The translations under genes were made by a program, and so were the position numbers. Source: an uncultured Bifidobacteriaceae bacterium (GTDB taxonomy: Bacteria > Acidobacteriota > Vicinamibacteria > Vicinamibacterales > JAMQPK01). From it: DNA of 64,000 nt. Of the stretch, positions 1 through 64,000 are shown one piece after another. How positions within the stretch are numbered: position 1 is the stretch's first letter; every line of letters begins with the position of its first letter. Below the pieces are notes generated by a model. It was not told the origin of the DNA, made no database searches, and was given only the letters and a program-made list of their open reading frames with translations. The stretch is from assembly GCA_964356125.1 (NCBI GenBank), contig CAYHHH010000001.1, forward strand, positions 1,197 to 65,196, in the 5' to 3' direction.

Positions 1-42
1 GTGACGATGTCGTGGTGAACTTTGCTGAGAGACATTCAGTAC

Positions 43-81
43 GTAGTGCCGAGCTTTAGCTCGGCTAAAGCCGAGCCCTAC
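43..81 (+). repeat. REP-like GTAG-headed hairpin
   Basis: GTAGTGCCGAGC-TTTA-GCTCGGC, followed by a partial arm ending CCCTAC. Overlaps the lipA stop. Confidence 0.6.
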
Positions 82-1013
82 GAATGCGAGCTACCAGCTA
101 GTTTGAAGGCATCCGCCTGTTCGTGCGCGTGATACGAGCTGCGCACCAGCGGTCCTGACTCAACGTGCGTGAAGCCCATCTCCAGCGCGATGGTCTTGAG
201 ATCGCGGAACTCGTCGGGATGGTAGTAGCGCGTCATCGGCAGGTGTTTCTCAGACGGCCGCAGGTACTGGCCGAGCGTGAGGATGGCGCAGCCGGCGGTG
301 CGCAGATCGCACAGCGTCGAGACGATCTCGTCCCATTCTTCGCCAAGGCCGAGCATGATGCCTGACTTCGTGGCGATCTGCGGCGCGTACGTCCGCGAGC
401 GATCGAGGAGCTCGATCGTGCGCTCGTAGCGTCCGCCCGAACGCGCGAGCTTGTACAGCCGCGGCACGGTCTCGGTGTTGTGATTCAGGATGTCGGGCAC
501 CGCATCGAGGACGGTGTAGAGCGGCTCGGCTTTCCCCTGGAAATCCGGGATGAGGACTTCGATGCTCGCCGACGGCGTGCGCGTGCGGATTTCCCGGATC
601 GTCTCGGCGAAGATCGACGCACCTCCATCGGCCACATCATCTCGATCGACCGACGTGACGACCACGTGCGCGAGATCGAGCGTGGCGACGGCATCGGCGA
701 CGCGCGCCGGCTCTGCCGCGTCAACCGCGTGCGGGCGACCGTGCCCCACCGCGCAGTAGCCGCACGCGCGCGTGCAGATATCGCCGAGGATCATGAACGT
801 CGCGGTCCCGTGCGTCCAGCACTCGCCGATGTTCGGGCAGCGCGCTTCCTCGCAGACGGTGTGAAGATTCAGGTCGCGCATCAGGCCCCTGAGCCTGAGA
901 TACGACGTCGAGCCTGGCGCTTTCACCTTGAGCCACTCAGGCTTCCCTGGCCTGAGCGCAGTCGAAGGCGGGGCCGCGGATGTTACTGGAGTGAGCGGGA
1001 TAACTCTCGACAC
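78..1013 (-). CDS. lipA: lipoyl synthase (radical SAM)
   Basis: 311-aa ORF with GTG start. Carries the CEEARCPNIGECW and CTRACGYCAV cysteine motifs typical of LipA. Full length. Confidence 0.95.
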   Translation of the reverse strand: MSRVIPLTPVTSAAPPSTALRPGKPEWLKVKAPGSTSYLRLRGLMRDLNLHTVCEEARCPNIGECWTHGTATFMILGDICTRACGYCAVGHGRPHAVDAAEPARVADAVATLDLAHVVVTSVDRDDVADGGASIFAETIREIRTRTPSASIEVLIPDFQGKAEPLYTVLDAVPDILNHNTETVPRLYKLARSGGRYERTIELLDRSRTYAPQIATKSGIMLGLGEEWDEIVSTLCDLRTAGCAILTLGQYLRPSEKHLPMTRYYHPDEFRDLKTIALEMGFTHVESGPLVRSSYHAHEQADAFKLAGSSHS

Positions 1014-1045
1014 GTTACAGCGATCTTAATGGATAATTCGCTGCG

Positions 1046-1786
1046 ATGCGATTGCCGTCGGCTGATGCCAGTCCGGTGCCGTCTCGGGCTGCGCTGCGCG
1101 GCCTGAACGTCACGTGGCTCGGACACTCGACGTTCGTCATGACGTCGCCGAAGGGCGTGCGCCTGCTGTTCGATCCATTTCTCACCAACAATCCGTCATG
1201 TCCGCCGGCGGCGAAGCGCGTCGGCAAGATCGATCTCATCCTCGTGACGCACGGTCACTCCGATCACTGCGAGGACGCCGCCGCGATTGCGCGAGAGACC
1301 GGCGCAACCGTCGTCGCCTCACCCGAGCTCGCCGGATGGCTCGAGCGCCAGGGCGTGAAGCATCTGCGGCCCATGAACATCGGCGGCCGCCAACAACTGT
1401 CGGGCCTCGACATCGCGATGGTGGCTGCGGTGCACAGCAGCAGCGCGCCAGACGGCAGCGACCTTGGCCCGGCCACGGGATTCGTCGTGCGCTTCGAGGA
1501 TGCGCTGGCGATCTATTTCGCCGGCGACACGGCGCTCTTCGGCGACATGCGCATCATCCGCGATCGACTTGCGCCGGACGTGGCGTTTCTGCCGATCGGC
1601 GATCGCTTCACGATGGGGCCAGAAGATGCGGCGATCGCCGCCGAGTGGCTGGGCGTGAAGGCGATCGTACCGATGCACTTCGGAACATTTCCGGAGCTGA
1701 CGGGAACAGTGGAGGAGTTGCGCACGCACGCTCGCCCGCGCGGAGTCGAAGTGGTGGAACTCAGACCAGGAGTTGCCGTTGAGTAG
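1046..1786 (+). CDS. metal-dependent hydrolase, MBL fold (UPF0173-like)
   Basis: Motifs VTWLGHSTF...VTHGHSDH, with a conserved C-terminal HFGTFP. The start is uncertain and may lie a few codons downstream. Confidence 0.8.
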   Translation: MRLPSADASPVPSRAALRGLNVTWLGHSTFVMTSPKGVRLLFDPFLTNNPSCPPAAKRVGKIDLILVTHGHSDHCEDAAAIARETGATVVASPELAGWLERQGVKHLRPMNIGGRQQLSGLDIAMVAAVHSSSAPDGSDLGPATGFVVRFEDALAIYFAGDTALFGDMRIIRDRLAPDVAFLPIGDRFTMGPEDAAIAAEWLGVKAIVPMHFGTFPELTGTVEELRTHARPRGVEVVELRPGVAVE

Positions 1787-3605
1787 TGGCCGAAAGCCCA
1801 GAGCCCAAAGCCTGAAACCCATCCTGGCGGCGCTCCTGTTCTTGTGGGCACCACAGGCCGCCGCTCAGACCCTAGAGCCCATCAGGTACACCGTCAGTTT
1901 TCCTGCGCCGCATACCCACTACCTCGAAGTGGAAGCGTCGTATCCGACCGAAGGGCGCGCATCCATCGATCTGATGATGGCCGTGTGGACGCCGGGGTCC
2001 TATCTCATCCGCGAGTACGAGCGGCACGTCGAAGCGCTCACGGCCGCCGACCCGTCGCGGGCGCCGCTTGCCGTCGAGAAGACACGCAAGAACCGCTGGC
2101 GCGTCACCACCAACGGCGCGAGGACGGTGTGGGTGCGCTACCGCGTCTACGCGCACGAGATGACCGTGCGCACCAACTGGGTGGACGAGGAGTTCGCCAT
2201 GATGAACGGCGCGCCCACGTTCATCACGCTCGTCGAGTCCCCTTCGCGCCGCGTGCACGAAGTGCGACTCCTGCTGCCGCGCGCGTGGGCAAGAAGTGTC
2301 TCGGGGATGCCGCCGGGCCTGGGAGACAACACGTACGTCGCGCCCGACTACGACACGCTCGTCGATTCGCCGATCGTCGCGGGGTCGCCGTCGGTGTACG
2401 AGTTCAGCGTGCGCGGCAAGACGCACTATCTGGTCAACTTCCGCGAGCGCGGCGTCTGGAACGGGCCGCAGGCGGCGCGAGATCTCGCGAAGATCGCGGA
2501 CGCGATTGCGCAATTCTGGGGTGACGCGCCGTTCGACCGGTTCTACTTCCTGAACGTCATCGGGTCGGCGTCGAACGGGCTCGAGCACAAGAACTCGACG
2601 CTCATGAACATCCCGCTCGAGGCGACGCAATCGCGCGACGGATATCTCGCATGGCTGAGCCTGGCGAGCCACGAGTATTTCCACGCCTGGAACGGCAAGC
2701 GGCTGCGTCCCGTCGAGCTGGGACCGTTCGACTACGAGAACGAGGTCTACACGCGAGCGCTCTGGTTCGTGGAAGGGATCACCGACTACTACGCGGATCT
2801 CTTCCTCGTGCGCGCGGGTGTCGCGACCCGCGAGGAGTACCTCGACGCGCTGTCGAAGCAGGTCCGTGCGCTGCAGACGACCGCCGGCAGGTTGGAACAG
2901 TCGGTGGAATCCGCCTCCTACGACGCGTGGATCACGTACTACCGCTCTGACGAGAACACCCCGAACACGGCCATCAGCTATTACGTGAAGGGAGCGGTCG
3001 TCGGATTTCTGCTCGACGCGCATATCCGCCGGACGACTGGCGGCGCGAAGTCGCTGGACGATGTGATGCGCCTGATGCGCGCGCGGTTCTCGAATGAGAA
3101 CGGCTTCTCGCGAGACGACGTGCGGGCCGCCGTCGCCGAGGTGGTGGGCCCGTCACAGGCGCGGGACGTACGTGCCTGGATGGCGCGCGCGCTCGAAACG
3201 ACCGCCGAGCTCGACTATACCGAGGCGATCGCCTGGCTCGGCCTTCGCATCACGCCGCCGCGGGCGGCGCCGCGCGCCTACCTTGGTATCGCGTCGAGGA
3301 TCGAGAACGGCAAGACCGTCGTCTCCGGCATTCGCCGTGGGTCGCCGGCCGCGGCCGCCGGCATGTCGCTGCTCGACGAAATCGTGGCCATCGACGGCGA
3401 GCCGTTGGCGGCGGGGCAGATGGCTTTGCGCCTCGAGCGCATGACACCGGGAGCGAAGGTGACTTTTACGATTGGGCGCGGCGGGAGCACGCGCAACATG
3501 GACGTCGTGCTCGTGACCGATCCCGGGCACGGGTGGGAATTGAGCCCGCTGCCGACCGCAACAGGAGCGCAGTCACGGCATCTGGACGCCTGGCTGACGC
3601 AGTAG
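1773..3605 (+). CDS. M61 family metallopeptidase (glycyl aminopeptidase-like) with C-terminal PDZ domain
   Basis: HEYFHAWNGKRLRP zinc motif of the M61 family. N-terminal signal peptide and a PDZ-like GIRRGSPAAAAGM..IVAIDG segment. TTG start overlaps the upstream gene by 14 nt. Confidence 0.85.
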   Translation: MPLSSGRKPRAQSLKPILAALLFLWAPQAAAQTLEPIRYTVSFPAPHTHYLEVEASYPTEGRASIDLMMAVWTPGSYLIREYERHVEALTAADPSRAPLAVEKTRKNRWRVTTNGARTVWVRYRVYAHEMTVRTNWVDEEFAMMNGAPTFITLVESPSRRVHEVRLLLPRAWARSVSGMPPGLGDNTYVAPDYDTLVDSPIVAGSPSVYEFSVRGKTHYLVNFRERGVWNGPQAARDLAKIADAIAQFWGDAPFDRFYFLNVIGSASNGLEHKNSTLMNIPLEATQSRDGYLAWLSLASHEYFHAWNGKRLRPVELGPFDYENEVYTRALWFVEGITDYYADLFLVRAGVATREEYLDALSKQVRALQTTAGRLEQSVESASYDAWITYYRSDENTPNTAISYYVKGAVVGFLLDAHIRRTTGGAKSLDDVMRLMRARFSNENGFSRDDVRAAVAEVVGPSQARDVRAWMARALETTAELDYTEAIAWLGLRITPPRAAPRAYLGIASRIENGKTVVSGIRRGSPAAAAGMSLLDEIVAIDGEPLAAGQMALRLERMTPGAKVTFTIGRGGSTRNMDVVLVTDPGHGWELSPLPTATGAQSRHLDAWLTQ

Positions 3606-3611
3606 CCAGCG

Positions 3612-3644
3612 GGTCGGGCCGACCTGAAGGTCGGCACTACGTAC
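3612..3644 (-). repeat. REP-like hairpin
   Basis: GCCGACC-TGAA-GGTCGGC followed by ACTACGTAC. The reverse complement reads GTAGTGCCGACCTTCAGGTCGGC. Confidence 0.6.
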
Positions 3645-3676
3645 CGTTTCTGCGATTCTGCGATAATGATGCGGTC

Positions 3677-4057
3677 ATGCGGCCCATACGCCATCGCGCC
3701 CGCCTGATCGCCGCGATTGCCCTCGTGTGGCACGTCGTGGCGGTTGCCATTGTGTCGACGGCGCTCGTGTGTGACGCGAGCGCCGAGCACGCGGGCATGG
3801 CGGATTGCCCGTTGCATGAAGGCGCGCCGGCGTGCCCGGTGCACGCAGAGCAGCACGGCACGCACGACTGTGATTGTCCGACCATCGGCTGCGCCCAGAC
3901 CGATGCGGGGTTTATGGCGCTCTTCGGCGCCATTGGCGTTCTCCCGCCACCCAGCCACACGCCGATTCCGTTCGACGCCGGCGATGCGTTGCCGGGCGTG
4001 ACGGTGTCGACGACTTCTCTCGCGCCCGTTCCGCTGGCCCCTCCGCCCCGCGCGTAG
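3677..4057 (+). CDS. hypothetical membrane-anchored Cys/His-rich protein (DUF2946-like)
   Basis: Internal ATG at 3677 of ORF 3533..4057. N-terminal TM helix followed by CPLHEGAPACPVHAEQHGTHDCDCPTIGC. Sits directly upstream of the TonB-type receptors. Confidence 0.45.
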   Translation: MRPIRHRARLIAAIALVWHVVAVAIVSTALVCDASAEHAGMADCPLHEGAPACPVHAEQHGTHDCDCPTIGCAQTDAGFMALFGAIGVLPPPSHTPIPFDAGDALPGVTVSTTSLAPVPLAPPPRA

Positions 4058-4079
4058 GTTCTCCTGTTGACATACACCG

Positions 4080-4157
4080 GACAGGGCTGAAGCCCTGTGC
4101 CACCGGTGGTCAGAACTGAGGCCCGTGCCATAGGTGGCACAAGGCTTCAGCCTTGTC
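4080..4157. repeat. inverted pair of REP-like hairpins (REPIN-like doublet)
   Basis: 4080-4104 is GACAGGGCTGAAGCCCTGTGCCACC and 4134-4157 is GTGGCACAAGGCTTCAGCCTTGTC. They are in opposite orientation, 29 nt apart, just upstream of the receptor gene. Confidence 0.7.
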
Positions 4158-4186
4158 GTCCCAACACAATACGGAGGAGAGATCCC

Positions 4187-7012
4187 ATGAAATTCAGGGG
4201 ACTCGTCTTCCTGTCCGTCGTGTGCGTCTGCATCGCTGCAGGCACGCTGTCGGCGCAGGAGACGATCAGCTACGGCACCATCAGCGGGCGCGTCACCGAT
4301 CCGCAGGGCGCGGTCGTGCCGGGCGCCGGCGTCACAGCACGACAGGTCGACACCAATCTCGTACGCGAGGCCATCGCCGACGAGGAAGGGCGGTTCCGCT
4401 TTCCGTACTTGAGAGTTGGCCGGTACGAAATCGTCGCGCGTCTGCCTGGATTCAGGGACGCCTCGCACAACGTGACCGTGACGGTGGGATCGGCGTTCGA
4501 GCTGCCCGTCAAGCTTCTGGTCGCAGGCATCGACACGACAGTCACGGTCTCGGCGGACTCAACGGTGCTGGAGGCAGCCCGCAGCCAGATCGCCAGCACG
4601 GTGTCGCAGGCGGAAGTGATGGACGTGCCGCTCAACGGCCGCAACTTCCTGGATCTGGCGCTGCTCGTGCCCGGCGTGTCGCCGACCAATACCGGCAGCA
4701 CGCAGCTCTTTGCCGAAACGTCGGCCGTTCCCGGACAGGGTCTGTCGATCGGGAGCCAGCGCAATTTGTCGAACAACTTCATCGTCGATGGGCTGTCGGC
4801 CAACGACGATGCCGCGGGATTCAGCGGCATTCCCTACGGCGTCGACGCCGTCGATCAGTTTCAGGTCGTCACCTCCGGCGGGCAAGCCGAGCTGGGGCGC
4901 TCGCTCGGCGGCTACGTCGACATCGTGACCAAGAGCGGCACGAACACGCCGCATGGCGACCTCTACGGCTACTTCCGTGACGATCGGTTCAATGGGCGCA
5001 ACGCCCTTTCGGGGACCAAGCTGCCCATGAGTCAGAAGCAGTACGGGGCCAGCATGGGCGGGCCGATCGTCGGGGACCGGACCTTCTATTTCTCGAACGT
5101 CGAGCAGCGCAGACTGGATCAGACCGGCCTGGTCACGATCTCGCCGGACAACGTCAACGTCATCAATGCCAGGCTGGCCGCGATGAACTACACCGGCCTG
5201 CCCGTCTCCACCGGCATCTACGCGAATCCGGTCCACACCGCGAACGTTCTGGGGAAGGTCGATCACCAGTTCAGCGTCCGCGATCAGTTGAGCGTTCGCT
5301 ACAGCCTCTACAACGCCACCTCCAGCAACGCCCGCGGCGTCGGCGGGCTGAACGCCCCCAGCGGCTCCGCAGGACTGGACAACATCGATCAGACCGTAGC
5401 CGTGGGCAACACGCTGACCCTGTCCCCGCGTACCGTGATGGAAACGAGGGCGCAGTTTGCCTACAGCGATCTTCGGGCGCCATCGACCGATCCCGTCGGG
5501 CCCACCGTGAACATCGCCGGGGTCGCTGTGTTCGGCACCTTTCAGAGCAGCCCTACGTTGCGCGTCAACAAGCTGTACCAGGTGGTGAACAACCTTTCCC
5601 ATCAGCGAGGGGCGCACGCGTTGCGTGCGGGTGTCGACTTCCTCTACAACGACGACACGATCTCGAACCCCGGAGCCCGTCGCGGTTCGTACGCGTTTTC
5701 GTCGCTCGCGAATTTCCTGGCGGGTACCTACAACAACGCGGGTTTCACCCAGGCGTTTGGTGAGACCACGGTCACGCAGCAGAATCCCAACGTCGGGGTG
5801 TACGCGCAGGACGAGTGGAAGGTGAACCCGAGTCTGACCGTGAACGCCGGTCTTCGCTACGACCTGCAGTTCCTGGAAACCATCACGACGGACACGAACA
5901 ACATCTCCCCGCGGCTGGGGTTCGCGTGGTCGCCGTCCGCTTCGGGGCGCACGATCGTGCGCGGCAGCGTCGGCCTCTTCTACGACCGCGTGCCCCTTCG
6001 CGCGGTGGCGAATGCGCTGCTCTCGGCTGGAAACACCACCGACCTCACGAAGCTTCGTCGAGTCAGCATCGGGCTGTCCCCGGCCCAGAACGGCGCGCCG
6101 GCATTCCCGAAGATCCTGAGCGCCTCCGTCTCGACGGCTGCGCTGGTCAACCTGACGACGATGGATCCGAGCATGACGAACGGATACTCCAGGCAGGGAA
6201 GTGTCGAGGTGGAACAGCAGCTCGGGCCGCAGAGCACGGTGAGCGTGGGCTATCAGTACCTGCGCGGCGCGAATCTGATCATGGCGGTGAATCAGAACGT
6301 GCCGGCGTGCGTCGCGGCCGGTTCGAACAACGGCTGCCGCCCGAACCCGAACTACGCGAACAACAGCCAGTATTCGTCCGCGGCCAGTTCCACGCATCAC
6401 GGCCTGCACGTGTCGTTCGTGCAGCGGCCGGCCAGATGGGGACACTACCGGGTGTCCTATACGCTCTCGAAGTCGATGGACAACGTGGGCCAGAACTTTT
6501 TCAGCTCGCCCATCGATGCGTTCGACCTCTCCAAGGACTGGGGCCGCTCCGACAACGATCAGCGCCACCGCCTCGTTCTGAGCGGCGCCATCAACACGTC
6601 GATGGAAGCGGCAGAGACGCCGTGGGAGCGGCTGACGCATGGATTTCAAGTGACCGGCATGCTGCAGTCCTATTCGTCCCCGCCATTCAACATCACCTCG
6701 GGTGTGACGACCGTGCAGGGCACAGCCGGCCGGCCCGTCGTCAACGGCGAGTTCATCGAGCGCAACTCCGGGGTCGGCAGCGATTTCTTCAGCCTGAACG
6801 TTCGCGTGAGCCGTTCCTTCAGGGTCGTGGGCAGCGCGCGGATTGAAGGCGCTGCCGAGGCGTTCAATCTGACCAATCGGCGGAACGACCTGACGCGAAA
6901 CGGGAACTTCGGCCCCGGTGCGTATCCCGCCAGCCCGGTAGCGAATTTCGGGCAGATTTTGTCGGTGGGTGATCCCAGATCGGTCCAATTTTCCATACGA
7001 TTGAAATTCTGA
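4187..7012 (+). CDS. TonB-dependent receptor-like outer-membrane barrel with N-terminal carboxypeptidase-regulatory-like domain
   Basis: ATG at 4187 preceded by GGAGGAG. Signal peptide ending LSAQE. YGTISGRVTDPQGAVVPGAGV CarboxypepD_reg repeat, a plug-like region, and a C-terminal ...SIRLKF. Confidence 0.85.
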   Translation: MKFRGLVFLSVVCVCIAAGTLSAQETISYGTISGRVTDPQGAVVPGAGVTARQVDTNLVREAIADEEGRFRFPYLRVGRYEIVARLPGFRDASHNVTVTVGSAFELPVKLLVAGIDTTVTVSADSTVLEAARSQIASTVSQAEVMDVPLNGRNFLDLALLVPGVSPTNTGSTQLFAETSAVPGQGLSIGSQRNLSNNFIVDGLSANDDAAGFSGIPYGVDAVDQFQVVTSGGQAELGRSLGGYVDIVTKSGTNTPHGDLYGYFRDDRFNGRNALSGTKLPMSQKQYGASMGGPIVGDRTFYFSNVEQRRLDQTGLVTISPDNVNVINARLAAMNYTGLPVSTGIYANPVHTANVLGKVDHQFSVRDQLSVRYSLYNATSSNARGVGGLNAPSGSAGLDNIDQTVAVGNTLTLSPRTVMETRAQFAYSDLRAPSTDPVGPTVNIAGVAVFGTFQSSPTLRVNKLYQVVNNLSHQRGAHALRAGVDFLYNDDTISNPGARRGSYAFSSLANFLAGTYNNAGFTQAFGETTVTQQNPNVGVYAQDEWKVNPSLTVNAGLRYDLQFLETITTDTNNISPRLGFAWSPSASGRTIVRGSVGLFYDRVPLRAVANALLSAGNTTDLTKLRRVSIGLSPAQNGAPAFPKILSASVSTAALVNLTTMDPSMTNGYSRQGSVEVEQQLGPQSTVSVGYQYLRGANLIMAVNQNVPACVAAGSNNGCRPNPNYANNSQYSSAASSTHHGLHVSFVQRPARWGHYRVSYTLSKSMDNVGQNFFSSPIDAFDLSKDWGRSDNDQRHRLVLSGAINTSMEAAETPWERLTHGFQVTGMLQSYSSPPFNITSGVTTVQGTAGRPVVNGEFIERNSGVGSDFFSLNVRVSRSFRVVGSARIEGAAEAFNLTNRRNDLTRNGNFGPGAYPASPVANFGQILSVGDPRSVQFSIRLKF

Positions 7013-7059
7013 TGACCATGACCGTACGACGGGTTTCCAGCTGAGGAGATGAGATCGCT

Positions 7060-9402
7060 TTGAGGAGAGCCGTAGGGGCCGCTGTCGTTCTCGCGGCCAT
7101 CATCAGTGCTGAACTTTCGGCGCAGAGCGTGTTGCACGGCCGGATCGCGGGAACAGCGCGAGATACCACCGGCGGGATGCTGGCGGGCGTGACGGTGGAA
7201 CTGCGGCCGCGGGGCACCGGCGCCGTGCTCGTGAGCCAAACCGATCGTGCCGGACGGTACCAGTTCGATGCCGTGAGCCCAGGTGAGTTCGACATCGCGT
7301 TCACGCTCATCAACTTCGCATCGCTCGTACGTCAGGGCGTGCGGCCCCAGGCCGGGCAGACGATCACGGTGAACGTGGTGCTGCACCTGACGCTGAGCGC
7401 TGACGTCACCGTGACAGGGCGGCGCACCTTCACGAATCTCGCCGACGTCGACAATCCCGCCGAGAGCCTGGTCGGCATCGCCAACGCCGCGAGCGAAGGG
7501 GCGATCACCGCGCAGCAGATCCTCGATCGGCCCATCATGCGGGCCGGTGAGGTGCTCGAGACCGTCCCGGGACTGATCATCAGTCAACACAGCGGAGAGG
7601 GAAAAGCCAATCAATACTACCTGCGCGGATTCAACCTCGATCACGGGACCGATTTCGCAACCACGATTGCCGGTATTCCCGTGAACATGCCGACTCATGG
7701 CCACGGCCATGGTTACACCGACGCGAACTTTCTGATCCCTGAGCTCGTCAGCGGCGTCCAATTCAAGAAGGGGCCGTACTACGCCGAGGAAGGGGACTTC
7801 TCTGCGGCCGGTGCGGTGAACGTGAACTACGTGAACTTTCTCGAACGGCCGATCGTCGACGTCAGCGGCGGCGGCCATGGCTGGGCGCGCGCGCTTGCCG
7901 CAGTGTCACCCGCGGTTGGACGAGGACACCTGCTCGCCGCGCTCGAGCTGAACCGCAACAACGGGCCGTGGACGCTCGACGACAACTATCGAAAGGTGAA
8001 CGGCATCGTCCGATACAGCGAAGGTGGAGCGGCGTCCGGATTTTCGGTGACCGGCATGTTCTATCGCGGTGAGTGGAATGCGACCGATCAGGTGCCTGCG
8101 CGCGCGATCGCGGACGGCGTTATCCCGCGATTCGGCCACATCGACCCGACGAACGGAGGCGAGACGCGTCGCTACAGCCTGTCGACCGACGCGCAGTGGG
8201 CCGGCGGCAGCACGTCGACACGAGCCAATGCGTACTTCGTGAGCTACGCGCTGAATCTCTTCTCGAACTTCACCTACTTTCTCGACGATCCGGACCACGG
8301 TGACCAGTTCGAGCAGGAAGATCGCCGCAACGTCCTCGGCGGCCGGGTCACGCACACGCGGCTGAACACGTGGGGAGGCCGGGCGGCCGAAAGCATGTTT
8401 GGCGCGCAGGTGCGGTTCGATCGCATCGGCTCTGTCGGGCTCTATCACACGATGGCGCGCCGGCGGCTTTCGACCACTCGAAGCGACAGGGTTGGACAGA
8501 GGTCGGTGGGCCTGTTCGCGCAGCACGAATTTCAGTTGAGCCCTGTCGTGCGGACAGCCGTCGGGCTGCGCGGCGATATCTTCAACTTCGATGTCGAAGG
8601 GGACGACCCCCTCAACTCCGGAACGAAGGCGAGCGGACTCGTCAGCCCCAAGGCGTCGGTCGTTCTCGGCCCGTTTCGTGGAACCGAGCTCTACGTCAAC
8701 ACCGGCGCCGGATTTCACAGCAACGACGCGCGCGGGGCGACGACGACGCGAGACCCCCGCACCGGACTGGCGGTCGATCCGACGACCCCGTTGGCGCGGG
8801 CGATCGGCGCGGAGTTCGGCGTACGCACGGTTCGGATTCCGAAGGTGCAGACAACCCTTGCGGTGTGGACTTTGGGGATCGACTCGGAGCTGCTGTTCAT
8901 TGGAGATGCCGGCACGACTGAAGCCACCCGGCCGAGCCGTCGCATCGGCGTCGAGTGGGCCACATATGCGCGGCCGCGTCCGTGGCTCGCGCTCGACGCT
9001 GACATCGCCGTCTCGAGAGGACGATTCACCGATGGGGATGCCGCGGGCGACCGGATTCCGGGGTCGGTCGAGTCGGTCATCGCGCTCGGCGCCTCGTTTG
9101 ACAGCTCGCGGCGGATCTTCGGCAGCGTGCGCGTCCGTCACTTCGGCGCGCGCTGGCTCGTCGAGGACGACAGCGTCCGGTCGCCCGCGACAACGCTCGT
9201 GAACGCCCAGACAGGCATCCGTCTTCGAGGCCGCGCGAGCATCATGCTCGATGTCTTCAATCTGTTTGATGCCGAGGCGAGCGACATCGACTATTTCTAC
9301 GCGTCGCGGCTCCGCGACGAGCCTTCAGATGGCGTCGATGACATCCACACGCACCCGGCGCTTCCGCGCTCGGTCCGCGTGTCGCTTCGACTCGGGTTCT
9401 AG
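7060..9402 (+). CDS. TonB-dependent receptor (CarboxypepD_reg + plug + barrel)
   Basis: TTG start after GAGGAG. Plug motif EVLETVPGLIISQHSGEGKANQYYLRGFNLDHGTDF. C-terminal ...SLRLGF. Confidence 0.85.
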   Translation: MRRAVGAAVVLAAIISAELSAQSVLHGRIAGTARDTTGGMLAGVTVELRPRGTGAVLVSQTDRAGRYQFDAVSPGEFDIAFTLINFASLVRQGVRPQAGQTITVNVVLHLTLSADVTVTGRRTFTNLADVDNPAESLVGIANAASEGAITAQQILDRPIMRAGEVLETVPGLIISQHSGEGKANQYYLRGFNLDHGTDFATTIAGIPVNMPTHGHGHGYTDANFLIPELVSGVQFKKGPYYAEEGDFSAAGAVNVNYVNFLERPIVDVSGGGHGWARALAAVSPAVGRGHLLAALELNRNNGPWTLDDNYRKVNGIVRYSEGGAASGFSVTGMFYRGEWNATDQVPARAIADGVIPRFGHIDPTNGGETRRYSLSTDAQWAGGSTSTRANAYFVSYALNLFSNFTYFLDDPDHGDQFEQEDRRNVLGGRVTHTRLNTWGGRAAESMFGAQVRFDRIGSVGLYHTMARRRLSTTRSDRVGQRSVGLFAQHEFQLSPVVRTAVGLRGDIFNFDVEGDDPLNSGTKASGLVSPKASVVLGPFRGTELYVNTGAGFHSNDARGATTTRDPRTGLAVDPTTPLARAIGAEFGVRTVRIPKVQTTLAVWTLGIDSELLFIGDAGTTEATRPSRRIGVEWATYARPRPWLALDADIAVSRGRFTDGDAAGDRIPGSVESVIALGASFDSSRRIFGSVRVRHFGARWLVEDDSVRSPATTLVNAQTGIRLRGRASIMLDVFNLFDAEASDIDYFYASRLRDEPSDGVDDIHTHPALPRSVRVSLRLGF

Positions 9403-9413
9403 TTATTTCCTGG

Positions 9414-10517
9414 TCAATGCCCGGGAAGCACCTGGATCGATCCCGGATGGATCGAGACGTCCCACTGGCGATCGGTTGAGATGCCCAGCCGCTCGTACAC
9501 GAGCTTCGGAATCTCGATTTCCAGATCGTAGCCCCCCTGACTGGGGGTGCCGGGCCGCGCGAGCCGGAAGAACAACACCCATGTCGTCCCCTCATCGCGC
9601 TCGCCCACAATTTCGCCGTTGAACAGGTTCGTTTGCCGCAGCCCGTCTGTCACCGGACGGTTCTTGCGAATCAGGCGCACGTACTCGGGGCGGATAAAAA
9701 AGGCGAGCGTATCGCCGGCTCGCGCATGCAGCGGATGGCTTGGCGAGCGCGCGGCTTCCAGACGTCCTCCGCGCCAATCGAGCACGATCGAATCGCCGGT
9801 CGCATCGGCAATCGTCGCGCGCAGCACGTTTCGCGCGCCGATCAACCGCGCCACGCGCTCCGACGAAGGGTTCCACAGCAGGTCGTTCTTCGGCACCGCG
9901 GCGGTCGTGCCGCCATGCTCGTAGAGGACGACCATGTCGGCGATCTGATAGGCCTCGGGCAAGTCGTGGGTGACCAGCACCGCGAGCTTGCCCCACTCGC
10001 GCAGCGTCTGGCTGAGCTCGGCCGACAACTCGCGGCGCAGCGGGGCATCGAGCGCCGAGAACGGCTCGTCGAGCAGCAGGACGTCGGGATCGGTGGCGAG
10101 CGCGCGCGCGAGCGCGACGCGCTGCTGCTGTCCCCCTGACAGATCGGCGGGATACCGCGACGTCAGCGTGCTCAGTCCAAGGCGGTCGATGACGGGCTTC
10201 GTGCGGTCGATCCCTCTTACTCCGTACGCGATGTTCTGCGCGACCGTCATGTGAGGAAACAGCGCGTAACCCTGAAAGACGTACCCGACCCGGCGTTCCT
10301 GTGGCCGCAGATTGATCCGCTCGCCGCTGTCAAACAGCGTCCGGCCGGCGGAAACGACGCGCCCCGAGTCGGGTGTGATGAGGCCGGCGATGCACTGCAG
10401 CGTGAGCGTTTTTCCCGAGCCCGACGGCCCGACGAGCGCGACGATCGGCTGGTCGCTGGTCCAGGACGCGTCGAGCGTGAAATCACCGAACCGTTTGTGC
10501 GCGGTGAGGCTGAGCAT
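9414..10517 (-). CDS. modC: molybdate ABC transporter ATP-binding protein
   Basis: Internal ATG at 10517 forms an ATGA overlap with the modB stop. Walker A GPSGSGKT, signature LSGGQQQR, Walker B LLLDEP, and a C-terminal TOBE-like domain. Confidence 0.85.
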   Translation of the reverse strand: MLSLTAHKRFGDFTLDASWTSDQPIVALVGPSGSGKTLTLQCIAGLITPDSGRVVSAGRTLFDSGERINLRPQERRVGYVFQGYALFPHMTVAQNIAYGVRGIDRTKPVIDRLGLSTLTSRYPADLSGGQQQRVALARALATDPDVLLLDEPFSALDAPLRRELSAELSQTLREWGKLAVLVTHDLPEAYQIADMVVLYEHGGTTAAVPKNDLLWNPSSERVARLIGARNVLRATIADATGDSIVLDWRGGRLEAARSPSHPLHARAGDTLAFFIRPEYVRLIRKNRPVTDGLRQTNLFNGEIVGERDEGTTWVLFFRLARPGTPSQGGYDLEIEIPKLVYERLGISTDRQWDVSIHPGSIQVLPGH

Positions 10518-11170
10518 CAGAAACGGAGCCGCGCGGCGCGTCCCAGCGCGAGCATCAGGAACAGCACGATGCCGATGCTCACGAGCGACAGCGTGTTCGC
10601 CTGATCGAGCTGATTGGCCTGGACGTGATCGTAGATGGCGAGCGGAAGCGTTTGTGTGCGGCCGGGAATGTTGCCGGCCACCATGAGCGTGATGCCGAAG
10701 TCCCCGAACGCGCGGCAGAACGCCAGCACGGTGCCCGCGAGAATCGCCCGCCAGGCGAGCGGCACCGAGATCGTCCAGAAGATGCTGAGCTCGGAATGTC
10801 CGAGGGTCTCGGCAGCCTGCTCGAGACGGCGATCGACCGATTCGAAACCCGACTGCGCCGTCTTGATGAGCAGCGGAAACGATCCGACGGCAGCCGCCAG
10901 TACTGCGGCCCGCCACGTGAACGCGAGCTCGATGTTCCATGCGGCCAGGGCCCGGCCGATCGCGCCGCGCGAGCCGATCAGCATCAGCAGGTAGTACCCG
11001 AGCACCGTCGGCGGCAGCACCAGAGGGCTGAGAAGCGCGGCGCTCACCACATCACGTCCCGGAAACCGGCGTCGCGCGAGCAGCCACGCGACCGGCACGC
11101 CCGCGACGACTGTCAGCACCGTCGCCAGTAATGCCACGCGCAGCGATAACCAGACGGGAAATAAATCCAT
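10517..11170 (-). CDS. modB: molybdate ABC transporter permease
   Basis: 217 aa with 5-6 TM helices and the permease loop motif LEQAAETLG. ATGA overlaps with both neighbours. Confidence 0.9.
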   Translation of the reverse strand: MDLFPVWLSLRVALLATVLTVVAGVPVAWLLARRRFPGRDVVSAALLSPLVLPPTVLGYYLLMLIGSRGAIGRALAAWNIELAFTWRAAVLAAAVGSFPLLIKTAQSGFESVDRRLEQAAETLGHSELSIFWTISVPLAWRAILAGTVLAFCRAFGDFGITLMVAGNIPGRTQTLPLAIYDHVQANQLDQANTLSLVSIGIVLFLMLALGRAARLRF

Positions 11171-11946
11171 CAGAAGGACTCGCCTGGCAACAGGAAGCCG
11201 AACGTCCGCATCACAAATCGCCCTTGCGTGCCGTTGACGAACTCGATGAACGACATCGACGCGGCCGGTTGTTTCGTGCGGGAGAGGACGGCCGCCATCT
11301 GCTCGATCGGACGGTGAAGACGCGCGTCGACCAGCTTCCACTGCAGGTCGGAGGCATCCGCGACCGATCTCGCGACGATGCCGGCCTGAGCGGATCCGCT
11401 GCGGACGAACTGGACGGCCTGCTGGACGTTCTCGCCGAACACCAGCTTCGGTTCGAGCGTCTCCCAGAGCCCCGCGGCCTCGACCGCGTGTTTCGCCGCG
11501 AGCCCATACGGCGCGTGCTGCGGGTTCGCGATCGCGATGCGCGCGATGCGCGCGTCTGCCAGATCCTTGAGATCGTTGACCCGGATGCCGCTCGACGTGA
11601 GCGTGACCGTCGCGATGCGGCCGCGTGCGTAGATCGCGTGCGTCTGGCGCAGCGTCAGGTTCTCGGTCGCGAGATCGGTGATGAAGCTTTCGTTCGCGGC
11701 GAAGAACACGTCGGCGGGCGCGCCGTTTCGAATCTGCTGGGCGAGCGTGCCGGTCGAGCCGACCACGAGCGTCACGTCGGTCCGCGTCTTTCGCTCGAAC
11801 CGCGGAACGATCTGCGCGAACGCGGGACCGAGGTCGGACGCGGCAAACACGATCAGCGGCGCGGGCGGCGGCTCTTGGGCGCCCCCCGGCACTCCGTGGG
11901 CAGTCCAGAGTCCAAAGACCAAAGTCCACAACCAGGCAAAACGCAT
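11170..11946 (-). CDS. modA: molybdate ABC transporter substrate-binding protein
   Basis: LIVFAASDL...VGSTGTLAQQIRNGAPADVFFAAN is typical of ModA. ATG at 11946 chosen (MRFAWLWTLVFGLWTAHG signal peptide). The signal peptide is partly encoded by a heptamer array. Confidence 0.85.
   Translation of the reverse strand: MRFAWLWTLVFGLWTAHGVPGGAQEPPPAPLIVFAASDLGPAFAQIVPRFERKTRTDVTLVVGSTGTLAQQIRNGAPADVFFAANESFITDLATENLTLRQTHAIYARGRIATVTLTSSGIRVNDLKDLADARIARIAIANPQHAPYGLAAKHAVEAAGLWETLEPKLVFGENVQQAVQFVRSGSAQAGIVARSVADASDLQWKLVDARLHRPIEQMAAVLSRTKQPAASMSFIEFVNGTQGRFVMRTFGFLLPGESF
11901..11933 (+). repeat. heptamer array, GTCCAGA/GTCCAAA family (inside the modA signal-peptide region)
   Basis: CAGTCCAGAGTCCAAAGACCAAAGTCCACAACC. 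Confidence 0.7.
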
Positions 11947-11950
11947 AGGC

Positions 11951-11998
11951 GATTTGATATGATACCATTCGATTTTCGAAGTCAATTCAATCGATTTT
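11951..11998. promoter_or_regulatory. AT-rich divergent control region between modA and the HTH-TOBE regulator gene
   Basis: GATTTGATATGATACCATTCGATTTTCGAAGTCAATTCAATCGATTTT is strikingly AT-rich for this genome. It has repeated TCGATTTT and a TTCGA..TCGAA dyad. Confidence 0.45.
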
Positions 11999-12007
11999 GG
12001 AGGCAGG

Positions 12008-12457
12008 ATGGCGAACGACTTGGTCCGGGTGCGCGACGCCGCCCGCCGCCTCGGCGTCAGCTACGCGACGCTGAAACAGTGGATCTACAAAGGGACGCTG
12101 CGCACGGTCCAGACCGCCGGCGGCCACCATCGGATATCGGAATCGGAGCTCGAGCGCTTTCTGGCGCGCAAGGGTCCCGCCTCCGCGTCCGCGACGCTTC
12201 GGCGAGGCAGGCCTCGGTCCAAGAAGGTTCCCACTGTCCTCGTGGCCCTGAGCGGCCGCAATCAGCTTCGCGGCGTCGTCGAAGAGGTGCGCACCGACGG
12301 CCTCATGGCGCAGATCCGCCTGCGCATCGGCGACCAGACCCTGACCGCCATCATCACGCGCGACGCGATCGACGCGCTGCGCCTGAAGCGCGGGGATGAC
12401 GCGATGGCAGTCATTAAATCGACCGAGGTCATGATCGCGAAAGAAGCTAAACGCTGA
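12008..12457 (+). CDS. HTH (MerR/excisionase-type) DNA-binding protein fused to a TOBE/Mop molybdate-binding domain
   Basis: N-terminal LVRVRDAARRLGVSYATLKQWIYKG...HHRISESELERF. C-terminal SGRNQLRGVVEEV...IKSTEVMI TOBE fold. Divergent from modABC. Confidence 0.8.
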   Translation: MANDLVRVRDAARRLGVSYATLKQWIYKGTLRTVQTAGGHHRISESELERFLARKGPASASATLRRGRPRSKKVPTVLVALSGRNQLRGVVEEVRTDGLMAQIRLRIGDQTLTAIITRDAIDALRLKRGDDAMAVIKSTEVMIAKEAKR

Positions 12458-12542
12458 AAGTCCAGAGTCCAGAGTCCAGAGTCCAGAGTCCAGAGTCCAG
12501 AGTCCAGAGTCCAAAGTCCAAAGTCCAAAGTCCAAAGTCCGG
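12457..12542 (+). repeat. heptamer tandem array (TCCAGAG)x7 (TCCAAAG)x4
   Basis: Read directly. 11 perfect 7-nt units starting right at the stop of the HTH-TOBE gene. Confidence 0.95.
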
Positions 12543-12571
12543 ATGGCATCTCGAATGCCCTGACGCTGGGC

Positions 12572-12952
12572 ATGAAAGCTAAGAAACTCGAGGATTTGCA
12601 GGTATATAAGAAAGCGCTTAAAGGGATCGCTGAAGTTTCTCCACTACTGGGGCGCCTCACAGTACGCAGAGATTTCAAACTGCACGATCAACTGTCAGAG
12701 TCTTCCGGCAATATCCCTGGGCATATTGCGGAGGGATTCGGACAGCTCACCGACAAACACTTCGCTCACTATTTAGGAATCGCGCGTGGCTCGGCCCAGG
12801 AAACGCGCGGGCACCTCGCGACGGCTCTGGCAAAGAAACACATTTCAGCCGAGGACGAGGCGCGCGTTTCGGGACTCTATCGCGACCTCTGCAATATGCT
12901 CACGGCCTTTATTGAGTACCTTCGCGGTTCGGATTTCCGCGACCGATGGTAA
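12572..12952 (+). CDS. four-helix-bundle protein (23S rRNA intervening-sequence protein family)
   Basis: LEDLQVYKKAL...SSGNIPGHIAEGFG...FAHYLGIARGSAQETRGHL matches the family pattern. 126 aa. Flanked by inverted heptamer arrays. Confidence 0.85.
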   Translation: MKAKKLEDLQVYKKALKGIAEVSPLLGRLTVRRDFKLHDQLSESSGNIPGHIAEGFGQLTDKHFAHYLGIARGSAQETRGHLATALAKKHISAEDEARVSGLYRDLCNMLTAFIEYLRGSDFRDRW

Positions 12953-12979
12953 CCGTGGCGAGAAACCTCGACCCTCGTA

Positions 12980-13044
12980 CTCTGGCCTCTGGCCTTTTGG
13001 CCTTTTGGACTCTGGACTCTCGACTTTGGACTTTGGACTTTGCC
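12980..13044 (-). repeat. heptamer array, reverse-complement orientation of 12457-12542
   Basis: CTCTGGC CTCTGGC CTTTTGG ... CTCTGGA CTCTCGA CTTTGGA CTTTGGA CTTTG. Confidence 0.9.
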
Positions 13045-13055
13045 CCATTCACGCC

Positions 13056-13071
13056 ACGTAAGCACTTACGT
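13056..13071. promoter_or_regulatory. 16-bp perfect palindrome, candidate activator (UAS) site
   Basis: ACGTAAG-CA-CTTACGT, about 65 bp upstream of the sigma-54-type promoter. Confidence 0.3.
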
Positions 13072-13122
13072 AAACGGTAAGGTCCGCACGCGATCTCCTC
13101 AATAAATCCCGCACCCTTTCAC

Positions 13123-13138
13123 TGGTCCAGCCATTGCA
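13123..13138 (+). promoter_or_regulatory. sigma-54-type promoter (-24 TGG / -12 TTGCA) upstream of the CHRD gene
   Basis: TGGTCCAGCCATTGCA has GG-N10-GC spacing. Predicted +1 near 13149, SD 13158-13164, ATG 13170. Confidence 0.5.
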
Positions 13139-13169
13139 CTGGTGTCTATCCTTCCTTGGAGGAGACCAC

Positions 13170-13700
13170 ATGAAACGTCTTGCGATGCTCGCTCTGGTTC
13201 TTGCGTTCGGAATTTCCTGCGACGATTCACCGACCAGTCCCTCGGCCAATCCGAACGTCGCCCGGTTCACCGCGATTCTGCTGCCGTCGAACGAGGTGCC
13301 GGCTGTCACCAACGCCGACGCGTCGGCCAGCGGGACGATGCAGATGACGATGACCGTGACGCGCGACGCGGCCAACAACATCACCGGCGCGACGTACGAC
13401 TTCACCCTCCACGTCACCGGCTTTCCGGCGAACACGAGGCTGACCGGCGCGCATATCCATGCCGCAGCGGCCGGTACGAATTCGGGCGTCGTGGTTGGGG
13501 TTGCGTTAACGGCGGATGAGGCGGCCCTCGCGACAGGACAGTCCACGATCGCGAAGACAGGGCTCACGGCGAATGTCGCTGCCAATGCCGCCCCGGTGGC
13601 TCAGAACATCTTCAACAATCCCGGCGGTAACTATTTCAACATCCACACCAGCGTCAACGGCGGCGGCGCGATTCGCGGGCAACTCGTAAAAGTGGAATAG
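13170..13700 (+). CDS. CHRD domain-containing lipoprotein
   Basis: ATG at 13170 after GGAGGAG. Lipobox LAFGISC. CHRD-type motifs LLPSNEVP...GAHIHAAAAGTNSGVV...IHTSVNGGGAIRGQL. Confidence 0.8.
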   Translation: MKRLAMLALVLAFGISCDDSPTSPSANPNVARFTAILLPSNEVPAVTNADASASGTMQMTMTVTRDAANNITGATYDFTLHVTGFPANTRLTGAHIHAAAAGTNSGVVVGVALTADEAALATGQSTIAKTGLTANVAANAAPVAQNIFNNPGGNYFNIHTSVNGGGAIRGQLVKVE

Positions 13701-13978
13701 CTTCGAGACGTCAGGACGGGAGCCGCTCGCGCGGGGCGTGTTCAATCCGACCCGCCCTCCTCGAAAGCCGCAACCACACGAACGCGATTACGCATGCGGG
13801 CCGCCGCAGCCGAGCGCCCAGAGAACCAGCGCCGAGAGGACGATCGAGGCCACCAGCATCTTCATACGCGACGCGAAGGCAAAGCCGATGCCGCAGGCCG
13901 GCGTGTCACTTGGGCGAAAACTGTGGATTGTCAGAGGGAAACGGTTACGCGGCGCGTAATCCCTTACGGTGCCAGAAA

Positions 13979-14080
13979 GCCGGGTCTTAAAAGCAAGACC
14001 CGGCCTACGCGGGGCCCCCAACGCGGCAGCCGCGTTGGGGTGCGAGTACGTAGGGCGGGTCCTGTTCTTCGGACCCGCCG

Positions 14081-14084
<4 letters not shown>
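13979..14084. repeat. three consecutive perfect-stem hairpins downstream of the sigma-54 regulator gene
   Basis: A 10-bp stem at 13979-14004 (+CTAC), an 11-bp stem at 14016-14040, and a 9-bp stem at 14054-14079 preceded by GTACGTAG and followed by GCTAC. Confidence 0.75.
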
Positions 14085-15444
<1,360 letters not shown>

Positions 15445-15448
<4 letters not shown>

Positions 15449-17286
15449 GCGTGTCCCTCCGGGAGATCGATACGAATTTCCGTTCCCTCGCCGGGACGGC
15501 TCTCGAGCGCGATCGTGCCTCCCATGCCCTCGATGATGTTCTTCGCGATCGCCAGGCCCAGGCCCGAGCCGGTGCGCGTCGTCGTGAAGTACGGATCGAA
15601 GACGCGCGGCAGATCTTCGGGCTTCACCCCGACGCCGCGATCGCGCACGGTGATGGCGAACGCATTAGGCGCACGGTGGGTCGTCATGGTGATGTCTTCG
15701 ACAGGGTTGAAACCCTGTGCCACCGCAACTGGAGAGCCCTGCGGTACCGGAACGGCCGCTCGCGCGGCGACGGCGTGGCGCGCATTCGTCAGGATGTTCA
15801 CGAGCGCGGTGCGCAGCCGCTCGGCGTCCGTGACGACGGTCCCGAGCGCGGGATCGGGTTGGATGGTCACATGCATCTCCTGGTGGCCGGCGCGCGTCGC
15901 TTCCTCGGCATCGGCGCACAAGGCGTTGACGTTGGCTGGCGCGTAGTCGAAGCGGATCGGCCGCGCGAAGTCGAGCACGTCGTTGACAACCCGGTTGAGC
16001 CGCGCGACTTCTTCGTCCACGTCGGTCAGCGCCTGCCGCATATCGTCGCGGCTCACCCGCTCGCTGGCGAGCGTCCGCAGCGACGCCTTGATGATCATCA
16101 GGGGATTGCGAATCTCGTGCGCGATGACGGTCGACAACCGCCCGAGCGCCGACAGCCGCTCGCGCTGCGCCGCCTCGCGCTGGAAGCGCGCAATCGAGTC
16201 GGTGAGCGTGTTGAACGTCGCCGCGAGCAGCTTGGCATCTTCGTCGTCCCAGCTCGCCGCGCGGCTCAACGCGATCTTCCGCGTCAGATCTCCGGTTGCC
16301 GACATTTCGCGCATCACGTCTGTAATCGTCGCCAGCGGACGCGTAATCGTCCGGGCCACAGCGTAGCTGAGAATCGTCGCCGCGAGCACGGCGATCATCG
16401 CCACGACGCCGAGGCCCGTGTGGATGGCGTCGAGGAACCGCAGCCGCTCCGTGCGCGAGCGGAGCAGCAGCACGCTCGGCGCGCGCTCGCCGCCCGAAGA
16501 GGCGGCCTGCGGCGTGAGCGGCCGCTTCAGCGCGACGTACTCGCCGGTGGCGAGCGCGATCGTCTGCACGCTACCGGTGTTCAGCAGCGACACAAGCTGT
16601 GCGCGATCGCCGGCCGGCAGCGTCGACGCGCGGATATGCCCGTCGACGGCGAACGCGATGTCGCTTTCCGTCGCCCGTTTGAATTGCGCCGCGAGCGCGT
16701 TGTCGAGACGGAAGCCGACGGAGAGCGTGCCCATGATTTCCGGTCGGTCCTGGTAGATGCTGACGGGCACGGCCATCATCTGCAGCACGCCGTCGGCCTG
16801 GGGCCAGAAGCCGACCGCCTCGCGCCCCGCGAGCGCCTCTTGAATTTCGGGCAGGGTGGCGATCGCGCCTTCCGCGATGTCGAGCGCGCCGGCTTCTGCG
16901 AGCACGCGCCCGGTTTTGTCCGTCAGCACGAGCAGCGCGGCGTCCAGTTGCTCCCGATATTCGCCGGCGAGCGGTTGCACGGTGGGCGGGTCGCCGGTAT
17001 CGACCGCCGCCTTCAACCGTGGGGCGTCCGCGACGAGGCGCGCCATGACCGTCAGCGTACGCAGGCGCGTCGCGCATTGCTCGTCGACGAGTGTGCCCGC
17101 TTCGAGCAGCCCGCGCTGCAGTTCTGCCTCGGCCTCGCGCGTCATGGTGCGGCTGACGAAATACACGGCCGCGCCGATCGACACCACGGCCAGCGCCGCG
17201 CTGGCCAGGAAAATCCGGTTGGTGAGCGATCCAAGAATCGTCACGCGGTCATCGCAGGGCGAAATCCGCTTCCACCGCGCCGCCAT
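15445..17286 (-). CDS. sensor histidine kinase (2 TM, large periplasmic domain, HAMP, HisKA, HATPase)
   Basis: H-box VIAHEIRNPL, N-box NILTNARHA, G-boxes DRGVGV and GSGLGLAI. 4-nt overlap with the regulator gene. Start is either ATG 17286 or GTG 17244. Confidence 0.85.
15700..15724 (-). repeat. REP-like hairpin inside the histidine-kinase CDS
   Basis: GACAGGGT-TGAA-ACCCTGTGCCACC belongs to the same family as 4080-4104. In frame, encoding VAVAQGFNPV. Confidence 0.7.
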
Positions 17287-17905
17287 CCTCAGGGATGACG
17301 ATCGGCCTCGACTCGCGGATGGCGCCTTCGTTCCACGCGACCAGCGTGTAGCGGCCCGGCGGGACGCGGCCAATCTGATATCGGCCGTCGGCCGACGTTA
17401 CCGCGAAATATCGATGGTTGAAGACGAGGATGAACGCGCTCATGTGCGAATGGATTTCGCAGAACACACGAACGATGCCCGGGCGATCGAAGCGCACCGG
17501 CTTCGAGCGTCCCGTCGCGTACCGGCCGAGATCGAAGCGCGGTGCGCGCAGCGAGAACACGTTGTGATAGGTGTTGTCGCTGTTCGGGAAATCCACGGTC
17601 GTCCCGACCGTAATCGCCAGCACATGCGGCACGAACGTCTCGTTCCGCTGATCCATCGTCGCGCGCTGCGGCTCCAGATCGGGGAACGCGAGGGCGGGCG
17701 CCGATTCGAGATAGACGACCGAGCGGCGAAGATCCGGCACATCGCGGCTCGCGTGCATCCCGAGGCCGGTCACGTTGGGGCGCCGCTCGATGGTGGGCGG
17801 CGTGCGCCGCACGTCGACGCGGCCGCGGATGACGCCCAGTGGCGCTTGCGCAGACACGTGCTCTGACAGGGCCAAGAGCAGAGAGCAAAGAGCCAGGTGC
17901 TTCAC
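17249..17905 (-). CDS. cupredoxin (type-1 copper site) protein with C-terminal carboxypeptidase-regulatory-like domain
   Basis: GTG start in a GTGA overlap with the upstream stop, followed by a signal peptide. Candidate ligand set is HNVF...CEIHSHM (His, Cys-x2-His-x2-Met). C-terminal YQIGRVPPGRYTLVAW beta-sandwich. Confidence 0.7.
   Translation of the reverse strand: MKHLALCSLLLALSEHVSAQAPLGVIRGRVDVRRTPPTIERRPNVTGLGMHASRDVPDLRRSVVYLESAPALAFPDLEPQRATMDQRNETFVPHVLAITVGTTVDFPNSDNTYHNVFSLRAPRFDLGRYATGRSKPVRFDRPGIVRVFCEIHSHMSAFILVFNHRYFAVTSADGRYQIGRVPPGRYTLVAWNEGAIRESRPIVIPEDGGAVEADFALR
17875..17893. repeat. AGAGCAG/AGAGCAA heptamer segment (inside the cupredoxin signal peptide)
   Basis: 19-nt AGAGCAGAGAGCAAAGAGC, identical to 61842-61860. 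Confidence 0.8.
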
Positions 17906-19098
17906 AACCAGAAGTGCAGCTGCGCGGCGAACAGGCCGAGGCTCGTGATCCGTCCGCCATCGCGCCAGTTGTGTTGATACGTGCCCTTCGCGAGCAGGTT
18001 TCGGCGGATGTAATAGCCGACGCCCGTCTCGAGGCGCGTGACCGGCGCATCCCACGAACGAGTTTCAAACGACGCCGCCAACTCGCTGAACGTGAGGCGA
18101 TCGATGCGGCTCGCGACGAACACGCCTGGGGAGATCTTGTACCGCCCTTCGAGGAACGCGCTCGTCGCGTCGAGCGGGCGCGTGAGCGTCGGCACCTGCC
18201 ACCGGTTCCAGATCAGCTCCCCGCGCAGCATCCAGTGATCGCGCGAGTACTCCGCGTCGGCGCCGAGCGCCTGCTGCGTGGATCCCGCCGTGCCGGCCAG
18301 CAGCGTCGCGGTTGCAAGCGCCGCGTCGGCGACATACACGCCTCGCGCCGCGGACCCGCCGACGGACAGGGCGGGTGTCGGCCGCCAGGCGACCCGGCCG
18401 GCGATCTGCTTCCCGCCGTTGTTGTCGCGCGTCCGCGGGTCGGACGTGGTGCCGTTGGTGAGCGCCGCGCTCGCATTGAACGTCTCCGGCCCGACGCGCA
18501 CCTGCACGCCGGTATCCCAGCGAAACGCCGTCATCAGCGGCATGCCGGGCGCAATCTCGAGCGATCCGATGGGATAGCTCGGCCGCCATCCCCGCGCCCG
18601 CATGCGCAGCACATCATCCGTCGATGCGGGAAGGGCATCAGGGCGAACCGCGGTCAGGTACTGGTAGGCGAGCGGATAGCCAATCAGCGGATTGCCCGCG
18701 CCGTACTCACGCCGTGCGAACGCGCCGAAGGTCGGCGGAATGCGCCCGGCCTGAATGTCGATCGGTCGATCGCGCCACGGACGGACGCGCAGGTAGAGGG
18801 CATACGGTTTGACGGTGTCGCCGTTCTCGCTGCGAATCTCGGTGAGGATCGACACGCGATCGGTAAGCCGCACGTCCGCGTTGAGCGCGACGCGGAAGAG
18901 CCGCAGCGCGTTGTGCTCGTAGTCGGTGTAGTTGAACCACGCGCCCTCGGTGTCGTCCTGCGGCGTCAGCGAGATCGACACGTCGGCGCCGATGACGATC
19001 ATGCCGTTGGCGAGCGACACGGGGCCGGACGGGAGATCCTGCGCGCGCGCTGCAGTCGCCGCGCAGAGGCAGAGAAGGGCCAGACACGCCGGTCTCAT
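17902..19098 (-). CDS. hypothetical outer-membrane beta-barrel (porin-like) protein
   Basis: Signal peptide MRPACLALLCLCAATAARAQ. Alternating amphipathic strands and an aromatic-rich C-terminus ...AQLHFWL. No family recognised. Confidence 0.6.
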   Translation of the reverse strand: MRPACLALLCLCAATAARAQDLPSGPVSLANGMIVIGADVSISLTPQDDTEGAWFNYTDYEHNALRLFRVALNADVRLTDRVSILTEIRSENGDTVKPYALYLRVRPWRDRPIDIQAGRIPPTFGAFARREYGAGNPLIGYPLAYQYLTAVRPDALPASTDDVLRMRARGWRPSYPIGSLEIAPGMPLMTAFRWDTGVQVRVGPETFNASAALTNGTTSDPRTRDNNGGKQIAGRVAWRPTPALSVGGSAARGVYVADAALATATLLAGTAGSTQQALGADAEYSRDHWMLRGELIWNRWQVPTLTRPLDATSAFLEGRYKISPGVFVASRIDRLTFSELAASFETRSWDAPVTRLETGVGYYIRRNLLAKGTYQHNWRDGGRITSLGLFAAQLHFWL

Positions 19099-19123
19099 GA
19101 GTATCCCCATACTATAATCGGAT

Positions 19124-19147
19124 GGTCCGGCTGAAGCCGGACACTAC
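19124..19147 (-). repeat. REP-like hairpin
   Basis: GGTCCGGC-TGAA-GCCGGACACTAC, between divergent start codons. Confidence 0.65.
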
Positions 19148-19155
19148 CTACTTAT

Positions 19156-19416
<261 letters not shown>

Positions 19417-19429
19417 AATACAGATCAAA

Positions 19430-19966
19430 ATGGGACTCATCGATCATAAGTTCGAAGACAATTTCATCACGACCAACGTCGATCGCATCCTGACGTGGGC
19501 GCGTGAGAACTCGCTGTGGCCGATGGGCTTCGGCCTCGCGTGCTGCGCCATCGAGATGATGGCGGCGTCAGCCTCGCGCTTCGACATCTCGCGGTTCGGC
19601 GCTGAAGTGTTCCGCGCGTCGCCGCGGCAATCGGACCTGCTGATCGTCGCCGGCACCGTGACGAAGAAGATGGCTCCCGTGCTGCGGCGTCTCTACGATC
19701 AGATGCCGGAGCCGAAATGGGTCATCTCCATGGGCAGCTGCTCGAACGCCGGCGGACCGTTCCCGACCTACAGCGTGCTCCAGGGGGTCGACAAGATCGT
19801 GCCGGTCGACGTCTACGTGTCCGGATGCCCGCCGCGCCCCGAAGCGCTGCTCTACGGGCTGATGCGGCTGCAGGACAAGATTCGCAAAGAGAACACGGTG
19901 CTCCGCAAGGAGCGCGTCATCATGTCGGGAGACTCCGAACCGACGCTCGTGGGTGACCGGTCATGA
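19430..19966 (+). CDS. nuoB: NADH-quinone oxidoreductase subunit B
   Basis: [20 protein letters not shown] and [15 protein letters not shown] supply the four N2-cluster cysteines. Confidence 0.9.
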
Positions 19967-20424
19967 TGAAGCTGCTGCGCATGATCTTTCTCGTCGATCT
20001 GGTCAAGGGGCTGTGGCTCACGTTGAAGTACACGCCGCAGCCGGCCTTTACGTTCCAGTATCCGGCCGAGCGGCGCCCCGTCGCGCCGAGGTTCCGCGGC
20101 GTGCTGCGCCTGCAGGTCGAGCCCGAGTCGGGCGCCCAGACGTGCATCGTCTGCGACCAGTGCGCGAAGGCGTGCCCGGACGATCTCATCGCGCTCGGCG
20201 GACATCGCGAGCCCGGACAGAAAATCAAAATTCTGGATTACTTCGATTTCAACCTCTCACGCTGCAGCTTCTGCGGCCTCTGCGCCGAGGTTTGCCCGAC
20301 GAAACCGATCAAAGCGCTCGTCATGAGTGAGGATTACGAATTGGGTACCTACAGCCGCGAAACGCAGATTCTGCGTATCGACGAGATGTATGACGGGGTG
20401 CCGATAGAACAGTACACGCGCTAA
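19963..20424 (+). CDS. nuoI: NADH-quinone oxidoreductase subunit I-like 2x[4Fe-4S] protein
   Basis: [12 protein letters not shown] and [12 protein letters not shown] motifs in a NuoI-like N-terminal context. ATGA overlap with nuoB. Confidence 0.85.
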
Positions 20425-20431
20425 CGCGCGT

Positions 20432-20508
20432 GTAGGTTCCAGGTTCCTGTTCCGGTTCCTGTTCGAACCCGGAACTTGGAACTGGAACCCGGAACCCGAA
20501 TCCCCTAC
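20432..20508. repeat. palindromic short-period array, GGTTCC/GGAACC family
   Basis: GTAGGTTCCAGGTTCCTGTTCCGGTTCCTGTTC | GAACCCGGAACTTGGAACTGGAACCCGGAACCC..CTAC, between nuoI and the TPR-protease gene. Confidence 0.9.
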
Positions 20509-20543
20509 AATCCAAAGAATCAATTAGTTAACCAAGAGGGGCT

Positions 20544-22073
20544 ATGTACTCAGTCCTCAGGCTGGTTCCCATCGCCGCGGCGGTTGTGGCGGTGGTCGCG
20601 CTCTCACCGGCCGCGTCGGCGATTTCCCCGGAAACCGCGTATGTCCAGCTTCAGCTCGCCAAGCTGCTGTTTACGGACGGCCGCTACACCGAAGCGTTCA
20701 ACGCGTTCGAGCAGGTCAAGGGTCACGATGATGCGCGCATCAAGCGCGAGGCGCTGACCGGCAGCGTCAAGTCGTCGCTGCGCCTCGGGGATTTCACGCA
20801 CGCGTACGCCGATGGCCAGATGCTGGCGCGAAGCTCTCCCGCGAACCCTGAGTCGCTGGCGAACTATGCTGACGCGCTGTGGGCCGTCGGGTTGTTCGAG
20901 GACGCTGAAAAGAAATTCGAGGACTCGCTGGCGATTCAGAAGGACAACGGCCGCGCGCTGCACGGTCTCGCGCGCAGCCTCGCCGCGCGCAACCGGCTGG
21001 ATGACGCGTTGAGCACCGCGCAGGCGGCGCTCAATAAGGATCCGCGCGACGCCGAGTTCCATCACACCGTTGGATCGATCTACGAGCGGATGCGGCGTTA
21101 CGAAGAGGCTGCGAACGCCTACTCGAGCTATATCAACCTGCTGCCGAACAAGGACCGCAGCGCGAAAGCGGCGTGGGCGCGTGCGGAAGTGCGCTTCCTG
21201 CGCGCGTTCGGGTCGCGGCCGCCCCTCAACATCGAGCCGGGTGCGGCCGGCCGGCTCCACACCATGCCGTTCCGGGTGCTGAACGAGAAGATCATCGTCA
21301 AGGTACGGGTCAACCGCGGCCCGCAAATGGACTTCGTGCTCGACACCGGATCTGAGCAGGCGGTCATCTCGCGTGAGACCGCCGCGCGCATGGGCATCCG
21401 TCCCATCGTCAACATTCTGAGCGCGGGCGTCGGCGATCTCGGCGTGCGCGAGCTCGAGCTCGCGCGGCTCGACGAGCTGGAAATCGGATCGCTCAAAGTC
21501 CAGAACGTGCCGACGATCATCAAGAACCCGCCGCTCGTCGGCCTGCCGACGCGCGAGATGGAAAGCTTCTCGCCGCTGGCGCTGGGCATGTCGGTCATCA
21601 TCGACTACGACCGGCAGGAGCTCGTCATGGGTGCCTCGCTGCCGACCGAAACGGCCGACATCGAGCTGCCGTTGCGGATGCACCGCCTCGCGATGGTGCC
21701 GGGACAGGTGGGGGGCGGATCGGCGAGCTTCATCCTTGACACCGGCGGCCAGGTCATCTCCATCAGCACCGACACGGCGAGCGGTCTCGAGCGCGGCGAG
21801 ATGCGGAACATTCCGCTGAAGGTGTACGGCGCGTCCGGGTGGGACCGTGACGCCTTCCTCATGCCGGGCGTCAACCTCGCCTTCACGAACAAGATCGAAT
21901 ACAAGAACCTGTCGGTCGTGGTGCTGAACCTGCGCGCGCCGAGCGTGCTGCTCGGCTTCAGGCTGGGCGGGATTGTCGGGTACAAGTTCCTGAGCCGCTA
22001 CCGGGTCGCGATCAACCTCGACAAGAGCATCGTGCAGCTGCAGACGCGGGCTCAGGCGAAACGGACGAACTAA
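20544..22073 (+). CDS. TPR-repeat protein with two retropepsin-like aspartyl-protease domains
   Basis: Signal peptide, then TPR-like helices in the N-terminal half. Two DTG motifs (VLDTGSEQAVIS and FILDTGGQVISIS). Confidence 0.7.
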   Translation: MYSVLRLVPIAAAVVAVVALSPAASAISPETAYVQLQLAKLLFTDGRYTEAFNAFEQVKGHDDARIKREALTGSVKSSLRLGDFTHAYADGQMLARSSPANPESLANYADALWAVGLFEDAEKKFEDSLAIQKDNGRALHGLARSLAARNRLDDALSTAQAALNKDPRDAEFHHTVGSIYERMRRYEEAANAYSSYINLLPNKDRSAKAAWARAEVRFLRAFGSRPPLNIEPGAAGRLHTMPFRVLNEKIIVKVRVNRGPQMDFVLDTGSEQAVISRETAARMGIRPIVNILSAGVGDLGVRELELARLDELEIGSLKVQNVPTIIKNPPLVGLPTREMESFSPLALGMSVIIDYDRQELVMGASLPTETADIELPLRMHRLAMVPGQVGGGSASFILDTGGQVISISTDTASGLERGEMRNIPLKVYGASGWDRDAFLMPGVNLAFTNKIEYKNLSVVVLNLRAPSVLLGFRLGGIVGYKFLSRYRVAINLDKSIVQLQTRAQAKRTN

Positions 22074-22112
22074 CTAACTACTGATCTAGGGATCTACTGA
22101 TCTATAGATCTC
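22071..22112. repeat. 8-nt-period array, GATCTA family
   Basis: TAACTAAC TACTGATC TAGGGATC TACTGATC TATAGATC. Covers both convergent stop codons. 22075-22096 is identical to 28456-28477. Confidence 0.85.
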
Positions 22113-22579
22113 GCGCGGCGCGCGAGATGCTCTGCGCGCCGCACCTCGGCCGCAGCCTGCTGCCGCTTCTCTTCATCGCTCACGACCAGGAGCGGCGGAA
22201 TCTCCGCTCGCGTGCCCTGCTTTTCCAGCGTGACGAACGTCAGATACGCGCGGCTCGTCAGCTGCCGTCGTCCCGTGAGCGCCTCCTCGGAGAACACCGT
22301 CACCTCGACCTCCAGCGACGTCCTGAACACCGCCGTCACGCGTGCCTTCAGCAGGATGAAGTCGCCGACCCTGATCGGATTCAGAAACTCGAGGCCGTCG
22401 ACCGCCGCCGTGACGACCAGTTCATGCGCGTGGCGGAACGCCGCGATCGCGGCCGCGATGTCGATGAGGTGCATGACGGCGCCTCCGAGCATGAACCCCA
22501 TCGGATTCGCGTCATTGGGCAGCACGACCTCGACCATCTCGGTGGCGGAGGCTGACGGCGGTTTCGGCTCGAGCGGCAT
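22094..22579 (-). CDS. acyl-CoA thioesterase (hotdog fold)
   Basis: Internal ATG at 22579. VLPNDANPMGFMLGGAVMHLID...TAAVDGLEFLNPIRVGD matches the pattern. Confidence 0.85.
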   Translation of the reverse strand: MPLEPKPPSASATEMVEVVLPNDANPMGFMLGGAVMHLIDIAAAIAAFRHAHELVVTAAVDGLEFLNPIRVGDFILLKARVTAVFRTSLEVEVTVFSEEALTGRRQLTSRAYLTFVTLEKQGTRAEIPPLLVVSDEEKRQQAAAEVRRAEHLARRARSIDQ

Positions 22580-22593
22580 GCGGAAGAGGATAC

Positions 22594-22827
22594 TCAGCTC
22601 GTGCAGCGATCGTCGAGAAAAGCTTTCAGCCGCAGTCGCAGCTCTTCTGGCAGGTCTTCTTCGTTGAGCGACTGCAGCAGCGCCACCGTCGATCGGAAAC
22701 TGCCGACGAATTCGCTGCACTCCGAGCATCCGCCGAGATGTTGTTCGAGATCGCTGCGCACATCCGCCGGCAGGCGGCCGTCGATGTAATCGGAAAGGAG
22801 GGAGACGATGCGAGGACAATCGGGCAT
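22594..22827 (-). CDS. zf-HC2 (anti-sigma-factor-type zinc finger) protein, soluble, 77 aa
   Basis: C-x23-H-x3-C-x2-C pattern (CPRIV...LEQHLGGCSECSEF). No TM segment and no adjacent sigma gene on this strand. Confidence 0.65.
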   Translation of the reverse strand: MPDCPRIVSLLSDYIDGRLPADVRSDLEQHLGGCSECSEFVGSFRSTVALLQSLNEEDLPEELRLRLKAFLDDRCTS

Positions 22828-22832
22828 GTGGT

Positions 22833-22908
22833 GTAAGTAGAAAGTAAGAAGTAAGACGTGAAAAGTAAAGGCTTACTTTCTACTTTCCACTTCTGACTTT
22901 CTACTTAC
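22833..22908. repeat. palindromic heptamer array, AGTAAGA family
   Basis: GTAAGTAGAAAGTAAGAAGTAAGACGTGAAAAGTAAAG | GCTTACTTTCTACTTTCCACTTCTGACTTTCTACTTAC, between two co-directional genes. Confidence 0.9.
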
Positions 22909-22917
22909 ATGGAACTC

Positions 22918-25900
22918 CTAAAAGTCGTACCCAATCCACGCGGTGAAGCGCGCCTTCCGGAATTCCGCGCTGTTGCCGTAGAGGTAGTTCTCCCAGTCCT
23001 TGTTGAACAGGGTGCGGTAGGACCAGTCGAAGTGGACCGGGAAGCCGAGCGCGAAGGTCTCGAGCCCGATGCCGTACGAGGCGCGCGCGTCCGCGAGGCG
23101 GAATCCCGAGATGCGCTGACTCGGCCGGGTGAGCACGCCCCGGTCGTCGGTCACGGGCGGCGTGATGAAGTCCGTCTTGTCGAAGATCTTGAACGGTTGC
23201 CCTTCGAATCCCGTTCCGCCGACGTTGAAGAAGAAGACGCCACGGATACCGCCGAGGATGCCGATCGGCGTCGCCATCGCGTGGATGAGCGGGAAACGGA
23301 GCTCGGAATTCAGGTAGAACCCTTTGTGGCCGAGGAACTCGCGGTACTCGTAGCCGCGCATTTCGGAGTTGCCGCCGAAGAACGTGTATCCGGGCGCCGT
23401 GCCCCAGCTCTTGAAGCCGTACGCCCGCACTGCGAATACGCCGTTGGCGCCAATCCGCGTGTAGTGGCGGGCGTCGGCATCGAGTGTCTGGCGCGACAGC
23501 GACTTGCCGACCTTCGGCGCGCCCTCGTACGACAGCCGCATCGTGCTGCCCGACAGCGGCCCGTACTCGCGGAAGATCGTCGTCTCCTGAATGAAGGCGA
23601 CGCCGAGCGGCAGCATCATGCCGCGATTGAAGAGCTGCGTGCCGAACTCCTCTTGCTGGTACCTGTCGGCTTCGGCCTGCAGGGTCGGATCGGCGTACTC
23701 TTCGGCGAAGTGCACGAGGCCGCCGGAGAGCTCGACGCGGCGATAGGTGCTGAGGGGATAGATGCCGAACATCGATCCGCCGCGCACGGTCTGGGTCGCG
23801 AGTGCATCCTGACGGCTGATGTACGGTGCAATCGCCGGATCGTACAAATACTGCGACAGCTGCCCGTAGAAGAACTGGGTCTGCGAATAGCCCTGCAGCG
23901 CGAACTGGAAGCGCCGCGAAAGGTTCAAGTACGAGAACGACAGCGTCTTGTACTGCTGTACCGACGACGCATACATGCTGAACTGCTGGTCGCCGAGCAC
24001 GTCGGTGAACGACACCATCGATCCGCCGAACACGTCGCCACCGCTCGTGACGCCGACGTTCACCGGCGGCCGGCCGTCGAGGAACATCTTGTCGAACCGC
24101 CCCTTCTTCGACTTGTTCTCGGCGACGAGCGTGTGCTGCAGCGGCGCCTGGAAGTCGGTGATGGGCCCGGGCGTGCCGAAGTCGGCCGACGCAGCCGTAT
24201 GCAGCGGTTCCTTGAGATCGTAGGTGTGCAGCGTGTAACCGCCCTTGTAGTAGCCGACGAACGCGAGTCGCGGTGCCGCCCCGTCTTTCGACAGCACGAC
24301 TGGCGACAGCACGCCGCCGAGCGCGTCGGTGTACTGCCGCAGCTCGCCGTTCTTCAGGCTGAGCGACCACAGGTTGAAGATGTTGCCGTTACGCGCCACG
24401 TCGGGCGTCAGCGGCGTCGCCGGATCGGTCGCCGTCGACGCGAAGACGATCGTGTCGGCGTTGATGAACTTCGCCGACGCTTCGTCCTGCGTGCCGAAGG
24501 TCAGCTGCGTCTTCTTCCCATCCGCATCGAGCCGGAACAGCTTCTGCGAACCGCTGACGCGCGCCATGTAGACGATGAAGCTGCCGTCGGGCGAGTGGAT
24601 GGGCGCGTAATCCGCGAAATTGTCGTTCGTCAGGTTCGTGATGTCGCCGGTGTTGATATCGAGCTTGAAGATGTCGCCGGTGGCGCTGCGCAGGCCGCTG
24701 AAGAGCACCGTGCTGCCGTCGGGCGAGATGTTCGGCGATTCCGGGTTGTCGACGCTCTCGAGCGGGAACCGGTGCTCGATCTTGCCGGTGAGCACGTTCT
24801 GGATAATCAGCGTCTTGTGCTTCTCGTTGCGCACGAAGTAGGCGAGGCGATCGCCCACGGGCGACCACGACATCCACGGCACCATGTTGCTGAGGCTCGG
24901 CTGCGCGATGTACTCGAACCCGCGGTCCATGTCGAAGCCGGACGTGAGATTCTTCATGACCGCGCCGTCCTTCGTCGAGACGAGGATGATGTCGAGCTCC
25001 TGGTCGCGGCGGTTGCCGGTCATGACGGCGATGAGATCGCCCGACGGCGACGGCTCGATCGAGATCGAGCTCGTGTAGGGCGACTTTTCCGGATCGGGTG
25101 AGAGGTCCTGGCCGTAGTCGGCCGGCCGCTCCTTGTCGCGGAACGCCTTGAAGCGGTCTTTCAGATATTTCTCGAACTGCTGGTCGAACTCGCGCGCCGT
25201 CATCTGGAACGCTTCTTCGTACGGGCTCGACCCGCCGCCGATGGCGCTCTTGCGCAGCGAGAAGAGGAACTGCCGGACGCCGTCCTTGCCCCAGCGCGCT
25301 TCGATGAACTCGTAGAGCGCATGGCCGAGGTTATAGACCAGACGCGGACTGCCGAAGTCGCCGTAGCCCTCCATCTGGCTCATGCGCGGGATGATGTCGG
25401 CGACCGCGGCGTCGCGCACCGTCATGAGATCGAGCGGATCCCAGATGCCGCGCTCGTATTCCGCGCCCCCTTCATGCACCCACAACGGGATGTTGCGGCG
25501 GAGCAGCGACATGGGGATGAAGTCGTACTGGAAGACGTGCGTCAGCTCGTGCACGATCAGCCCGTAGAGCAGGTCGGACGGCAGATCGATCGGCAGCACC
25601 ATGCGGTTGCGCTCGCCTTCGGCAAACGCGAGCACCCCTTCCTGTGCGGCGCCGGGCGCGATGTTCTGCTGCTCGAACTCGCTGTGCGTCTTGAAGATGA
25701 TGAGCGGCACGCGCTGGTTGAGGTCGTGCCGGAGGTCGGAGCTGACCTGCTGATACGCGCTCTCGGCGTAGCTGGCGACCCGCTCGAGATGCCGCTCGTT
25801 CTCCGGGTAGTAATAGATCTCGAAGTGGTCGGTCTTGTAGATGTGCCACTCGAACTGGTCGTAGTGGATCTGGTTCTTGCCGTAATACGGCGCCATCTGC

Positions 25901-26058
25901 GATTGCTTGTTGACCGAGGAGCTTTGCGCGTGGAGGTGCGACCACGAGCACAGCAGCCCCGGCGTCAGCCGCTGCGCGCGCGACTCACCTGCGGTTGCCA
26001 GAATGACGAGAGCGGCGAACAGGCAGATGGAAGCACAGTGCGTGACGCGCATGCGCAT
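22918..26058 (-). CDS. large outer-membrane protein: MA-type zinc-peptidase-like domain + TolB-like PD40 beta-propeller + C-terminal Omp85/surface-antigen barrel
   Basis: ATG 26058 after GAGGTG, with signal peptide ...AGESRAQ. HELTHVFQ motif. PD40-like repeats (WSPVGDRLAYF, ISPDGSTVLFSG, HSPDGSFIVYMA). C-terminal GGNSEMRGYEY...TAWIGYDF. Confidence 0.8.
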   Translation of the reverse strand: MRMRVTHCASICLFAALVILATAGESRAQRLTPGLLCSWSHLHAQSSSVNKQSQMAPYYGKNQIHYDQFEWHIYKTDHFEIYYYPENERHLERVASYAESAYQQVSSDLRHDLNQRVPLIIFKTHSEFEQQNIAPGAAQEGVLAFAEGERNRMVLPIDLPSDLLYGLIVHELTHVFQYDFIPMSLLRRNIPLWVHEGGAEYERGIWDPLDLMTVRDAAVADIIPRMSQMEGYGDFGSPRLVYNLGHALYEFIEARWGKDGVRQFLFSLRKSAIGGGSSPYEEAFQMTAREFDQQFEKYLKDRFKAFRDKERPADYGQDLSPDPEKSPYTSSISIEPSPSGDLIAVMTGNRRDQELDIILVSTKDGAVMKNLTSGFDMDRGFEYIAQPSLSNMVPWMSWSPVGDRLAYFVRNEKHKTLIIQNVLTGKIEHRFPLESVDNPESPNISPDGSTVLFSGLRSATGDIFKLDINTGDITNLTNDNFADYAPIHSPDGSFIVYMARVSGSQKLFRLDADGKKTQLTFGTQDEASAKFINADTIVFASTATDPATPLTPDVARNGNIFNLWSLSLKNGELRQYTDALGGVLSPVVLSKDGAAPRLAFVGYYKGGYTLHTYDLKEPLHTAASADFGTPGPITDFQAPLQHTLVAENKSKKGRFDKMFLDGRPPVNVGVTSGGDVFGGSMVSFTDVLGDQQFSMYASSVQQYKTLSFSYLNLSRRFQFALQGYSQTQFFYGQLSQYLYDPAIAPYISRQDALATQTVRGGSMFGIYPLSTYRRVELSGGLVHFAEEYADPTLQAEADRYQQEEFGTQLFNRGMMLPLGVAFIQETTIFREYGPLSGSTMRLSYEGAPKVGKSLSRQTLDADARHYTRIGANGVFAVRAYGFKSWGTAPGYTFFGGNSEMRGYEYREFLGHKGFYLNSELRFPLIHAMATPIGILGGIRGVFFFNVGGTGFEGQPFKIFDKTDFITPPVTDDRGVLTRPSQRISGFRLADARASYGIGLETFALGFPVHFDWSYRTLFNKDWENYLYGNSAEFRKARFTAWIGYDF

Positions 26059-26147
26059 ACGAGCACCTCGTGAAATTAATGGACCGGCCACTGATGAATT
26101 CCCGCGATCTTACTGTGAAGACACAGGTATCGCAACGATTCCGAACG

Positions 26148-26163
26148 AGCAATAGGCATACCA
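26148..26163 (-). promoter_or_regulatory. sigma-54-type promoter upstream of the peptidase/PD40/Omp85 fusion gene
   Basis: The minus strand reads TGGTATGCCTATTGCT. Predicted +1 near 26137, ATG 26058. Confidence 0.4.
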
Positions 26164-26290
26164 CCGCGTTGATGCGAATTCGCTGGCAAACCGGAAATCC
26201 GCCACCGCGGATTTACGTATTTCGGCCTGTTTCGGACACAGCACGTTGACCCCTTCAGGGGAATATACTCGTCAGTGGTCCGGCGCTTTC

Positions 26291-26827
26291 ATGCCTTCCG
26301 CATTTGAAACCGACGCGTTGAGTCATCTCGACAGCCTGTACGGCACGGCGCTGCGCCTCACGCGCAACGAAGCGGACGCGCAGGACCTCGTCCAGGACAC
26401 CTACGTGAAGGCGTTTCGCGCGCGCCGGCAGTTCAAGGCCGGCACCAATCTCAAGGCGTGGCTGTTTACGATCCTCCACAACACGTTCCGCAACCGCCGC
26501 CGCGACATCGGCCGCGATCCGGTCGAGGTCGACAGCGACCGCGTCGACCTGGCGGCCCCCGCCGATCCGGGGGACTCGCCCGAAGAGCACCTGTTGCGCG
26601 AGGCGATGGGGCCCGACCTGCAGGCCGCCCTGGATGCCCTGCCGGAAGCCTTCCGCGAGGCGGTCTGGCTGCGTGACGTCGAGGAATTTCCCTATGCGGA
26701 AATCGCCGAAATGCTCGGGATTCCTGTCGGCACGGTGATGTCCCGGATCTCCCGGGGGCGTCGTATGCTCTATGACACGATGGTGGGGAAAAATATTGAA
26801 CCGGCCCAGCGGAAAGTCTCGTCCTAA
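26291..26827 (+). CDS. ECF-type RNA polymerase sigma-70 factor
   Basis: Region 2 (DLVQDTYVKAFRA...NLKAWLFTILHNTFRNRRR) and region 4 (FPYAEIAEMLGIPVGTVMSRISRGR). ATG 26291 preferred over TTG 26246. Confidence 0.9.
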   Translation: MPSAFETDALSHLDSLYGTALRLTRNEADAQDLVQDTYVKAFRARRQFKAGTNLKAWLFTILHNTFRNRRRDIGRDPVEVDSDRVDLAAPADPGDSPEEHLLREAMGPDLQAALDALPEAFREAVWLRDVEEFPYAEIAEMLGIPVGTVMSRISRGRRMLYDTMVGKNIEPAQRKVSS

Positions 26828-26838
26828 AGGCAGCATCA

Positions 26839-27582
26839 ATGCCTAGTTGCCGGGAGATCGATCCGCTCTTTGCGCCCTACATCGACGGCGAGGCAACCGC
26901 CGACCAGCGGGCCATGGTCGACGCGCACCTGAAGGCGTGTCCGAAGTGCCGGCACCAGACCGCGCTGCAGTCTGCGGTGCGCGAGTCGGTCCGCACCAAG
27001 CTGTGCCGGCCCTTCGCGCCGGAGGAGCTGCGGACGCGCTGTCGCGCTGCCGCCCGGGCCCGCTGGATAATGATGGGGCCGTTCGGCACCACGCGCTCCA
27101 CACTGGCATCGCTCGCCCTTGCCGCCGCCCTCGTGTTCGTCGTGGGCGGCGTTTTGCTGTACGCCCTCACGGGTCTCTCGCCTGCGGTCCTCGCCGCGCA
27201 GCTGACGCTCGACCATGTGAAGTGCTTCGCGGTGCACGACGCGGACGCGCCGGTCGACGTGCGCGCGAGCGAGGAACAATACGCGCGCGAGTACGGCGCC
27301 GACGTGCACCTGCCGCGCGCGGCGGTCGCCGGGCTGCGGCTCGTCGGCATGCGCCGCTGCTTCTGCGGCGAAGGGGCCGCGGCGCACGCGATGTATCGCC
27401 TGCACGGCCGTCCCGTGTCGCTGTACGTCATTCCCGATGCAAGCCGCGAGCGCGCGTCGACCGACGTGTTCGGGCACGACGCGGTGATCTGGTCGACAGA
27501 CAACGTCACATACGTGCTCCTTGGGAAGGAGCCGCGCGCGGCGCTCGAAGCGCTGGCAGCGGACATGGAACGCGCGCAATGA
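26839..27582 (+). CDS. anti-sigma factor (zf-HC2, single TM)
   Basis: N-terminal CREIDPLF...HLKACPKCRH zinc-finger motif and a central TM helix. Located 12 nt after the sigma gene. Confidence 0.8.
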   Translation: MPSCREIDPLFAPYIDGEATADQRAMVDAHLKACPKCRHQTALQSAVRESVRTKLCRPFAPEELRTRCRAAARARWIMMGPFGTTRSTLASLALAAALVFVVGGVLLYALTGLSPAVLAAQLTLDHVKCFAVHDADAPVDVRASEEQYAREYGADVHLPRAAVAGLRLVGMRRCFCGEGAAAHAMYRLHGRPVSLYVIPDASRERASTDVFGHDAVIWSTDNVTYVLLGKEPRAALEALAADMERAQ

Positions 27583-28202
27583 CGAGACATCTGATTCGGA
27601 TAGCTGGGGTTTTTACGGTTTTTGCGCTGCTGTCGCTGGCCGTGCCCTTGCCGCACGTCGAGGAACTGCGGGAGGACTTGTCCGCCGTAGCGCTGGGCGC
27701 GAAGGCGGAGGCGGCCCGCCACCCCAACGCGGCTGCCGCGTTGGGGGCCCCGGCGCAATCGCCGGCGTGCGACCCGAAGCCGAAACCGGCGAACCTGAAT
27801 TTCGTGCTGAAAGACTCGGCCGGCCGCGACTACAACCTGGCGGCGCAGAAGGGGAAAGTGATTCTGCTCGACTTCTGGGCGACGTGGTGCCCGCCGTGCA
27901 AGGTGGAAATCCCCTGGTTCGTCGAGTTCCAGGAGACATACGGCCCGAAGGGTTTCATCGTCATCGGCGTGTCGGTCGACGATCCGGCGTCGGCGCTCAG
28001 GCCGTTCGGCGAGAAGTACAAGGTGAACTATCCGCTGCTGGTGGGGGACGGCCGCAACGACATCAAGGGGCCGCGCGGCTACAACGCCGCGTGGGGGCTG
28101 CCAAAAACGTTCGTGATCGGACGCGACGGCAACATCTGCAAGACGCACATCGGCCTGTCGGTCAAAGAACATTTCGAGCAGCAGATTAAATCGCTGTTAT
28201 AG
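27579..28202 (+). CDS. TlpA/ResA-family thiol-disulfide oxidoreductase
   Basis: ATGA overlap with the anti-sigma stop. TM anchor, FWATWCPPCKVEIP active site and a thioredoxin fold. Confidence 0.9.
   Translation: MTRHLIRIAGVFTVFALLSLAVPLPHVEELREDLSAVALGAKAEAARHPNAAAALGAPAQSPACDPKPKPANLNFVLKDSAGRDYNLAAQKGKVILLDFWATWCPPCKVEIPWFVEFQETYGPKGFIVIGVSVDDPASALRPFGEKYKVNYPLLVGDGRNDIKGPRGYNAAWGLPKTFVIGRDGNICKTHIGLSVKEHFEQQIKSLL
27722..27746. repeat. hairpin inside tlpA identical to the reverse complement of 14016-14040
   Basis: CCCCAACGCGG-CTG-CCGCGTTGGGG. In frame, encoding PNAAAALG. Confidence 0.8.
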
Positions 28203-28217
28203 TAGGCTCAGAATCCA

Positions 28218-28442
28218 ATGCAGAAAGGGTTTACGCACGCACGCCTCGCCTGTGGTTGCCGCGTGGAATTTCGCGACGGCGTCGGCGGCAGCCCCTACAC
28301 GGTGTTCGTCGCGGACAAGGCGCCGGCGTGCCAGATGAATCTGCACGTGCGCAATCTCGCCATCTACGACTACCGCGAGGCGCTGCGCCCCTCGACGCGC
28401 ATCCACCCCGCCGAGCACGAAGACTTCGAAGAAGAAAACTAA
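28218..28442 (+). CDS. hypothetical small protein (74 aa)
   Basis: Coding-like third-position G+C, 15 nt downstream of tlpA. No recognisable family and no clear SD. Confidence 0.4.
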   Translation: MQKGFTHARLACGCRVEFRDGVGGSPYTVFVADKAPACQMNLHVRNLAIYDYREALRPSTRIHPAEHEDFEEEN

Positions 28443-28444
28443 GA

Positions 28445-28496
28445 CCTGATCTGTGTAACTACTGATCTAGGGATCTAGATATCTATTGATCTAAAG
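28445..28496. repeat. 8-nt-period array, GATCTA family (left flank of the decayed four-helix-bundle gene)
   Basis: CTGATCTG TGTAACTA CTGATCTA GGGATCTA GATATCTA TTGATCTA. Confidence 0.85.
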
Positions 28497-28517
28497 AGCT
28501 TTGCAGTTTCCGCGAAG

Positions 28518-28972
28518 ATGCAGTGCGGAAACTGCACTGTCGTTCCGCGCCCGCCAAAATCCCTTAGGCAATTCTTTCGAACGGCAGGCATGGTCAGTGC
28601 ACTCGTGCGGGCTATGGCTGATGCTATCGATCTCATCGGACGCGCGCAAAAGTACGCGGTGGCTGCGTTCGACTTCTACGAGAGGTTTTCGCCGTCTTCT
28701 GCGGGGCACCACGCCGTTAGGCAGTTCTACCGCGCTTCTTCATCTGCAACATCGAACTACTGCGCCGCGAAACGGGGTCGCTCGCCGGCGGAGTTCATAT
28801 CGAAGCTCGGTACCTGTTGTCTGAAGCTGAACAGTTGCGGAGGATTTGGGGTGCTTCGCTGGGCACCGCTCGTCGAAATGAACACGCGCGTCAGCGGCGG
28901 CTGAAGGATGAGCGATCGAAGCGGCGACGCCAGAAGCCATCGAAGTCGCGAAGATACCCGGATCCTACGTAG
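28518..28972 (+). pseudogene. decayed four-helix-bundle (23S-IVS family) gene
   Basis: ...RASSSATSNYCAAKRGRSPAEFISKLG matches the RSxTSxxANYxxAxxxRSxAEFISKL core of the family. Downstream helices are lost. The family-like C-terminus (EAEQLRRIWGASLGTARRN) is readable only in the +1 frame up to the TAG at 28970. Confidence 0.55.
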
Positions 28973-29007
28973 ATCAGTAGATCTCTAGATCAGTAGATCT
29001 CTAGATA
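28960..29007. repeat. 8-nt-period array, GATCTA family (right flank)
   Basis: (TAGATCAG TAGATCTC)x2 TAGATA. Complementary to the left flank. Confidence 0.85.
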
Positions 29008-29016
29008 CACCGAAGC

Positions 29017-29745
29017 CTATTCGAATCCGACCGTGAGTTCCGCGAGGAACGGTAAATGGTCCGACGCCATCATCGATTTCCGCGTGCGCGGAATCTCGAT
29101 GCCGGCGATCTCGACCTGTCCCTCGTAATAGATGTGATCGAGATGCAGGAAGGGCAGGATGCCCGGATAGGTGCGCTTGCGCTTCAGATGCACGCTGAGG
29201 TCGATGGCCTGCAGCTTCGACGTCAGCGCCGCGGTGGCGAGGCCGCGGCTCCATTCGTTGAAATCGCCGAGCAGGATTTTCGGCGGCGGGATGCGGCCGT
29301 CGTGCACGATCGCCGCGAGGCGATCGGCCTGGTCTTTCCGCTCGCGATAGGCGGTGCCGAGGTGCACGTTGAAGAGATGCAGCGTCCGGTCGTCGACGAG
29401 AATGTCGGCGCGCTGGCAGCAGCGCGGCTCGCACGTGCGCCACGACAGGTCGTACTGCACGTGCTGCCTGATGGGGTAGTGCGACAGGACGACGTTGCCG
29501 AACTGGTGGCCGCGCAGATGGCGCACCGACGCCATCACCCATCCCATGCCCAGCGCCGCGCCGATCTCCTCGGCGTGCCCCGAGTCGTTCGGCCCCGCGC
29601 CAATCACTTCCTGCAGCGCGATGACGTCGGCTTTGAGGCCCGCGAGGACGTCGATGGCGCGCTGCGGCACGGTGCGCCCGTCCATGCCGCGGCAGCGATG
29701 AATGTTGTAGGTGACGATTCTGAGGGTCTTGCGATGCAAGGCCAT
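29017..29745 (-). CDS. endonuclease/exonuclease/phosphatase (EEP) family protein
   Basis: LRIVTYNIHRCRG...DVIALQEV...GDFNEW...SDHLP motif series. Confidence 0.85.
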   Translation of the reverse strand: MALHRKTLRIVTYNIHRCRGMDGRTVPQRAIDVLAGLKADVIALQEVIGAGPNDSGHAEEIGAALGMGWVMASVRHLRGHQFGNVVLSHYPIRQHVQYDLSWRTCEPRCCQRADILVDDRTLHLFNVHLGTAYRERKDQADRLAAIVHDGRIPPPKILLGDFNEWSRGLATAALTSKLQAIDLSVHLKRKRTYPGILPFLHLDHIYYEGQVEIAGIEIPRTRKSMMASDHLPFLAELTVGFE

Positions 29746-30062
29746 CAGTCGAGGTCGAAGTCGCGTGTCGGCTTCGTGATGGGTTCTTCCTTCGCCTGTT
29801 TCAGCGCCTCTTCAAAACGCTTCGAGAGCGCGTCGCCTTTCGTGCGTTCCGTGTTGAACGACTGCTCGAAGGCGGCGTCCCGGCGGGCTTTCGCGTCGGC
29901 GAGGATCCGCTGGGCGTCGTTCAGCTCGATCTCGAGGCCCGAAGACGGCTCGCTGTGTGAGATGACCCGTCCCAGGTTCAAATCGACGACCAGCACGGCA
30001 TGACAGCACGGACAGACGATTTCGCGCTCGGATTGCAGTCGCGCCGAATCCTTCTTAGCCAC
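29745..30062 (-). CDS. hypothetical small protein with CPCC motif and charged helical tail
   Basis: GTG 30062 chosen. The longer ATG 30170 form would begin with array-encoded GALGALGALGAS. ATGA overlap with the EEP gene start. Confidence 0.45.
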   Translation of the reverse strand: MAKKDSARLQSEREIVCPCCHAVLVVDLNLGRVISHSEPSSGLEIELNDAQRILADAKARRDAAFEQSFNTERTKGDALSKRFEEALKQAKEEPITKPTRDFDLD

Positions 30063-30079
30063 GAAGCGATCATACTGCC

Positions 30080-30146
30080 ACGCCGCACCTGACGCACCCA
30101 ACGCCCCCAACGCCCCCAACGCACCTAACGCACCTGACGCACCAAG
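30080..30146 (+). repeat. 9-nt-period array, ACGCACC family
   Basis: ACGCACCTG ACGCACCCA ACGCCCCCA ACGCCCCCA ACGCACCTA ACGCACCTG ACGCACC. Confidence 0.9.
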
Positions 30147-30880
30147 AAGTGTCTGGGAATCGAGGTCCATTTCTCGCGCCCTTCGTAGAACAGCGGCTTG
30201 CGGTCGGGATGTGACTCTTTGAACGCGCGATATCGCGCCCGGAAATCGCGGAACCTCGCGTCTGACATCCGCAGCGGCTGGTGCTGCGTGTCGAGCAGCA
30301 TGCGCTCCACCTTCCACACGTTCCTGTCGGAGAGCCGCCAGTCGTAGTGGCCCATCACGCGCAGGTCGACCAGCGCGAACGCTTCGATACGGCCGGTGAG
30401 ATCCACGTACGTGTCGAGGTAGCTCGCCGCGAGCGCGCGCGGCGTGGCGAAGACCGGCTTGCGCCCGTGCAGCCCCGGATCGCGCGAGCGCGCGACGGAC
30501 CCCCAGAAAAGGGGACGGGAATCTTTTTCGCCCGTTCGTTTCGAAAAAGATTCCCGTCCCCTTTTCTGATACACAAAGATCACGTGATCCAGCTCATCGA
30601 TCGACTCGAAGCTGATGACGAGCGGAGGATAGCCGTGCTGTTCGAGCACCGTCGCGGCGAAGAGCGCCGCCTCGAGGCAATGCGCCGTGTGACGCTGGAC
30701 GACCCCGCGGAAGCTGCGCAGCGTGGCGCGGCCGGGGGGCGGCTCGGTGTTGTACGGAAGCGCGTTCAGGTACCGCTGCACGTCGAGCGGCGTACGCAGC
30801 CGCGCGATCAGCCGGCGTTCAGCTGGTGTGAATGTCAGAGCAGCCGCTCGAGTTCGGCGACCAGTTCTGCGGGTGTCCAC
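30125..30880 (-). CDS. putative transglutaminase-like cysteine peptidase fold protein
   Basis: Candidate Cys-His-Asp arrangement (TAHCLEAALFA...DHVIFVY...D). Contains a 27-bp perfect palindrome in frame. The 5' end overlaps the SCO1 gene by 46 nt, so the start is uncertain. Confidence 0.55.
   Translation of the reverse strand: MDTRRTGRRTRAAALTFTPAERRLIARLRTPLDVQRYLNALPYNTEPPPGRATLRSFRGVVQRHTAHCLEAALFAATVLEQHGYPPLVISFESIDELDHVIFVYQKRGRESFSKRTGEKDSRPLFWGSVARSRDPGLHGRKPVFATPRALAASYLDTYVDLTGRIEAFALVDLRVMGHYDWRLSDRNVWKVERMLLDTQHQPLRMSDARFRDFRARYRAFKESHPDRKPLFYEGREKWTSIPRHFLVRQVR
30504..30568. repeat. 27-bp perfect inverted repeat with 11-nt loop inside the transglutaminase-like CDS
   Basis: Left arm CAGAAAAGGGGACGGGAATCTTTTTCG (30504-30530), right arm CGAAAAAGATTCCCGTCCCCTTTTCTG (30542-30568). 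In frame. Confidence 0.95.
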
Positions 30881-31686
30881 TCGGCTCCAGAGTAGCTCTT
30901 CACGATTTTTCCGTGTCTGTCCACGACGGTCGTGCGCAGCGTGTGGCCGATCTCATCCGGGTTGGCAGCTTCGCCGCGCACGAGCGTCAGGAGCAGGCTC
31001 GACGCAAAGCGATCGATCTCGTCGCGATCGCCCGTGGCGAACGTCCACACCTTTGCGTCGGCGCCGAGCTTTCGCGCGTGCGCGTTGAGCACCGGCGGCG
31101 TGTCGTTCTTCGGGTCGAAGCTGATCGACAGCAACCCGGTCTTCCCCTCGAGCCCTTTGTCCTTGATCAGCGCCTGCGCTTCGGCGAATTGCCGATCCAT
31201 GGCCGGACAGAAGGTCGGGATCGGGCACCTGGTGTAGATGAAGGTGACGGCGAGCGGGCGACCGCCGCGAATGCTGTTGAAGTCGCGCGCGCGGCCGTCC
31301 TCGTCGACGAACGCCTGGTTCGGCACTTCGTCGCCCGGCATCAGATATTTGACGCCCGGCGGTGCGGGTCCGGCCGGCGCAGGCACGTCGGGCTTCGCCG
31401 TGCCGACCTTGGTGATCTTCGTGACCACGCCCTGATTGTCCTCGACGACGATCTCGCTCGTGATGAGGTCGCCCGGGCCGATGTTGTCGAGCATGTTCGC
31501 CGTCTTCACCTTCCACGGCATGGTCATGGCGGCCATCAGGCCGGGAATCTCCTCGTGCTTGACGAGAATTTCCATCTTGTCGCGGTTCACGCCCAGAATC
31601 TGGCCGCGCATTTCGTAGGTTTTTGCGCTGCTGCACGATGCAGCAGTGAGGAGCGCCGCGAGGAGGGCCAGAACCCGGAGTTTCAT
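30835..31686 (-). CDS. SCO1/SenC-family copper chaperone lipoprotein with N-terminal CusF-like copper-binding domain
   Basis: Lipobox LLTAASCS. Met-rich GLMAAMTMPWKV domain. SCO-type FIYTRCPIPTFCP thioredoxin-fold domain. Confidence 0.85.
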   Translation of the reverse strand: MKLRVLALLAALLTAASCSSAKTYEMRGQILGVNRDKMEILVKHEEIPGLMAAMTMPWKVKTANMLDNIGPGDLITSEIVVEDNQGVVTKITKVGTAKPDVPAPAGPAPPGVKYLMPGDEVPNQAFVDEDGRARDFNSIRGGRPLAVTFIYTRCPIPTFCPAMDRQFAEAQALIKDKGLEGKTGLLSISFDPKNDTPPVLNAHARKLGADAKVWTFATGDRDEIDRFASSLLLTLVRGEAANPDEIGHTLRTTVVDRHGKIVKSYSGAEWTPAELVAELERLL

Positions 31687-31714
31687 ACGTTAATGCTATG
31701 CTTTCTGTGAATCT

Positions 31715-33376
31715 ATGAGCAAAGGGAAAACCCGTCGTATCGAAGTCATGGATACGACGCTTCGCGATGGCGAGCAGGCCGAAGGCATCTCGATGATGCC
31801 CGAGGAGAAGCGCACCATCGCCCAGCGCCTGCTCGAGGTCGTCAAGGTCGATCGCATCGAGGTCGCGTCCGCGCGCGTCAGCGAAGGCGAGCGCCGCGCC
31901 GTGAAGACAATCGTGGACTACGCCGACTCGAAGGGGTGGACCGATCGCGTCGAGATCCTGGGGTTCGTCGATGGCACCCGATCCGTCGACTGGGCAAAGT
32001 CGGTGGGCGCGCGCGTCATCAACCTGTTGACGAAGGGCTCGCTGCATCACTGCCGCGAGCAGTTGAAAAAAACGCACGAGCAGCACCTCGACGACATCCG
32101 CAGGACGATCGAGTACGGCGCGAAGAACGGCATCACGTTCAACGTGTATCTCGAGGACTGGTCGGGCGGCATGATCGGCTGCGTCGACTACGTCGACGAG
32201 CACATCGACGCGCTCCTCGAGCTGCCGGTGAAGCGCATTCTGCTGCCCGACACGCTCGGTTTGCTGTCGCCATTGCAGGTGCGCGAGTTCGTCGGGCGCA
32301 TCATCGCGAAATTCCCGGACAGCCATTTCGATTTCCACGGGCACAACGATTACGGCCTCGGCACCGCGAACACGCTCGAAGCGGCGATCGCCGGGGCGCA
32401 CGGCGTGCACGTCACCGTGAACGGCATGGGCGAGCGCGCCGGCAACGTGACGCTCGACGAAGTCGTGGTGGCGCTGCGCGATCACGCCGGCATCAGGACA
32501 TCGGTCGACGAGCGTGCGCTGTCGGACGTGAGCAGGCTCGTCGAGGTGTTCTCCGGCCGCCGCGTGCCGCCAAACAAGCCGATCGTCGGCGAAAACGTGT
32601 TCACGCAGACGGCCGGCATCCACGCCGACGGCGACATGAAGGGCAACCTCTACGAAAGCCGCCTCACGCCGGTGCGATTCGGCCAGCACCGCACGTATGC
32701 GATGGGCAAGCTGATGGGGAAGGCGAGCCTCGACTTCAATCTCGAGCGCCTCAACATCACGCTCTCGCCCGAGCAGAAACAGCAGCTCGTGGCGCGCATC
32801 GTCGAGCTCGGCGATCAGAAGAAGAGCGTCACGCAGTCGGATCTCCCGTTCCTCATTTCAGAGATCCTGCAGACCCGCGACCTGCGCGTGTTCGAAGTGA
32901 AGGATTACTCCGTCGTCAGCAATCGCGGCCTGCGGCCGACGGCGACGCTGCTGGTTCGGTACCGCGACAAAGAGCTTCACGCCACCGGCTCGGGCGACGG
33001 CGGCTACGACGCCTTCATGCAGGCGTTGAAGAGCATCGAGAAGCAGCTCGGCTTCGCGCTGCCGAAGCTGCTCGATTACGAGGTCAGAATCCCGCCGGGC
33101 GGCAAGACCGACGCCCTGGTGGAGACCACTATCAAGTGGGAAGGCGGCATGAAGACCCGCGGCGTGCACAGCGATCAGCTGGCGGCGGCGATTCAGGCCA
33201 CGGAACATGCACTCAACATGATTGCACTGAGAAGCGCACCCAATCATCAGGGGCAAAGGGTAAGGGGCAAGGGGCAACGTGTTACCCCTCACCCCTCTCC
33301 CCTCACCCCTATCTCAAAACAGAGGATCCATGGCACAACTGGGCACAAAAAAATCGCTGACGCTCGCCGCGGCTAA
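31715..33376 (+). CDS. citramalate / 2-isopropylmalate synthase family enzyme (CimA-like)
   Basis: MDTTLRDGEQ, FHGHNDYGLGTAN, and a C-terminal LeuA-dimer regulatory domain. The last 42 or so codons run through a heptamer palindrome and overlap the next gene. Confidence 0.9.
   Translation: MSKGKTRRIEVMDTTLRDGEQAEGISMMPEEKRTIAQRLLEVVKVDRIEVASARVSEGERRAVKTIVDYADSKGWTDRVEILGFVDGTRSVDWAKSVGARVINLLTKGSLHHCREQLKKTHEQHLDDIRRTIEYGAKNGITFNVYLEDWSGGMIGCVDYVDEHIDALLELPVKRILLPDTLGLLSPLQVREFVGRIIAKFPDSHFDFHGHNDYGLGTANTLEAAIAGAHGVHVTVNGMGERAGNVTLDEVVVALRDHAGIRTSVDERALSDVSRLVEVFSGRRVPPNKPIVGENVFTQTAGIHADGDMKGNLYESRLTPVRFGQHRTYAMGKLMGKASLDFNLERLNITLSPEQKQQLVARIVELGDQKKSVTQSDLPFLISEILQTRDLRVFEVKDYSVVSNRGLRPTATLLVRYRDKELHATGSGDGGYDAFMQALKSIEKQLGFALPKLLDYEVRIPPGGKTDALVETTIKWEGGMKTRGVHSDQLAAAIQATEHALNMIALRSAPNHQGQRVRGKGQRVTPHPSPLTPISKQRIHGTTGHKKIADARRG
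33250..33310. repeat. palindromic heptamer array, GGGGCAA / CCCCTCA family
   Basis: GGGGCAAAGGGTAAGGGGCAAGGGGCAACGTGTTACCCCTCACCCCTCTCCCCTCACCCCT, inside the 3' end of the cimA-like ORF. Confidence 0.9.
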
Positions 33377-33749
33377 GGAAATCGGAAACGCCGCGGAGGC
33401 CAAGGCCCGCGAACTGAACTTCACCAACTCGATTGCCGTCCTGGACGACGGCGGCAACCTGATCTATCAGGTGACGATGGACGGGACGCAGATGGGCAGC
33501 ATCAACGTCGCGGTGCAGAAAGCGCTCGCGGCGCTTCGATTCAAGCGCTCGACGAAGCTCTTCCAGGACATGGTGACCGGCGACAAACCGCACATGGCGT
33601 TTCTGCCGGGCGCGGTGCCGGTCGAAGGCGGGCTGCCGCTGTTCGTGGACGGACAGATCTACGGTGCGATCGGCGTCAGCGGCATGCCGTCCGACAAAGA
33701 CGGCATCGTCGCGCAGGCGGGCGCCGACCTCGCGGCGACGCTGCGGTGA
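33330..33749 (+). CDS. GlcG/HbpS-like heme-binding protein (DUF336)
   Basis: ATG 33330 after AGAGGA. Motifs IAVLDDGGNL...GAIGVSGMPSDKDG. Confidence 0.85.
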   Translation: MAQLGTKKSLTLAAAKEIGNAAEAKARELNFTNSIAVLDDGGNLIYQVTMDGTQMGSINVAVQKALAALRFKRSTKLFQDMVTGDKPHMAFLPGAVPVEGGLPLFVDGQIYGAIGVSGMPSDKDGIVAQAGADLAATLR

Positions 33750-33785
33750 GACGCCGGGCTTTGGACCCGCCTCTACTTTATAAAG

Positions 33786-33814
33786 TTGACAGCCCCTCCG
33801 AACCGGTCTATTTT
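33786..33814 (+). promoter_or_regulatory. sigma-70-type promoter of the RRM gene
   Basis: TTGACA, a 17-nt spacer, then TATTTT. Implies a leader of about 75 nt containing the REP-like hairpin. Confidence 0.5.
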
Positions 33815-33858
33815 TCCGCCTTCCCGATAGATGCAGTTCCAACCATCTCACCACAACG

Positions 33859-33882
33859 GTAGTGTCCGCCTTCAGGCGGACC
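33859..33882 (+). repeat. REP-like hairpin in the RRM gene leader
   Basis: GTAGTGTCCGCC-TTCA-GGCGGACC, immediately before the SD GAGGAG. Confidence 0.65.
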
Positions 33883-33895
33883 GAGGAGCGGATAA

Positions 33896-34258
33896 ATGGG
33901 CCGTAGGCTGTACGTCGGCAATCTTCCCTACAAGGCGACCGATGAAGAACTGACCACGCTGTTCAGTACCGTGGGCGATGTCGCCAGCGCCCGCGTCATG
34001 CGGGACATGGCCACGGGGCGCGCGCGCGGTTTCGGATTCGTGGAAATGACCACTGACGAAGCGGCGGCAAAGGCCATCGAGAAGCTGCATCAGCACCAGA
34101 TGGATGGTCGCGCCATCGTGGTGAACGAGGCGCAGCCGAAACCGGCCGGCGGCGGCCGCGGCTTCGGCGGCGGTGGTGGCGGCGGCTTCAACCGCGGCGG
34201 CGGCGGCGGCGGCGACGACTACGGCGGCGGCGGTGGGCGTAGGGAACCGCGCTGGTAA
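33896..34258 (+). CDS. RNA-binding protein, RRM domain with glycine-rich tail
   Basis: RNP2 LYVGNL and RNP1 RGFGFVEM. GGGRGFGGGGGGG tail ending GGRREPRW. Confidence 0.9.
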   Translation: MGRRLYVGNLPYKATDEELTTLFSTVGDVASARVMRDMATGRARGFGFVEMTTDEAAAKAIEKLHQHQMDGRAIVVNEAQPKPAGGGRGFGGGGGGGFNRGGGGGGDDYGGGGGRREPRW

Positions 34259-34264
34259 ATCTCG

Positions 34265-34326
34265 AATTGGTAGATTGCCTGATTGGAAGATTGGTAGATC
34301 CCCAATCCCTAATCCCAAATCCCTAG
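34265..34326. repeat. palindromic array, GATTGG / CCAATCC family
   Basis: GAATTGGTAGATTGCCTGATTGGAAGATTGGTAGATC | CCCAATCCCTAATCCCAAATCCCTAGG. 34300-34316 is identical to 39098-39114. Confidence 0.85.
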
Positions 34327-35306
34327 GTAACGCGACAGTGCAACGTCAGGAAGCGCACAATTTCCCGCTCCGCCCAGTACCCGTCGTAGCCCGGGCGTGA
34401 TGCTTCGACGAATCCGCAGTGCCCGCCGTGCGGGGTGAGCTTCAGCGTGATGTTCCGGTTGCGCGCGACGAGGGGATCCGTGAATGGGCCGGGTGGCACG
34501 AACGGATCGTCGTCGGCGGTGATGATCAACGCCGGGACGCCGATCTTGTCGATGACGCGCATCGCGCTCGCACGCTGATAGTAGTCGGCCGCATCCTGAA
34601 ACCCGTGAAACGGCGCCGTGTACGCCTCGTCGAACTGGCGGATCGATGTGATGCGGCCGAGCGCATCGAGCTTCCATTTGCCCGGCCACGCCGCGGCTTT
34701 GCGGCGTATGCGGCGCTTCAGGTTTCTGACGAAGTGCCACTGATAAATCGCGTTCTGCTTTTCTTCGAGCGCATCGACGCACACCGCCAGATCCATCGTG
34801 GGTGACACCGCGCAGACGGCGCACAGCTCTTTCGGAGGCGCGGCGCCGTAGTCGCCGGCCAGCTTCAGCGTGAGATTGCCGCCGAGCGAATAGCCCGCAA
34901 TCGCGAACGCCTTCAGTCCATCGACCTCGACAAGCTCGCGCATCACCGCAATCGGATCGCCGGTGAGCCCCGAGTGATAAAGGCTGTCCGACAGATGCTC
35001 GGTCGCGCCGCAGTTGCGCTGATTCAGCCGGACGGCGTTGAAGCCGGCAGCGAACGCTTTGTCCGCGAGGCCGCGCACGTAATGCGCGTCGCTCGAGCTT
35101 TCGAGGCCGTGCAGCGCGATGAGCGTCGGATGCTCCCATGGCCGCGGCTGCCAGTGGCAGTGAGCCATCACGCGCGTGCCCGGAGCCACGTCGAACAACC
35201 GGGGTTGAGCGGGCGGCAGCGCGGGGAACGTGCGCGACGATCCCCACGCGTACAACGTCATCCAGTGGCCCCCCTTCCAGCGGGGGAGGGGGGTGAATTC
35301 GCTCAT
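34323..35306 (-). CDS. alpha/beta hydrolase (YheT-like)
   Basis: Internal ATG 35306 in an ATGA overlap with the upstream stop. HGLESSS, GYSLGGN nucleophile elbow and HGGHCGF. Confidence 0.85.
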   Translation of the reverse strand: MSEFTPLPRWKGGHWMTLYAWGSSRTFPALPPAQPRLFDVAPGTRVMAHCHWQPRPWEHPTLIALHGLESSSDAHYVRGLADKAFAAGFNAVRLNQRNCGATEHLSDSLYHSGLTGDPIAVMRELVEVDGLKAFAIAGYSLGGNLTLKLAGDYGAAPPKELCAVCAVSPTMDLAVCVDALEEKQNAIYQWHFVRNLKRRIRRKAAAWPGKWKLDALGRITSIRQFDEAYTAPFHGFQDAADYYQRASAMRVIDKIGVPALIITADDDPFVPPGPFTDPLVARNRNITLKLTPHGGHCGFVEASRPGYDGYWAEREIVRFLTLHCRVT

Positions 35307-36778
35307 TTCAGTGAGTACACTCGGAACTGCTCGTTGCGATACACGACGGGGAGATCGACGTTGTGCTCGGCCACGAGGTAATCGAGATCGTAGCGCGCGG
35401 CGAGGGCGCGCAGTTCTTCGGGCGAGAAGGAATCGAATCCGCGGGCATCGGCGATCCGCCGGAGCGCTTCGACCGCGACGTCGCGCGAATAGAGCGCCAG
35501 CGCGAGGTCCTTCACTTCTTCGAGATACACATCGCGCTCGCCGGTCACTCGCACGCTGCTGCCATACTTCCACGCATGCCCTGGATCGGCGAGCACGTGC
35601 GTGTCCGGCGGCGTTTTCGAGATCCACTGCATCGCGTCGGTCCAATTATCCTTCGGAAATCCCACTCGCGCGATCGGGTTGCCCGCGTGCTCCGCGCCCC
35701 ACACGAACGCGCCGCGGCCGACGGCGGCGGCGATGGCGATCGCCACGGCCGCGCGGCGTACTGTGATCGATCGCGGCGCTTCGGCAAACAGCCACGCGAG
35801 GTACATGGCCGCGAGGAAATCGAGCATCCAGAATACGCGCGACGTCTGCAGCTGCAGCGCCAGCGCAACGCCCGCAAGCATGAGCGGCCACGAGACGAGA
35901 AAGACCGCCACGAGCGCGGCGCCTCCAGCCAGCAAGCCCATCTCGCGTCGCGCCGCGACACCCCGCCTGCGGCGCAGCGTATACACCGCGATCGCGACCG
36001 CGAGATAGCTCAGATTCACCAGCCAGAACGAGGCGTTCCAGTCGGATGGAAACATGTAGTCCTTGCCGGCCAGCGCCGACGCCCAGAGCGGATCCATGCG
36101 AACGAGATGGCCGCGCAACGGGCCGAGGGTTACCGCCCACGCGGTGAGCACCGCGCCCATCGCTGCAACCGCGGCGAGCGGCATACGCCATCCGCGCTCC
36201 GACACGAACAGCGCAACGCCGATCATGATTGCGAACCACATGGCTGTCGTCGGATGGATCGCAAACGCGACGGTGACGAGCGCGAATGCCGCCGCGCTGC
36301 GGCCGCGTAAGAATGCGGCGATGGCCCACGCGCCGAGCGCGAACGCCAGCATCCGCGGCTGGAAATAGGACTCGAGCGAATTGGCGCCCGTCTGCGTGAT
36401 GCGATGGCGCAGCGTCAGCAGCGCCGCGAGCATCGCGACGCCCAGCCACGTCGTGTACATCACGCGGCCGATGGCGACGATCGCGCCGAACAGCAACGCG
36501 AGTCCGGCCAGGTACCCCGCGAAGAATACAGCGGGCACCGGCACGCCGGTCACCCGCACGAACGCCGCAATCGCGTCGTCGTACAGCATGAAGCGATCCT
36601 GCGCGTGCAGAATCGCGCGATCGCGCGGAAACAGATCGGGATTGAGGTGTTGCGTGACCGCGGGGATGTAGAACGCCTGGTCGCCGATGCCATAGCGGTA
36701 GCCGCCGCAGTTGAGAATGGCGACGAGGCAAAATGCCATCGCGCCCGCGGCAATTGTTGGATTCTTCGGAAGGCTCAA
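35303..36778 (-). CDS. polytopic membrane protein, GT-C-like fold (putative glycosyltransferase)
   Basis: About 11 predicted hydrophobic helices followed by a soluble C-terminal domain. No specific family recognised. Confidence 0.7.
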   Translation of the reverse strand: MSLPKNPTIAAGAMAFCLVAILNCGGYRYGIGDQAFYIPAVTQHLNPDLFPRDRAILHAQDRFMLYDDAIAAFVRVTGVPVPAVFFAGYLAGLALLFGAIVAIGRVMYTTWLGVAMLAALLTLRHRITQTGANSLESYFQPRMLAFALGAWAIAAFLRGRSAAAFALVTVAFAIHPTTAMWFAIMIGVALFVSERGWRMPLAAVAAMGAVLTAWAVTLGPLRGHLVRMDPLWASALAGKDYMFPSDWNASFWLVNLSYLAVAIAVYTLRRRRGVAARREMGLLAGGAALVAVFLVSWPLMLAGVALALQLQTSRVFWMLDFLAAMYLAWLFAEAPRSITVRRAAVAIAIAAAVGRGAFVWGAEHAGNPIARVGFPKDNWTDAMQWISKTPPDTHVLADPGHAWKYGSSVRVTGERDVYLEEVKDLALALYSRDVAVEALRRIADARGFDSFSPEELRALAARYDLDYLVAEHNVDLPVVYRNEQFRVYSLK

Positions 36779-36911
36779 CGGGCGAGGATCTTACACGACC
36801 AGATGGCAGTGGTAACACCCGACCGCGGATCAGCAGGAAGCGTGACAACGCGTGAAAGGGTGTGAAGGCTCTCTGCAGTTCTGTCGGACTGCGCCCGATA
36901 CAGTTTTGGAG

Positions 36912-37118
36912 ATGCTGTGGATCTTCGAACGAAAAGGTGAGCAGATGCGGTGCGAGATCCGCCGCGAGGGCGTGGGGGCCGGCTATGAAATGATCGTCAC
37001 GACCCCCGACGGCTCGCAGCGCATGGAACGGTTCGGCGAGACCAACGACCTCATCAAGCGCACGCTCGATCTGCAACGCGAGCTGCTCGAGAGCGGCTGG
37101 CGGCAACCGAAATCCTAA
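36912..37118 (+). CDS. hypothetical small protein (68 aa)
   Basis: Internal ATG of ORF 36852..37118. Coding-like codon pattern. Converges on lemA with a 4-nt overlap. Confidence 0.4.
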   Translation: MLWIFERKGEQMRCEIRREGVGAGYEMIVTTPDGSQRMERFGETNDLIKRTLDLQRELLESGWRQPKS

Positions 37119-37678
37119 AACGCCACCTTCGGCACCTGCTGTGCGGCCGGCGGCGCCTCGAACAGCGGGTAATCCTTGAAACTGAAAATCTTCGCCGTGA
37201 TGACGCCCGGAAACTGGCGCCGTCCCGTGTTGTACTCCTGCACGCGCTCGTTATAGCGCATCCGCTCCACTGCGATGCGGTTTTCCGTGCCCGCCAGCTC
37301 GTCCGACAGCCGGTTGAACTGTTCGTTCGCCTTGAGATTCGGATACTGCTCGACGATGACGAGCAGCCGCGCGAGCGCGGCGCTCTGCTGATTGGCCGCG
37401 GCCATCGTGTCGGCGGGCGTCTGCGCGCCGGCGAGCTTCGATCTCGATTCTGCGATCTGCTGAAACACTTCCTTCTCGTGTGACGCGTAACCCTTCACGG
37501 TCTCGACCAGGTTGGGGATGAGATCGTTGCGGCGCTGCAGCTGATTCTGCACCTGCGCCCACTGCGCCTTCACCGCTTCTTCCTGCGATACGAAGCGGTT
37601 GTAGGAACAGCCGGAGAGGAGCGCTGCCGCTACGAGAAGAACCGAGAACAGCGCGATGCGTCGCGTATAAGTTGCCAT
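37115..37678 (-). CDS. lemA: LemA family protein
   Basis: N-terminal anchor LLSGCSYNRF, then QVQNQLQRRNDLIPNLVETVKGYASHE...AVERMRYN pattern. Confidence 0.9.
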   Translation of the reverse strand: MATYTRRIALFSVLLVAAALLSGCSYNRFVSQEEAVKAQWAQVQNQLQRRNDLIPNLVETVKGYASHEKEVFQQIAESRSKLAGAQTPADTMAAANQQSAALARLLVIVEQYPNLKANEQFNRLSDELAGTENRIAVERMRYNERVQEYNTGRRQFPGVITAKIFSFKDYPLFEAPPAAQQVPKVAF

Positions 37679-37695
37679 AGAGTCATTCTACCGAA

Positions 37696-38052
37696 TCATT
37701 GCGGGTTTTCCGAACAACCAAGCGCAAAGGCGAGCGCCCGGCAAACCTCCCGCATGCGGCTATCGCCAAGTTGTGCCACTCGACGCCCGATGTCGCCCTT
37801 CGAGACTGTGACGACGTTATGAAGATTAACGGCGCACGGTTGTTTCATGCCATCGTCGGGACCGATAGCGACCTCGGAAGGGACACCGCGAATCGAGGAG
37901 GTGATCGGAGCGACTGTAATCCGAGAAAGATATCCAATGGCTGATGCGCGTGTCAGCACCAGGACAGGCCTCGGTTTGTCGGGCGCCGAAAAGGAATAAA
38001 GGCGAATTTCGCCGCGCACTATCCCTCCGGCCACGCCGCAGCCCCATCCCAC
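37696..38052 (-). CDS. mazF: type II toxin, PemK/MazF family
   Basis: RGEIRLYSF...KPRPVLVLT...ITVAPITSS...CAVNLHNVVTV pattern. Overlaps the antitoxin gene. Confidence 0.8.
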   Translation of the reverse strand: MGWGCGVAGGIVRGEIRLYSFSAPDKPRPVLVLTRASAIGYLSRITVAPITSSIRGVPSEVAIGPDDGMKQPCAVNLHNVVTVSKGDIGRRVAQLGDSRMREVCRALAFALGCSENPQ

Positions 38053-38252
38053 ACGTCGAGTTCGCCGGGCTCGATGGGGAAGGCCTCATAACCCGCGCGA
38101 TCCTGCTGTTCGCGGTCTCGGACGGCCAGCGCTTTCAGGTGCTCGCGAAGGGCCTCCCTCACCAATGCCGACCGATTGACGCGCCGGCGCCGCGCGGCTC
38201 GGTCGGCGGCCTTCAGCAGTTCCTTCCCAAGAACGATTTGAACCGTTCCCAT
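38019..38252 (-). CDS. ribbon-helix-helix (CopG-like) antitoxin
   Basis: ATG 38252 chosen. VQIVLGKELLKAADRAARRRRVNRSALVREALREHL forms the RHH. Sits directly upstream of mazF. Confidence 0.7.
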   Translation of the reverse strand: MGTVQIVLGKELLKAADRAARRRRVNRSALVREALREHLKALAVRDREQQDRAGYEAFPIEPGELDVWDGAAAWPEG

Positions 38253-38259
38253 GGTGTTG

Positions 38260-38289
38260 ATTCTACTCAACAGTAGACTCAACAGTCAA
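38260..38289 (-). promoter_or_regulatory. promoter/operator of the RHH-mazF module
   Basis: The minus strand reads TTGACT-N18-TAGAAT, with the -10 ending 7 nt before ATG 38252. Two direct ACTGTTGAGT repeats (12-nt period) overlap the spacer. Confidence 0.5.
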
Positions 38290-38298
38290 AACTGTCGA

Positions 38299-39129
38299 CT
38301 ACCACGACGCTCCACCCCCACCCCCGCCACTTCGTCCCCCGCCGAATCCCCCAAACCCTCCCCCGAATCCGCCGCCGCCGAATCCGCCGCCGCCGCCGAA
38401 CGGGCCCACGCCGCTGTTCCAGCCGCTCCACCCGCCGCCGCCCCAATGGGTGCCGCCGCGCCGCACCCGCGATCGACGGCCTCCGACACTGATCATCAGC
38501 ATGAAGATGCTGATGATCGCGAGGATGAGCCACGGGCTGAAGCGAACCTGGGGAGCGCTCTCCTGCGCCGGCATGGGCACGCTGTTGAGCGTGACGCCGC
38601 GCCCTTGCGCGATACGCCCGATGAGGCGGGTGACGCCCGCCTGCACTCCCGCGCCGTACTCGCCGCGCGCGAAGTGCGGCGCCATGTCGTTGCGGCTCAC
38701 TTCGGAGGCATAGCCGTCCGTGATGAACTGCTCGAGGTCGTAGCCCACCTCGGCCCGCACGCGCCGATCCTTCACGGCCAGCACCACGAGCAGGCCGTTG
38801 TCTTTACCTTTTTCGCCGATGCCGCGGCCGCGGTTCTCGAACATCTTGACCGCGTACTCCTGGATGTCGGCGTACGACGGCTGGAACGTGTCGATCGTGG
38901 CGACCACGACGACATCGCCCGATGCCTGTTTCAGATCGAGGATGCGCCGCTCGATCTCCGCTTTGCTCGCCGCGTCGATGACGTTCGCAAAATCGTTGAC
39001 GGGCCTGGTGAGCTCAGGCGGTAAAGGCTGACCGCTCGACAGCATCGGGAAGATCAGCACGACGAGTACGCACGCGTACACGCGTGACAGTCCTAATCCC
39101 CAATCCCTAATCCCCAATCCCTGACCCAT
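38299..39129 (-). CDS. TPM-domain protein (YgcG-like) with TM and Gly-rich tail
   Basis: VNDFANVIDAASKAEIERRILDLKQASGDVVVVATI... TPM pattern, a C-terminal TM helix and a GGGFGGGGFGGG tail. The N-terminus is partly array-encoded. Confidence 0.85.
   Translation of the reverse strand: MGQGLGIRDWGLGLSRVYACVLVVLIFPMLSSGQPLPPELTRPVNDFANVIDAASKAEIERRILDLKQASGDVVVVATIDTFQPSYADIQEYAVKMFENRGRGIGEKGKDNGLLVVLAVKDRRVRAEVGYDLEQFITDGYASEVSRNDMAPHFARGEYGAGVQAGVTRLIGRIAQGRGVTLNSVPMPAQESAPQVRFSPWLILAIISIFMLMISVGGRRSRVRRGGTHWGGGGWSGWNSGVGPFGGGGGFGGGGFGGGFGGFGGGRSGGGGGGASW
39091..39126 (+). repeat. single-arm heptamer array, CCAATCC family (inside the TPM gene N-terminus)
   Basis: TCCTAATCCCCAATCCCTAATCCCCAATCCCTGACC. 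Confidence 0.85.
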
Positions 39130-39716
39130 CAATGGGTCCACCGATCCACGTATTCCACAATCCGTTCGGCCGCGCGAAGGGCCTCCGGAAACCCTTTCTC
39201 GAAATTGTCGAGGCTCAGCTGCGTGACGAGCGCTTTGGGCGAGATGCCGTCGAGCCGCGCCACGTTTTTCACCAGTGCGCGAAACGGCGGCACCGCCGCC
39301 GCCACGAGCGCGGCGATTTTCCTGCTGTCGGCCGCAGCCTCGATGTAGCCCTCGCGCAGGTGCAGCGCGTGGCCGCGCGCCTGCACCTCGCACGCGCGGC
39401 GCAGATCCTGCTTGGGCACCACAACCTCGGCGAACAGATCTGGGCCCTCGACGATTCGGCGCGTGGCGATGATTTCGGTGAGCTCGAGCGGAAACGCATC
39501 GAGCGCGCGGCGCAGGTCGCCTTCGACGATCAGCAGCGGTGCATCCAGACCGGCTTTGTTCCACGCCGCCGCATGCGCGGCGCAGCGATCGAGGTCGGCG
39601 AGCGTCAGGCTCTGGACGACGGCGCACGTGCTCGCCTTGTCTCCGAATGCTGCAACCATCCTGAGGCGATCGCCGAAGATATCCTTCAGTTGTGCAGCCA
39701 GCGAGTCGATGCTCAT
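39129..39716 (-). CDS. hypothetical protein (possibly nucleotidyltransferase-fold-like)
   Basis: 195-aa ORF with a coding-like composition. ATGA coupling to the TPM gene. Family not recognised. Confidence 0.55.
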   Translation of the reverse strand: MSIDSLAAQLKDIFGDRLRMVAAFGDKASTCAVVQSLTLADLDRCAAHAAAWNKAGLDAPLLIVEGDLRRALDAFPLELTEIIATRRIVEGPDLFAEVVVPKQDLRRACEVQARGHALHLREGYIEAAADSRKIAALVAAAVPPFRALVKNVARLDGISPKALVTQLSLDNFEKGFPEALRAAERIVEYVDRWTH

Positions 39717-39769
39717 GCCTTCATGTTAACCGTTCACCGTAAACGGTAAACGGATAGAATGTCCTCCGA

Positions 39770-40195
39770 ATGAAGATGCGGCAGCTCAACGTCGGGTGCT
39801 TCGGCGGAGGCACCGGCCTGCCAAGCCTGCTCGGCGGATTGAAGAACAACCCGTGGCTTCGCCTCAACGCCGTCGTGACGATGTTCGACAGCGGCGGCAG
39901 CTCGGGTCAGCTTCGCGACGAGCTGGGGGTGCTGCCGCCCGGCGACGTGCTGAAGTGCGCGCTGGCGCTGGCGCGCAACGAGGCCGAGGCGCGGCGCGTG
40001 CTGCTGTCGCGCGTCCCGTCCATCGATCCCGCAGGCCGCGAGGGGGCGGCCGGCATTCGCGCGACCTTGCGGACGCCGCGGCCCCGTCATCCTCATCTCG
40101 AATCTCCTCACCGAAGGCAGCGGCATGAACGGCTTCACGGACGGCGACGGCTCGCGGCGGCGGTGTGGCTCGCGCTGGGAAAGAGACTGCTGTAA
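39770..40195 (+). pseudogene. CofD/YvcK (UPF0052) family gene remnant with internal deletion and frameshift
   Basis: The first 80 or so aa (CFGGGTGLPSLLGGLK...VTMFDSGGSSGQLRDELGVLPPGDVLKCALALA) match the family N-terminus, after which homology is lost. A family-like late segment (GPVILISNLLTEGSGMNGFTDGD) is readable only in another frame from 40080. Total length is about 140 aa against about 320 expected. Confidence 0.6.
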
Positions 40196-40196
40196 C

Positions 40197-40220
40197 GGTC
40201 CGGCTGAAGCCGGACCCTAC
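40197..40220 (-). repeat. REP-like hairpin
   Basis: GGTCCGGC-TGAA-GCCGGACCCTAC matches 19124-19147 at 22 of 24 positions. Overlaps the LigD-PE stop. Confidence 0.7.
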
Positions 40221-40915
40221 CGACGCTTCTTCGCTTTGCCCGCCTTTTTCGCCGCCGCCTTCTGAATGATGTCCTCCAGCATCTTTCCCGTCGTCCCGCT
40301 CTTGGCCGGCCGGTTCGATGTCCAGATCGCCGGCGTGTCTTCGGCGAGGATGTCGTCGAAGTCGCCGCCGCTCTTCACGCTCAGCGGCGCGAACTCCGCG
40401 ATGTCGACGGGGCCCGCCCAGTCGTCGCGATGCTTGATGAGCAGCCAGCTGCGTCCTTCGCCGTAGGGCGCCCCTTTCGTGCGCACGAGCACCCACGAGC
40501 CTTTCAGCTTGCAGCCGTCGAGCGTGAACGTGAGGTCCCCTTTCTTGAGCGCCGCCTCGACGTTGTCACCCTCGGGCGTCCATGTGCCGCGGTCCCACAG
40601 CATCACGATGCCGGCGCCGTAGCCCTCGGGGATCACGCCTTCGAATTCACCGTACTCGATCGGATGATCCTCGACGTGCATCGCGAGGCGTTTCGTTCCC
40701 GGGTCGAGCGACGGTCCTTTCGGCACGGCCCACGACAGCAGCACGCCGTTGTGTTCGAGACGGAAGTCGTAGTGCAGGTGACTGGCGAGATGTTTCTGCA
40801 CGCAGAAGAAGCGGCCGGTTGTTTTGGCGGCAGACTTGCGGATGGCGCCGGCAGCGCCGGCGGGTTCGGGGGTCTTCTGGAAGTTGCGTTTCTGTTTGTA
40901 CTTCTCTAAAGGCAT
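40217..40915 (-). CDS. DNA ligase D 3'-phosphoesterase domain protein (stand-alone)
   Basis: KRNFQKTPEP...FCVQKHLASHLHYDFRLE...SWAVPKGPS...HPIEYGEFEGVIP matches the LigD-PE pattern. Lys-rich tail. Confidence 0.9.
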   Translation of the reverse strand: MPLEKYKQKRNFQKTPEPAGAAGAIRKSAAKTTGRFFCVQKHLASHLHYDFRLEHNGVLLSWAVPKGPSLDPGTKRLAMHVEDHPIEYGEFEGVIPEGYGAGIVMLWDRGTWTPEGDNVEAALKKGDLTFTLDGCKLKGSWVLVRTKGAPYGEGRSWLLIKHRDDWAGPVDIAEFAPLSVKSGGDFDDILAEDTPAIWTSNRPAKSGTTGKMLEDIIQKAAAKKAGKAKKRR

Positions 40916-40918
40916 GAA

Positions 40919-41003
40919 CTAGGTGCGTTGGGGGCGTCAGGTGCGTTGGGTGCGCTAGGTGCGCACCCCTCGCACCTAACGCACCCCTCGCACCTAACGC
41001 ACC
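40919..41003. repeat. palindromic 9-nt-period array, ACGCACC/GGTGCGT family
   Basis: TAGGTGCGT TGGGGGCGT CAGGTGCGT TGGGTGCGC TAGGTGCGC | ACCCCTCGC ACCTAACGC ACCCCTCGC ACCTAACGC ACC. The centre is GGTGCGCACC. Confidence 0.9.
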
Positions 41004-41007
41004 AAAT

Positions 41008-41349
41008 TTACCAGCGTGGCTCTCGTCGTCCGCCGCCGCCACCACCGCCGCCGCGGTTGCCGCGCTCGAAGCCGCCGCCACCGCCGCCGCCACCACCCAT
41101 GGGCTTGGGCCGCGCCTCATTGACGACCAGGGGGCGTCCTTCCATTTTGAATTCGTTGAGCTCGGTGATCGCCTTCTGGGCTTCCTCGTCGCTGGCCATC
41201 TCGACGAAGCCAAATCCCCGCGCCCGGCCCGTGGCCATGTCGCGCATGATGCGCGCGCTCTCCACGGTCCCCGCCCGGCTGAAGAGCTCGGTGAGCTCGG
41301 TTTCGCCGGTCTGATACGGAAGGTTCCCCACGTACAGCTTGCGACCCAT
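41008..41349 (-). CDS. RNA-binding protein, RRM domain with glycine-rich tail (paralog of 33896..34258)
   Basis: ATG 41349. LYVGNL, RGFGFVEM, and a tail ending GGRREPRW identical to the paralog. Confidence 0.9.
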   Translation of the reverse strand: MGRKLYVGNLPYQTGETELTELFSRAGTVESARIMRDMATGRARGFGFVEMASDEEAQKAITELNEFKMEGRPLVVNEARPKPMGGGGGGGGGFERGNRGGGGGGGGRREPRW

Positions 41350-41381
41350 AACACTGACTCCTCGGTCCCCTGTGGGACCCA

Positions 41382-41412
41382 TAAAAAATCCCGGGCGGAC
41401 CGGACGGTCCGC
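41382..41412 (-). terminator. terminator-like hairpin plus T-run inside the leader of the second RRM gene
   Basis: The minus strand reads GCGGACC-GTCC-GGTCCGC CCGGG ATTTTTTAT. It ends 33 nt before ATG 41349 and could be the yggX terminator or an attenuator. Confidence 0.4.
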
Positions 41413-41536
41413 GCCGATCGTTCACCTCGAAGCGTTGTGTGCGGAGTGTGGAGACAGAGGCTGGGGAATCAGCTCGTTCGGCACTGCGCAGAACCCGTCG
41501 ATCAGGCGCCCGACGATTTCAGTATACGCCTTCGAC

Positions 41537-41571
41537 GTGGTTCCGGGTTCCGGTTCCAAGTTCCCGGTTCG
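41537..41571 (+). repeat. single-arm array, GGTTCC family
   Basis: GTGGTTCCGGGTTCCGGTTCCAAGTTCCCGGTTCG is close to the reverse complement of the right arm of 20432-20508. Confidence 0.8.
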
Positions 41572-41596
41572 TAAAAAAATCCGCTGTCCTAAATTG

Positions 41597-41866
41597 CTAC
41601 TTTTCGGGCTTGTATTCTGCGGGCAGCGCATCGCCGCCGCCGAAGAAGAAATCTTCCATCTGCTTGGCCATCAGCTGCTGGGCTTCCTTCTGCCACGGCA
41701 TCAAGCGGTACTCGTTGAGGATCATCTTCATGCGGTCTTCCCACATCGTCCACGCCTGCGCCGAGACGTTGTCCTGGATGCGCTTGCCGAGCTCTCCGGG
41801 CCACGGCTGTTCGTCGAGTCCGGGCAGATTCTTCTGTAATTTGGCGCAAAACACCGTTCGTGGCAT
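41597..41866 (-). CDS. yggX: Fe(2+)-trafficking / oxidative-damage protection protein
   Basis: [12 protein letters not shown]...[15 protein letters not shown]...SAQAW..W matches the YggX pattern. 89 aa. Confidence 0.9.
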
Positions 41867-41883
41867 GCGCCAATCCTACCACC

Positions 41884-41889
41884 TATAAT
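41884..41889 (+). promoter_or_regulatory. perfect TATAAT box 6 nt upstream of the gdh-like start codon
   Basis: TATAATGCGGCTATG. No convincing -35. Suggests a leaderless transcript. Confidence 0.35.
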
Positions 41890-41895
41890 GCGGCT

Positions 41896-43335
41896 ATGGC
41901 CGTAACGCCGAGTGTCGATCGCCGCCGTTCCGCGAATTTCGAAGACAACGTCAACGTCTATTTCGATCACGCGGCGACGTTCTCCAGGCATGCACCGGGA
42001 CTGCTCGAGCAGATCAAAGTGTGCAACTCGGTCTACGCGTTTGCCTTTCCCGTGCGCCACGCGGACGGGACCATCGAGGTCGTCCGTGCTTGGCGCGCCG
42101 AGCACAGTCACCACAAGCTGCCGACTAAGGGCGGCATCCGCTACAGCCCGCAGGTGGACGAGTCTGAAGTGAAAGCGCTCGCGGCGCTGATGACCTACAA
42201 GTGCGCGCTCGTCGACGTGCCGTTCGGCGGAGCGAAAGGCGCCGTGCAGATCGACCCCGCGCGTTACTCCGTCGAGCAGCTCGAGCGCATCACGCGCCGC
42301 TACACGCACGAGCTCGATCGCAAGCAGTTCATCGGCCCCGGCATCGACGTGCCCGCGCCCGACTACGGTACGGGCGAACGGGAGATGTCGTGGATCGCAG
42401 ACACCTATGGGCAGCTGCACACGGGCGAGCTCGAAGCGCTCGCGTGCGTCACAGGCAAGGCGGTGACCGAAGGGGGCATTTACGGCCGCCGCGAGGCGAC
42501 CGGCCGCGGCCTGATGTACGCGCTGTGCGAGGCGTGCCGCTCGGCGGAGGACATGCGCGCGCTCGGCTTGTCGGCCGGCCTCGAAGGCAAGCGGCTCGTC
42601 GTGCAGGGACTGGGCAACGTCGGCTATCACGCCGCGAAGTTCTGCCGCCAGGCAGGCGCGATCCTCGTCGGCCTCGCCGAGCGGGAAGGCGCCATCCACA
42701 ACCCGAAAGGGTTGAACGAAGACGAGGTGTTCAACTACCGCAAACGGACGGGCTCGCTGCTCGGGTTCCCCGGAGCGACGGACATTCTCCGCAGCGCCGA
42801 CGCGCTCGAGCTCGACTGTGAGGTCCTCGTTCCGGCGGCGCTCGAGAACGTGCTGACCAAGGAGAACGCCGCGCGCATCAAAGCGAAAATCATCCTCGAA
42901 GGGGCGAACGGACCGACGACCCCCGAGGCCGACGAGATTTTCCGGCAGCGGGGGATCATGGTGATCCCCGATGTCTATGCGAACGCGGGCGGCGTCACGG
43001 TATCGTACTTCGAGTGGCTGAAGAATCTGTCGCACGTGCGTCTCGGCCGTATGGACCGGCGCCGCCAGGCGGCGACAGAGCTGCGGATGCTGCAGGCGAT
43101 TGAAGTGGCCACCGGCAGGAAATTCACGCAGGCCGAACGCGACTCGTTCATCAAAGTGACCGACGAGCTCGCCATCGTCAACTCTGGCCTCGAAGACACG
43201 ATGATCGTGGCGTATCAGGACATCCGGGAGGCGCTGCGCGCGGAGCCGAAGATGGGCGACCTGCGCACGGCCGCCTTCAAGCGCGCGATCGACAAAGTGG
43301 CAGTTGTGTACGAAGAGCTGGGGATCTTCCCGTAA
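41896..43335 (+). CDS. Glu/Leu/Phe/Val dehydrogenase family (glutamate dehydrogenase-like)
   Basis: [18 protein letters not shown] and [11 protein letters not shown] Rossmann motifs. ATG 41896 preferred because GTG 41860 would overlap the divergent yggX start. Confidence 0.9.
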
Positions 43336-43595
43336 TTCACCGCAAAGACGCCACGACGCTGCGTTTCGTTACCCTTCCGTGATCCACCGCAAAGGCGCGA
43401 AGACGCAGGGTTTTCATTATTCTTAGGAGCTCTGACAAAACCCGGGCCGTGGAACTTGGCCGACGTTTCCTGCGAAGCCGTTTCGGCGTTATGCTGCGAG
43501 CTTTGCTGGGTCTGCTGAGATATGCCGGTCGGCTTACTACTAGCCCGACCAAGACTACTCAGTCATCGGCGCTTGACGATTTCTGGGAGACGGGG

Positions 43596-44036
43596 ATGAC
43601 GTTCTGGTATCTGAACCGGGCTCAATGGCGGATTATCTGGGCCGTCTACATCGTGGCGTTGTTGGCGTCCGTGAGCTGGATTTCACGGACTCCCGAAACC
43701 CGACCGGCGACCCAGCAGGAACTTCTTGAAGAACTGAACCGACGAGCACAGCGAAGAACGGAAATTGATCGTGAAATAGGAATCGTCAACCCCGAATCGG
43801 TGAGCGCGGTTCAGGAGGCGCGCCAAAAGCTCCGCATCGAGGCCGATCCTCTGTTACGCTCGCCACTCCAAGCGGATCGGACGGTCTGGGTTGAGCGACT
43901 GGATCCATCAATGAGCCTTAACACATTTCTCACGTTCCTGATTTTTGCGGGAGCGTTGGCGGTGTGGAAGCTCCAGGGCCGAAATCCGACGCAACCAGTC
44001 GAGCAAAGCCATGACGGTTCCGGAACAAGTCGCTGA
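43596..44036 (+). CDS. hypothetical membrane protein (islet)
   Basis: ATG 43596 after GGGAGA. Two hydrophobic helices flank a charged coiled segment. Lower third-position G+C than the flanks. Confidence 0.45.
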   Translation: MTFWYLNRAQWRIIWAVYIVALLASVSWISRTPETRPATQQELLEELNRRAQRRTEIDREIGIVNPESVSAVQEARQKLRIEADPLLRSPLQADRTVWVERLDPSMSLNTFLTFLIFAGALAVWKLQGRNPTQPVEQSHDGSGTSR

Positions 44037-44217
44037 ATTCCTTCGCACGGTTGCGCTGTGCGATGGATGTGTGGCCAAGCGCTTGGGGCTGCGACATCAG
44101 CAGGTCCAGCAGGCGACCTCAGGTCTTGGTGCTGGGAAGGCCGGTTTCATCAGGGGTGATGGCACATGCGTCGTGTGCGGCCAGGTCCGCAAGGTGACGC
44201 GATCGCAACACGTGTAG
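44011..44217 (+). CDS. hypothetical small CxxC...CxxC protein (islet)
   Basis: 68 aa with CDGC and CVVC pairs. Overlaps the upstream gene by 26 nt. Confidence 0.35.
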   Translation: MTVPEQVAEFLRTVALCDGCVAKRLGLRHQQVQQATSGLGAGKAGFIRGDGTCVVCGQVRKVTRSQHV

Positions 44218-44301
44218 TGACCATGGGCTGCCCAACCCGCGATGCACCAGACAGCCGCCGATGTGATCATGAGCGTCCGCTGGTGAGCGCTTGCCGTTGA
44301 T

Positions 44302-44967
44302 ATGGCCTCACTTGAAACAAGAGCATTTCAAATGGCAAAGCAGGGTTCATTCGGGATCTGTCAGTCGTGCGATGCTCGGAAGGGCAAGGCTGCCATGCTT
44401 GCGCACCTTCAAGACTGCTTGCCGACCCAGGTCAGTGGTGGCCCGAGTGGAGGGCCGGGGGTCTTACTGTTGCTTCGAGCGGAGGCGCGCGGCTTGCCGA
44501 CATTCTGGCTCGACATGGCGGTGAAGCATGAAGGAACACTCAAGGATGTCGACCGGTTCCTTCGACGTACTTGGCTCGAGTGCTGTGGTCACATGAGTGA
44601 GTTTTCCACTGGGACGCATCGCAAGGTCACCATGAACACCAAGGTCAGTGAAGCTCTTGGTTCTGGCGATCGTTTGAGCTACGTGTACGACTTTGGCTCA
44701 AGTACCGAACTGGTGGTCCGCTTGTTGGGTGGCGTCAGCGCTTCTTCTAAGCGTGCCGTCAGACTCGCGGCTCGCAATGAGCCACCGACGTGGCCCTGCG
44801 ATGCGTGCGGGAAGGCCGCGACAGCGGTGTGTACGCAGTGCTTGTACGATGGTAAGGGGTTCTGCTGCGCCGCGCATGCATCAGATCACGATTGTGGCGA
44901 GGATATGTTGTTACCGGTGGTCAATTCGCCGCGCATGGGCGTCTGTGGGTACCCCCGTGAGGCCTAA
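44302..44967 (+). CDS. plasmid pRiA4b ORF-3-like family protein with Cys-rich C-terminus
   Basis: FWLDMAVKHEGTLKDVDRFLRRTWLECCGHMSEF resembles the IWRR..TL..LH..IQ..GW...HL..F core. C-terminal CDACG...CTQC...CCAAHASDHDC. Confidence 0.5.
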   Translation: MASLETRAFQMAKQGSFGICQSCDARKGKAAMLAHLQDCLPTQVSGGPSGGPGVLLLLRAEARGLPTFWLDMAVKHEGTLKDVDRFLRRTWLECCGHMSEFSTGTHRKVTMNTKVSEALGSGDRLSYVYDFGSSTELVVRLLGGVSASSKRAVRLAARNEPPTWPCDACGKAATAVCTQCLYDGKGFCCAAHASDHDCGEDMLLPVVNSPRMGVCGYPREA

Positions 44968-45085
44968 CAGCAGCTGGAGCCGACGCGCCGCTGGGTGAGA
45001 CGCGCGCGGCTCATTCGGAACGTTGATATGGCGGACTTGGCAGATTTGCAAAAGGCTGAGATCATCAGGCATGGAGTCGAGCTGA

Positions 45086-45328
45086 GTGCCACGGATCCCA
45101 GGCATTCCTGGACCCTACTGGTTCTTTTTCTATAGTTTCGACTGCAACGAACCCATGCACGTCCACGTTCGGCGCGATCGGCAGCACTGCAAGTTCTGGC
45201 TGGCACCCGTCCAACTTGCGTGGAATCATGGGTTCAACCCTCGTGAGCTCAATGGGATTCGACATTTGGTTCAGGAGTACGAACAGATCATTATCGAGGC
45301 ATGGAATGAGCACTGCAGTCAGCGTTGA
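45086..45328 (+). CDS. DUF4160 domain protein
   Basis: FFFYSFDCNEPMHVHV...KFWL matches the DUF4160 pattern. 80 aa. Confidence 0.75.
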   Translation: MPRIPGIPGPYWFFFYSFDCNEPMHVHVRRDRQHCKFWLAPVQLAWNHGFNPRELNGIRHLVQEYEQIIIEAWNEHCSQR

Positions 45329-45668
45329 ATCTCGGATCGATCACGTTGAAGTGACCGATGAAACCATTACAGCCTACTTAGTCGATGGACGTGTCATCAG
45401 CGTTCCGCTCGCCTGGTCGTGGCGACTTTCGGATGCGACACCGGCCCAACGAATGAACTGGACGCTGATTAGCGATGGTCACGGCGTTCACTGGCCTGAC
45501 GTCGACGAGGATCTAAGTGTGGACGGCATGCTCAATGGCGTGCCAGCCCGTCGCCCTGGAATCGCGAGGAGTGGACGCACAGGGCCGGCTATCAAGGCGC
45601 TGCAGCGGACGAGCCGCGCCCGGAAGAAGACCCAACCAAAGCCGCGCCCCCGCGCGGCTCGCGGTTGA
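45306..45668 (+). CDS. DUF2442 domain protein
   Basis: ATG 45306, overlapping the DUF4160 gene. YLVDGRVISVPLAWSWRLSDATPAQRMNW...GVHWPDVDEDLSVDGML pattern. Confidence 0.75.
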   Translation: MSTAVSVESRIDHVEVTDETITAYLVDGRVISVPLAWSWRLSDATPAQRMNWTLISDGHGVHWPDVDEDLSVDGMLNGVPARRPGIARSGRTGPAIKALQRTSRARKKTQPKPRPRAARG

Positions 45669-45693
45669 GCGGCAGGTCGTCAGGCAGCCAGGC

Positions 45694-46017
45694 TCATCGG
45701 CGTTGCTTGCTCGAATGATCACGAATCCAATCGGCCAATTCATCCTCTGACACGTTGCCTGCTGCGAGTGCAACGAACTCGGTTACAACCTCGGCCTCGG
45801 TGACCTCAAGGGTGTGACCGTTCATGCTCAGGAAGGTCACCATTGCGAGGAACCCGATACGCTTGTTGCCGTCTCGATTCGGGTGATTCCTCACCAAGCC
45901 AAATGCGTAGGCCGCGGCCAGCATCGGTACGTCGGTGACGGCTCCGTAGTGCCACGTCTGTTGTCTTGGCGGTGAGACACGGGAGTCTCGTTGAACACCT
46001 TGACTCCATTCTGGCGA
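45694..46017 (-). pseudogene. doc: Doc (death-on-curing, Fic-fold) toxin remnant, 5'-truncated
   Basis: AAAYAFGLVRNHPNRDGNKRIGFLAM...L.W matches Doc, but the Fic motif is degenerate (HPNRDGNKR against HPFxDGNKR). In-frame homology extends upstream of the only ATG to a TAA at 46018 with no start codon. No Phd gene is present. Confidence 0.6.
45969..45986. repeat. direct repeat copy 1 (GCGGTGAGACACGGGAGT)
   Basis: Identical 18-mer at 46610-46627, and 21/22 nt match when extended. Lies at the truncation point of the Doc remnant. Confidence 0.85.
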
Positions 46018-46308
46018 TTAGCGCAGCCAGACGACAGCCGCAGCCATGAGCACGGCCAGCACCATTCCGACAACGATGCTTGCGGCGGACTGCTTGGTAA
46101 GTACGTTGTGTGTCCATTGGTACAGCGACGCGACGGAGCCCCCGATGACGACGAGCGCGAGCAAGTCCCACGCAGCTTCGTCCGCCGTGTAGCTTCGATA
46201 TGCGACGATGGCGAGCAGCCCGTAGGCGAACACATGGAACGCCCATCGGTAGCTGTGGTTTTCGACTGCGACGGTTCGTTCGTCCCGGTGAACGGCGGAT
46301 GAGGTCAT
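46018..46308 (-). CDS. small membrane protein co-transcribed with the XRE regulator
   Basis: 96 aa with three hydrophobic helices. ATGA overlap with the XRE gene. Confidence 0.6.
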   Translation of the reverse strand: MTSSAVHRDERTVAVENHSYRWAFHVFAYGLLAIVAYRSYTADEAAWDLLALVVIGGSVASLYQWTHNVLTKQSAASIVVGMVLAVLMAAAVVWLR

Positions 46309-46520
46309 ACGGATTCTCCTTCAAGGAAGAAGAGTTCGTCGATGCGCTTGCTCAACCTGTCGGCGAGCTGGAACGCCAGCAGCGCCGAAGGCGAGTACAC
46401 CCCGGTTTCAATGGAGCTGATCGTCTGCCTGGTGACGCCGACGAGACGGGCAAGCTGGTCTTGGGAGAGGTTTCGTTCGGCTCGGGCGACCTTCAGGCGG
46501 TTCGCGAGCTTGCGGCCCAT
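46305..46520 (-). CDS. XRE-family helix-turn-helix transcriptional regulator
   Basis: LKVARAERNLSQDQLARLVGVTRQTISSIETG is a canonical HTH_3. 71 aa. Confidence 0.85.
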   Translation of the reverse strand: MGRKLANRLKVARAERNLSQDQLARLVGVTRQTISSIETGVYSPSALLAFQLADRLSKRIDELFFLEGESV

Positions 46521-46527
46521 GGGCAGT

Positions 46528-46576
46528 ACATTACCGCTATTCCAGTCATTATGTCAAGCATGACGGACATTATGAC
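46528..46576 (-). promoter_or_regulatory. promoter/operator region of the XRE gene
   Basis: The minus strand reads TTGACA (46552-46557), N18, TAATGT (46528-46533), with the -10 ending 7 nt before ATG 46520. Repeated CATTATG motifs at 46548-46554 and 46568-46574 (GTCATTATGTC / GACATTATGAC). Confidence 0.45.
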
Positions 46577-46591
46577 CGCTTTACATGACTA

Positions 46592-48622
46592 TTACGTCCC
46601 CGCGTCGTTGCGGTGAGACACGGGAGTTTCGAGGCGCGCGACCTGCACGCGGGCGTCGTTGAAGCAGGCGCCGGCGCCGAGGTCGGTCAGCGAGTCGGGC
46701 ACGAGCGCGTTGCCGGTCAACTGGTTCCACGTGCTCTTGCGCCACAGCCCCTTCGGCAGCGACACCGTCCCTTCCCGAATCGTCGCCTCGATCTTCACCG
46801 CGCACTGCACCTCACCCAGTTCGTTGAAGATCCTGATCGGATCGTCATCCTTCAGCCCGCGAGGAGCGGCGTCGGCGGGGTTCATCAGCAGCGCGACTGC
46901 AGGCCGCGGCAGCTCACCCAGCGTAGAGCTGATCGTTTTGTCGCTCGACGGCGAAATCAGCGCCAGCGGAAAACGCTCGGTGGCGGGGTCCGGCTGGTAG
47001 GTGTACAGGCCCAGCGGCGCTTCCGTGTCGAGCGCGGCCGGAAACAAATCGACCTTCTGGTCGAACGTTTTCGGATGGACGTCGACGAACTGAATGGGGC
47101 GGAGGCCGAACGGCGGCACTGCGCGGCCCGTTTCTTCCATCTGCGCGCCCACCGTTCCCGGAAGCGTCTTGAAGATCTGCAGCAGCATCTCGAGCTCGTT
47201 GCCGGGCTCGGCGCCTTCGAGCAGATCGAGCCGGCGCGCCAGCTCGCCGAAGACTTCAGGGTTCGATCGCGATTCGCCGACGGCGTCGATCGCCGGCCGC
47301 ACGAGCTGCAGGCTCAGCGGGCCGTACCCGCGCGCAAAGTCGTAGGCCTCGAGAAACGTCGTGGCCGGCAGAATCACGTCCGCGAAGACAGCGGTGTCGG
47401 TCATCACCTGATCGAAGACCACGGTAAACAGATCCTCTCGCGCCATGCCTTCGAGCACGCGCTGCTGATCGGGCATCGTCGCGACCGGATTGCAGTTGTA
47501 GACGAAGAGCGCCTTGATCGGCGGATCGTCGTACTCCAGCAGCGCGCGCCCGAGCGTGTTCATGTTCACAACGCGCGTGGCGGGCTCGGGTCCGAGCCAC
47601 GGGCGGGTGATGTTCCACGCGGCGGAGTTGCTCATCGAGTACCCGCCGCCCCGCACGCCGAACTTTCCGCCGACCGCGGGCAGCGCGAGGATCGACATCG
47701 CGGCGTTGCCGCCGTTGCGATTCCGCTCGAGGCCCCAGCCGCAGCGAATCAACGCGGGCGATGTGCGCGCGTAGTCGTCTGCGAGCTGCCGCAGCGCCGC
47801 TTCGGGCACGCCCGACACGTCCGCGGCGCGCGCGAACGTCCACGCCGCCGCCCGCTCGCGCAATTGCTCGGCGCCTTTCGTATGCTCGGCGAGAAAACGG
47901 GCGTCCGCAAACCCTTCCTCGAACAGATGACGATGCATCGCGAGCGCGATGGCGACATCGGAGCCAGGCTTCGGTGCCAGGTGCAGATCGGCCTGTCGCG
48001 CCAGCGGCGTCGCGCGGGGATCGATCACGACCAGCCTCGCGCCCGATTTCTGCGCCTCTCGTAGGTACGGCACGAGGTGAATTCCCGACGCGGATGGGTT
48101 GACACCCCACAGGATGATGAGCCGCGCGTCGGGATAGTCCTCGTATGTGACCGACGGCATCTTGCCGTAGAGCGCCTGCGCCGCGACGCCGGTCGGCGCG
48201 GCGCACACGGTGCGCGCGAGACGCGAGGCGCCGAACCGGCGGAAGAGCATGGCGTCGAGCGTGTCCTGCGTGAGCAGGCCATTCGACCCGCCGTATGAAA
48301 ACGGCAGGACCGCTTCGCCGCCCCACTGCTCGCGCACGTCGAGCATTCGCGTGGCGATGAGCTCGATCGCGTCATCCCACTCGATGCGCTTGAAGCGCCC
48401 GAGCCCCTTCGGTCCGGTTCGCACCGCGGGGTACTGCAGCCGAGCCTCGCCGTATACGCGGTCGCCGAACTTCCTGACCTTCGCGCAGATAAAACCGGCG
48501 GTCGGCGCGTTCAGCGTCGAGCCGTCGATCTCGACGACCCGCCCTTTGCTGACGGTGACGGCCAGGCTGCACGAATCGGGGCAGTCGAGCGGGCACGCGG
48601 TGTCGACGACGACGTTGTCCAT
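46592..48622 (-). CDS. molybdopterin (bis-MGD) oxidoreductase family protein
   Basis: N-terminal 4Fe-4S motif CPLDCPDSCSL. Molybdopterin oxidoreductase and C-terminal MopB-binding beta-barrel patterns. 676 aa. Confidence 0.9.
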   Translation of the reverse strand: MDNVVVDTACPLDCPDSCSLAVTVSKGRVVEIDGSTLNAPTAGFICAKVRKFGDRVYGEARLQYPAVRTGPKGLGRFKRIEWDDAIELIATRMLDVREQWGGEAVLPFSYGGSNGLLTQDTLDAMLFRRFGASRLARTVCAAPTGVAAQALYGKMPSVTYEDYPDARLIILWGVNPSASGIHLVPYLREAQKSGARLVVIDPRATPLARQADLHLAPKPGSDVAIALAMHRHLFEEGFADARFLAEHTKGAEQLRERAAAWTFARAADVSGVPEAALRQLADDYARTSPALIRCGWGLERNRNGGNAAMSILALPAVGGKFGVRGGGYSMSNSAAWNITRPWLGPEPATRVVNMNTLGRALLEYDDPPIKALFVYNCNPVATMPDQQRVLEGMAREDLFTVVFDQVMTDTAVFADVILPATTFLEAYDFARGYGPLSLQLVRPAIDAVGESRSNPEVFGELARRLDLLEGAEPGNELEMLLQIFKTLPGTVGAQMEETGRAVPPFGLRPIQFVDVHPKTFDQKVDLFPAALDTEAPLGLYTYQPDPATERFPLALISPSSDKTISSTLGELPRPAVALLMNPADAAPRGLKDDDPIRIFNELGEVQCAVKIEATIREGTVSLPKGLWRKSTWNQLTGNALVPDSLTDLGAGACFNDARVQVARLETPVSHRNDAGT
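46610..46627. repeat. direct repeat copy 2, inside the last 12 codons of the Mo-oxidoreductase gene
   Basis: Identical 18-mer to 45969-45986. Encodes ..ETPVSHR.. of the C-terminus. Confidence 0.85.
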
Positions 48623-48659
48623 TCCGTGTCAGCATACTGCTACCGGTAGCTGAAAAACC

Positions 48660-49715
48660 TTGCTGAAGCTTGCACTGATTCTTGCGGCGGCAATTCTTGC
48701 CCTGACGCCGCTGCCTCGCCACGTCGTCGAGCGCGTGTACTCGCGCGGCCTGTATCCGATCGTGCAGCCCAGGCTGACCGCGCTGAGCAACAGCACACCG
48801 TTCGCGTGGTTCGACGTGCTGGTGCTGGTGACGATCGGCGCCACGATCGCGATGTGGGTTATGCGTCTGAGCCGGCGGAAAAAAGGTGTGCGTGCGACGA
48901 TCGCAGGGCTCGCCCTCGACACCGCGGCGCTCGCCGCCGTTCTCTACGTATGGTTTCTGTTCGCGTGGGGGCTGAATTATCAGCGGCAGCCGCTGCGCGA
49001 GCAGCTCGACTTCCGCGACGATCGCATCACGCGCGACGCGCTGCGCACGCTCGCGGGCCGCACGGTCGATTCGCTGAATGCGCTGCATCGCGAGGCTCAC
49101 GCAGGCGGATGGCCCGACCTCGCGGCGACGCCGGCTGCGCTCGAGCCTGCCTTCGTGCGCGCGCAGCGCGATCTCGCGCTGTCGTGGACGGCGCAGGGGG
49201 GACGTCCCAAGCGGACGCTCTTCAATTTTTATTTTACGCGCGTGTCGGTTGACGGCATGACAGGACCGTTTTTTCTCGAGACGCTGGCCAACGGAACGCT
49301 CCTGCCGTTCGAGCGCGCGGCGACGATCGCGCACGAGTGGAGCCATCTCGCAGGCTACGCGGACGAATCGGAAGCGAACTTTGTCGGATGGCTCGTCTGC
49401 ATGCGCGGTCCGGTAGCCGTGCAGTACAGCGGCTGGCTCTCGTTATATGGAACGGTCGCCGGCGCGCTGCCGCGATCCGATCGCGACGCCGTGCTGGCGC
49501 GCCTCGATGAGGGGCCGCGCGCCGATCTGCGCGCGATTTCCGATCGCATTCGCCGGCACGCGGTGCCGGCCGCCAGCCGCGCGGGCTACGCGCTCTACGA
49601 TCGATTTCTGAAGGCCAACAGGGTAGAAGCAGGGGTACGAAGCTACGGCGAGGTGCTGCGCCTGTTGCTCGGTACGCGCTTCACTGACGCTGGAGCGCCG
49701 ATGCTGCGCAAATAG
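48660..49715 (+). CDS. DUF3810 domain protein (putative membrane zinc protease)
   Basis: TTG start. N-terminal TM helices. IAHEWSHLAGYADESEANFVGW motif. Confidence 0.8.
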   Translation: MLKLALILAAAILALTPLPRHVVERVYSRGLYPIVQPRLTALSNSTPFAWFDVLVLVTIGATIAMWVMRLSRRKKGVRATIAGLALDTAALAAVLYVWFLFAWGLNYQRQPLREQLDFRDDRITRDALRTLAGRTVDSLNALHREAHAGGWPDLAATPAALEPAFVRAQRDLALSWTAQGGRPKRTLFNFYFTRVSVDGMTGPFFLETLANGTLLPFERAATIAHEWSHLAGYADESEANFVGWLVCMRGPVAVQYSGWLSLYGTVAGALPRSDRDAVLARLDEGPRADLRAISDRIRRHAVPAASRAGYALYDRFLKANRVEAGVRSYGEVLRLLLGTRFTDAGAPMLRK

Positions 49716-49770
49716 GGGTGAGGGGTGAGGGGAAATGCTTGCCCCTTGCCCTTCACCCCTTGCCCCTTGC
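49715..49770. repeat. palindromic heptamer array, same family as 33250-33310 in the opposite orientation
   Basis: GGGGTGAGGGGTGAGGGGAAATGCTTGCCCCTTGCCCTTCACCCCTTGCCCCTTGC, between convergent genes. Confidence 0.9.
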
Positions 49771-49773
49771 GTT

Positions 49774-50070
49774 CTACGAGGGAAGTTGCACGTCGTCGAG
49801 CGGGAGCGTCTGCTCCATGTTGTTCTCGAGCGATGCGGGCTGCGGTTGCGCAGCGGGCGCACGGCGTGGCACCCCACGTTTCGCGGGCACGCGGCGTGGT
49901 GCCGCCCGGCGCGCGGGACGCTTCGCGCTGCGCTTCACGGTGCGCTTCGCGCTGCGCTTGGCCGATCGCTTGACGCTCTTTTTCCGCGACGCTTTTCTGG
50001 ACATCTTCTTGCTCGACGCCTTACGTGATTTTCCGGCGGTCTTTGTCGTCTTCCGGCGTTTCTTGGCCAT
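49774..50070 (-). CDS. lysine/arginine-rich histone H1-like basic protein
   Basis: ATG 50070 preceded by GGAGGAG. KRSAKR-type repeats rich in AAG Lys codons, which are atypical of shadow ORFs in a high-G+C genome. Confidence 0.5.
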   Translation of the reverse strand: MAKKRRKTTKTAGKSRKASSKKMSRKASRKKSVKRSAKRSAKRTVKRSAKRPARRAAPRRVPAKRGVPRRAPAAQPQPASLENNMEQTLPLDDVQLPS

Positions 50071-50125
50071 GCGCGCTCCTCCAGGTGAATGGGCGCGTAT
50101 TCTATCTGATAAGCTCATCGCGCGC

Positions 50126-50779
50126 GTGTTGATCCTCAGGGTCCTCCTTCTCCCATTGCTCCTCCTCGCTCTTGCACCGCCGGCCTCCGCCGATCAGGCT
50201 GGCGCCCGCCTCCGCTCCAAGCGAAGCCAGGGAGCTACGGCGAGGCAAGCCACACCTGCCGAGCTCCGGATGCCGTTCGAAAAGGGCACCATCGAGATCA
50301 GTGCCATTGGCGGCGTGTCGCTGCCGATTTCGCTCTTCCGGGCCAAAAGCGATCATCAGCTGGCGATGGCCTCGCTGGCGATCGGCCGCGTCATGGCCGG
50401 AGGACCGGGGAAGGGCAGCCTCGAGCTGCTCGTGGACGTCACGCCGTTCTTTCACGTGCGGCAGCCGGATTTGGTGCGCGGCTGGTCGGTGGCGCCGCTC
50501 TTCATCCGCTGGAACTTCCCGGCGATGGGCGACGGCGCGGCGCGGGTGTTCGCCGAGGTGAGCGGCAGCCTGCTTTTTACGACCGCCCCGGTACCCGTGA
50601 GGACGACGACCTTTAACTTCATGGATCAGGCGGGGTTCGGCGTTCGCTTCGAAGAAAGTCACGGCCGGGCCTGGCTCGTCGGATACCGTTTTCAACATAT
50701 CTCGAACGCGGGGCGCGTGAAGCCGAACCCGGGCGCCAATTTCAACTTTGTCTATCTGGGTCTCAGTTTTATCCACTGA
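50126..50779 (+). CDS. acyloxyacyl hydrolase / lipid A deacylase (PagL-like) outer-membrane protein
   Basis: GTG 50126 gives the signal peptide VLILRVLLLPLLLLALAPPASA. GYRFQHISNAGRVKPNPGANF matches the PagL His/Ser motif region. Start uncertain, with ATG 50069 as the alternative. Confidence 0.7.
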   Translation: MLILRVLLLPLLLLALAPPASADQAGARLRSKRSQGATARQATPAELRMPFEKGTIEISAIGGVSLPISLFRAKSDHQLAMASLAIGRVMAGGPGKGSLELLVDVTPFFHVRQPDLVRGWSVAPLFIRWNFPAMGDGAARVFAEVSGSLLFTTAPVPVRTTTFNFMDQAGFGVRFEESHGRAWLVGYRFQHISNAGRVKPNPGANFNFVYLGLSFIH

Positions 50780-50937
50780 GGCGATCCCGCAGGCCGACCT
50801 GACCGTTGTCACCTTCACACACGAGCCGCACCGGAATGTAGGATTCGCGCCACGCCGCGCGCGTCCCTCAGGCCCACCATCCGTCGGATTTCCCAGCAAA
50901 TCGCCCGGAGCTCTCAGGATTGTGCGTGCCGAAATTC

Positions 50938-50953
50938 TGGTACGCCGCTTGCT
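50938..50953 (+). promoter_or_regulatory. sigma-54-type promoter in the 385-nt intergenic region upstream of the orphan response regulator
   Basis: TGGTACGCCGCTTGCT. Predicted +1 near 50964, about 200 nt before ATG 51165. Confidence 0.45.
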
Positions 50954-51114
50954 AGCGCCTGTGACGTGAACGCAAGGCACCCCGGTCTTTCCCGTGCGGA
51001 TGCGCCAGCGCGCGCATTCTCCTCACTCGTGCTGCTACCTTCGGAGTTCCGCTCGCACTCATAACCTTCCGTCATACCGCTTCTCTCGGTTTCGCGCTTC
51101 CGCTTCCGTCACGG

Positions 51115-51142
51115 GAAAGATCGGGTCTCGGCCCGATCTTTC
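51115..51142. promoter_or_regulatory. 11-bp perfect-stem hairpin/dyad upstream of the orphan response regulator
   Basis: GAAAGATCGGG-TCTCGG-CCCGATCTTTC followed by GATAAAAT, 23 nt before ATG 51165. Confidence 0.35.
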
Positions 51143-51164
51143 GATAAAATATCGGCCGGGCTCC

Positions 51165-51557
51165 ATGTCTCCGCACGCCGCCTCGATCCCACACCCGGCC
51201 ACCGTATTGATTGTCGAAGATGATGCAGGTATCCGCGACCTGAGCGCGAAGATCCTGCGGCGTCGCGGCTACACTGTGCTCGCCGCCGAAGGGGGCGACG
51301 AGGCGCGCCAGATCTGCGAAGGCCACCAAGGGGTGATTCATGTGCTGCTGATCGACGTCATGATGCCCGGCATGAACGGCCCGATGGTGGCGGCGATGTT
51401 GAGAAGGATGCGCCCCGGATTGAAGGTCGTGTTCATGTCCGGCTATTCCAGTGCCGACCTCGCCCGTCATGGCGTGGTTCAGGACGAGGTGCCCTTCCTT
51501 CAGAAGCCGTTCACGCCGGAGCGGTTGGCCAACACGATCAGCGAGGTGCTAGGATGA
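51165..51557 (+). CDS. single-domain response regulator (CheY-like receiver)
   Basis: VLIVEDD...LLIDVMMPGMNG...VVFMSGY...LQKPF receiver motifs. No output domain. Confidence 0.85.
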   Translation: MSPHAASIPHPATVLIVEDDAGIRDLSAKILRRRGYTVLAAEGGDEARQICEGHQGVIHVLLIDVMMPGMNGPMVAAMLRRMRPGLKVVFMSGYSSADLARHGVVQDEVPFLQKPFTPERLANTISEVLG

Positions 51558-51561
51558 GCGC

Positions 51562-51587
51562 CTTCTGATCTTTTGATCTTCTGTTTC
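51562..51587 (+). repeat. single-arm 8-nt-period array, CTTCTGAT family
   Basis: CTTCTGAT CTTTTGAT CTTCTGTTTC, just after the response-regulator stop. Confidence 0.75.
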
Positions 51588-51600
51588 AAAGGAGCACATC

Positions 51601-52497
51601 GTGTCCAGCACAATTGGTTTCGTCGGTCTGGGAATCATGGGCAGGCCCATGGTGAAGAATCTGTTGAAGGCGGGTCACTCGGTGACCGTGTACGACATTA
51701 TGCCTGCGGGTATGGACGACGTGGCAGCCGCAGGCGCGCAGAAGGGCTCCTCGCCGAAGGACGTCGCCAGCAAGACCGACATCATCATCACGATGGTGCC
51801 CGACGGTCCAGAAGTCGAGCAGGCGGTGCTCGGCCCCAACGGCGTGCTCGAAGGCGCGAAAAAGGGGTCGATCGTCATCGACATGAGCTCGATCAGCCCG
51901 ATGGTGTCGCAGAAAGTCGGCGCGGCGCTCGAAGCGAAGGGCATCGAGTTTCTCGACGCGCCGGTGAGCGGCGGTGAGCCGAAAGCGATCGACGGCACGC
52001 TCGCGATCATGGTGGGCGGCAGCAAAGAGGTTTTCGACAAGATGGAGCCGATCCTCAAGACCATGGGATCGACCGTCACGCTGACCGGGAAGATCGGCGC
52101 GGGCAACGTGACGAAGCTCGCCAATCAAATCATGGTGGCCATCAATATCGCGGCGATGGGCGAGGCGCTCGCGCTGGCGACCAAGGCCGGTCTCGATCCC
52201 GAAGTCGTGTTCAACGCCGTCAAGGCCGGCCTGGCGGGCAGCACGGTGCTGAACGTGAAGGCGCCGATGGTGTACTCGCGGAACTTCAAGCCGGGCTTCC
52301 GCATCCGTCTGCACCAGAAGGATCTCCGGAACGCGCTGCTCGCCGCGGAGTCCATGAAGGTGGCGTTGCCGCTCACGAGCGCCGTGCAGAACATGCTGAT
52401 CGATCTGATGAACAACGGCGAAGGGGATCTGGATCACTCCGCCATCGTGCACGTGATCGAAAAGGCCTCGTCAGTGGAGATCAAAAAACACAGCTAG
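51601..52497 (+). CDS. 2-hydroxy-3-oxopropionate (tartronate semialdehyde) reductase / 3-hydroxyisobutyrate dehydrogenase family
   Basis: GTG start after AGGAG. GFVGLGIMGRPM Rossmann motif, and the ...GAGNVTKLANQ... family pattern. Confidence 0.9.
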   Translation: MSSTIGFVGLGIMGRPMVKNLLKAGHSVTVYDIMPAGMDDVAAAGAQKGSSPKDVASKTDIIITMVPDGPEVEQAVLGPNGVLEGAKKGSIVIDMSSISPMVSQKVGAALEAKGIEFLDAPVSGGEPKAIDGTLAIMVGGSKEVFDKMEPILKTMGSTVTLTGKIGAGNVTKLANQIMVAINIAAMGEALALATKAGLDPEVVFNAVKAGLAGSTVLNVKAPMVYSRNFKPGFRIRLHQKDLRNALLAAESMKVALPLTSAVQNMLIDLMNNGEGDLDHSAIVHVIEKASSVEIKKHS

Positions 52498-52587
52498 GCG
52501 TCCTCAATGTCAGACACATTGTCTCGCAAGGGCGACGCCGCGACAATGTTTCCCTCGATTTGCTCCCGAATTCCACCACGATCGCTA

Positions 52588-52603
52588 TGGTACGCCCGTT
52601 GCT
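52588..52603 (+). promoter_or_regulatory. sigma-54-type promoter upstream of the PEGA gene
   Basis: TGGTACGCCCGTTGCT matches 50938-50953 at 14/16 positions. Predicted +1 near 52614, SD 52631, GTG 52645. Confidence 0.5.
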
Positions 52604-52644
52604 TTAGCGCATGCATGCAGCGTCTGCCGTGGAGGCTCCCATCC

Positions 52645-53487
52645 GTGCGTCATAAACATCCTGTCATTCTCGGCTGCGCGATATTGGTGCTCGCGCTTTC
52701 AGCCTTTCCCGCAGAAGCCCAACGGGGTCGTCACGGCGGCGGTGGTGGTGGTGGTGGTCGCGTCACCGTCATCAGGCACTCGCCGCTGCTGTGGGGCGGT
52801 GGCTTCTACGGCGGCGTCTACAATCCGTACTACTTCGGCTTCGGCCAGTGGTATCCGTACCCGCATCCGGGTTTCGGATACCCGCCGGGCATGTATCACA
52901 ACGATGGCGCGGTCGCGCTGCGCCTGCAGGTGACGCCGCGAGACGCGTCCGTGTTCGTCGACGGCTACGCCGCGGGCGTGGTCGACGATTACGACGGCAT
53001 CTTTCAGCGGCTGCGTCTCGTGCCGGGGCCGCATGAAATCGTGATCTATCATCCGAGCCACCGCACGCTGCGACAGAACATCTATTACAACCCTGGTTCG
53101 ACGCACACGATCCGTCACACGCTCGATCGGCTGATGCCGGGCGATATCGCCGAGCCGCAGCCGGTGCCGCGCGCGATGCCGGCGTATCCGGGAATGCCCG
53201 GCGCACCGGGTATGCCGCCCGGCGTTGAATCAGGTCGCGGTCCTGACGTGGGAAGCCCTGACGAGCGCGCCGGTACGCTTGCGCTGCGCGTGCAGCCGGG
53301 CGACGCGACCGTGCTGGTCGATGGCGAGCCGTGGCGGGGACCGCAGACGCAGGATCGGATTGTGATTCAGCTCGCCGAAGGGACACACCGGGTTCGCATC
53401 GAAAAATCCGGATTTCAGACGTTCGCCGTGGACGTCGACGTGCGCGCGGGGGAAACAACCAGCTTCAACGTCAGTCTGCTTCCTTAA
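52645..53487 (+). CDS. PEGA domain-containing secreted protein
   Basis: GTG 52645 lies 9 nt after GGAGG (52631-52635) and gives the signal peptide VRHKHPVILGCAILVLALSAFPAEAQ. Two PEGA-like modules (LQVTPRDASVFVDGY.., LRVQPGDATVLVDGE..). Confidence 0.75.
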   Translation: MRHKHPVILGCAILVLALSAFPAEAQRGRHGGGGGGGGRVTVIRHSPLLWGGGFYGGVYNPYYFGFGQWYPYPHPGFGYPPGMYHNDGAVALRLQVTPRDASVFVDGYAAGVVDDYDGIFQRLRLVPGPHEIVIYHPSHRTLRQNIYYNPGSTHTIRHTLDRLMPGDIAEPQPVPRAMPAYPGMPGAPGMPPGVESGRGPDVGSPDERAGTLALRVQPGDATVLVDGEPWRGPQTQDRIVIQLAEGTHRVRIEKSGFQTFAVDVDVRAGETTSFNVSLLP

Positions 53488-53541
53488 CAGAAGATCAGGA
53501 GATCGGAAGAATTTCTTTTCTTCTGATCTTTTATCCTTCTG
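53488..53541. repeat. palindromic 8-nt-period array, AGAAGATC / CTTCTGAT family
   Basis: CAGAAGAT CAGGAGAT CGGAAGAA | TTTCTTTT CTTCTGAT CTTTTATC CTTCTG, immediately after the PEGA stop. Confidence 0.85.
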
Positions 53542-53567
53542 TTTGGTTTGTCCTCAGCGCGTCCGTA

Positions 53568-53573
53568 TATAAT
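53568..53573 (+). promoter_or_regulatory. perfect TATAAT box 9 nt upstream of the proposed glcF GTG start
   Basis: GTATATAATCGCGCCGTAGTG. No SD in between. Confidence 0.3.
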
Positions 53574-53582
53574 CGCGCCGTA

Positions 53583-54863
53583 GTGAGTACGCACCAGCAC
53601 TCAACGCGGCGCGATTTGCTCGACGACTGCGTGCACTGCGGCTTCTGTCTGGCGACGTGTCCGACCTATCTCTTGTGGGGACAGGAGCCCGACTCGCCGC
53701 GCGGCCGTATTCACCTGATGAAACTGCGGCGTGACGGCCGCGACACCCCGAGCGGCAGCTTCGCTCGCCACATCGATGCGTGCCTCGGGTGCATGGCGTG
53801 CGTCCCCGCCTGTCCTTCGGGCGTGCAGTACGATTCGCTGCTCGAGGCGGCGCGGCCGCAGGTCGAGCGCGAGGCGAACCGTACCATCGCCGATCGCGCG
53901 TTCCGCCGGTTGATTTTCTCGATGTTTCCCCATCCGCGACGGCTGCGCGCGTTGACGTGGCCGCTCGGGCTCTATCAGAAGCTCGGCATCCGGCGCCTCG
54001 TTCACTCGTCCGGCCTGCTCGCGCTGCTGCCGAAGCGCCTGCAGGCGATGGAACGCCTGCTGCCGCCGATCGCCTTTGGCGGCGCCACTCTTCCGGCGCG
54101 CATTCCGGCGCACGGCCAGCCGCGCAGACGGGTCGCGCTGCTGCTCGGATGCGTCCAGCGCGTGTTCTTCGGACATGTCAACGAAGCGACCGCGCGCGTG
54201 CTTGCCGCCGAAGGATGCGACGTGATCGTGCCGCAGACGCAGGGGTGCTGCGGCGCCCTCGCCGAACATGCGGGCGAAGAGGAAGACGCCAAGACGTCCG
54301 CGAGAAAACTGATCGACGCGTTCGAAAGCACGGGCGCCGATACCATCGTGATCAACGCCGCGGGCTGCGGCTCCGCGATGAAGCGATACGGCCATCTGCT
54401 GCGCAATGATGCGGCGTACGCCGCGAAGGCGCAGGCGTTCGCGGCCAAGTGCAAGGACATCTCGGAAGTGCTTGCCGAGCTCGAGCCGCGCGCGCCGAGA
54501 GGCCCGGTACAACTCAGGGCTGCGTATCACGACGCCTGTCATCTTCAGCATGCGCAAGGTGTCCGCGCGCAGCCGCGCCTGCTGCTGCAGGCGATACCGG
54601 GCGTCACCGTGCGGGAGATCGCCGAATCGGACATCTGCTGCGGGTCGGCCGGCATCTACAACCTGCTCGAGCCCGAGGCCGCGACCGAGCTGCGCGATCG
54701 GAAGGTGCAGAACATTCTCAAGACCGACGCGGAGGTGATCGTGTCGGGCAACCCCGGATGCCTCCTTCAAATCGCCACGGGCCTCGAGGCCGCCGGGCGC
54801 CCCATGCGCATCATGCATCTTGTCGAAGTTCTCGATCAGTCGATCCGTGAAGCCCAAAACTAG
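53583..54863 (+). CDS. glcF: glycolate oxidase iron-sulfur subunit (GlcF-like, 2x4Fe-4S + CCG domains)
   Basis: CVHCGFCLATCPTY and CLGCMACVPACP clusters. Two CCG-type Cys-rich domains. GTG 53583 chosen. Confidence 0.85.
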   Translation: MSTHQHSTRRDLLDDCVHCGFCLATCPTYLLWGQEPDSPRGRIHLMKLRRDGRDTPSGSFARHIDACLGCMACVPACPSGVQYDSLLEAARPQVEREANRTIADRAFRRLIFSMFPHPRRLRALTWPLGLYQKLGIRRLVHSSGLLALLPKRLQAMERLLPPIAFGGATLPARIPAHGQPRRRVALLLGCVQRVFFGHVNEATARVLAAEGCDVIVPQTQGCCGALAEHAGEEEDAKTSARKLIDAFESTGADTIVINAAGCGSAMKRYGHLLRNDAAYAAKAQAFAAKCKDISEVLAELEPRAPRGPVQLRAAYHDACHLQHAQGVRAQPRLLLQAIPGVTVREIAESDICCGSAGIYNLLEPEAATELRDRKVQNILKTDAEVIVSGNPGCLLQIATGLEAAGRPMRIMHLVEVLDQSIREAQN

Positions 54864-55894
54864 GTACGTCGCGGCGATCGTCACCATAGCGGCCTGGGCC
54901 ATCAATCGGCGCTCGCGCACGCGTCGATGTTCCTCGTGATGTGGACCGTCATGATGATCGCCATGATGCTGCCGTCGGTGATGCCGGCCGTGCTGCTGCA
55001 TCGGCGGCTCGCCCAGTCGCGTGTCGAGCGAGGCGATCGCGCCGCAGCGTCGCAGATCCGTCTGCTCGCCGGGTACTTTTCGATTACCAGATGACCCAAT
55101 GGAAGCAGCTCTGCCTGCGCCATTGCCGATCGCCGCTCGACGTCTTCGCGCGGCACGAGATTCGCCGCGCTGCCGATTCATGGCGATTTGGCGTGCACCA
55201 CGGCGCGTACTGCGCCGCCTGCTGTTGGGGGCTGATGGCCATCCAGCTGTCGCTGGGCGTGATGAGCGTGCCCCTGATGGCGCTGGTCGCGCTCGTCATC
55301 CTGATCGAGAAGCAGTGGCGCCACGGCGAGGCGCTCGCCCGGGTGATCGGCGCGGCATCCCTCGCCGGAGGCATTGTTCTGGCCCTCCGCGCTACAATCC
55401 CTCGCGAGGGGCACTACGGCGCCACGAAGCTCGACGGCGTCACATTTGCCGCGGCCTACTGGTGGCCCGGCGCGGTCCATGAAGGCAACGGCATCGTGCA
55501 GCTGGCCATCGACGAGCGCGCGACGGCCGATCAGCGCACCGCGATTCTGAACATCACCAGCGGGAAGGACGGCTGCTCCTTCTTCGAAATTTTCGCGGCT
55601 GTCGTATCGAAGGCGCTCGATCCTGTGTACGTGCCCATCACGCTCTCGAGCGATCGCGAGACGCGGGTCGCCGAGTTGAAGGTGCCCGGCTTCGGCGAAT
55701 TCCGCATCGAACCGATCAGGAACCCCGTGACGGGCGAGGAGCACCGCGCCCTCATCAAGCTGCCGAACGGGTTCGAGTATCAGGAAGCCGAGATGGGGAA
55801 TTGCCTCGAGAATTACGCGAAGCTCGGCGACAAGGTGATCTCCAACAAGAACAGCTACGCGCAATTCGCCGCGGTCGACTGGTCGAATGCCTAA
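54864..55894 (+). pseudogene. decayed DUF2182 (metal-binding membrane protein) fused to 5'-truncated DUF1326
   Basis: DUF2182 pieces are readable in three frames: YVAAIVTIAAWAI, then MFLVMWTVMMIAMMLPSVMP (54927..55094), then QWKQLCLRHCRSPL...HHGAYCAACCWGLMA...LIEK. The third frame continues without a stop into DUF1326 lacking its first 45 or so aa (starts near GHYGATKLDGV...PIRNPVTGEEHRALIKLPNGFEY). Confidence 0.6.
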
Positions 55895-57149
55895 CTCATT
55901 AATCACCGAGACCGCGGTCTCGCTGCTCGGGGTCGACGCGGTTCGGCTCGGCACGCCGGCCGATGCCATCGAAGGGGTGGTCCCTCGCGTGATCGTGGAG
56001 CCTGCCTCCGCCGAATCCATCGGCGGCGTGCTCGAGTGGGCATCGCGCGAAAAGCTGTGCGTGATGGTGCGCGGCTCCGGCACGAAGTTGGGCTGGGGCG
56101 CGCCGTCCCGTCAGATCGACATTCTCATGTCGACGACGCGGCTGAATGCAGTGGTCGCGCATCGACACGGCGATTTGACGGCCACCATCCAGGCGGGCGC
56201 AAAACTGAGCGACGTGAATCGAGCGCTCGCGCAGCACCGCCAGTGGATTCCGCTCGATCCGCCGTCCGCCGAGCGCGCGACGATCGGCGGACTCGTGGCG
56301 ACCAACGACAGCGGTCCGCGCCGGCATCGGTACGGAGCGCCGCGGGACTTGATCATCGGCGTCGAGTTCGCGCGTGCCGACGGACGCCTCGCGAAAGGCG
56401 GGGGCATCGTCGTCAAGAACGTCGCCGGCTACGACATGCCGCGGCTGCTGACAGGATCGTTCGGCAGCCTGGGCGTCATCATCACCGCGACCTTCAAGTT
56501 GTATCCGCTCACCACCGCGTCACGCACGCTCGTCGTCGAGCCGTCGAGCGCGGCCCATCTCGGTGAGTTGGCGGTGAAGGTCGCGGCGAGCCACCTGACG
56601 CCGACCGCCCTCGAGTTTGCCACGCATCCACTGCGCCTCATCATCAGGTTCGAGTCGATCGAAGCGTCGGTCGCGCAGCAATCTGAAACGGCGTCGAAGC
56701 TGCTCGCGGAAAGCGGATACGAGGCGCGCACGCTTTCCGGATCGGCTGAAGAGCAGTTCTGGCAGAACCACACGCGGCTCGCCGATGACGACCGAGGCGC
56801 GCTCTTGAAAGTGAGCGTGCTGCCAACCGAGCTGGCGGAGACGTTGACGGTGATCGAGCGGCTGGCGGGAACGCGCGGCTACATCGCGGCCGGGCGGGCC
56901 GGTGCGGGCGTGTTTCTGCTGCGCATTACCGAGGAGGTGCAGTTGCAGAAGCGCGTCATCGACGGCCTTCGCGATGCCCTGCAGATCGGCAGAGGCAGCG
57001 CCGTCGTGATGAAGTGCTCACCGGAGTTACGGACGCATGTCGATGTATGGGGACCCATTGGCGACGGGCTTTCGCTGATGAAGGCCGTGAAGCAGCAGTT
57101 CGATCCCGCGGGGATATTGAGTCCGGGCCGAGGGCCGGGCGGCATCTAG
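55887..57149 (+). CDS. glcE: glycolate oxidase FAD-binding subunit (GlcE-like)
   Basis: FAD_binding_4 pattern (VRGSGTKLGWG...VVKNVAGYD). 420 aa. Confidence 0.85.
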   Translation: MPNSLITETAVSLLGVDAVRLGTPADAIEGVVPRVIVEPASAESIGGVLEWASREKLCVMVRGSGTKLGWGAPSRQIDILMSTTRLNAVVAHRHGDLTATIQAGAKLSDVNRALAQHRQWIPLDPPSAERATIGGLVATNDSGPRRHRYGAPRDLIIGVEFARADGRLAKGGGIVVKNVAGYDMPRLLTGSFGSLGVIITATFKLYPLTTASRTLVVEPSSAAHLGELAVKVAASHLTPTALEFATHPLRLIIRFESIEASVAQQSETASKLLAESGYEARTLSGSAEEQFWQNHTRLADDDRGALLKVSVLPTELAETLTVIERLAGTRGYIAAGRAGAGVFLLRITEEVQLQKRVIDGLRDALQIGRGSAVVMKCSPELRTHVDVWGPIGDGLSLMKAVKQQFDPAGILSPGRGPGGI

Positions 57150-57155
57150 TTTCGT

Positions 57156-58607
57156 TTACATCCGGTCGGCCAGTCCGGCTTTCTCCGCCGGATGCTGGCG
57201 ATACGGTCCGGGCACTTCGCCACACATGCGCGGCGTCGGAAAGATCTTTCCGGGATTGCAGATCCCTGTCGGATCGAACGCGCCGCGCAGCAGCTGCATC
57301 GTCTCGAGATCGGTCTCGGTAAACATCTTCGCCATCGACGCCGATTTGTCGGCTCCCACGCCATGCTCGCCGGTAATCGATCCACCGGCTTCGATGCAGT
57401 ACATCAGAATTTCCGACGCGACTTTTTCCGCGAGCGCCCCCTGGCCGGGGATCTGCTCGTCGTAGCAGATCAGCGGGTGGAGATTGCCGTCTCCGGCGTG
57501 GAACACGTTGCCGATCCGCAAGCCCGATCGCTCTTCGAGCGCGCGGATGCGCCCGAGCACCTCGCCGAGCTTCGTACGCGGGATGACCCCGTCCTGCACG
57601 TAGTAATTCGGCGAGACGCGGCCCATCGCGGCGAACGCGGCCTTCCGGCCTTTCCAGATGCGCGCGCGCTCGTCGTTGTTGCGGGCAATCTGGATTTCGG
57701 TGCCGCCCGTGCGATGGCAGATGGCTTCGACCATCTGAAACAGCCCTTCGACTTCCGACTGCGCGCCGTCGAGCTCGACGATGAGCACGGCTTCGGCCTT
57801 TGGAAAATTCGGATGGACCGCCGCCTCGGCGGCTTCGACCGTCAGCCTGTCCATCATTTCGACGGCGGCGGGAATGATGCTGGCCGAAATGATCTCCGAT
57901 ACCGCAGCGCCGGCGGCTTCGGTGGATGGAAAGGCCGCGAGAATCGTCTTGACCGCTTGAGGCACGCGCAGAATCTTCAGCGTGATCTTCGTGACGACGG
58001 CGAGCGTGCCTTCCGAGCCGACGAGCACGCCGAGCAGATCCAGGCCGGGCGCGTCCAATGCGGATCCGCCGAGCTGCACGCATTCGCCGTTCGGCAGCAC
58101 CGCTTCGACGCCCAGAACGTGGTGCACGGTGAACCCGTATTTCAAACAGTGCGCGCCGCCGGAATTCTCGGCGACGTTCCCGCCGATCGAGCAGATCAAC
58201 TGGCTCGAGGGGTCGGGCGCGTAATAGAAGCCGTGGGGCGCGACGCGCTTCGTGACATCGAGATTGATGACCCCCGGCTCCACGGTCACGCGCTGATTGG
58301 GAATATCGACCTCGATGATGCGGTTCAGCCGCGACAGCCCGATGAGCACGCCGTCGGGGCGCGGGAGCGCGCCGCCCGACAACCCGGTTCCGTGGCCGCG
58401 CGCAATGAACGGGATGTTCCGTGCGTGACACAAGCGCACGATCTGCTGCACCTCTTCCGCCGTGCTCGGCAGCACGACGCACCCGGGCGTCGCCTTCAAC
58501 CGCGCGAGGCCGTCTGATTCATAGGTCAGCAGATCATTCGGATCGCGGAGCACGCCGGTTGATCCGACGATGCCCTCGAGGCCGTTGACGAAATCGACGT
58601 TCAACAT
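57156..58607 (-). CDS. glcD: glycolate oxidase subunit GlcD (FAD-linked oxidase)
   Basis: ARGHGTGLSGGALP, NVAENSGGAHCLKYG and GEHGVG motifs. 483 aa. Confidence 0.9.
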   Translation of the reverse strand: MLNVDFVNGLEGIVGSTGVLRDPNDLLTYESDGLARLKATPGCVVLPSTAEEVQQIVRLCHARNIPFIARGHGTGLSGGALPRPDGVLIGLSRLNRIIEVDIPNQRVTVEPGVINLDVTKRVAPHGFYYAPDPSSQLICSIGGNVAENSGGAHCLKYGFTVHHVLGVEAVLPNGECVQLGGSALDAPGLDLLGVLVGSEGTLAVVTKITLKILRVPQAVKTILAAFPSTEAAGAAVSEIISASIIPAAVEMMDRLTVEAAEAAVHPNFPKAEAVLIVELDGAQSEVEGLFQMVEAICHRTGGTEIQIARNNDERARIWKGRKAAFAAMGRVSPNYYVQDGVIPRTKLGEVLGRIRALEERSGLRIGNVFHAGDGNLHPLICYDEQIPGQGALAEKVASEILMYCIEAGGSITGEHGVGADKSASMAKMFTETDLETMQLLRGAFDPTGICNPGKIFPTPRMCGEVPGPYRQHPAEKAGLADRM

Positions 58608-58668
58608 CTGCGTATCTTAACCCTTGAGCCGTGTAGGTCGATGGATCCTGCCAGTAGAGTTGATCGTA

Positions 58669-59619
58669 CTACGCGGCGGCCTTGCGCTCCTCTTCGCGGA
58701 TCACGCGCTTGTACCACCACGAGGTGAGGAGCGGCGTCAGAATCGCGGTGACGATGACGGATGCGGCCACCTGCACCGTCGCGGCTTCCGCAACGGGCGC
58801 GTAGGTGGTGTCGGCCATGGCGACGGCCTTCGGTACGGCCGCTGAGTTTCCTGCGGTGCTCGAGGCGGCGGCGCCGGCAATGCCGCTGCCGCCCAGCAGC
58901 TTGTCCGCGAGGATGCAGACGAAGCCGGTGACGACGACGACGGTGAGGCCGAGAATGACGCCGGGCAGTCCCGCGGTGACGACCGAACGCAGATTGATCG
59001 TCTGACCGAGCGTGAACGCCATGAACGGCACGATGATCGGTTCGTGCGACCCGAAGAATTCCTTGATGTCGTCGTCGAGGTTGCCGAGCAGCGCGCCGGC
59101 GAGAATCGGCGCAACCACCGACAGCATCGTCAGCCAGGGGATGACGGCGAGACCGGCGCCCACGAAAATCAGCATCGTCAGGAACGGGCCCGTTTCGACG
59201 CTCTGGACGACGTATGTGCCTGAGTCGTCCTTGTTGCCCATCACGCTGGTCAGCGCGAGGAACATCCCACCGTTGGTGTCGCTCATCGCCACCATCACGG
59301 CGAGTGTGCTGAGACCGAGCACGCTGCCGCCGAAGTAGTTGGCGATCGCGAGCGCGAACAGCGTCGCCGTGCTGACTTTGGCGAACAGGATGCCGCCTCC
59401 CCGCAGCAGCATGCGTGGAGCGGCGCGAAATGTCATTTTGGTACCGACGGTGAAGAGATACATCCCCAGTACTGTCGGGTAGCCCACTCCGGTCAATGCC
59501 TGAGTAAATCCGCCAATCTTCAATAAGTCCGGGAAGAACGTGTTGAGGACCATGCCGAGGAAGAGCGGCACGACCATCAGTCCGCCAGGCACGCTGTTGA
59601 CCGTCTTGAGGATTTTCAT
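58669..59619 (-). CDS. kdgT: 2-keto-3-deoxygluconate permease
   Basis: MKILKTVNSVPGGLMVVPLFLGMVLNTFFP... matches the KdgT family N-terminus. About 10 TM helices. Confidence 0.9.
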   Translation of the reverse strand: MKILKTVNSVPGGLMVVPLFLGMVLNTFFPDLLKIGGFTQALTGVGYPTVLGMYLFTVGTKMTFRAAPRMLLRGGGILFAKVSTATLFALAIANYFGGSVLGLSTLAVMVAMSDTNGGMFLALTSVMGNKDDSGTYVVQSVETGPFLTMLIFVGAGLAVIPWLTMLSVVAPILAGALLGNLDDDIKEFFGSHEPIIVPFMAFTLGQTINLRSVVTAGLPGVILGLTVVVVTGFVCILADKLLGGSGIAGAAASSTAGNSAAVPKAVAMADTTYAPVAEAATVQVAASVIVTAILTPLLTSWWYKRVIREEERKAAA

Positions 59620-59674
59620 GGGGGCTCATTCTACTTGCGCCGAAGTCGAGAGGAACGATATAACTTGGACCTCC

Positions 59675-61363
59675 TTGGAAAACCGGCTCGCCAATCCCCA
59701 CGAATGGCTGCGCCCCGCGAAATGGTTGGCTGTCTGCTGGATCATTCTTTTCTGGAAGCTCGGCGCGCCGGCGCTGATGGATCCCGACGAGGCGCACTAC
59801 GCGCAGCTGACGCGCGAGATGCTGCGCGAGGGCAACTGGATGATGCCGTTGCTCGATGGTCTTCCCTACATCGATAAGCCTGTCCTGTTCCATTGGCTGC
59901 AGGGGCTGGCGATCGCCGTGCTCGGCGAGACGGAGACCGCGATGCGGTTGCCGAGCGCGCTCGCCGGCATTGCGTTGTTCTGGATGACGCGCTGGACCGG
60001 CGAGCAACTGTTCGACGAGCGCATCGGCGTGCGCGCGTGGCTGATGCTCGCGACCCTGCCGCTGACGTTCATGCTCGGCAGCATCGGCGTCTTCGACATG
60101 GTGTTCACCGCGTTTCTGTTCGGTGCCATCGCGTTCGCGTTCGTGGCCGCCCTGCGCGATCGGCCGCGCCTGCAATACGTGTCGTACGTGCTCCTGAGCT
60201 TCGCGGTGATGACGAAGGGGCCGGTCGCGCTCGTCCTCGCAGGCGTGTTCTTTCTCGCCGGCCTTGCCTGCGGGAAAGAATGCCGCACCGCCTTGTTGTC
60301 GCTGCGGTGGGTGACCGGCGCGGTGTTGACCGTGGTGCTGTCACTGCCGTGGTTCCTCTGGATGTACTATGCGCTCGGGTGGCACTTCGTGCATCAGTAC
60401 GTGCTCGCCGGCAACGTGTACTACATCACGCAGCCGCAGTCGTTCTCGAATCGCGCCTTCAACCACACGCTGTATGTCTCCACGTTCTTCGCGGGATTTT
60501 TTCCGTGGAGCATCGTCGTGCTCGGCGGCGCGCTCGACACCATCCGCCGATGGCGCGCGCGCACGAGGATTCCGCCGGAGGAAATTCTTCTGTGGGTGTG
60601 GGTCGGCGTGGTGTTTATTTTCTTCAGCATCGCGCGGTTCAAGGTCGACCGCTACGTCTACCCGGCGGCGCCCGCGTGCTGCCTGCTCGCCGCCCGGGCG
60701 TGGATGAGCATGAGTGTCTTTCGGCCCGACCTCGCGGCCGCACGTGACAACCTGTTCGCGCGCTGGTCGATCGTGACGCTCGGCGTCATTCTCGTCGCGG
60801 CAGGCATCGTGTCCGGATTCACGCTGTTCAATCTCGGGCTCGATCTCCCGCGCGCCGCACTGCTCGTTCCGATCAGCCTCGCTGCGGGCGGGGTCGTAAT
60901 GGAGGCGACAATCCTGCGGCGCAGAGCCGTCTCGCCGACGCTCTTTGGCGCGGTGATCGCGATGCTGCTCGTCATCTACGGCTCAGTGGCCGCCTTTGGG
61001 TTGCCGGTGCTGGAGCGCGCCCGTCCGACTGAGGCCCTGGCCGACACGCTGCGGCCGAAGCTCGAGGCCGACGATCGAGTGGCGTTGTACCGGCTGGAGA
61101 AATGGCGGTTCAGCCTGCGGTACTACCTCGAGCGCCCGCTCGGGAAGCTCCAGGAGCCGGCGGATGTCAGGAAATTTCTGTCTGACAACGGCGGCTACAT
61201 CCTCATGCTCGACGAAGATTTCGCCCTGTTGCGCCGGGACGGCATCAACCTGCGGTCTGTCGCCGAGCGGCCGGCCGTGACCGGGACGACCGGGAAGGGA
61301 CTACGGAAACAGAAATGGGGCGCCCTGGTCGTCGCGACCTCGGACGACACGCCCAGGAAGTAA
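59675..61363 (+). CDS. GT39/ArnT-like glycosyltransferase (dolichyl-phosphate-mannose-protein mannosyltransferase family)
   Basis: DPDEAHYAQLTREMLREGNWMMP...YIDKPVLFHWL motif, with multiple TM helices. Start uncertain: TTG 59675 is listed because ATG 59618 would overlap the divergent kdgT start codon. Confidence 0.8.
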   Translation: MENRLANPHEWLRPAKWLAVCWIILFWKLGAPALMDPDEAHYAQLTREMLREGNWMMPLLDGLPYIDKPVLFHWLQGLAIAVLGETETAMRLPSALAGIALFWMTRWTGEQLFDERIGVRAWLMLATLPLTFMLGSIGVFDMVFTAFLFGAIAFAFVAALRDRPRLQYVSYVLLSFAVMTKGPVALVLAGVFFLAGLACGKECRTALLSLRWVTGAVLTVVLSLPWFLWMYYALGWHFVHQYVLAGNVYYITQPQSFSNRAFNHTLYVSTFFAGFFPWSIVVLGGALDTIRRWRARTRIPPEEILLWVWVGVVFIFFSIARFKVDRYVYPAAPACCLLAARAWMSMSVFRPDLAAARDNLFARWSIVTLGVILVAAGIVSGFTLFNLGLDLPRAALLVPISLAAGGVVMEATILRRRAVSPTLFGAVIAMLLVIYGSVAAFGLPVLERARPTEALADTLRPKLEADDRVALYRLEKWRFSLRYYLERPLGKLQEPADVRKFLSDNGGYILMLDEDFALLRRDGINLRSVAERPAVTGTTGKGLRKQKWGALVVATSDDTPRK

Positions 61364-61372
61364 GATACCCCC

Positions 61373-61834
61373 ATGCCCATCACTCTGACGGTCAACGGAA
61401 GCAAGCGGTCCTTCGATGGCGATCCGGAGATGCCGCTCTTGTGGTACCTCCGCGATGAGCTCGGACTCACAGGCACCAAATACGGATGCGGCGCGGGGCT
61501 GTGCGGATCGTGCACCGTCCATCGCGACGGAAAAGCCGTACGCTCGTGCCAGACGCCGATGAAAGCGCTGGCCGGCGGACAGATCACGACGATCGAAGGA
61601 TTGAGCCCGGACGGATCGCATCCGGTGCAGCAGGCGTGGATGCAGGCCAACGTGCCGCAGTGCGGGTACTGTCAATCCGGGCAGATCATGCAGGCGGTGG
61701 CATTTCTCAGAACCAGTCCGAAGCCGTCCGATCAGCAGATCGACACGGCCATGTCCGGCAACATCTGCCGTTGCGGCACCTACCAGCGCATCCGCGAAGC
61801 GATTAAGTTGGCCGCTGACGGGAGGCGCGCATGA
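61373..61834 (+). CDS. (2Fe-2S)-binding small subunit of a xanthine-dehydrogenase-family Mo hydroxylase (IorA-like)
   Basis: [12 protein letters not shown] and [10 protein letters not shown]...CRCGTY cluster motifs. Confidence 0.9.
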
Positions 61835-64000
61835 AGGGCATAGAGCAGAGAGCAAAGAGCACGCTCGGCCCGATCGAGAACGTGACGCGGCGGCACTTTC
61901 TCGGCGGCGTGTTGTCCGCCGGTGCGTTCGTGCTCGCGGCGCGCGTGATGCCCGAGGAGTTGTTCGCGCAGACGCCTGCGGCGCGTTCGCTGCTGAGTCA
62001 GGCCGAAAAATCGGCGTTGCGTCCGAGCATCTATCTGGGCATCGAGCCTGACGGCACGGTGTACATCGTGACGCACCGCTCGGAGATGGGCACGGGCATC
62101 AGAACGACGCTGCCGATCATTGCGGCCGATGAGCTCGACGCCGATTGGAGCAAGGTCAAGATCGAGCAGGGCATCGGCGACGTGCGGTACGGCGATCAGA
62201 ACACCGACGGCTCGAAGTCGATCCGCGATTTCTACGACGCGTTCCGTCTGGCGGGCGCGTCCGCGAGGACGATGCTCGTCTCGGCGGCGGCGGCGCAGTG
62301 GGGGGTGCCGGTATCAGAGTGCGCGGCGCGCGTGCACGAGGTCGTGCACGGGCCGAGCAATCGCCGGTTGGGTTACGGCGCGCTCGCGACCGCCGCGGGG
62401 AAGCTGCCCGTGCCTTCCGCGGCGCAAGTCCGGCTGAAGACCAGGAACGAGTGGCGATTCATCGGCAAGGACTTTCGCGCGTACGACCTGTCCGACATCG
62501 TGGCGGGCAAAGCGATGTTCGGCATGGATACGACGCGCGAGGGCATGTTGTACGCGTCGATCGAGCGTCCTCCCGTCCTTGGCGCCACGGTTCGATCGAT
62601 CGACGCCGCACAGGCATTGAAAGTGCCTGGCGTGCGGCAGACGGCGACGATCGATACCTACAAGCCGCCGCTGATGTTTCAAGCAGTCGGCGGTGTTGCG
62701 GTGCTCGGCGACAGCACGTGGGCCGTCATGCAGGGGCGGAGGCGGCTGACGGTGGACTGGGATCTCGGCCCGAACGCCGCGTTCGACTCGGAAGCGTTCA
62801 AGAAAGAGCTGATCGCGACGGTGCACCAGCCGCAGAAAGTGGTGCGCGCGGTCGGCGACGTCGACGCCGAGTTTGCGAAAGGCGGCAAGACGGTTGAAGC
62901 GACCTATTACACGCCGCTCCTCGCGCACGCGTCGATGGAGCCGCCCGTTGCCGTGGCCGACTTCCGCGACAACAAGGTGACCATCTGGGCGTCCGTGCAG
63001 AATCCGCAGGCGACGCAGGACACGGCTGCCGCAGCGCTCGGCATCCCCAAAGAAGACGTGACGGTGCACGTCACGCTGCTGGGCGGTGGCTTCGGGCGCA
63101 AGTCGAAGCCGGATTTCGCGGCGGAAGCGGCCGTGCTCTCGAAGAAAGCCGGGAAGCCCGTCAAGGTCGTCTGGACGCGCGAAGACGATCTGAAGTTCGA
63201 CTTCTATCATTCGACGGCCGCGGTGTATCACAAGGCCGTGCTTGACGGCAGCGGCAAGCCGTCAGCGTGGCTGGCGCGCTCGGCGTTTCCGCCGATCGCG
63301 TCGACGTTCGAGCACGGCGCGCGATACGCGCTCGATCTCGAGAACGGCATGGGGCTGGTCGATCTGCCGTACGAGCTGGCGAATCATCAGGTTGAAAACG
63401 GGCCGGCGAGCGCACACGTCCGCATCGGATGGTTCCGCGCGGTGGCGAACAACTATCACGTGTTCGCATCGGGCAGCTTCGTCGACGAACTGGCGCGCGC
63501 GGCGGGCCGCGATCCGCTCGAGTACCTGCTCGACCTGATCGGTCCGGGCCGCGTCATCGATTTGAAGCCGCAGCTCAGGGGCGCAGATTACTGGAACTAC
63601 GGCGCGCCGCTCGACAAATATCCGATCGACTCGCGGCGGCTGCGCCGCGTGCTCGAGGTAGCGGGGGAGCGGTCGGGGTGGGGCAAGCGCAAGGCCGGGG
63701 GCGGCTGGGGCATGGGCGTGTACGCGCACCGCAGCTTCAACACGTACGTCGCGTCGGTCGTCGAGGTCGAAGTCGACAAGGCTGGCCGCGTCCGGGTGCC
63801 GCGCGTCGTGCAGGTGTTCGACGCGGGTCTCGTGGTGAATCCGGCGGCGGCGAAGCAGCAGTTCGAGGGCGCGGCCGTGATGGGAGTCGGGCTGGCGATG
63901 CTCGGCGAGATCTCCGCTGTCGGCGGACGCGTGCAGCAGACCAACTTCAACAATTTCCAGGTCGCCCGCATGAACAGCGCGCCCGTGCAGGTGGACGTCC
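61831..64000 (+). CDS. molybdopterin-binding large subunit of a xanthine-dehydrogenase-family hydroxylase (IorB-like), 3' end outside the window
   Basis: Absent from the ORF track because no stop is reached. ATGA overlap with the small subunit. My own translation reads [20 protein letters not shown] (Tat motif)..[49 protein letters not shown]. The frame is open to nt 64000. Confidence 0.85.
61842..61860. repeat. AGAGCAG/AGAGCAA heptamer segment (inside the IorB-like N-terminus)
   Basis: Identical 19-mer to 17875-17893. Confidence 0.8.

Follow-up and report, generated by a model that had tools for sequence, protein, structure and literature searches.

The short tandemly repeated repetitive (STRR) repeats of cyanobacteria were reportedly described by Mazel et al. 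in 1990. Like the arrays reported here, STRR repeats of heterocystous cyanobacteria and the TAACTGA repeats of Beggiatoaceae, cyanobacteria and Bacteroidetes (MacGregor 2015, PMC4679880) are intergenic tandem heptamers with several families per genome and a patchy distribution across lineages, and their stop-triplet-bearing units terminate ORFs in all frames; they differ in being mainly direct arrays upstream of start codons, with rare inverted pairs and no known associated gene. In Xanthomonas, the 7-nt unit GGGAATC occurs in tandem at about 186 sites per genome, mostly intergenic and near the stop of the 5′ ORF, including 70–75 convergent (inverted) pairs, and the repeats differ in length and sequence between close species (Rehm et al. 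2015, PMC4692102). The Nostoc counterpart is GGGGAYT, and G-quadruplex formation has been proposed for both (PMC4692102). Geobacter metallireducens has sites of 3–5 tandem hepta-, octa- or nonanucleotides in 3–4 classes (GTTGCTYN x4, TCTCCGTS[Y] x3, MTYCTGA x5), mostly as opposite-strand pairs at variable distance with poorly conserved outer units, and insertion sequences adjoin classes 1–3; they were read, as a guess, as IHF/HU 'global regulator' sites, and a link to PF05635 was not examined (Aklujkar et al. 2009, PMC2700814).

Other systems combine repeats with a gene or a protein. REP/REPIN elements and their RAYTs resemble our arrays: the repeats are short, lie at gene ends and form several families in a genome, every family flanks its own cognate gene in inverted orientation, non-autonomous copies are in vast excess and target duplications are absent; REPs, however, are single imperfect palindromes rather than tandem units, and RAYT is an HUH nuclease, whereas the gene flanked here encodes a helical bundle of roughly 125 aa. 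The 23S rRNA IVS with a PF05635 ORF (Leptospira, Coxiella, CPR bacteria) have the same protein family, a gene between stem-capable inverted repeats and a sporadic, apparently horizontal distribution, but our cassettes lie outside rRNA (the window has no rRNA gene), their stems consist of tandem 7–9-nt units and the majority of copies lack an ORF. Contiguous heptad operators are bound by small oligomeric proteins (omega repressor/ParB of pSM19035; TRAP on spaced GAG repeats), with arrays of 7-nt units, direct or inverted, as cooperative sites and a conserved core beside free positions. Our arrays have the same unit length, orientations and design, but heptad operators involve other protein folds and number a few sites per replicon, not hundreds.

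The window analysed here is a 64,000-nt stretch (64% GC) from the Vicinamibacterales genome of a soil acidobacterium. Its arrays are heptamer-type (6–9 nt) intergenic tandem repeats, a class already known, including inverted pairs, from Xanthomonas, cyanobacteria, Beggiatoaceae, Bacteroidetes and Geobacter (PMC4692102, PMC4679880, PMC2700814), although a first-pass annotation recognised no described class in them. As in Geobacter there are several families with periods of 7–9 nt; at least nine occur in this window, compared with one family per Xanthomonas genome. The main lead to their nature, missed by that annotation, is the four-helix-bundle genes between paired arrays.

RESULTS

Arrays with a period of 6–9 nt and at least 3 copies numbered 22 in the window, far above the 1.7 ± 1.1 (maximum 4) in 100 dinucleotide shuffles, and 14 arrays scored ≥40 compared with 0.09 in shuffles. 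Every array coordinate in the first-pass annotation corresponded to a TRF array and was also read directly (Table 1). An assembly artefact from low-complexity reads is scarcely conceivable: short-read contigs do break within arrays, but the same junctions carry arrays in 15 independent long-read MAGs and several short-read assemblies, and arrays are also present in cultured Xanthomonas genomes.

The several unit families have one common architecture, as had been noted, in which a conserved 4–6-nt core is combined with 1–3 variable positions; within hairpins, pairing involves the cores and often leaves out the spacers. The identities of 22 nt (22075–22096 = 28456–28477) and 19 nt (17875–17893 = 61842–61860) reported earlier were found again, and that in the CCAATCC family (34298–34316 = 39096–39114) was confirmed with a length of 19 nt instead of 17. 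Since these stretches preserve the order of variant units, distant family members are copies by descent and not products of independent slippage, as previously proposed, and the identical arm asymmetry of the two GGGGTGA/GGGGCAA palindromes supports copying. Slippage does occur too, as indicated by blocks of identical units (AGTCCAG x7, then AGTCCAA x4).

Table 1. Arrays and associated features in the window (nt positions; L numbers denote comparison loci)
Feature	Position	Strand	Context
AGTCCAR x3.9, single arm	11902–11928		In 5′ (signal-peptide) coding end of ModA-like gene 11170–11946(−); 16 nt identical to 12501–12516
IVP cassette 1, upstream array: AGTCCAG/AGTCCAA x11.7	12459–12540	+	Begins 2 nt past TGA stop of TOBE/HTH gene 12008–12457; only about 5 units at orthologous locus L098
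TGGCAT-N5-ATGC, sigma-54 −24/−12-like (GG-N10-GC)	12544–12558	+	13 nt before IVP1 ATG; conserved in 13 IVP1-clade loci
IVP1, intact four-helix-bundle gene (PF05635/TIGR02436)	12572–12952	+	Pfam E = 1.3e-20; TIGR02436, 66 bits
IVP cassette 1, downstream arm: array in inverse orientation (GGACTYT, reverse complement of ARAGTCC)	12979–13042	−	About 90 nt upstream of CHRD gene 13134–13700
AGAGCAA x3, single arm	17873–17893		8 nt past stop (17902–17904) of minus-strand gene 17902–19110
GGTTCC(N) palindrome	20435–20498		10 nt past TAA stop of Fer4 gene 19963–20424; dG −48.9, z = −6.0
GATCTANN x4–5, single arm	22075–22111	+	Fills gap between convergent stops 22071–22073 (+) and 22094–22096 (−)
AGTAAGA palindrome	22836–22906		Between co-directional minus-strand genes 22094–22819 (start) and 22918–26091 (stop); z = −5.8
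IVP cassette 2, upstream array: GATCTANN x5	28456–28497	+	Just past TAA stop 28440–28442
Leader hairpin TGCAGTTTCCGC / GCGGAAACTGCA, IVP2 clade	28502–28537	+	Read directly; conserved in L105, L106
IVP2, frameshifted relic of four-helix-bundle gene	28518–28904	+	Profile positions 1–72 match, E = 1.4e-17; Pfam E = 0.01
IVP cassette 2, downstream arm: GATCTANN array in inverse orientation	28969–29006	−	Stops about 10 nt short of stop of Exo_endo_phos gene 29017–29745(−)
CGCACCNNA x6.7, single arm	30084–30143		Between two co-directional minus-strand genes; supplies TAG stop (30125–30127) of upstream gene
GGGGCAA/GGGGTGA palindrome	33249–33310		3′ tail of LeuA-like ORF; inverted copy of 49714 palindrome
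GATTGGNA x4	34266–34297		Palindrome left arm, partner missing here; no hairpin
ATCCCNA x4	34298–34325		Arm of a different family (GGGATTR)
CCYAATC x4.4, single arm	39092–39122		6 nt before stop of gene 39129–39716(−)
GGTGCG(NNN) nonamer palindrome	40920–41003		Fills gap from stop of RRM gene 41008–41382(−) to start of 40217–40915(−); dG −64, z = −8.3
GGTTCC(N) single arm	41539–41570		
GGGGTGA/GGGGCAA palindrome	49714–49770		First unit shares TAG stop (49713–49715) of DUF3810 gene
CTTCTGAT x2.8, single arm	51562–51583		5 nt past stop of response-regulator gene 50994–51557
AGAAGATC palindrome	53488–53540		Directly after TAA stop (53485–53487) of PEGA-domain gene; z = −7.0
AGAGCAA x4	61834–61861		Junction of Fer2_2 gene (stop 61832–61834) and MoCoBD gene

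In the window, two ORFs lie between paired arrays, and both are four-helix-bundle genes of the IVP family (PF05635/TIGR02436, '23S rRNA IVS protein', Avd-like). The AF2 model of IVP1 (pLDDT 93) matched 2GSC, 2RLD and Avd 4DWL with TM 0.75–0.83, and the intact IVP2 ortholog in L008 passed TIGR02436 (46 bits). Bracketing was scored when one repeated 5-mer occurred at least 3 times on both flanks. By this measure, arrays of one core bracketed 27 of 35 IVP loci (23 inverted, 4 direct) drawn from Vicinamibacterales, Chitinophagaceae, soil metagenomes and Xanthomonas, compared with 12 of 403 control genes (3%) in array-rich loci (Fisher p about 9e-27, the IVP loci not being independent samples because several are orthologs). 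The Xanthomonas campestris ortholog of XCC0516 (crystallised, PDB 2GSC, five chains) sits between accB and accC, with GGGAATC x4–5 upstream and the inverse array downstream, showing that the pattern holds in a cultured organism; these are exactly the published Xanthomonas repeats, whose description makes no mention of a four-helix-bundle gene (PMC4692102).

Each IVP clade is bracketed by its own core motif, usually with one array before the gene and the inverse array after it. Paralogs within a genome differ in their unit (AGTCCAG and GATCTANN in the window, AACYTGN and GATTTSW in L067, AGGCARAG and AACCGNT in L064), and similar IVPs in differing contexts have a common one (AGTCCAG in the window, L084, L085, L088, L099 and L100; GATCTANN in the window, L008, L105 and L106). 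Across loci, the unit co-varied with protein clade (Mantel r = 0.46, reached by 0 of 2000 permutations) and the AGTC core was kept down to 42% protein identity; linked DNA that is simply inherited together could produce such co-variation. Palindromes and single arms without an ORF far outnumber gene-bearing copies of the same families, with about 220 arrays against 5–6 IVP genes in roughly 450 kb, and for seven array families of the window no cognate IVP was found. The IVP gene of L014 has no arrays and one ortholog, in L101, has direct, not inverted, ones, indicating that the hairpin is not obligatory. We found no paper linking such repeats to genes, and none that describes a DNA- or RNA-binding specificity of a PF05635 protein. 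Avd reportedly binds nucleic acid without sequence preference.

In 15 syntenic relatives, the sites orthologous to the window's arrays were empty or held another unit family, in keeping with the mobility or gene conversion suggested earlier. The AGTAAGA site was occupied by AGAATCT, GGCAGAT or GGGATCTA palindromes or by nothing, and site 28445–29006 by an IVP, a palindrome alone, a single arm or nothing. At the IVP1 locus of the window, L098 has just 20 IVP codons left between AGTCCAR arrays. The IVP of L088 has an internal deletion too, and L073 has the same arrays as L067 at an orthologous site but not the IVP that L067 has there. Together with site 28445–29006, these loci, among them intermediates in which the gene is internally deleted and the arrays are intact, link gene-bearing and ORF-less forms at orthologous sites. 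In addition, the IVP of L105 is inverted relative to its flanks, arrays are nested in L054 and L013, and cassettes of IVP gene plus arrays occur in differing gene contexts. If the arrays were bound by a nucleoid protein or global regulator of the host (IHF/HU), or were G-quadruplex elements, with the IVP uninvolved in either case, the resemblance of core-plus-spacer periodicity to protein sites would be explained, and both ideas have been published for similar repeats (PMC2700814, PMC4692102). This is very unlikely, because a single host protein does not fit a genome with nine or more different cores, family turnover at orthologous sites speaks against fixed regulatory sites, and most families have no G-tracts (AGTCCAG, GATCTANN, AGTAAGA, AGAAGATC, AGAGCAA), so that the G-quadruplex reading from Xanthomonas is not transferable.

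Regarding shape, the claim that most arrays are palindromes was overstated, since hairpins make up only about half: there are six compact hairpins (20432, 22833, 33250, 40919, 49715 and 53488; fold z-scores −4.8 to −8.3), two split inverted pairs, each around an ORF (12459/12979 and 28456/28969), and eight single arms (11901, 17875, 22071, 30080, 39091, 41537, 51562 and 61842). In place of a palindrome, 34265 (z = −0.1) has a GATTGGNA array and an unrelated ATCCCNA array lying end to end; in relatives 0.8–4 kb of genes, including a DUF72 gene, separate the two. Placement at the 3′ ends of genes, in many cases in contact with the stop codon, was borne out, with exceptions at 11901 and 61842 (5′ coding ends) and with the 33250 palindrome inside a long ORF tail; the share of intergenic regions holding an array was 39% between convergent, 26% between tandem and 13% between divergent genes.

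These positions, following stop codons and favouring convergent over divergent gaps, would suit slippage-born simple repeats kept because, with canonical terminators lacking from the genome, their long 3′-end hairpins terminate transcription, protect the 3′ end or are cut by RNase III; the IVP genes would be passengers that land in hairpin loops as in 23S rRNA IVS. The strong folding of the six palindromes and the identical-unit blocks agree with this, rRNA IVP genes are located in RNase III-cleaved stems (10.1101/2024.02.27.582315), and hairpin-plus-T-run terminators did not exceed their frequency in shuffles, so that the genome could be using a different 3′ structure. We nevertheless consider it rather unlikely. 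Half of the sites are single arms unable to fold, and hairpins keep their cores with spacers often unpaired; at 22833 the better-folding strand is sense in only 6 of 11 relatives, and both genes beside 33250 run antisense to the strand that G·U pairing favours there. Palindromes also lie within probable operons (the genes are 14 nt apart in a palindrome-free relative), distant loci have a common variant-unit order, and a unit that tracks IVP clade across contexts is not predicted for a passive passenger.

As to the edges, the GTAG...CTAC framing described earlier is literal at 20432 and 22833 but only there; the general edge is an outer TAG/CTA, often doubling as a stop codon (49713–49715, 30125–30127 and 22094–22096). 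Because of these edges and because comparison of orthologous sites in relatives revealed neither target-site duplications nor a clean insertion signature, the arrays might be elements of the REP/REPIN or MITE kind that carry the IVP as cargo and depend for their movement on a transposase (a RAYT-type HUH enzyme) encoded at another place in the genome. Hairpin-forming elements at gene ends, presence/absence among relatives and nested insertions point the same way. This explanation is quite improbable, since stop-codon overlap partly explains the TAG edges, REPs are not built of tandem units, and no transposase, RAYT, integrase or reverse transcriptase was found among the 63 window ORFs or in the L099–L107 gene tables; moreover, the gene consistently flanked by repeats, the criterion that tied RAYTs to REPs, is here the IVP.

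DISCUSSION

The comparisons above favour, with a probability of roughly 0.6, a REP/RAYT-like partnership of IVP protein and repeat, in which the protein would bind the repeat and the repeat would spread. The periodic core, one per 7–9 nt, may be the recognition unit for subunits of a cognate IVP oligomer, on DNA or RNA. Slippage within an arm would lengthen and shorten arrays, new copies would arrive at gene ends or within existing arrays, and the arrays might then drive inversion and deletion of the intervening DNA. Since the IVP fold is without known catalytic activity, it cannot alone explain copying. The large excess of arrays over IVP genes, the families for which no cognate IVP was found and the lack of target-site duplications or a clean insertion signature also weigh against the partnership. 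The association of arrays with IVP genes joins two old puzzles, that of the tandem repeats and that of the function of four-helix-bundle genes, in a testable way.

Short tandem arrays in the window

Arrays were detected by TRF and direct reading at all coordinates listed in the first-pass annotation, and its observation of recurring short tandem arrays was confirmed against shuffled sequence: the window holds 22 arrays of period 6–9 with at least 3 copies, compared with 1.7 ± 1.1 in 100 dinucleotide shuffles (14 and 0.09, respectively, at a score of at least 40). Like the LSSR/STRR class, they consist of head-to-tail 6–9-nt units in at least three copies, and each unit is composed of a conserved 4–6-nt core and 1–3 variable positions (e.g. 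GATCTA+NN, CGCACC+NNN and ATCCC+N+A). In terms of shape, they comprise six compact hairpins (z = −4.8 to −8.3), two inverted pairs split by an ORF and eight single arms; as in the Xanthomonas type, arrays of a given unit on opposite strands are near neighbours, located by the 3' end of the ORF that precedes them. Exact identities of 22, 19 and 19 nt between distant loci were confirmed and the order of variant units is preserved in them, indicating that family members are copies by descent, which supports the copying that had been proposed from the sequence alone. In a small and partly mis-paired set of consensus comparisons, cores were complementary at 89% and spacers at 60% of positions, which is only suggestive of cores being complementary while spacers are not. 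Tracts of 3–4 G were confined to the GGGGTGA/GGGGCAA and GGGATTR families and were absent from AGTCCAG, GATCTANN, AGTAAGA, AGAAGATC, AGAGCAA and GGTTCC, so G-quadruplex-forming tracts are not a general feature of the arrays; nor do their contiguous 6–9-nt units resemble the 24–48-nt repeats with unique spacers of CRISPR.

The window has a GC content of ~64% and carries acidobacterial housekeeping genes (TonB/OMP barrels with CarboxypepD_reg domains, modABC, a LeuA-like synthase and Fe-S oxidoreductases). Relatives of the LeuA-like protein with 85–94% identity were found in 15 Vicinamibacterales MAGs, mostly long-read assemblies, and gene order is kept over ~20 kb between the window and its relatives. 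Array density was 3–9 per 10 kb in these related loci versus 0–2 in most other taxa. Rfam and tRNA scans detected no rRNA, tRNA or Rfam family in the window, and no transposase, integrase, reverse transcriptase (RT) or RAYT was present among the 63 window ORFs scanned. One segment of lower GC (0.59), whose small ORFs are unknown or accessory (DUF2442, DUF6442, an HTH_3 regulator), may be acquired DNA. Two RRM-domain genes contain CGG/CCG triplet tracts encoding Gly/Arg-rich tails, and an array lies directly 3' of each.

Coordinates of features in the window and in related loci (L numbers: loci from other genomes or metagenome contigs), with the array families found at site 22833
Feature	Position	Detail
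Arrays in N-terminal signal-peptide regions	1789-1812; 11902-11928
Sigma-54-type motif upstream of IVP1	12544-12558	tGGcAy-N5-rTGC
IVP1 (intact)	12572-12952 (+)	between AGTCCAG arrays
ACGTAAGCACTTACGT palindrome	13055-13075	between downstream IVP1 array and CHRD gene
NtrC-type sigma-54 activator	14081-15448 (minus)
Sensor kinase	15445-17373
TAG stop	22094-22096	inside an array
Site 22833	window, L014	AGTAAGA
Site 22833	L004, L007, L012, L054	AGAATCT
Site 22833	L009, L011	GGCAGAT
Site 22833	L010	GGGATCTA
Site 22833	L008	nothing
Site 22833	L016, L031	plain GC hairpins
IVP2 site	28445-29006
Leader hairpin, TGCAGTTTCCGC / GCGGAAACTGCA	28502-28537	12 bp
IVP2 (frameshifted relic)	28518-28904 (+)	between GATCTANN arrays
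TAG stop	30125-30127	inside an array
LeuA-like ORF	31715-33376
Palindrome within LeuA-like ORF	33249-33310
Frame of gene after LeuA-like ORF	33279-33749 (+)
RRM-domain genes	33896-34258; 41008-41382
Junction of GATTGGNA and ATCCCNA arrays (site '34265')	34297/34298
Site of (GCACCCATC)n arrays in relatives	39030-39130	18406-18627 in L009
Lower-GC segment	43400-46600
TAG stop	49713-49715	first triplet of GGGGTGA array
Second IVP locus in L100	12401-13008	degraded fragment 12631-12804

IVP genes between the arrays

Flanked by the AGTCCAG array on one side and its inverse on the other is an ORF for a PF05635/TIGR02436 protein (IVP1), which scored 74 bits in Pfam (cut-off 33.8) and 66 bits for TIGR02436 (cut-off 24). 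An AF2 model built from 31 sequences (pLDDT 93, versus 55 for a single-sequence model) gave TM scores of 0.75–0.83 to 2GSC (XCC0516), 2RLD (BT_0352) and Avd, the accessory protein of diversity-generating retroelements (DGRs), with 0.83 to 2GSC; chain letters of these entries reach E in the structure match list. The ORF between the GATCTANN arrays (IVP2) is a frameshifted, truncated relic of a second PF05635 clade, and its ortholog in L008 is intact (TIGR02436, 46 bits).

Every further IVP gene retrieved likewise had arrays on both sides; these came from Chitinophagaceae (nine loci, seven of which are inserted between leuA and leuB), from soil-metagenome relatives of IVP1, for which contigs were searched with a single IVP protein as query, from the long contigs L099–L101 and from the IVP2 relatives L105–L107. 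Strict bracketing required both flanks to contain the same 5-mer in at least 3 copies each; this held for 27 of 35 IVP loci (23 of them inverted) compared with 12 of 403 control genes. The unit follows the protein: two IVP paralogs within one genome have different units, similar IVPs in different gene contexts have a unit in common, and the proportion of shared array 5-mers rises from 4% at <30% protein identity to 68% at >70% (unit versus protein clade: Mantel r = 0.46, reached in 0 of 2000 permutations). In Xanthomonas campestris, the XCC0516 ortholog lies between accB and accC, with GGGAATC units upstream and their inverse downstream; Rehm et al. counted ~186 sites of this heptamer per genome, 70–75 inverted pairs among them (PMC4692102).

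Several elements accompany these genes. A sigma-54-type motif with −24/−12 spacing is conserved upstream of IVP1 and of the IVP1-clade genes in L084–L101, and its end lies 13 nt upstream of the IVP1 ATG, which suggests that the IVP1 transcript would be sigma-54-dependent and nearly leaderless. An NtrC-type activator and its sensor kinase are encoded nearby, as they are near the IVP gene in L100 and L101. In the IVP2 clade, a leader hairpin overlaps the gene start and is conserved in L105 and L106. The ACGTAAGCACTTACGT palindrome, conserved in the orthologous loci L098 and L101, may serve the CHRD gene as an operator.

Cassette decay and turnover at orthologous sites

Intermediates between an IVP cassette and a bare array were found among relatives. 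In another strain, the window's own locus retains the first 20 IVP codons alone between the arrays (L098), and L088 has another internal deletion. Among relatives, the IVP2 site ranges from an intact IVP gene through a relic, a palindrome without an ORF and a single arm to an empty junction, and the Bacteroidota loci L067 and L073 likewise have arrays with and without IVP, respectively. In L105 the IVP gene is inverted relative to conserved flanking genes, which fits recombination between inverted arrays. L100 also has a degraded IVP fragment, flanked by AGTCCA-type arrays and 2 kb away from its intact IVP gene, as if the cassette had been duplicated locally.

As the first-pass annotation had proposed, orthologous intergenic regions were compared: the same junction holds palindromes of other families or none, and unit number varies (AGTCCAR: 11.7 units in the window versus ~5 in L098). 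In L054, L013 and L011, an array of one family sits inside or directly against that of another, and short-read contigs stop inside arrays. A site that had been read as one palindrome consists of two unrelated arrays side by side (GATTGGNA and ATCCCNA). In relatives, 0.8–4 kb with a DUF72 gene and further genes separates these arrays; the window lacks this DNA and has apparently lost genes where the arrays now join. Of the two hallmarks of a MITE, terminal inverted repeats and a target-site duplication, inverted arms are present, and comparing filled with empty sites revealed no consistent duplication.

Arrays and gene ends

The arrays start 0–10 nt from stop codons or overlap them, in agreement with the placement at gene ends originally described. 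Crude gene calls cover 79% of the 447 kb of related sequence, and 133 of the 197 array sites there fell outside them. Among intergenic regions, 39% of the convergent ones held an array, as did 26% of the tandem and 13% of the divergent ones. In L012 and L031, where the IVP2 site is empty, two convergent stops overlap in CTAG; where present, the elements are placed exactly between these stops.

Four observations speak against a role purely as RNA hairpins: half of the array sites consist of one arm, the spacers frequently do not pair, the sense-strand folding bias is not consistent and the L101 ortholog has direct arrays. Some role at 3' ends is favored by the bias toward gene 3' ends and the lack of canonical terminators. 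A scan for intrinsic terminators (GC-rich stem plus T-run) called none at array palindromes, and hairpin-plus-T-run sites in 11000-53000 were no commoner than in shuffled sequence, so that canonical intrinsic terminators may not be what this genome depends on. Selection on a sense-RNA hairpin, judged from G·U asymmetry, was promising for the GGGGTGA family and then failed: codon-position substitution counts show that 33312-33860 is coding on the + strand, and at site 22833 relatives lack strand bias. After the LeuA-like ORF, the next gene is encoded by the + strand rather than by the longer ORF on the minus strand.

Some arrays lie in reading frames. The LeuA-like ORF runs through a palindrome, and length differences of this segment among relatives are mostly multiples of 3, as if a translated tail could accommodate the array. 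In L009 and other relatives, nonamer arrays (GCACCCATC)n continue the frame of a signal peptide, and their translation would give (Ala-Pro-Ile)n; two window arrays are also in N-terminal signal-peptide regions.

Relation to known systems

REP/REPIN elements are one 20–40-nt imperfect palindrome with a conserved 5' GTAG, whereas the arms here are tandem units and a GTAG edge is literal at only 2 sites. Y1_Tnp, the Y1 HUH transposase domain of RAYTs, was absent from the 63 window ORFs and from the gene tables of related loci; the gene with cognate repeats on either side, the logic that linked RAYTs to REPs, here encodes a PF05635 protein, which is not a nuclease. The 23S rRNA intervening sequence shares with these cassettes a PF05635 ORF between inverted repeats, but it sits in a 23S rRNA helix and is excised by RNase III, whereas the cassettes lie between protein genes. 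A DGR combines an RT with template and variable repeats by Avd, a combination not seen here, and no RT domain was found in the window or around 10 IVP loci.

Discussion

The heptamer-type repeats termed STRRs have been known since 1990 and the '23S rRNA IVS protein' since 1993. The initial claim of an undescribed repeat class is not supported, since heptamer-type repeats are already published (PMC4692102, PMC4679880, PMC2700814); the arrays represent a known kind of repeat in a variant with several families, and their gene partner had not been remarked on before. We found no paper linking heptamer-type repeats with PF05635, a domain still termed functionally uncharacterised in 2024 (10.1101/2024.02.27.582315).

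The core-plus-spacer period on both strands and the flanked homolog of a pentameric nucleic-acid binder would fit periodic protein binding to the arrays. We tentatively propose, at a probability of roughly one in three (about 0.35), that PF05635 four-helix-bundle pentamers are sequence-specific readers of tandem 7–9-nt repeats, each paralog maintaining, spreading or using its own family, in a REPIN/RAYT-like symbiosis without a nuclease in Acidobacteriota, Bacteroidota, Xanthomonadales and probably cyanobacteria and Geobacter.

In practice, the arrays break short-read assemblies, mislead gene callers because ORFs read through them, and, in soil Acidobacteriota, mark the places where inversions and gene losses occur. 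Heptamer-type repeats of cyanobacteria, Xanthomonas, Beggiatoaceae, Bacteroidetes and Geobacter have been on record for decades with neither a partner protein nor a function on which authors agree, and PF05635 is widespread, with two crystal structures, and is not known to act outside DGRs. The consistent physical and evolutionary link between arrays and IVP makes both puzzles testable at the bench in a tractable organism such as Xanthomonas campestris, in which XCC0516 has been crystallised and the GGGAATC sites have been mapped. If PF05635 proteins do read these repeats, this would explain together the STRR/heptamer repeats, the function of the '23S rRNA IVS protein' and the ancestry of Avd.

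Follow-up and report, generated by a model that had tools for sequence, protein, structure and literature searches.

A gene of the 23S rRNA intervening-sequence protein family between inverted heptamer arrays: a probable hairpin-array cassette outside rRNA

Why should a gene of the protein family of 23S rRNA intervening sequences (IVSs) stand between protein-coding genes, enclosed by two long inverted arrays of a heptamer? The question is raised by positions 12457-13044 of the window (by which we mean the whole 64,000-nucleotide stretch analysed here), where a 126-aa PF05635/TIGR02436 gene is bracketed by two such arrays (Table 1). By direct reading the left array begins at the TGA stop codon of the upstream regulator gene, and TRF places it at 12459-12540, with period 7, 11.7 copies and 98% matches. 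The right array is degenerate, is read at 12979-13042 and is built of CTCTGGC, CTTTTGGC, CTCTGGA, CTCTCGA and CTTTGGA units, some of them 8 nt long; the best inverted arms measure 43 nt at 84%, 36 nt at 92% and 21 nt at 100%. An earlier, sequence-only reading had described paired inverted arrays at 12457-12542 and 12980-13044, a gene of the IVS protein family between them, a site between a regulator gene and a CHRD gene, and a third patch of heptamers in modA. TRF and direct reading bear out the arrays, both family profiles score above their cut-offs, and domain content agrees with the neighbours named, which are an HTH_17+TOBE regulator (12008-12457), a CHRD protein (13170-13700) and a ModA-like binding protein. 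The modA patch is likewise real: at 11902-11928 it codes, on the minus strand, for signal peptide, and it repeats the left arm in direct orientation, with the regulator gene between the two copies. Genes within 5 kb of the cassette comprise molybdate transport, the regulator, CHRD, DUF5777 and a two-component system.

Table 1. Arrays, genes and motif of the two cassettes, and gene-less hairpin arrays, in window coordinates.
Feature	Position	Strand	Basis or remark
Left arm, tandem array (AGTCCAG)x7(AGTCCAA)x4	12457..12542	+	Direct reading and TRF
Conserved motif TGGCATCTCGAATGCC (GG-N10-GC), probable sigma-54-type -24/-12 promoter	12544..12559	+	Conservation and position
Gene for 126-aa four-helix-bundle protein (PF05635/TIGR02436; S23p/Avd fold)	12572..12952	+	Profile scores, structure, dN/dS
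Right arm, degenerate array of reverse-complement units	12976..13044	+	CTCTGGA/CTTTGGA/CTCTGGC and 8-nt variants
Heptamer patch inside ModA signal-peptide coding sequence (WTLVFGLWT)	11901..11933	-	Left-arm heptamers; signal peptides of relatives unrelated and without repeats
Second cassette, left arm, GATCTAGR-type 8-nt units	28446..28497	+	Array detection
Decayed/truncated paralog of four-helix-bundle gene	28518..28904	+	Matches only N-terminal half of family model
Second cassette, right arm, TAGATCAG/TAGATCTC units	28969..29006	+	Inverted-flank score 24
Gene-less hairpin array GGTTCCN/GGAACYN	20435..20498	.	11 nt after stop codon; unit family again at 41539-41570
Gene-less hairpin array AAGTAAG/CTTACTT	22832..22909	.	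9 nt from stop codon
Gene-less hairpin array AGGGGCA/ACCCCTC	33249..33310	.	Two-unit composite again at 49714-49770, opposite orientation
Gene-less hairpin array GATTGGTA/AATCCCN	34266..34325	.	8 nt after stop codon; unit family again at 39092-39122
Gene-less hairpin array GGTGCGTTG/CGCACCYNN, 9-nt units	40917..41008	.	Between two genes; unit family again at 30084-30143
Gene-less hairpin array AGGGGTG/CTTGCCC	49714..49770	.	Begins at stop codon

PF05635 is the sole domain match of the enclosed gene (74 bits, cut-off 33.8; TIGR02436 66 bits, cut-off 24), which is not a Y1 transposase and encodes a four-helix bundle without a catalytic domain. Its AlphaFold model (pLDDT 93) is matched by Foldseek to 2RLD and 2GSC with TM 0.76-0.92 and rmsd 1.3-2.1, and a profile search also finds 2GSC (E 2.6e-9) and 2RLD; the solved relatives within the family are pentamers. 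The model further resembles Avd (TM 0.77/0.89) at a sequence identity of about 9-12%, although sequence similarity falls to the S23p branch (2GSC, 2RLD) and not to Avd. Values of dN/dS between 0.08 and 0.19 indicate that the gene is kept by purifying selection. A search for homologs in a phage collection returned none. A second, decayed family copy in the same window escaped a single-sequence phmmer search for paralogs and surfaced only by proceeding from arrays to an ORF and from there to NCBIfam scoring, where it reaches 26.3 bits against TIGR02436 (cut-off 24) and remains below the PF05635 cut-off.

Between the left array and the gene lies the motif TGGCATCTCGAATGCC, a feature that the sequence-only reading had missed. 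In every homolog locus from Vicinamibacterales it occupies a fixed position, 12-16 nt ahead of the start codon, and across 21 homolog loci its GG, A and TGC never vary, with no compensatory changes. In having GG and GC 10 nt apart it resembles sigma-54 promoters, whose elements (TGGCAC-N5-TTGC-like) lie some 12 nt upstream of the transcription start; a conserved site before a lipoprotein gene, beside an NtrC-type activator gene, shows identical motif-to-ATG spacing, and the organism encodes a sigma-54-type activator (PF00158 in the syntenic NtrC-like gene). We regard the motif as a probable sigma-54 promoter, and, since its GC stands 14 nt upstream of the ATG in the window, the predicted mRNA would be leaderless; since the motif lies inside the loop, the gene's own transcript would carry only the 3' arm. 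A scan of 11900-13250 for sigma-70 promoters and intrinsic terminators yielded nothing. The motif is nearly palindromic. To read it as a hairpin is less satisfactory: no pair has changed on both sides, covariation is not above that of shuffles (36 of 500), and the palindrome is broken in two loci that keep GG-N10-GC.

Inverted flanks were scored by aligning the upstream flank of a gene to its reverse-complemented downstream flank, with 366 ordinary genes in related DNA as controls (median 9.5, 99th percentile 14 and, two special cases aside, maximum 15). The window cassette scores 34, and 19 of the 23 homolog loci lie above the maximum of ordinary genes, against two of 366 controls. The two controls in question are both cassette-type cargos, one being the window's decayed second family member (28446-29006) and the other a GxxExxY gene, which has the same architecture, with repeats of its own, in an unrelated family that is classed with the PD-(D/E)XK nuclease fold. 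No further members of either family were found in about 700 kb of the DNA analysed beyond those targeted. Among 15 plasmid-borne family members from Cyanobacteriota, Bacteroidota, Spirochaetota, Bacillota, Chloroflexota, Gemmatimonadota and Pseudomonadota, 13 have an inverted-flank z of at least 6.9; clear inverted arrays are lacking at four of the 23 homolog loci and at two or three of the 15 plasmid loci. In all, the hairpin-array design is found together with the gene family in eight or more phyla. The gaps between paired inverted arrays fall into two classes, of 5-48 nt or 413-562 nt. The purine-rich arm lies upstream in 24 of 27 cassettes and in 11 of 14 independent contexts (p = 0.057), a polarity that is suggestive only.

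The orthologous site is found in several states. Where the sequence-only reading had suspected a discrete cassette and proposed a search for empty sites among relatives, one such site, clean and without arrays, exists (L040), and the same site elsewhere shows decay products, inversions and changes in copy number, as expected of a discrete unit: an array remnant (L045), arrays with a 40-nt gene fragment (L034), a decayed cassette (L036), solo right arrays (L041, L042 and L070) and a gene-less mini-hairpin (L044). Flanks that are 92-93% identical run in opposite directions in L005 and L023 when the cassette is aligned forward, and the breakpoints fall in the arrays; flipped cassettes also occur in L011, L014 and L017, and in L038 it is the CHRD gene that is flipped between two cassettes. 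Strains with identical protein differ by a one-unit (16-nt) indel in the array. In a single case, L119, an identical protein and cassette occur in a second context, adjoining a GAPDH gene, which may reflect a real rearrangement or an assembly join through the array or repeat. The arrays are hotspots of rearrangement as well, where a gene has been inverted, the neighbouring regulator lost and repeat sequence taken into a signal peptide. Comparison of filled and empty sites revealed no target-site duplication, no duplicated flank and no conserved element ends, and no transposase or integrase was found with the cassette; it is consequently presence and absence among relatives that suggests movement as a unit, and the empty site could be a secondary deletion.

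The nearest described counterpart is the IVS itself, which is known with an S23p ORF from Coxiella, Leptospira, Azospirillum and other bacteria. In Azospirillum lipoferum (L116), a true 23S rRNA IVS, in a locus that matches Rfam LSU rRNA at 1087 bits, holds a family member between inverted heptamer arrays. The IVS of Coxiella has a 28-bp terminal-repeat stem and, adjoining its ORF, heptamers that vary in copy number between strains; it is excised by RNase III, and its ORF is reported as decaying and untranslated (PMC4990558). These two IVSs show the same design as the window cassette, in keeping with the sequence-only reading of an IVS-like geometry outside rRNA: they share its protein family, place the ORF in the loop of a stem formed by inverted flanks, and carry tandem heptamers adjoining the ORF. 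There are also differences. IVSs occupy helix 25 or 45 of 23S rRNA, whereas the window cassette stands between protein-coding genes; in place of the 28 bp of unique sequence that form the stem in Coxiella, it has long arrays of 85 and 65 nt as arms; it carries a conserved promoter-like motif; and its gene is under purifying selection where the Coxiella ORF is reported to decay. An Rfam scan of the window returned nothing at gathering score, and only a chance miRNA match (E 0.32); no rRNA family was found, and the location is therefore not that of an IVS. Literature searches for this architecture outside rRNA found no description, an absence that is no proof of novelty, and in this respect the sequence-only reading, which could assign the segment to no described element class, stands.

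We therefore favour, as the probable explanation, that 12457-13044 is an IVS-type hairpin-array cassette outside rRNA, self-contained and gained or lost as a whole. A unit core that goes with the gene through unrelated contexts, and the correlation of protein identity with array similarity (both given below), also speak for this reading. Such a cassette would comprise an upstream tandem array of short units, mostly of 7 nt and usually with the purine-richer strand; a promoter of its own, here putatively of the sigma-54 -24/-12 type and active in dependence on that factor, from which transcription would start at or a few bases from the start codon; a small gene whose four-helix-bundle product, of the S23p/Avd fold, would form pentamers; and a downstream array of complementary units. 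Replication slippage would lengthen and shorten the arms, and recombination between them at the DNA level would both keep them alike and flip the enclosed segment, while loss of the cargo would leave solo arrays and the gene-less hairpin arrays seen at the 3' ends of genes. In read-through transcripts the two arms would pair around the ORF as a duplex of at least 45 bp, which could allow the element to sit within operons or 23S rRNA; inside 23S rRNA it would be removed by RNase III, and the rRNA intervening sequences would then be the same element in a different location.

A further possibility, which would add to the cassette explanation and not exclude it, is that the protein recognises its own repeats, in the manner of REP/RAYT or TRAP; we hold it tentatively, as somewhat unlikely. 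The putative pentamer would bind its own units, about one per subunit, and binding on single-stranded RNA or DNA would regulate, maintain or disperse cognate arrays, the gene-bearing cassettes being master copies and the gene-less arrays their dispersed partners. A GAGTC unit core is common to unrelated contexts (the CHRD, aconitase/lpxB and SnoaL/GDPD loci) and stays constant within units of 7, 8, 9 and 10 nt while the spacer varies, as binding of one motif per subunit predicts. Protein lineages below about 50% identity have separate cores, even within one genome (L017 versus L018; the two cassettes of the window), and over 307 non-syntenic pairs protein identity is correlated with array similarity (Spearman 0.52, permutation p <= 0.0005). 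This covariation is, however, equally expected from common descent of a unit that moves whole, and decayed cassettes retain their arrays without the gene, GAGTC-core array pairs also enclose non-coding DNA (L022, 18167-18778), and the protein, as noted, has no catalytic domain. On the other side, gene copies are few and solo arrays many, and unit families recur at a distance, the 64 kb containing six strong pairs where about 0.8 would be expected. Such dispersal goes beyond what local slippage by itself accounts for, and hints at a trans-acting process outside the cassette explanation. The fold, moreover, matches that of Avd, which binds RNA and reverse transcriptase in diversity-generating retroelement (DGR) complexes, and the other cargo, GxxExxY, has its own flanking repeats much as RAYT has REPs. 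In its widest form, more speculative and in our estimation unlikely, the proposal is that S23p proteins, and GxxExxY proteins alongside them, act in trans as the partners of a widespread repeat system with units of about 7 nt, in which each lineage would recognise its own unit, one per ring subunit, and would create, maintain or disperse hairpin arrays, with the cassettes as masters.

Selection might instead act at the RNA level, for a long double-stranded stem by which RNase III would excise or insulate the cassette or control mRNA stability. Folding of 12440-13060, a check that the sequence-only reading had proposed, predicts on both strands a stem in which the two arrays close around the whole ORF (MFE -245.8, z -6.5; MFE -255.2, z -5.8), RNase III excision has precedent in the Coxiella IVS (PMC4990558), and family members reside inside operons (fabD-fabG, RND adaptor-permease, hsdS-hsdR, cas6-cas4) and inside 23S rRNA without destroying them. 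Yet among mismatches between the arms, changes compatible with G-U pairing on the sense strand are not in excess (46 versus 55, p = 0.43) and transversions dominate, so that there is no sign of selection on the RNA stem and the arms appear homogenised at the DNA level. The promoter-like motif in the loop would deprive the gene's mRNA of its 5' arm, and the inversions show arms recombining as DNA; we consider a device of this kind unlikely.

An invertible switch, in which the arrays serve as sites of programmed flipping that alters expression of the neighbours (phase variation), draws on the occurrence of both orientations at two different loci with breakpoints within arrays, and on the flipped CHRD gene of L038. 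We judge it decidedly improbable: no recombinase gene lies nearby, the orientations differ between genomes diverged at species level and not inside one population, and, because gene and promoter would turn together, flipping would leave the gene's own expression unswitched. That terminator-like arrays are general to intergenic DNA of this lineage and that the gene fell between two by chance, as the many gene-less hairpin arrays that begin 0-11 nt past stop codons in the window might suggest, is rejected as very improbable, given the rarity of high scores among other genes, the recurrence in eight phyla, a unit core that follows the gene between contexts and an empty site without arrays. A remnant DGR, with the protein as its Avd accessory factor, has the similarity of fold in its favour and almost no likelihood otherwise; it is rejected since no reverse transcriptase and no template/variable repeat pair occur among the genes within 5 kb, the sequence affinity is to the S23p branch, and the flanks are made of short-period arrays where a DGR would have a pair of 100-nt repeats.

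The cassette explanation leaves several likenesses to known repeat systems. Like REP/REPIN sequences with their RAYT, the cassette has one gene with a short repeat in inverted copies on its two sides; related repeats lie scattered over the genome, mostly just past stop codons (left-arm units recur at 11902, and other families are paired across the window), and solo copies far outnumber gene copies. In contrast to RAYT, the gene is not a Y1 (IS200/IS605-like) transposase, units of 7-9 nt stand in tandem arrays where REPs are single palindromes of 20-40 nt, and many unit families coexist in one genome. With MITEs the cassette shares the coexistence of full copies and copies that have lost their interior and consist of the inverted ends alone (L034, L036, L044), although the full cassette has no transposase and no target-site duplication was seen. 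Avd has the four-helix-bundle fold in common with the cassette protein, and differs in the reverse transcriptase and template/variable repeats that this locus lacks. The STRRs of cyanobacteria are likewise tandem heptamers in intergenic DNA, and are found as well in cyanobacterial genes for RNase P RNA, within a helix; cyanobacterial members of the present family are flanked by heptamer arrays (GGGAACA, GGGTGTA, GGGAAAA, AATCCCC). STRRs are, however, described as repeats of unknown function, and we found no report in the literature on them of a link to an enclosed gene or of an inverted arrangement. PMC4679880, citing Mrazek 2007, describes an excess of heptanucleotide simple repeats in prokaryotes.

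For thirty years rRNA intervening sequences have been called selfish elements, and to our knowledge neither a free-living form nor a mode of spread was known for them. We also know of no explanation so far for tandem heptamer repeats, whether STRRs or the prokaryotic heptamer excess. The window locus and its relatives link the two, and offer a concrete, testable model for the origin of hairpin arrays behind genes and for how operons and stable RNAs can harbour such an element. Array rearrangements of the kind described here matter for the evolution of these genomes and for their assembly. Repeat binding would provide a functional lead for a very large protein family whose function is unknown, as well as for the GxxExxY proteins, an unrelated family; and if these proteins were indeed trans-acting partners of their repeats, one mechanism would lie behind the heptanucleotide excess, the STRRs, and the intervening sequences of rRNA and RNase P RNA.

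The sequence-only reading described a gene of the 23S rRNA intervening sequence (IVS) protein family held between inverted heptamer arrays, and the arrangement is as noted, both in the repeat structure and in the domain scores of the 126-aa product (see table). At their best, the inverted arms are complementary over 43 nt at 84%, 36 nt at 92% and 21 nt at 100%, and when 12440-13060 is folded as RNA, as had been proposed, the two arrays pair as a closing stem around the whole open reading frame on either strand (z -6.5 and -5.8). The neighbouring genes encode an HTH_17+TOBE regulator, a CHRD protein and a ModA-like binding protein. Searches of the cassette region for a sigma-70-like promoter, an intrinsic terminator or an Rfam family returned none. 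A third heptamer patch was correctly placed in modA, where the sequence encoding the signal peptide (MRFAWLWTLVFGLWTAHG) is built from heptamer units of the cassette array family; signal peptides of ModA in relatives are of unrelated, repeat-free sequence, so that repeat sequence has here been recruited into the coding region. This patch and the left arm of the cassette form direct repeats on either side of the regulator gene, and this gene has been deleted from several relatives.

Coordinates of the cassette and of other features in the window
Feature	Position	Remarks
Inverted repeat, non-tandem	4080-4157	30-nt arms at 87%, 18-nt loop
Heptamer patch in modA	11902-11928	within signal peptide coding sequence, 11901-11933, minus strand
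Left array, AGTCCAG x7 then AGTCCAA x4	12457-12542	begins at TGA stop codon of regulator gene; perfect period-7; TRF 11.7 copies, 98% matches
126-aa ORF between arrays	12572-12952	PF05635 74 bits, TIGR02436 66 bits, both far above cut-offs
Right array, reverse-complement units	12976-13044	degenerate, some 8-nt units
Palindrome ACGTAAGCACTTACGT then AAACGGTAAG	13056-13082	upstream of CHRD gene, kept in all syntenic loci; probably an operator
Region of reference site GCGGCATCGGCTTTGCC and lipoprotein-like ORF	13790-13893	minus strand
NtrC-type activator gene	14081-15448	
Sensor kinase gene	15445-17373	
AAGAGCA-type arrays	17874-17893, 61834-61861	44 kb apart, 6-mer cosine 0.81
ORF flanked by inverted 8-nt arrays	28518-28904	unit GATCTAGR, differing from that of the cassette
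Inverted repeat, non-tandem	30504-30568	27-nt perfect arms, 11-nt loop

The specificity of this arrangement was assessed with an inverted-flank score, the best local alignment of a gene's upstream flank with the reverse-complemented downstream flank. Ordinary genes (366, drawn from the window and from 22 related loci) have a median score of 9.5 and a 99th percentile of 14, and only two of them exceed 15: the second array-flanked ORF of the window, which reaches the TIGR02436 cut-off only across the N-terminal half of the model and is thus a decayed paralog, and a gene for a GxxExxY protein at locus L025 (TIGR04256, 126 bits). Homologs of the 126-aa protein, by contrast, score above 15 at 19 of 23 loci (median near 34, maximum 84). 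The gap separating the arrays of an inverted pair is either 5-48 nt or 413-562 nt. The stem-plus-ORF arrangement is real, specific and general, beyond chance and beyond one locus.

That the cassette is a discrete unit had been suggested together with a search for an empty site, and one came to light when metagenomes were scanned with the CHRD protein encoded next to the cassette. At locus L040 the regulator runs straight into the conserved CHRD-upstream palindrome, its stop codon falling inside the palindrome, with neither arrays nor gene. Other loci display intermediate states: the regulator is followed by an array remnant of about 45 nt (L045); both arrays persist, together with a TGGCA remnant and a stretch of about 40 nt from within the coding sequence of the gene (L034); the cassette is decayed (L036); the right array alone is left and the regulator is lost (L041, L042 and L070); or a mini-hairpin (AAAGTCCAAAGTC-gta-GACTCTTGGACTT) is present, of a type found gene-less elsewhere in the window (L044). 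This series indicates that the arrays are part of the unit, and that loss of the cargo can yield gene-less hairpin arrays.

The arrays also follow the gene. Relatives carry homologs of only 65-87% protein identity at the same regulator/CHRD locus, and elsewhere homologs have unrelated neighbours, aconitase and lpxB in one setting and a SnoaL-like and a GDPD gene in another; arrays are present in every one of these contexts, with units of variable length and sequence (7-, 8-, 9- and 10-nt) that retain a GAGTC core. Protein lineages below about 50% identity have other cores of their own (CAGTCRG, GATCGTC, AGGCAAA and AGGTCAK), even inside one genome, as in loci L017 and L018 or the two cassettes of the window. 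Protein identity correlates with left-array 5-mer similarity (Spearman 0.52, permutation p <= 0.0005, over 307 different-context pairs that are not phylogenetically independent), which shows that gene and arrays are either inherited together or matched to each other.

The arms take part in recombination and slippage. At the aconitase/lpxB locus, the flanks of L005 and L023 are 92-93% identical but reversed relative to the inter-array segment, which is forward at 80%, and the inversion breakpoints map within the arrays. Flipped cassettes are seen at the CHRD locus in L011, L014 and L017, and L031 and L038 have a flipped CHRD gene; in L038 this gene is enclosed by the GACTC and GAGTC arrays of two oppositely oriented cassettes, one of which has a transposase fragment (IS256-like by eye) in its hairpin, between gene and right array (510-1100). 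Between strains with an identical protein, the right array differs by exactly one 16-nt unit. In a low-coverage, 5.2-kb contig (L119), the window's cassette and CHRD, 100% identical over 1030 nt, are joined at the first array unit to a GAPDH stop codon (junction at 2387); the junction is either genuine or the product of assembly across an identical array that follows GAPDH. Arm mismatches show no excess of G-U-preserving changes in the sense transcript (46 vs 55, p = 0.43) and transversions dominate, and for these reasons the arms appear to be kept alike by homogenisation at the level of DNA. Read-through transcripts would then contain a double-stranded RNA stem as an automatic consequence, with no sign of selection maintaining it.

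Strong purifying selection acts on the gene itself (dN/dS 0.08-0.19). The structure predicted for its product (pLDDT 93) is closest to 2RLD and 2GSC, pentameric members of the S23p family (TM 0.76-0.92), followed by Avd, the accessory protein of the Bordetella phage diversity-generating retroelement (DGR), and Avd subunits of DGR reverse transcriptase-RNA complexes (TM ~0.7-0.89). Between left array and start codon, every Vicinamibacterales homolog has a motif, YGGCAY-N5-NTGCC, beginning 26-30 nt before the start codon. Across 21 aligned sequences its GG, A and TGC are invariant and no pair shows a compensatory change; in L021 and L024 the palindrome is lost and GG-N10-GC is kept. The motif has the core and spacing of the sigma-54 -24/-12 promoter, for which the consensus is TGGCAC-N5-TTGC. 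A small lipoprotein-like ORF (MKMLVASIVLSALVLWALGCGG...) has a reference site, GCGGCATCGGCTTTGCC, 12 nt upstream of its ATG; the site is kept in seven syntenic loci and has the same motif-to-ATG spacing. The lipoprotein-like gene adjoins the NtrC-type activator and sensor kinase genes, and has the appearance of a leaderless unit transcribed from a sigma-54 promoter. Given the core and spacing, the invariance and the reference site, we infer that the cassette motif is a sigma-54-type promoter giving a leaderless or nearly leaderless mRNA, in which case the gene's own mRNA would carry the 3' arm only.

The arrangement extends across the family. The window protein and the two family members of solved structure, used as queries, had many matches in a plasmid collection, and 13 of the 15 loci read have inverted flanks (z 6.9 to 21 against shuffles): six from cyanobacteria (units GGGAACA, GGGTGTA, GGGAAAA, AATCCCC and CTAAAAG), two from Bacteroidota (Bernardetia, with TTAGTGA x17, and Chondrinema), and others from Treponema, Monoglobus (Bacillota, hsdS-hsdR), Chlorohelix (Chloroflexota), Gemmatirosa (Gemmatimonadota) and Azospirillum lipoferum. 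A second Chlorohelix locus (L114) is weak (z 3.7), and inverted flanks are absent from a Nostoc plasmid locus adjoining an ISL3 transposase (L117) and from L028 and L029 of the genome scan (Opitutae and CPR). Many of these genes each lie between two members of a single operon (fabD-fabG, RND adaptor-permease, hsdS-hsdR, cas6-cas4). Placements in defence loci comprise hsdS/hsdR (L111), helicase/DNA methylase (L114), a site beside a HEPN protein (L113) and cas6/cas4 on a Pseudanabaena plasmid (L101, 392-2725), where CTAAAAG-type arrays part each gene and cas4 is itself enclosed by inverted arrays. GxxExxY genes of Gemmatirosa, Bacteroides and Bernardetia are likewise flanked by inverted arrays with a CAGAGG-like core; that of Sphingomonas has an array upstream only.

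At the Azospirillum locus (L116), a 23S rRNA gene (Rfam LSU, 1087 bits) is interrupted by about 470 nt of inserted sequence, in which a family ORF lies between GAGGACG GATGACA GAGGACG GAGGACA and their complement. The cassette design is thus found in a genuine IVS, and the IVS-like geometry proposed for the cassette is upheld. This ORF has no obvious in-frame start codon, and a GG-N10-GC match (TGGATCGGAACGTGCT, 629-644), which could be due to chance, lies between it and the left array. The same components are reported for Coxiella: the S23p ORF of the IVS lies in the loop of a 28-bp terminal-inverted-repeat stem, is preceded by two or three tandem GACAGAT heptamers, their number strain-dependent, and RNase III cuts at the first repeat (PMC4990558).

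Arrays also occur away from the gene. Among tandem arrays of these genomes, period 7 is commonest (95 of ~205 TRF rows with at least 3 copies), followed by 8, 9 and 6, and arrays start 0-11 nt past stop codons. Within the 64-kb window the unit families GGTTCC, GGTGCGTTG, AATCCC, GATCTA and AAGAGCA recur at separate sites, and a composite AGGGGCA/ACCCCTC hairpin occurs twice in opposite orientations. Another hairpin element, GTAGGGCTCA(A/G)CTTTAG(C/T)TGAGC, is found twice in L022 (18210-18713), inside a GGAGTCTG array pair enclosing no recognisable gene, and as a tandem array upstream of CHRD in L030 (1-110).

Local slippage does not account for this dispersal, six strong unit-family pairs being found where ~0.8 are expected, and this is the main ground on which a REP/RAYT-like or protein-recognition model may apply; the cassette resembles REP/RAYT systems in layout and repeat dispersal, but is without a transposase. 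A classical transposon or MITE is ruled out by the absence of a target-site duplication, and a DGR by the absence of a reverse transcriptase and template/variable repeats nearby. The arrays flanking cyanobacterial family members are of the kind known as STRRs, cyanobacterial tandem heptamer repeats. A heptamer excess has been reported (PMC4679880), and in the searchable literature neither this nor STRRs are linked to S23p-family genes. With rRNA intervening sequences the cassette shares its protein family, an ORF in the loop of inverted flanks, and heptamers; it differs in lying outside 23S rRNA, the defining location, and is accordingly of IVS type without being an IVS. The best-supported reading is of a discrete hairpin-array cassette, gained, lost, flipped and eroded, with its own predicted promoter and a functional Avd-fold gene, and of the same kind as ORF-bearing rRNA intervening sequences; the finding generalises the known IVS design beyond rRNA.
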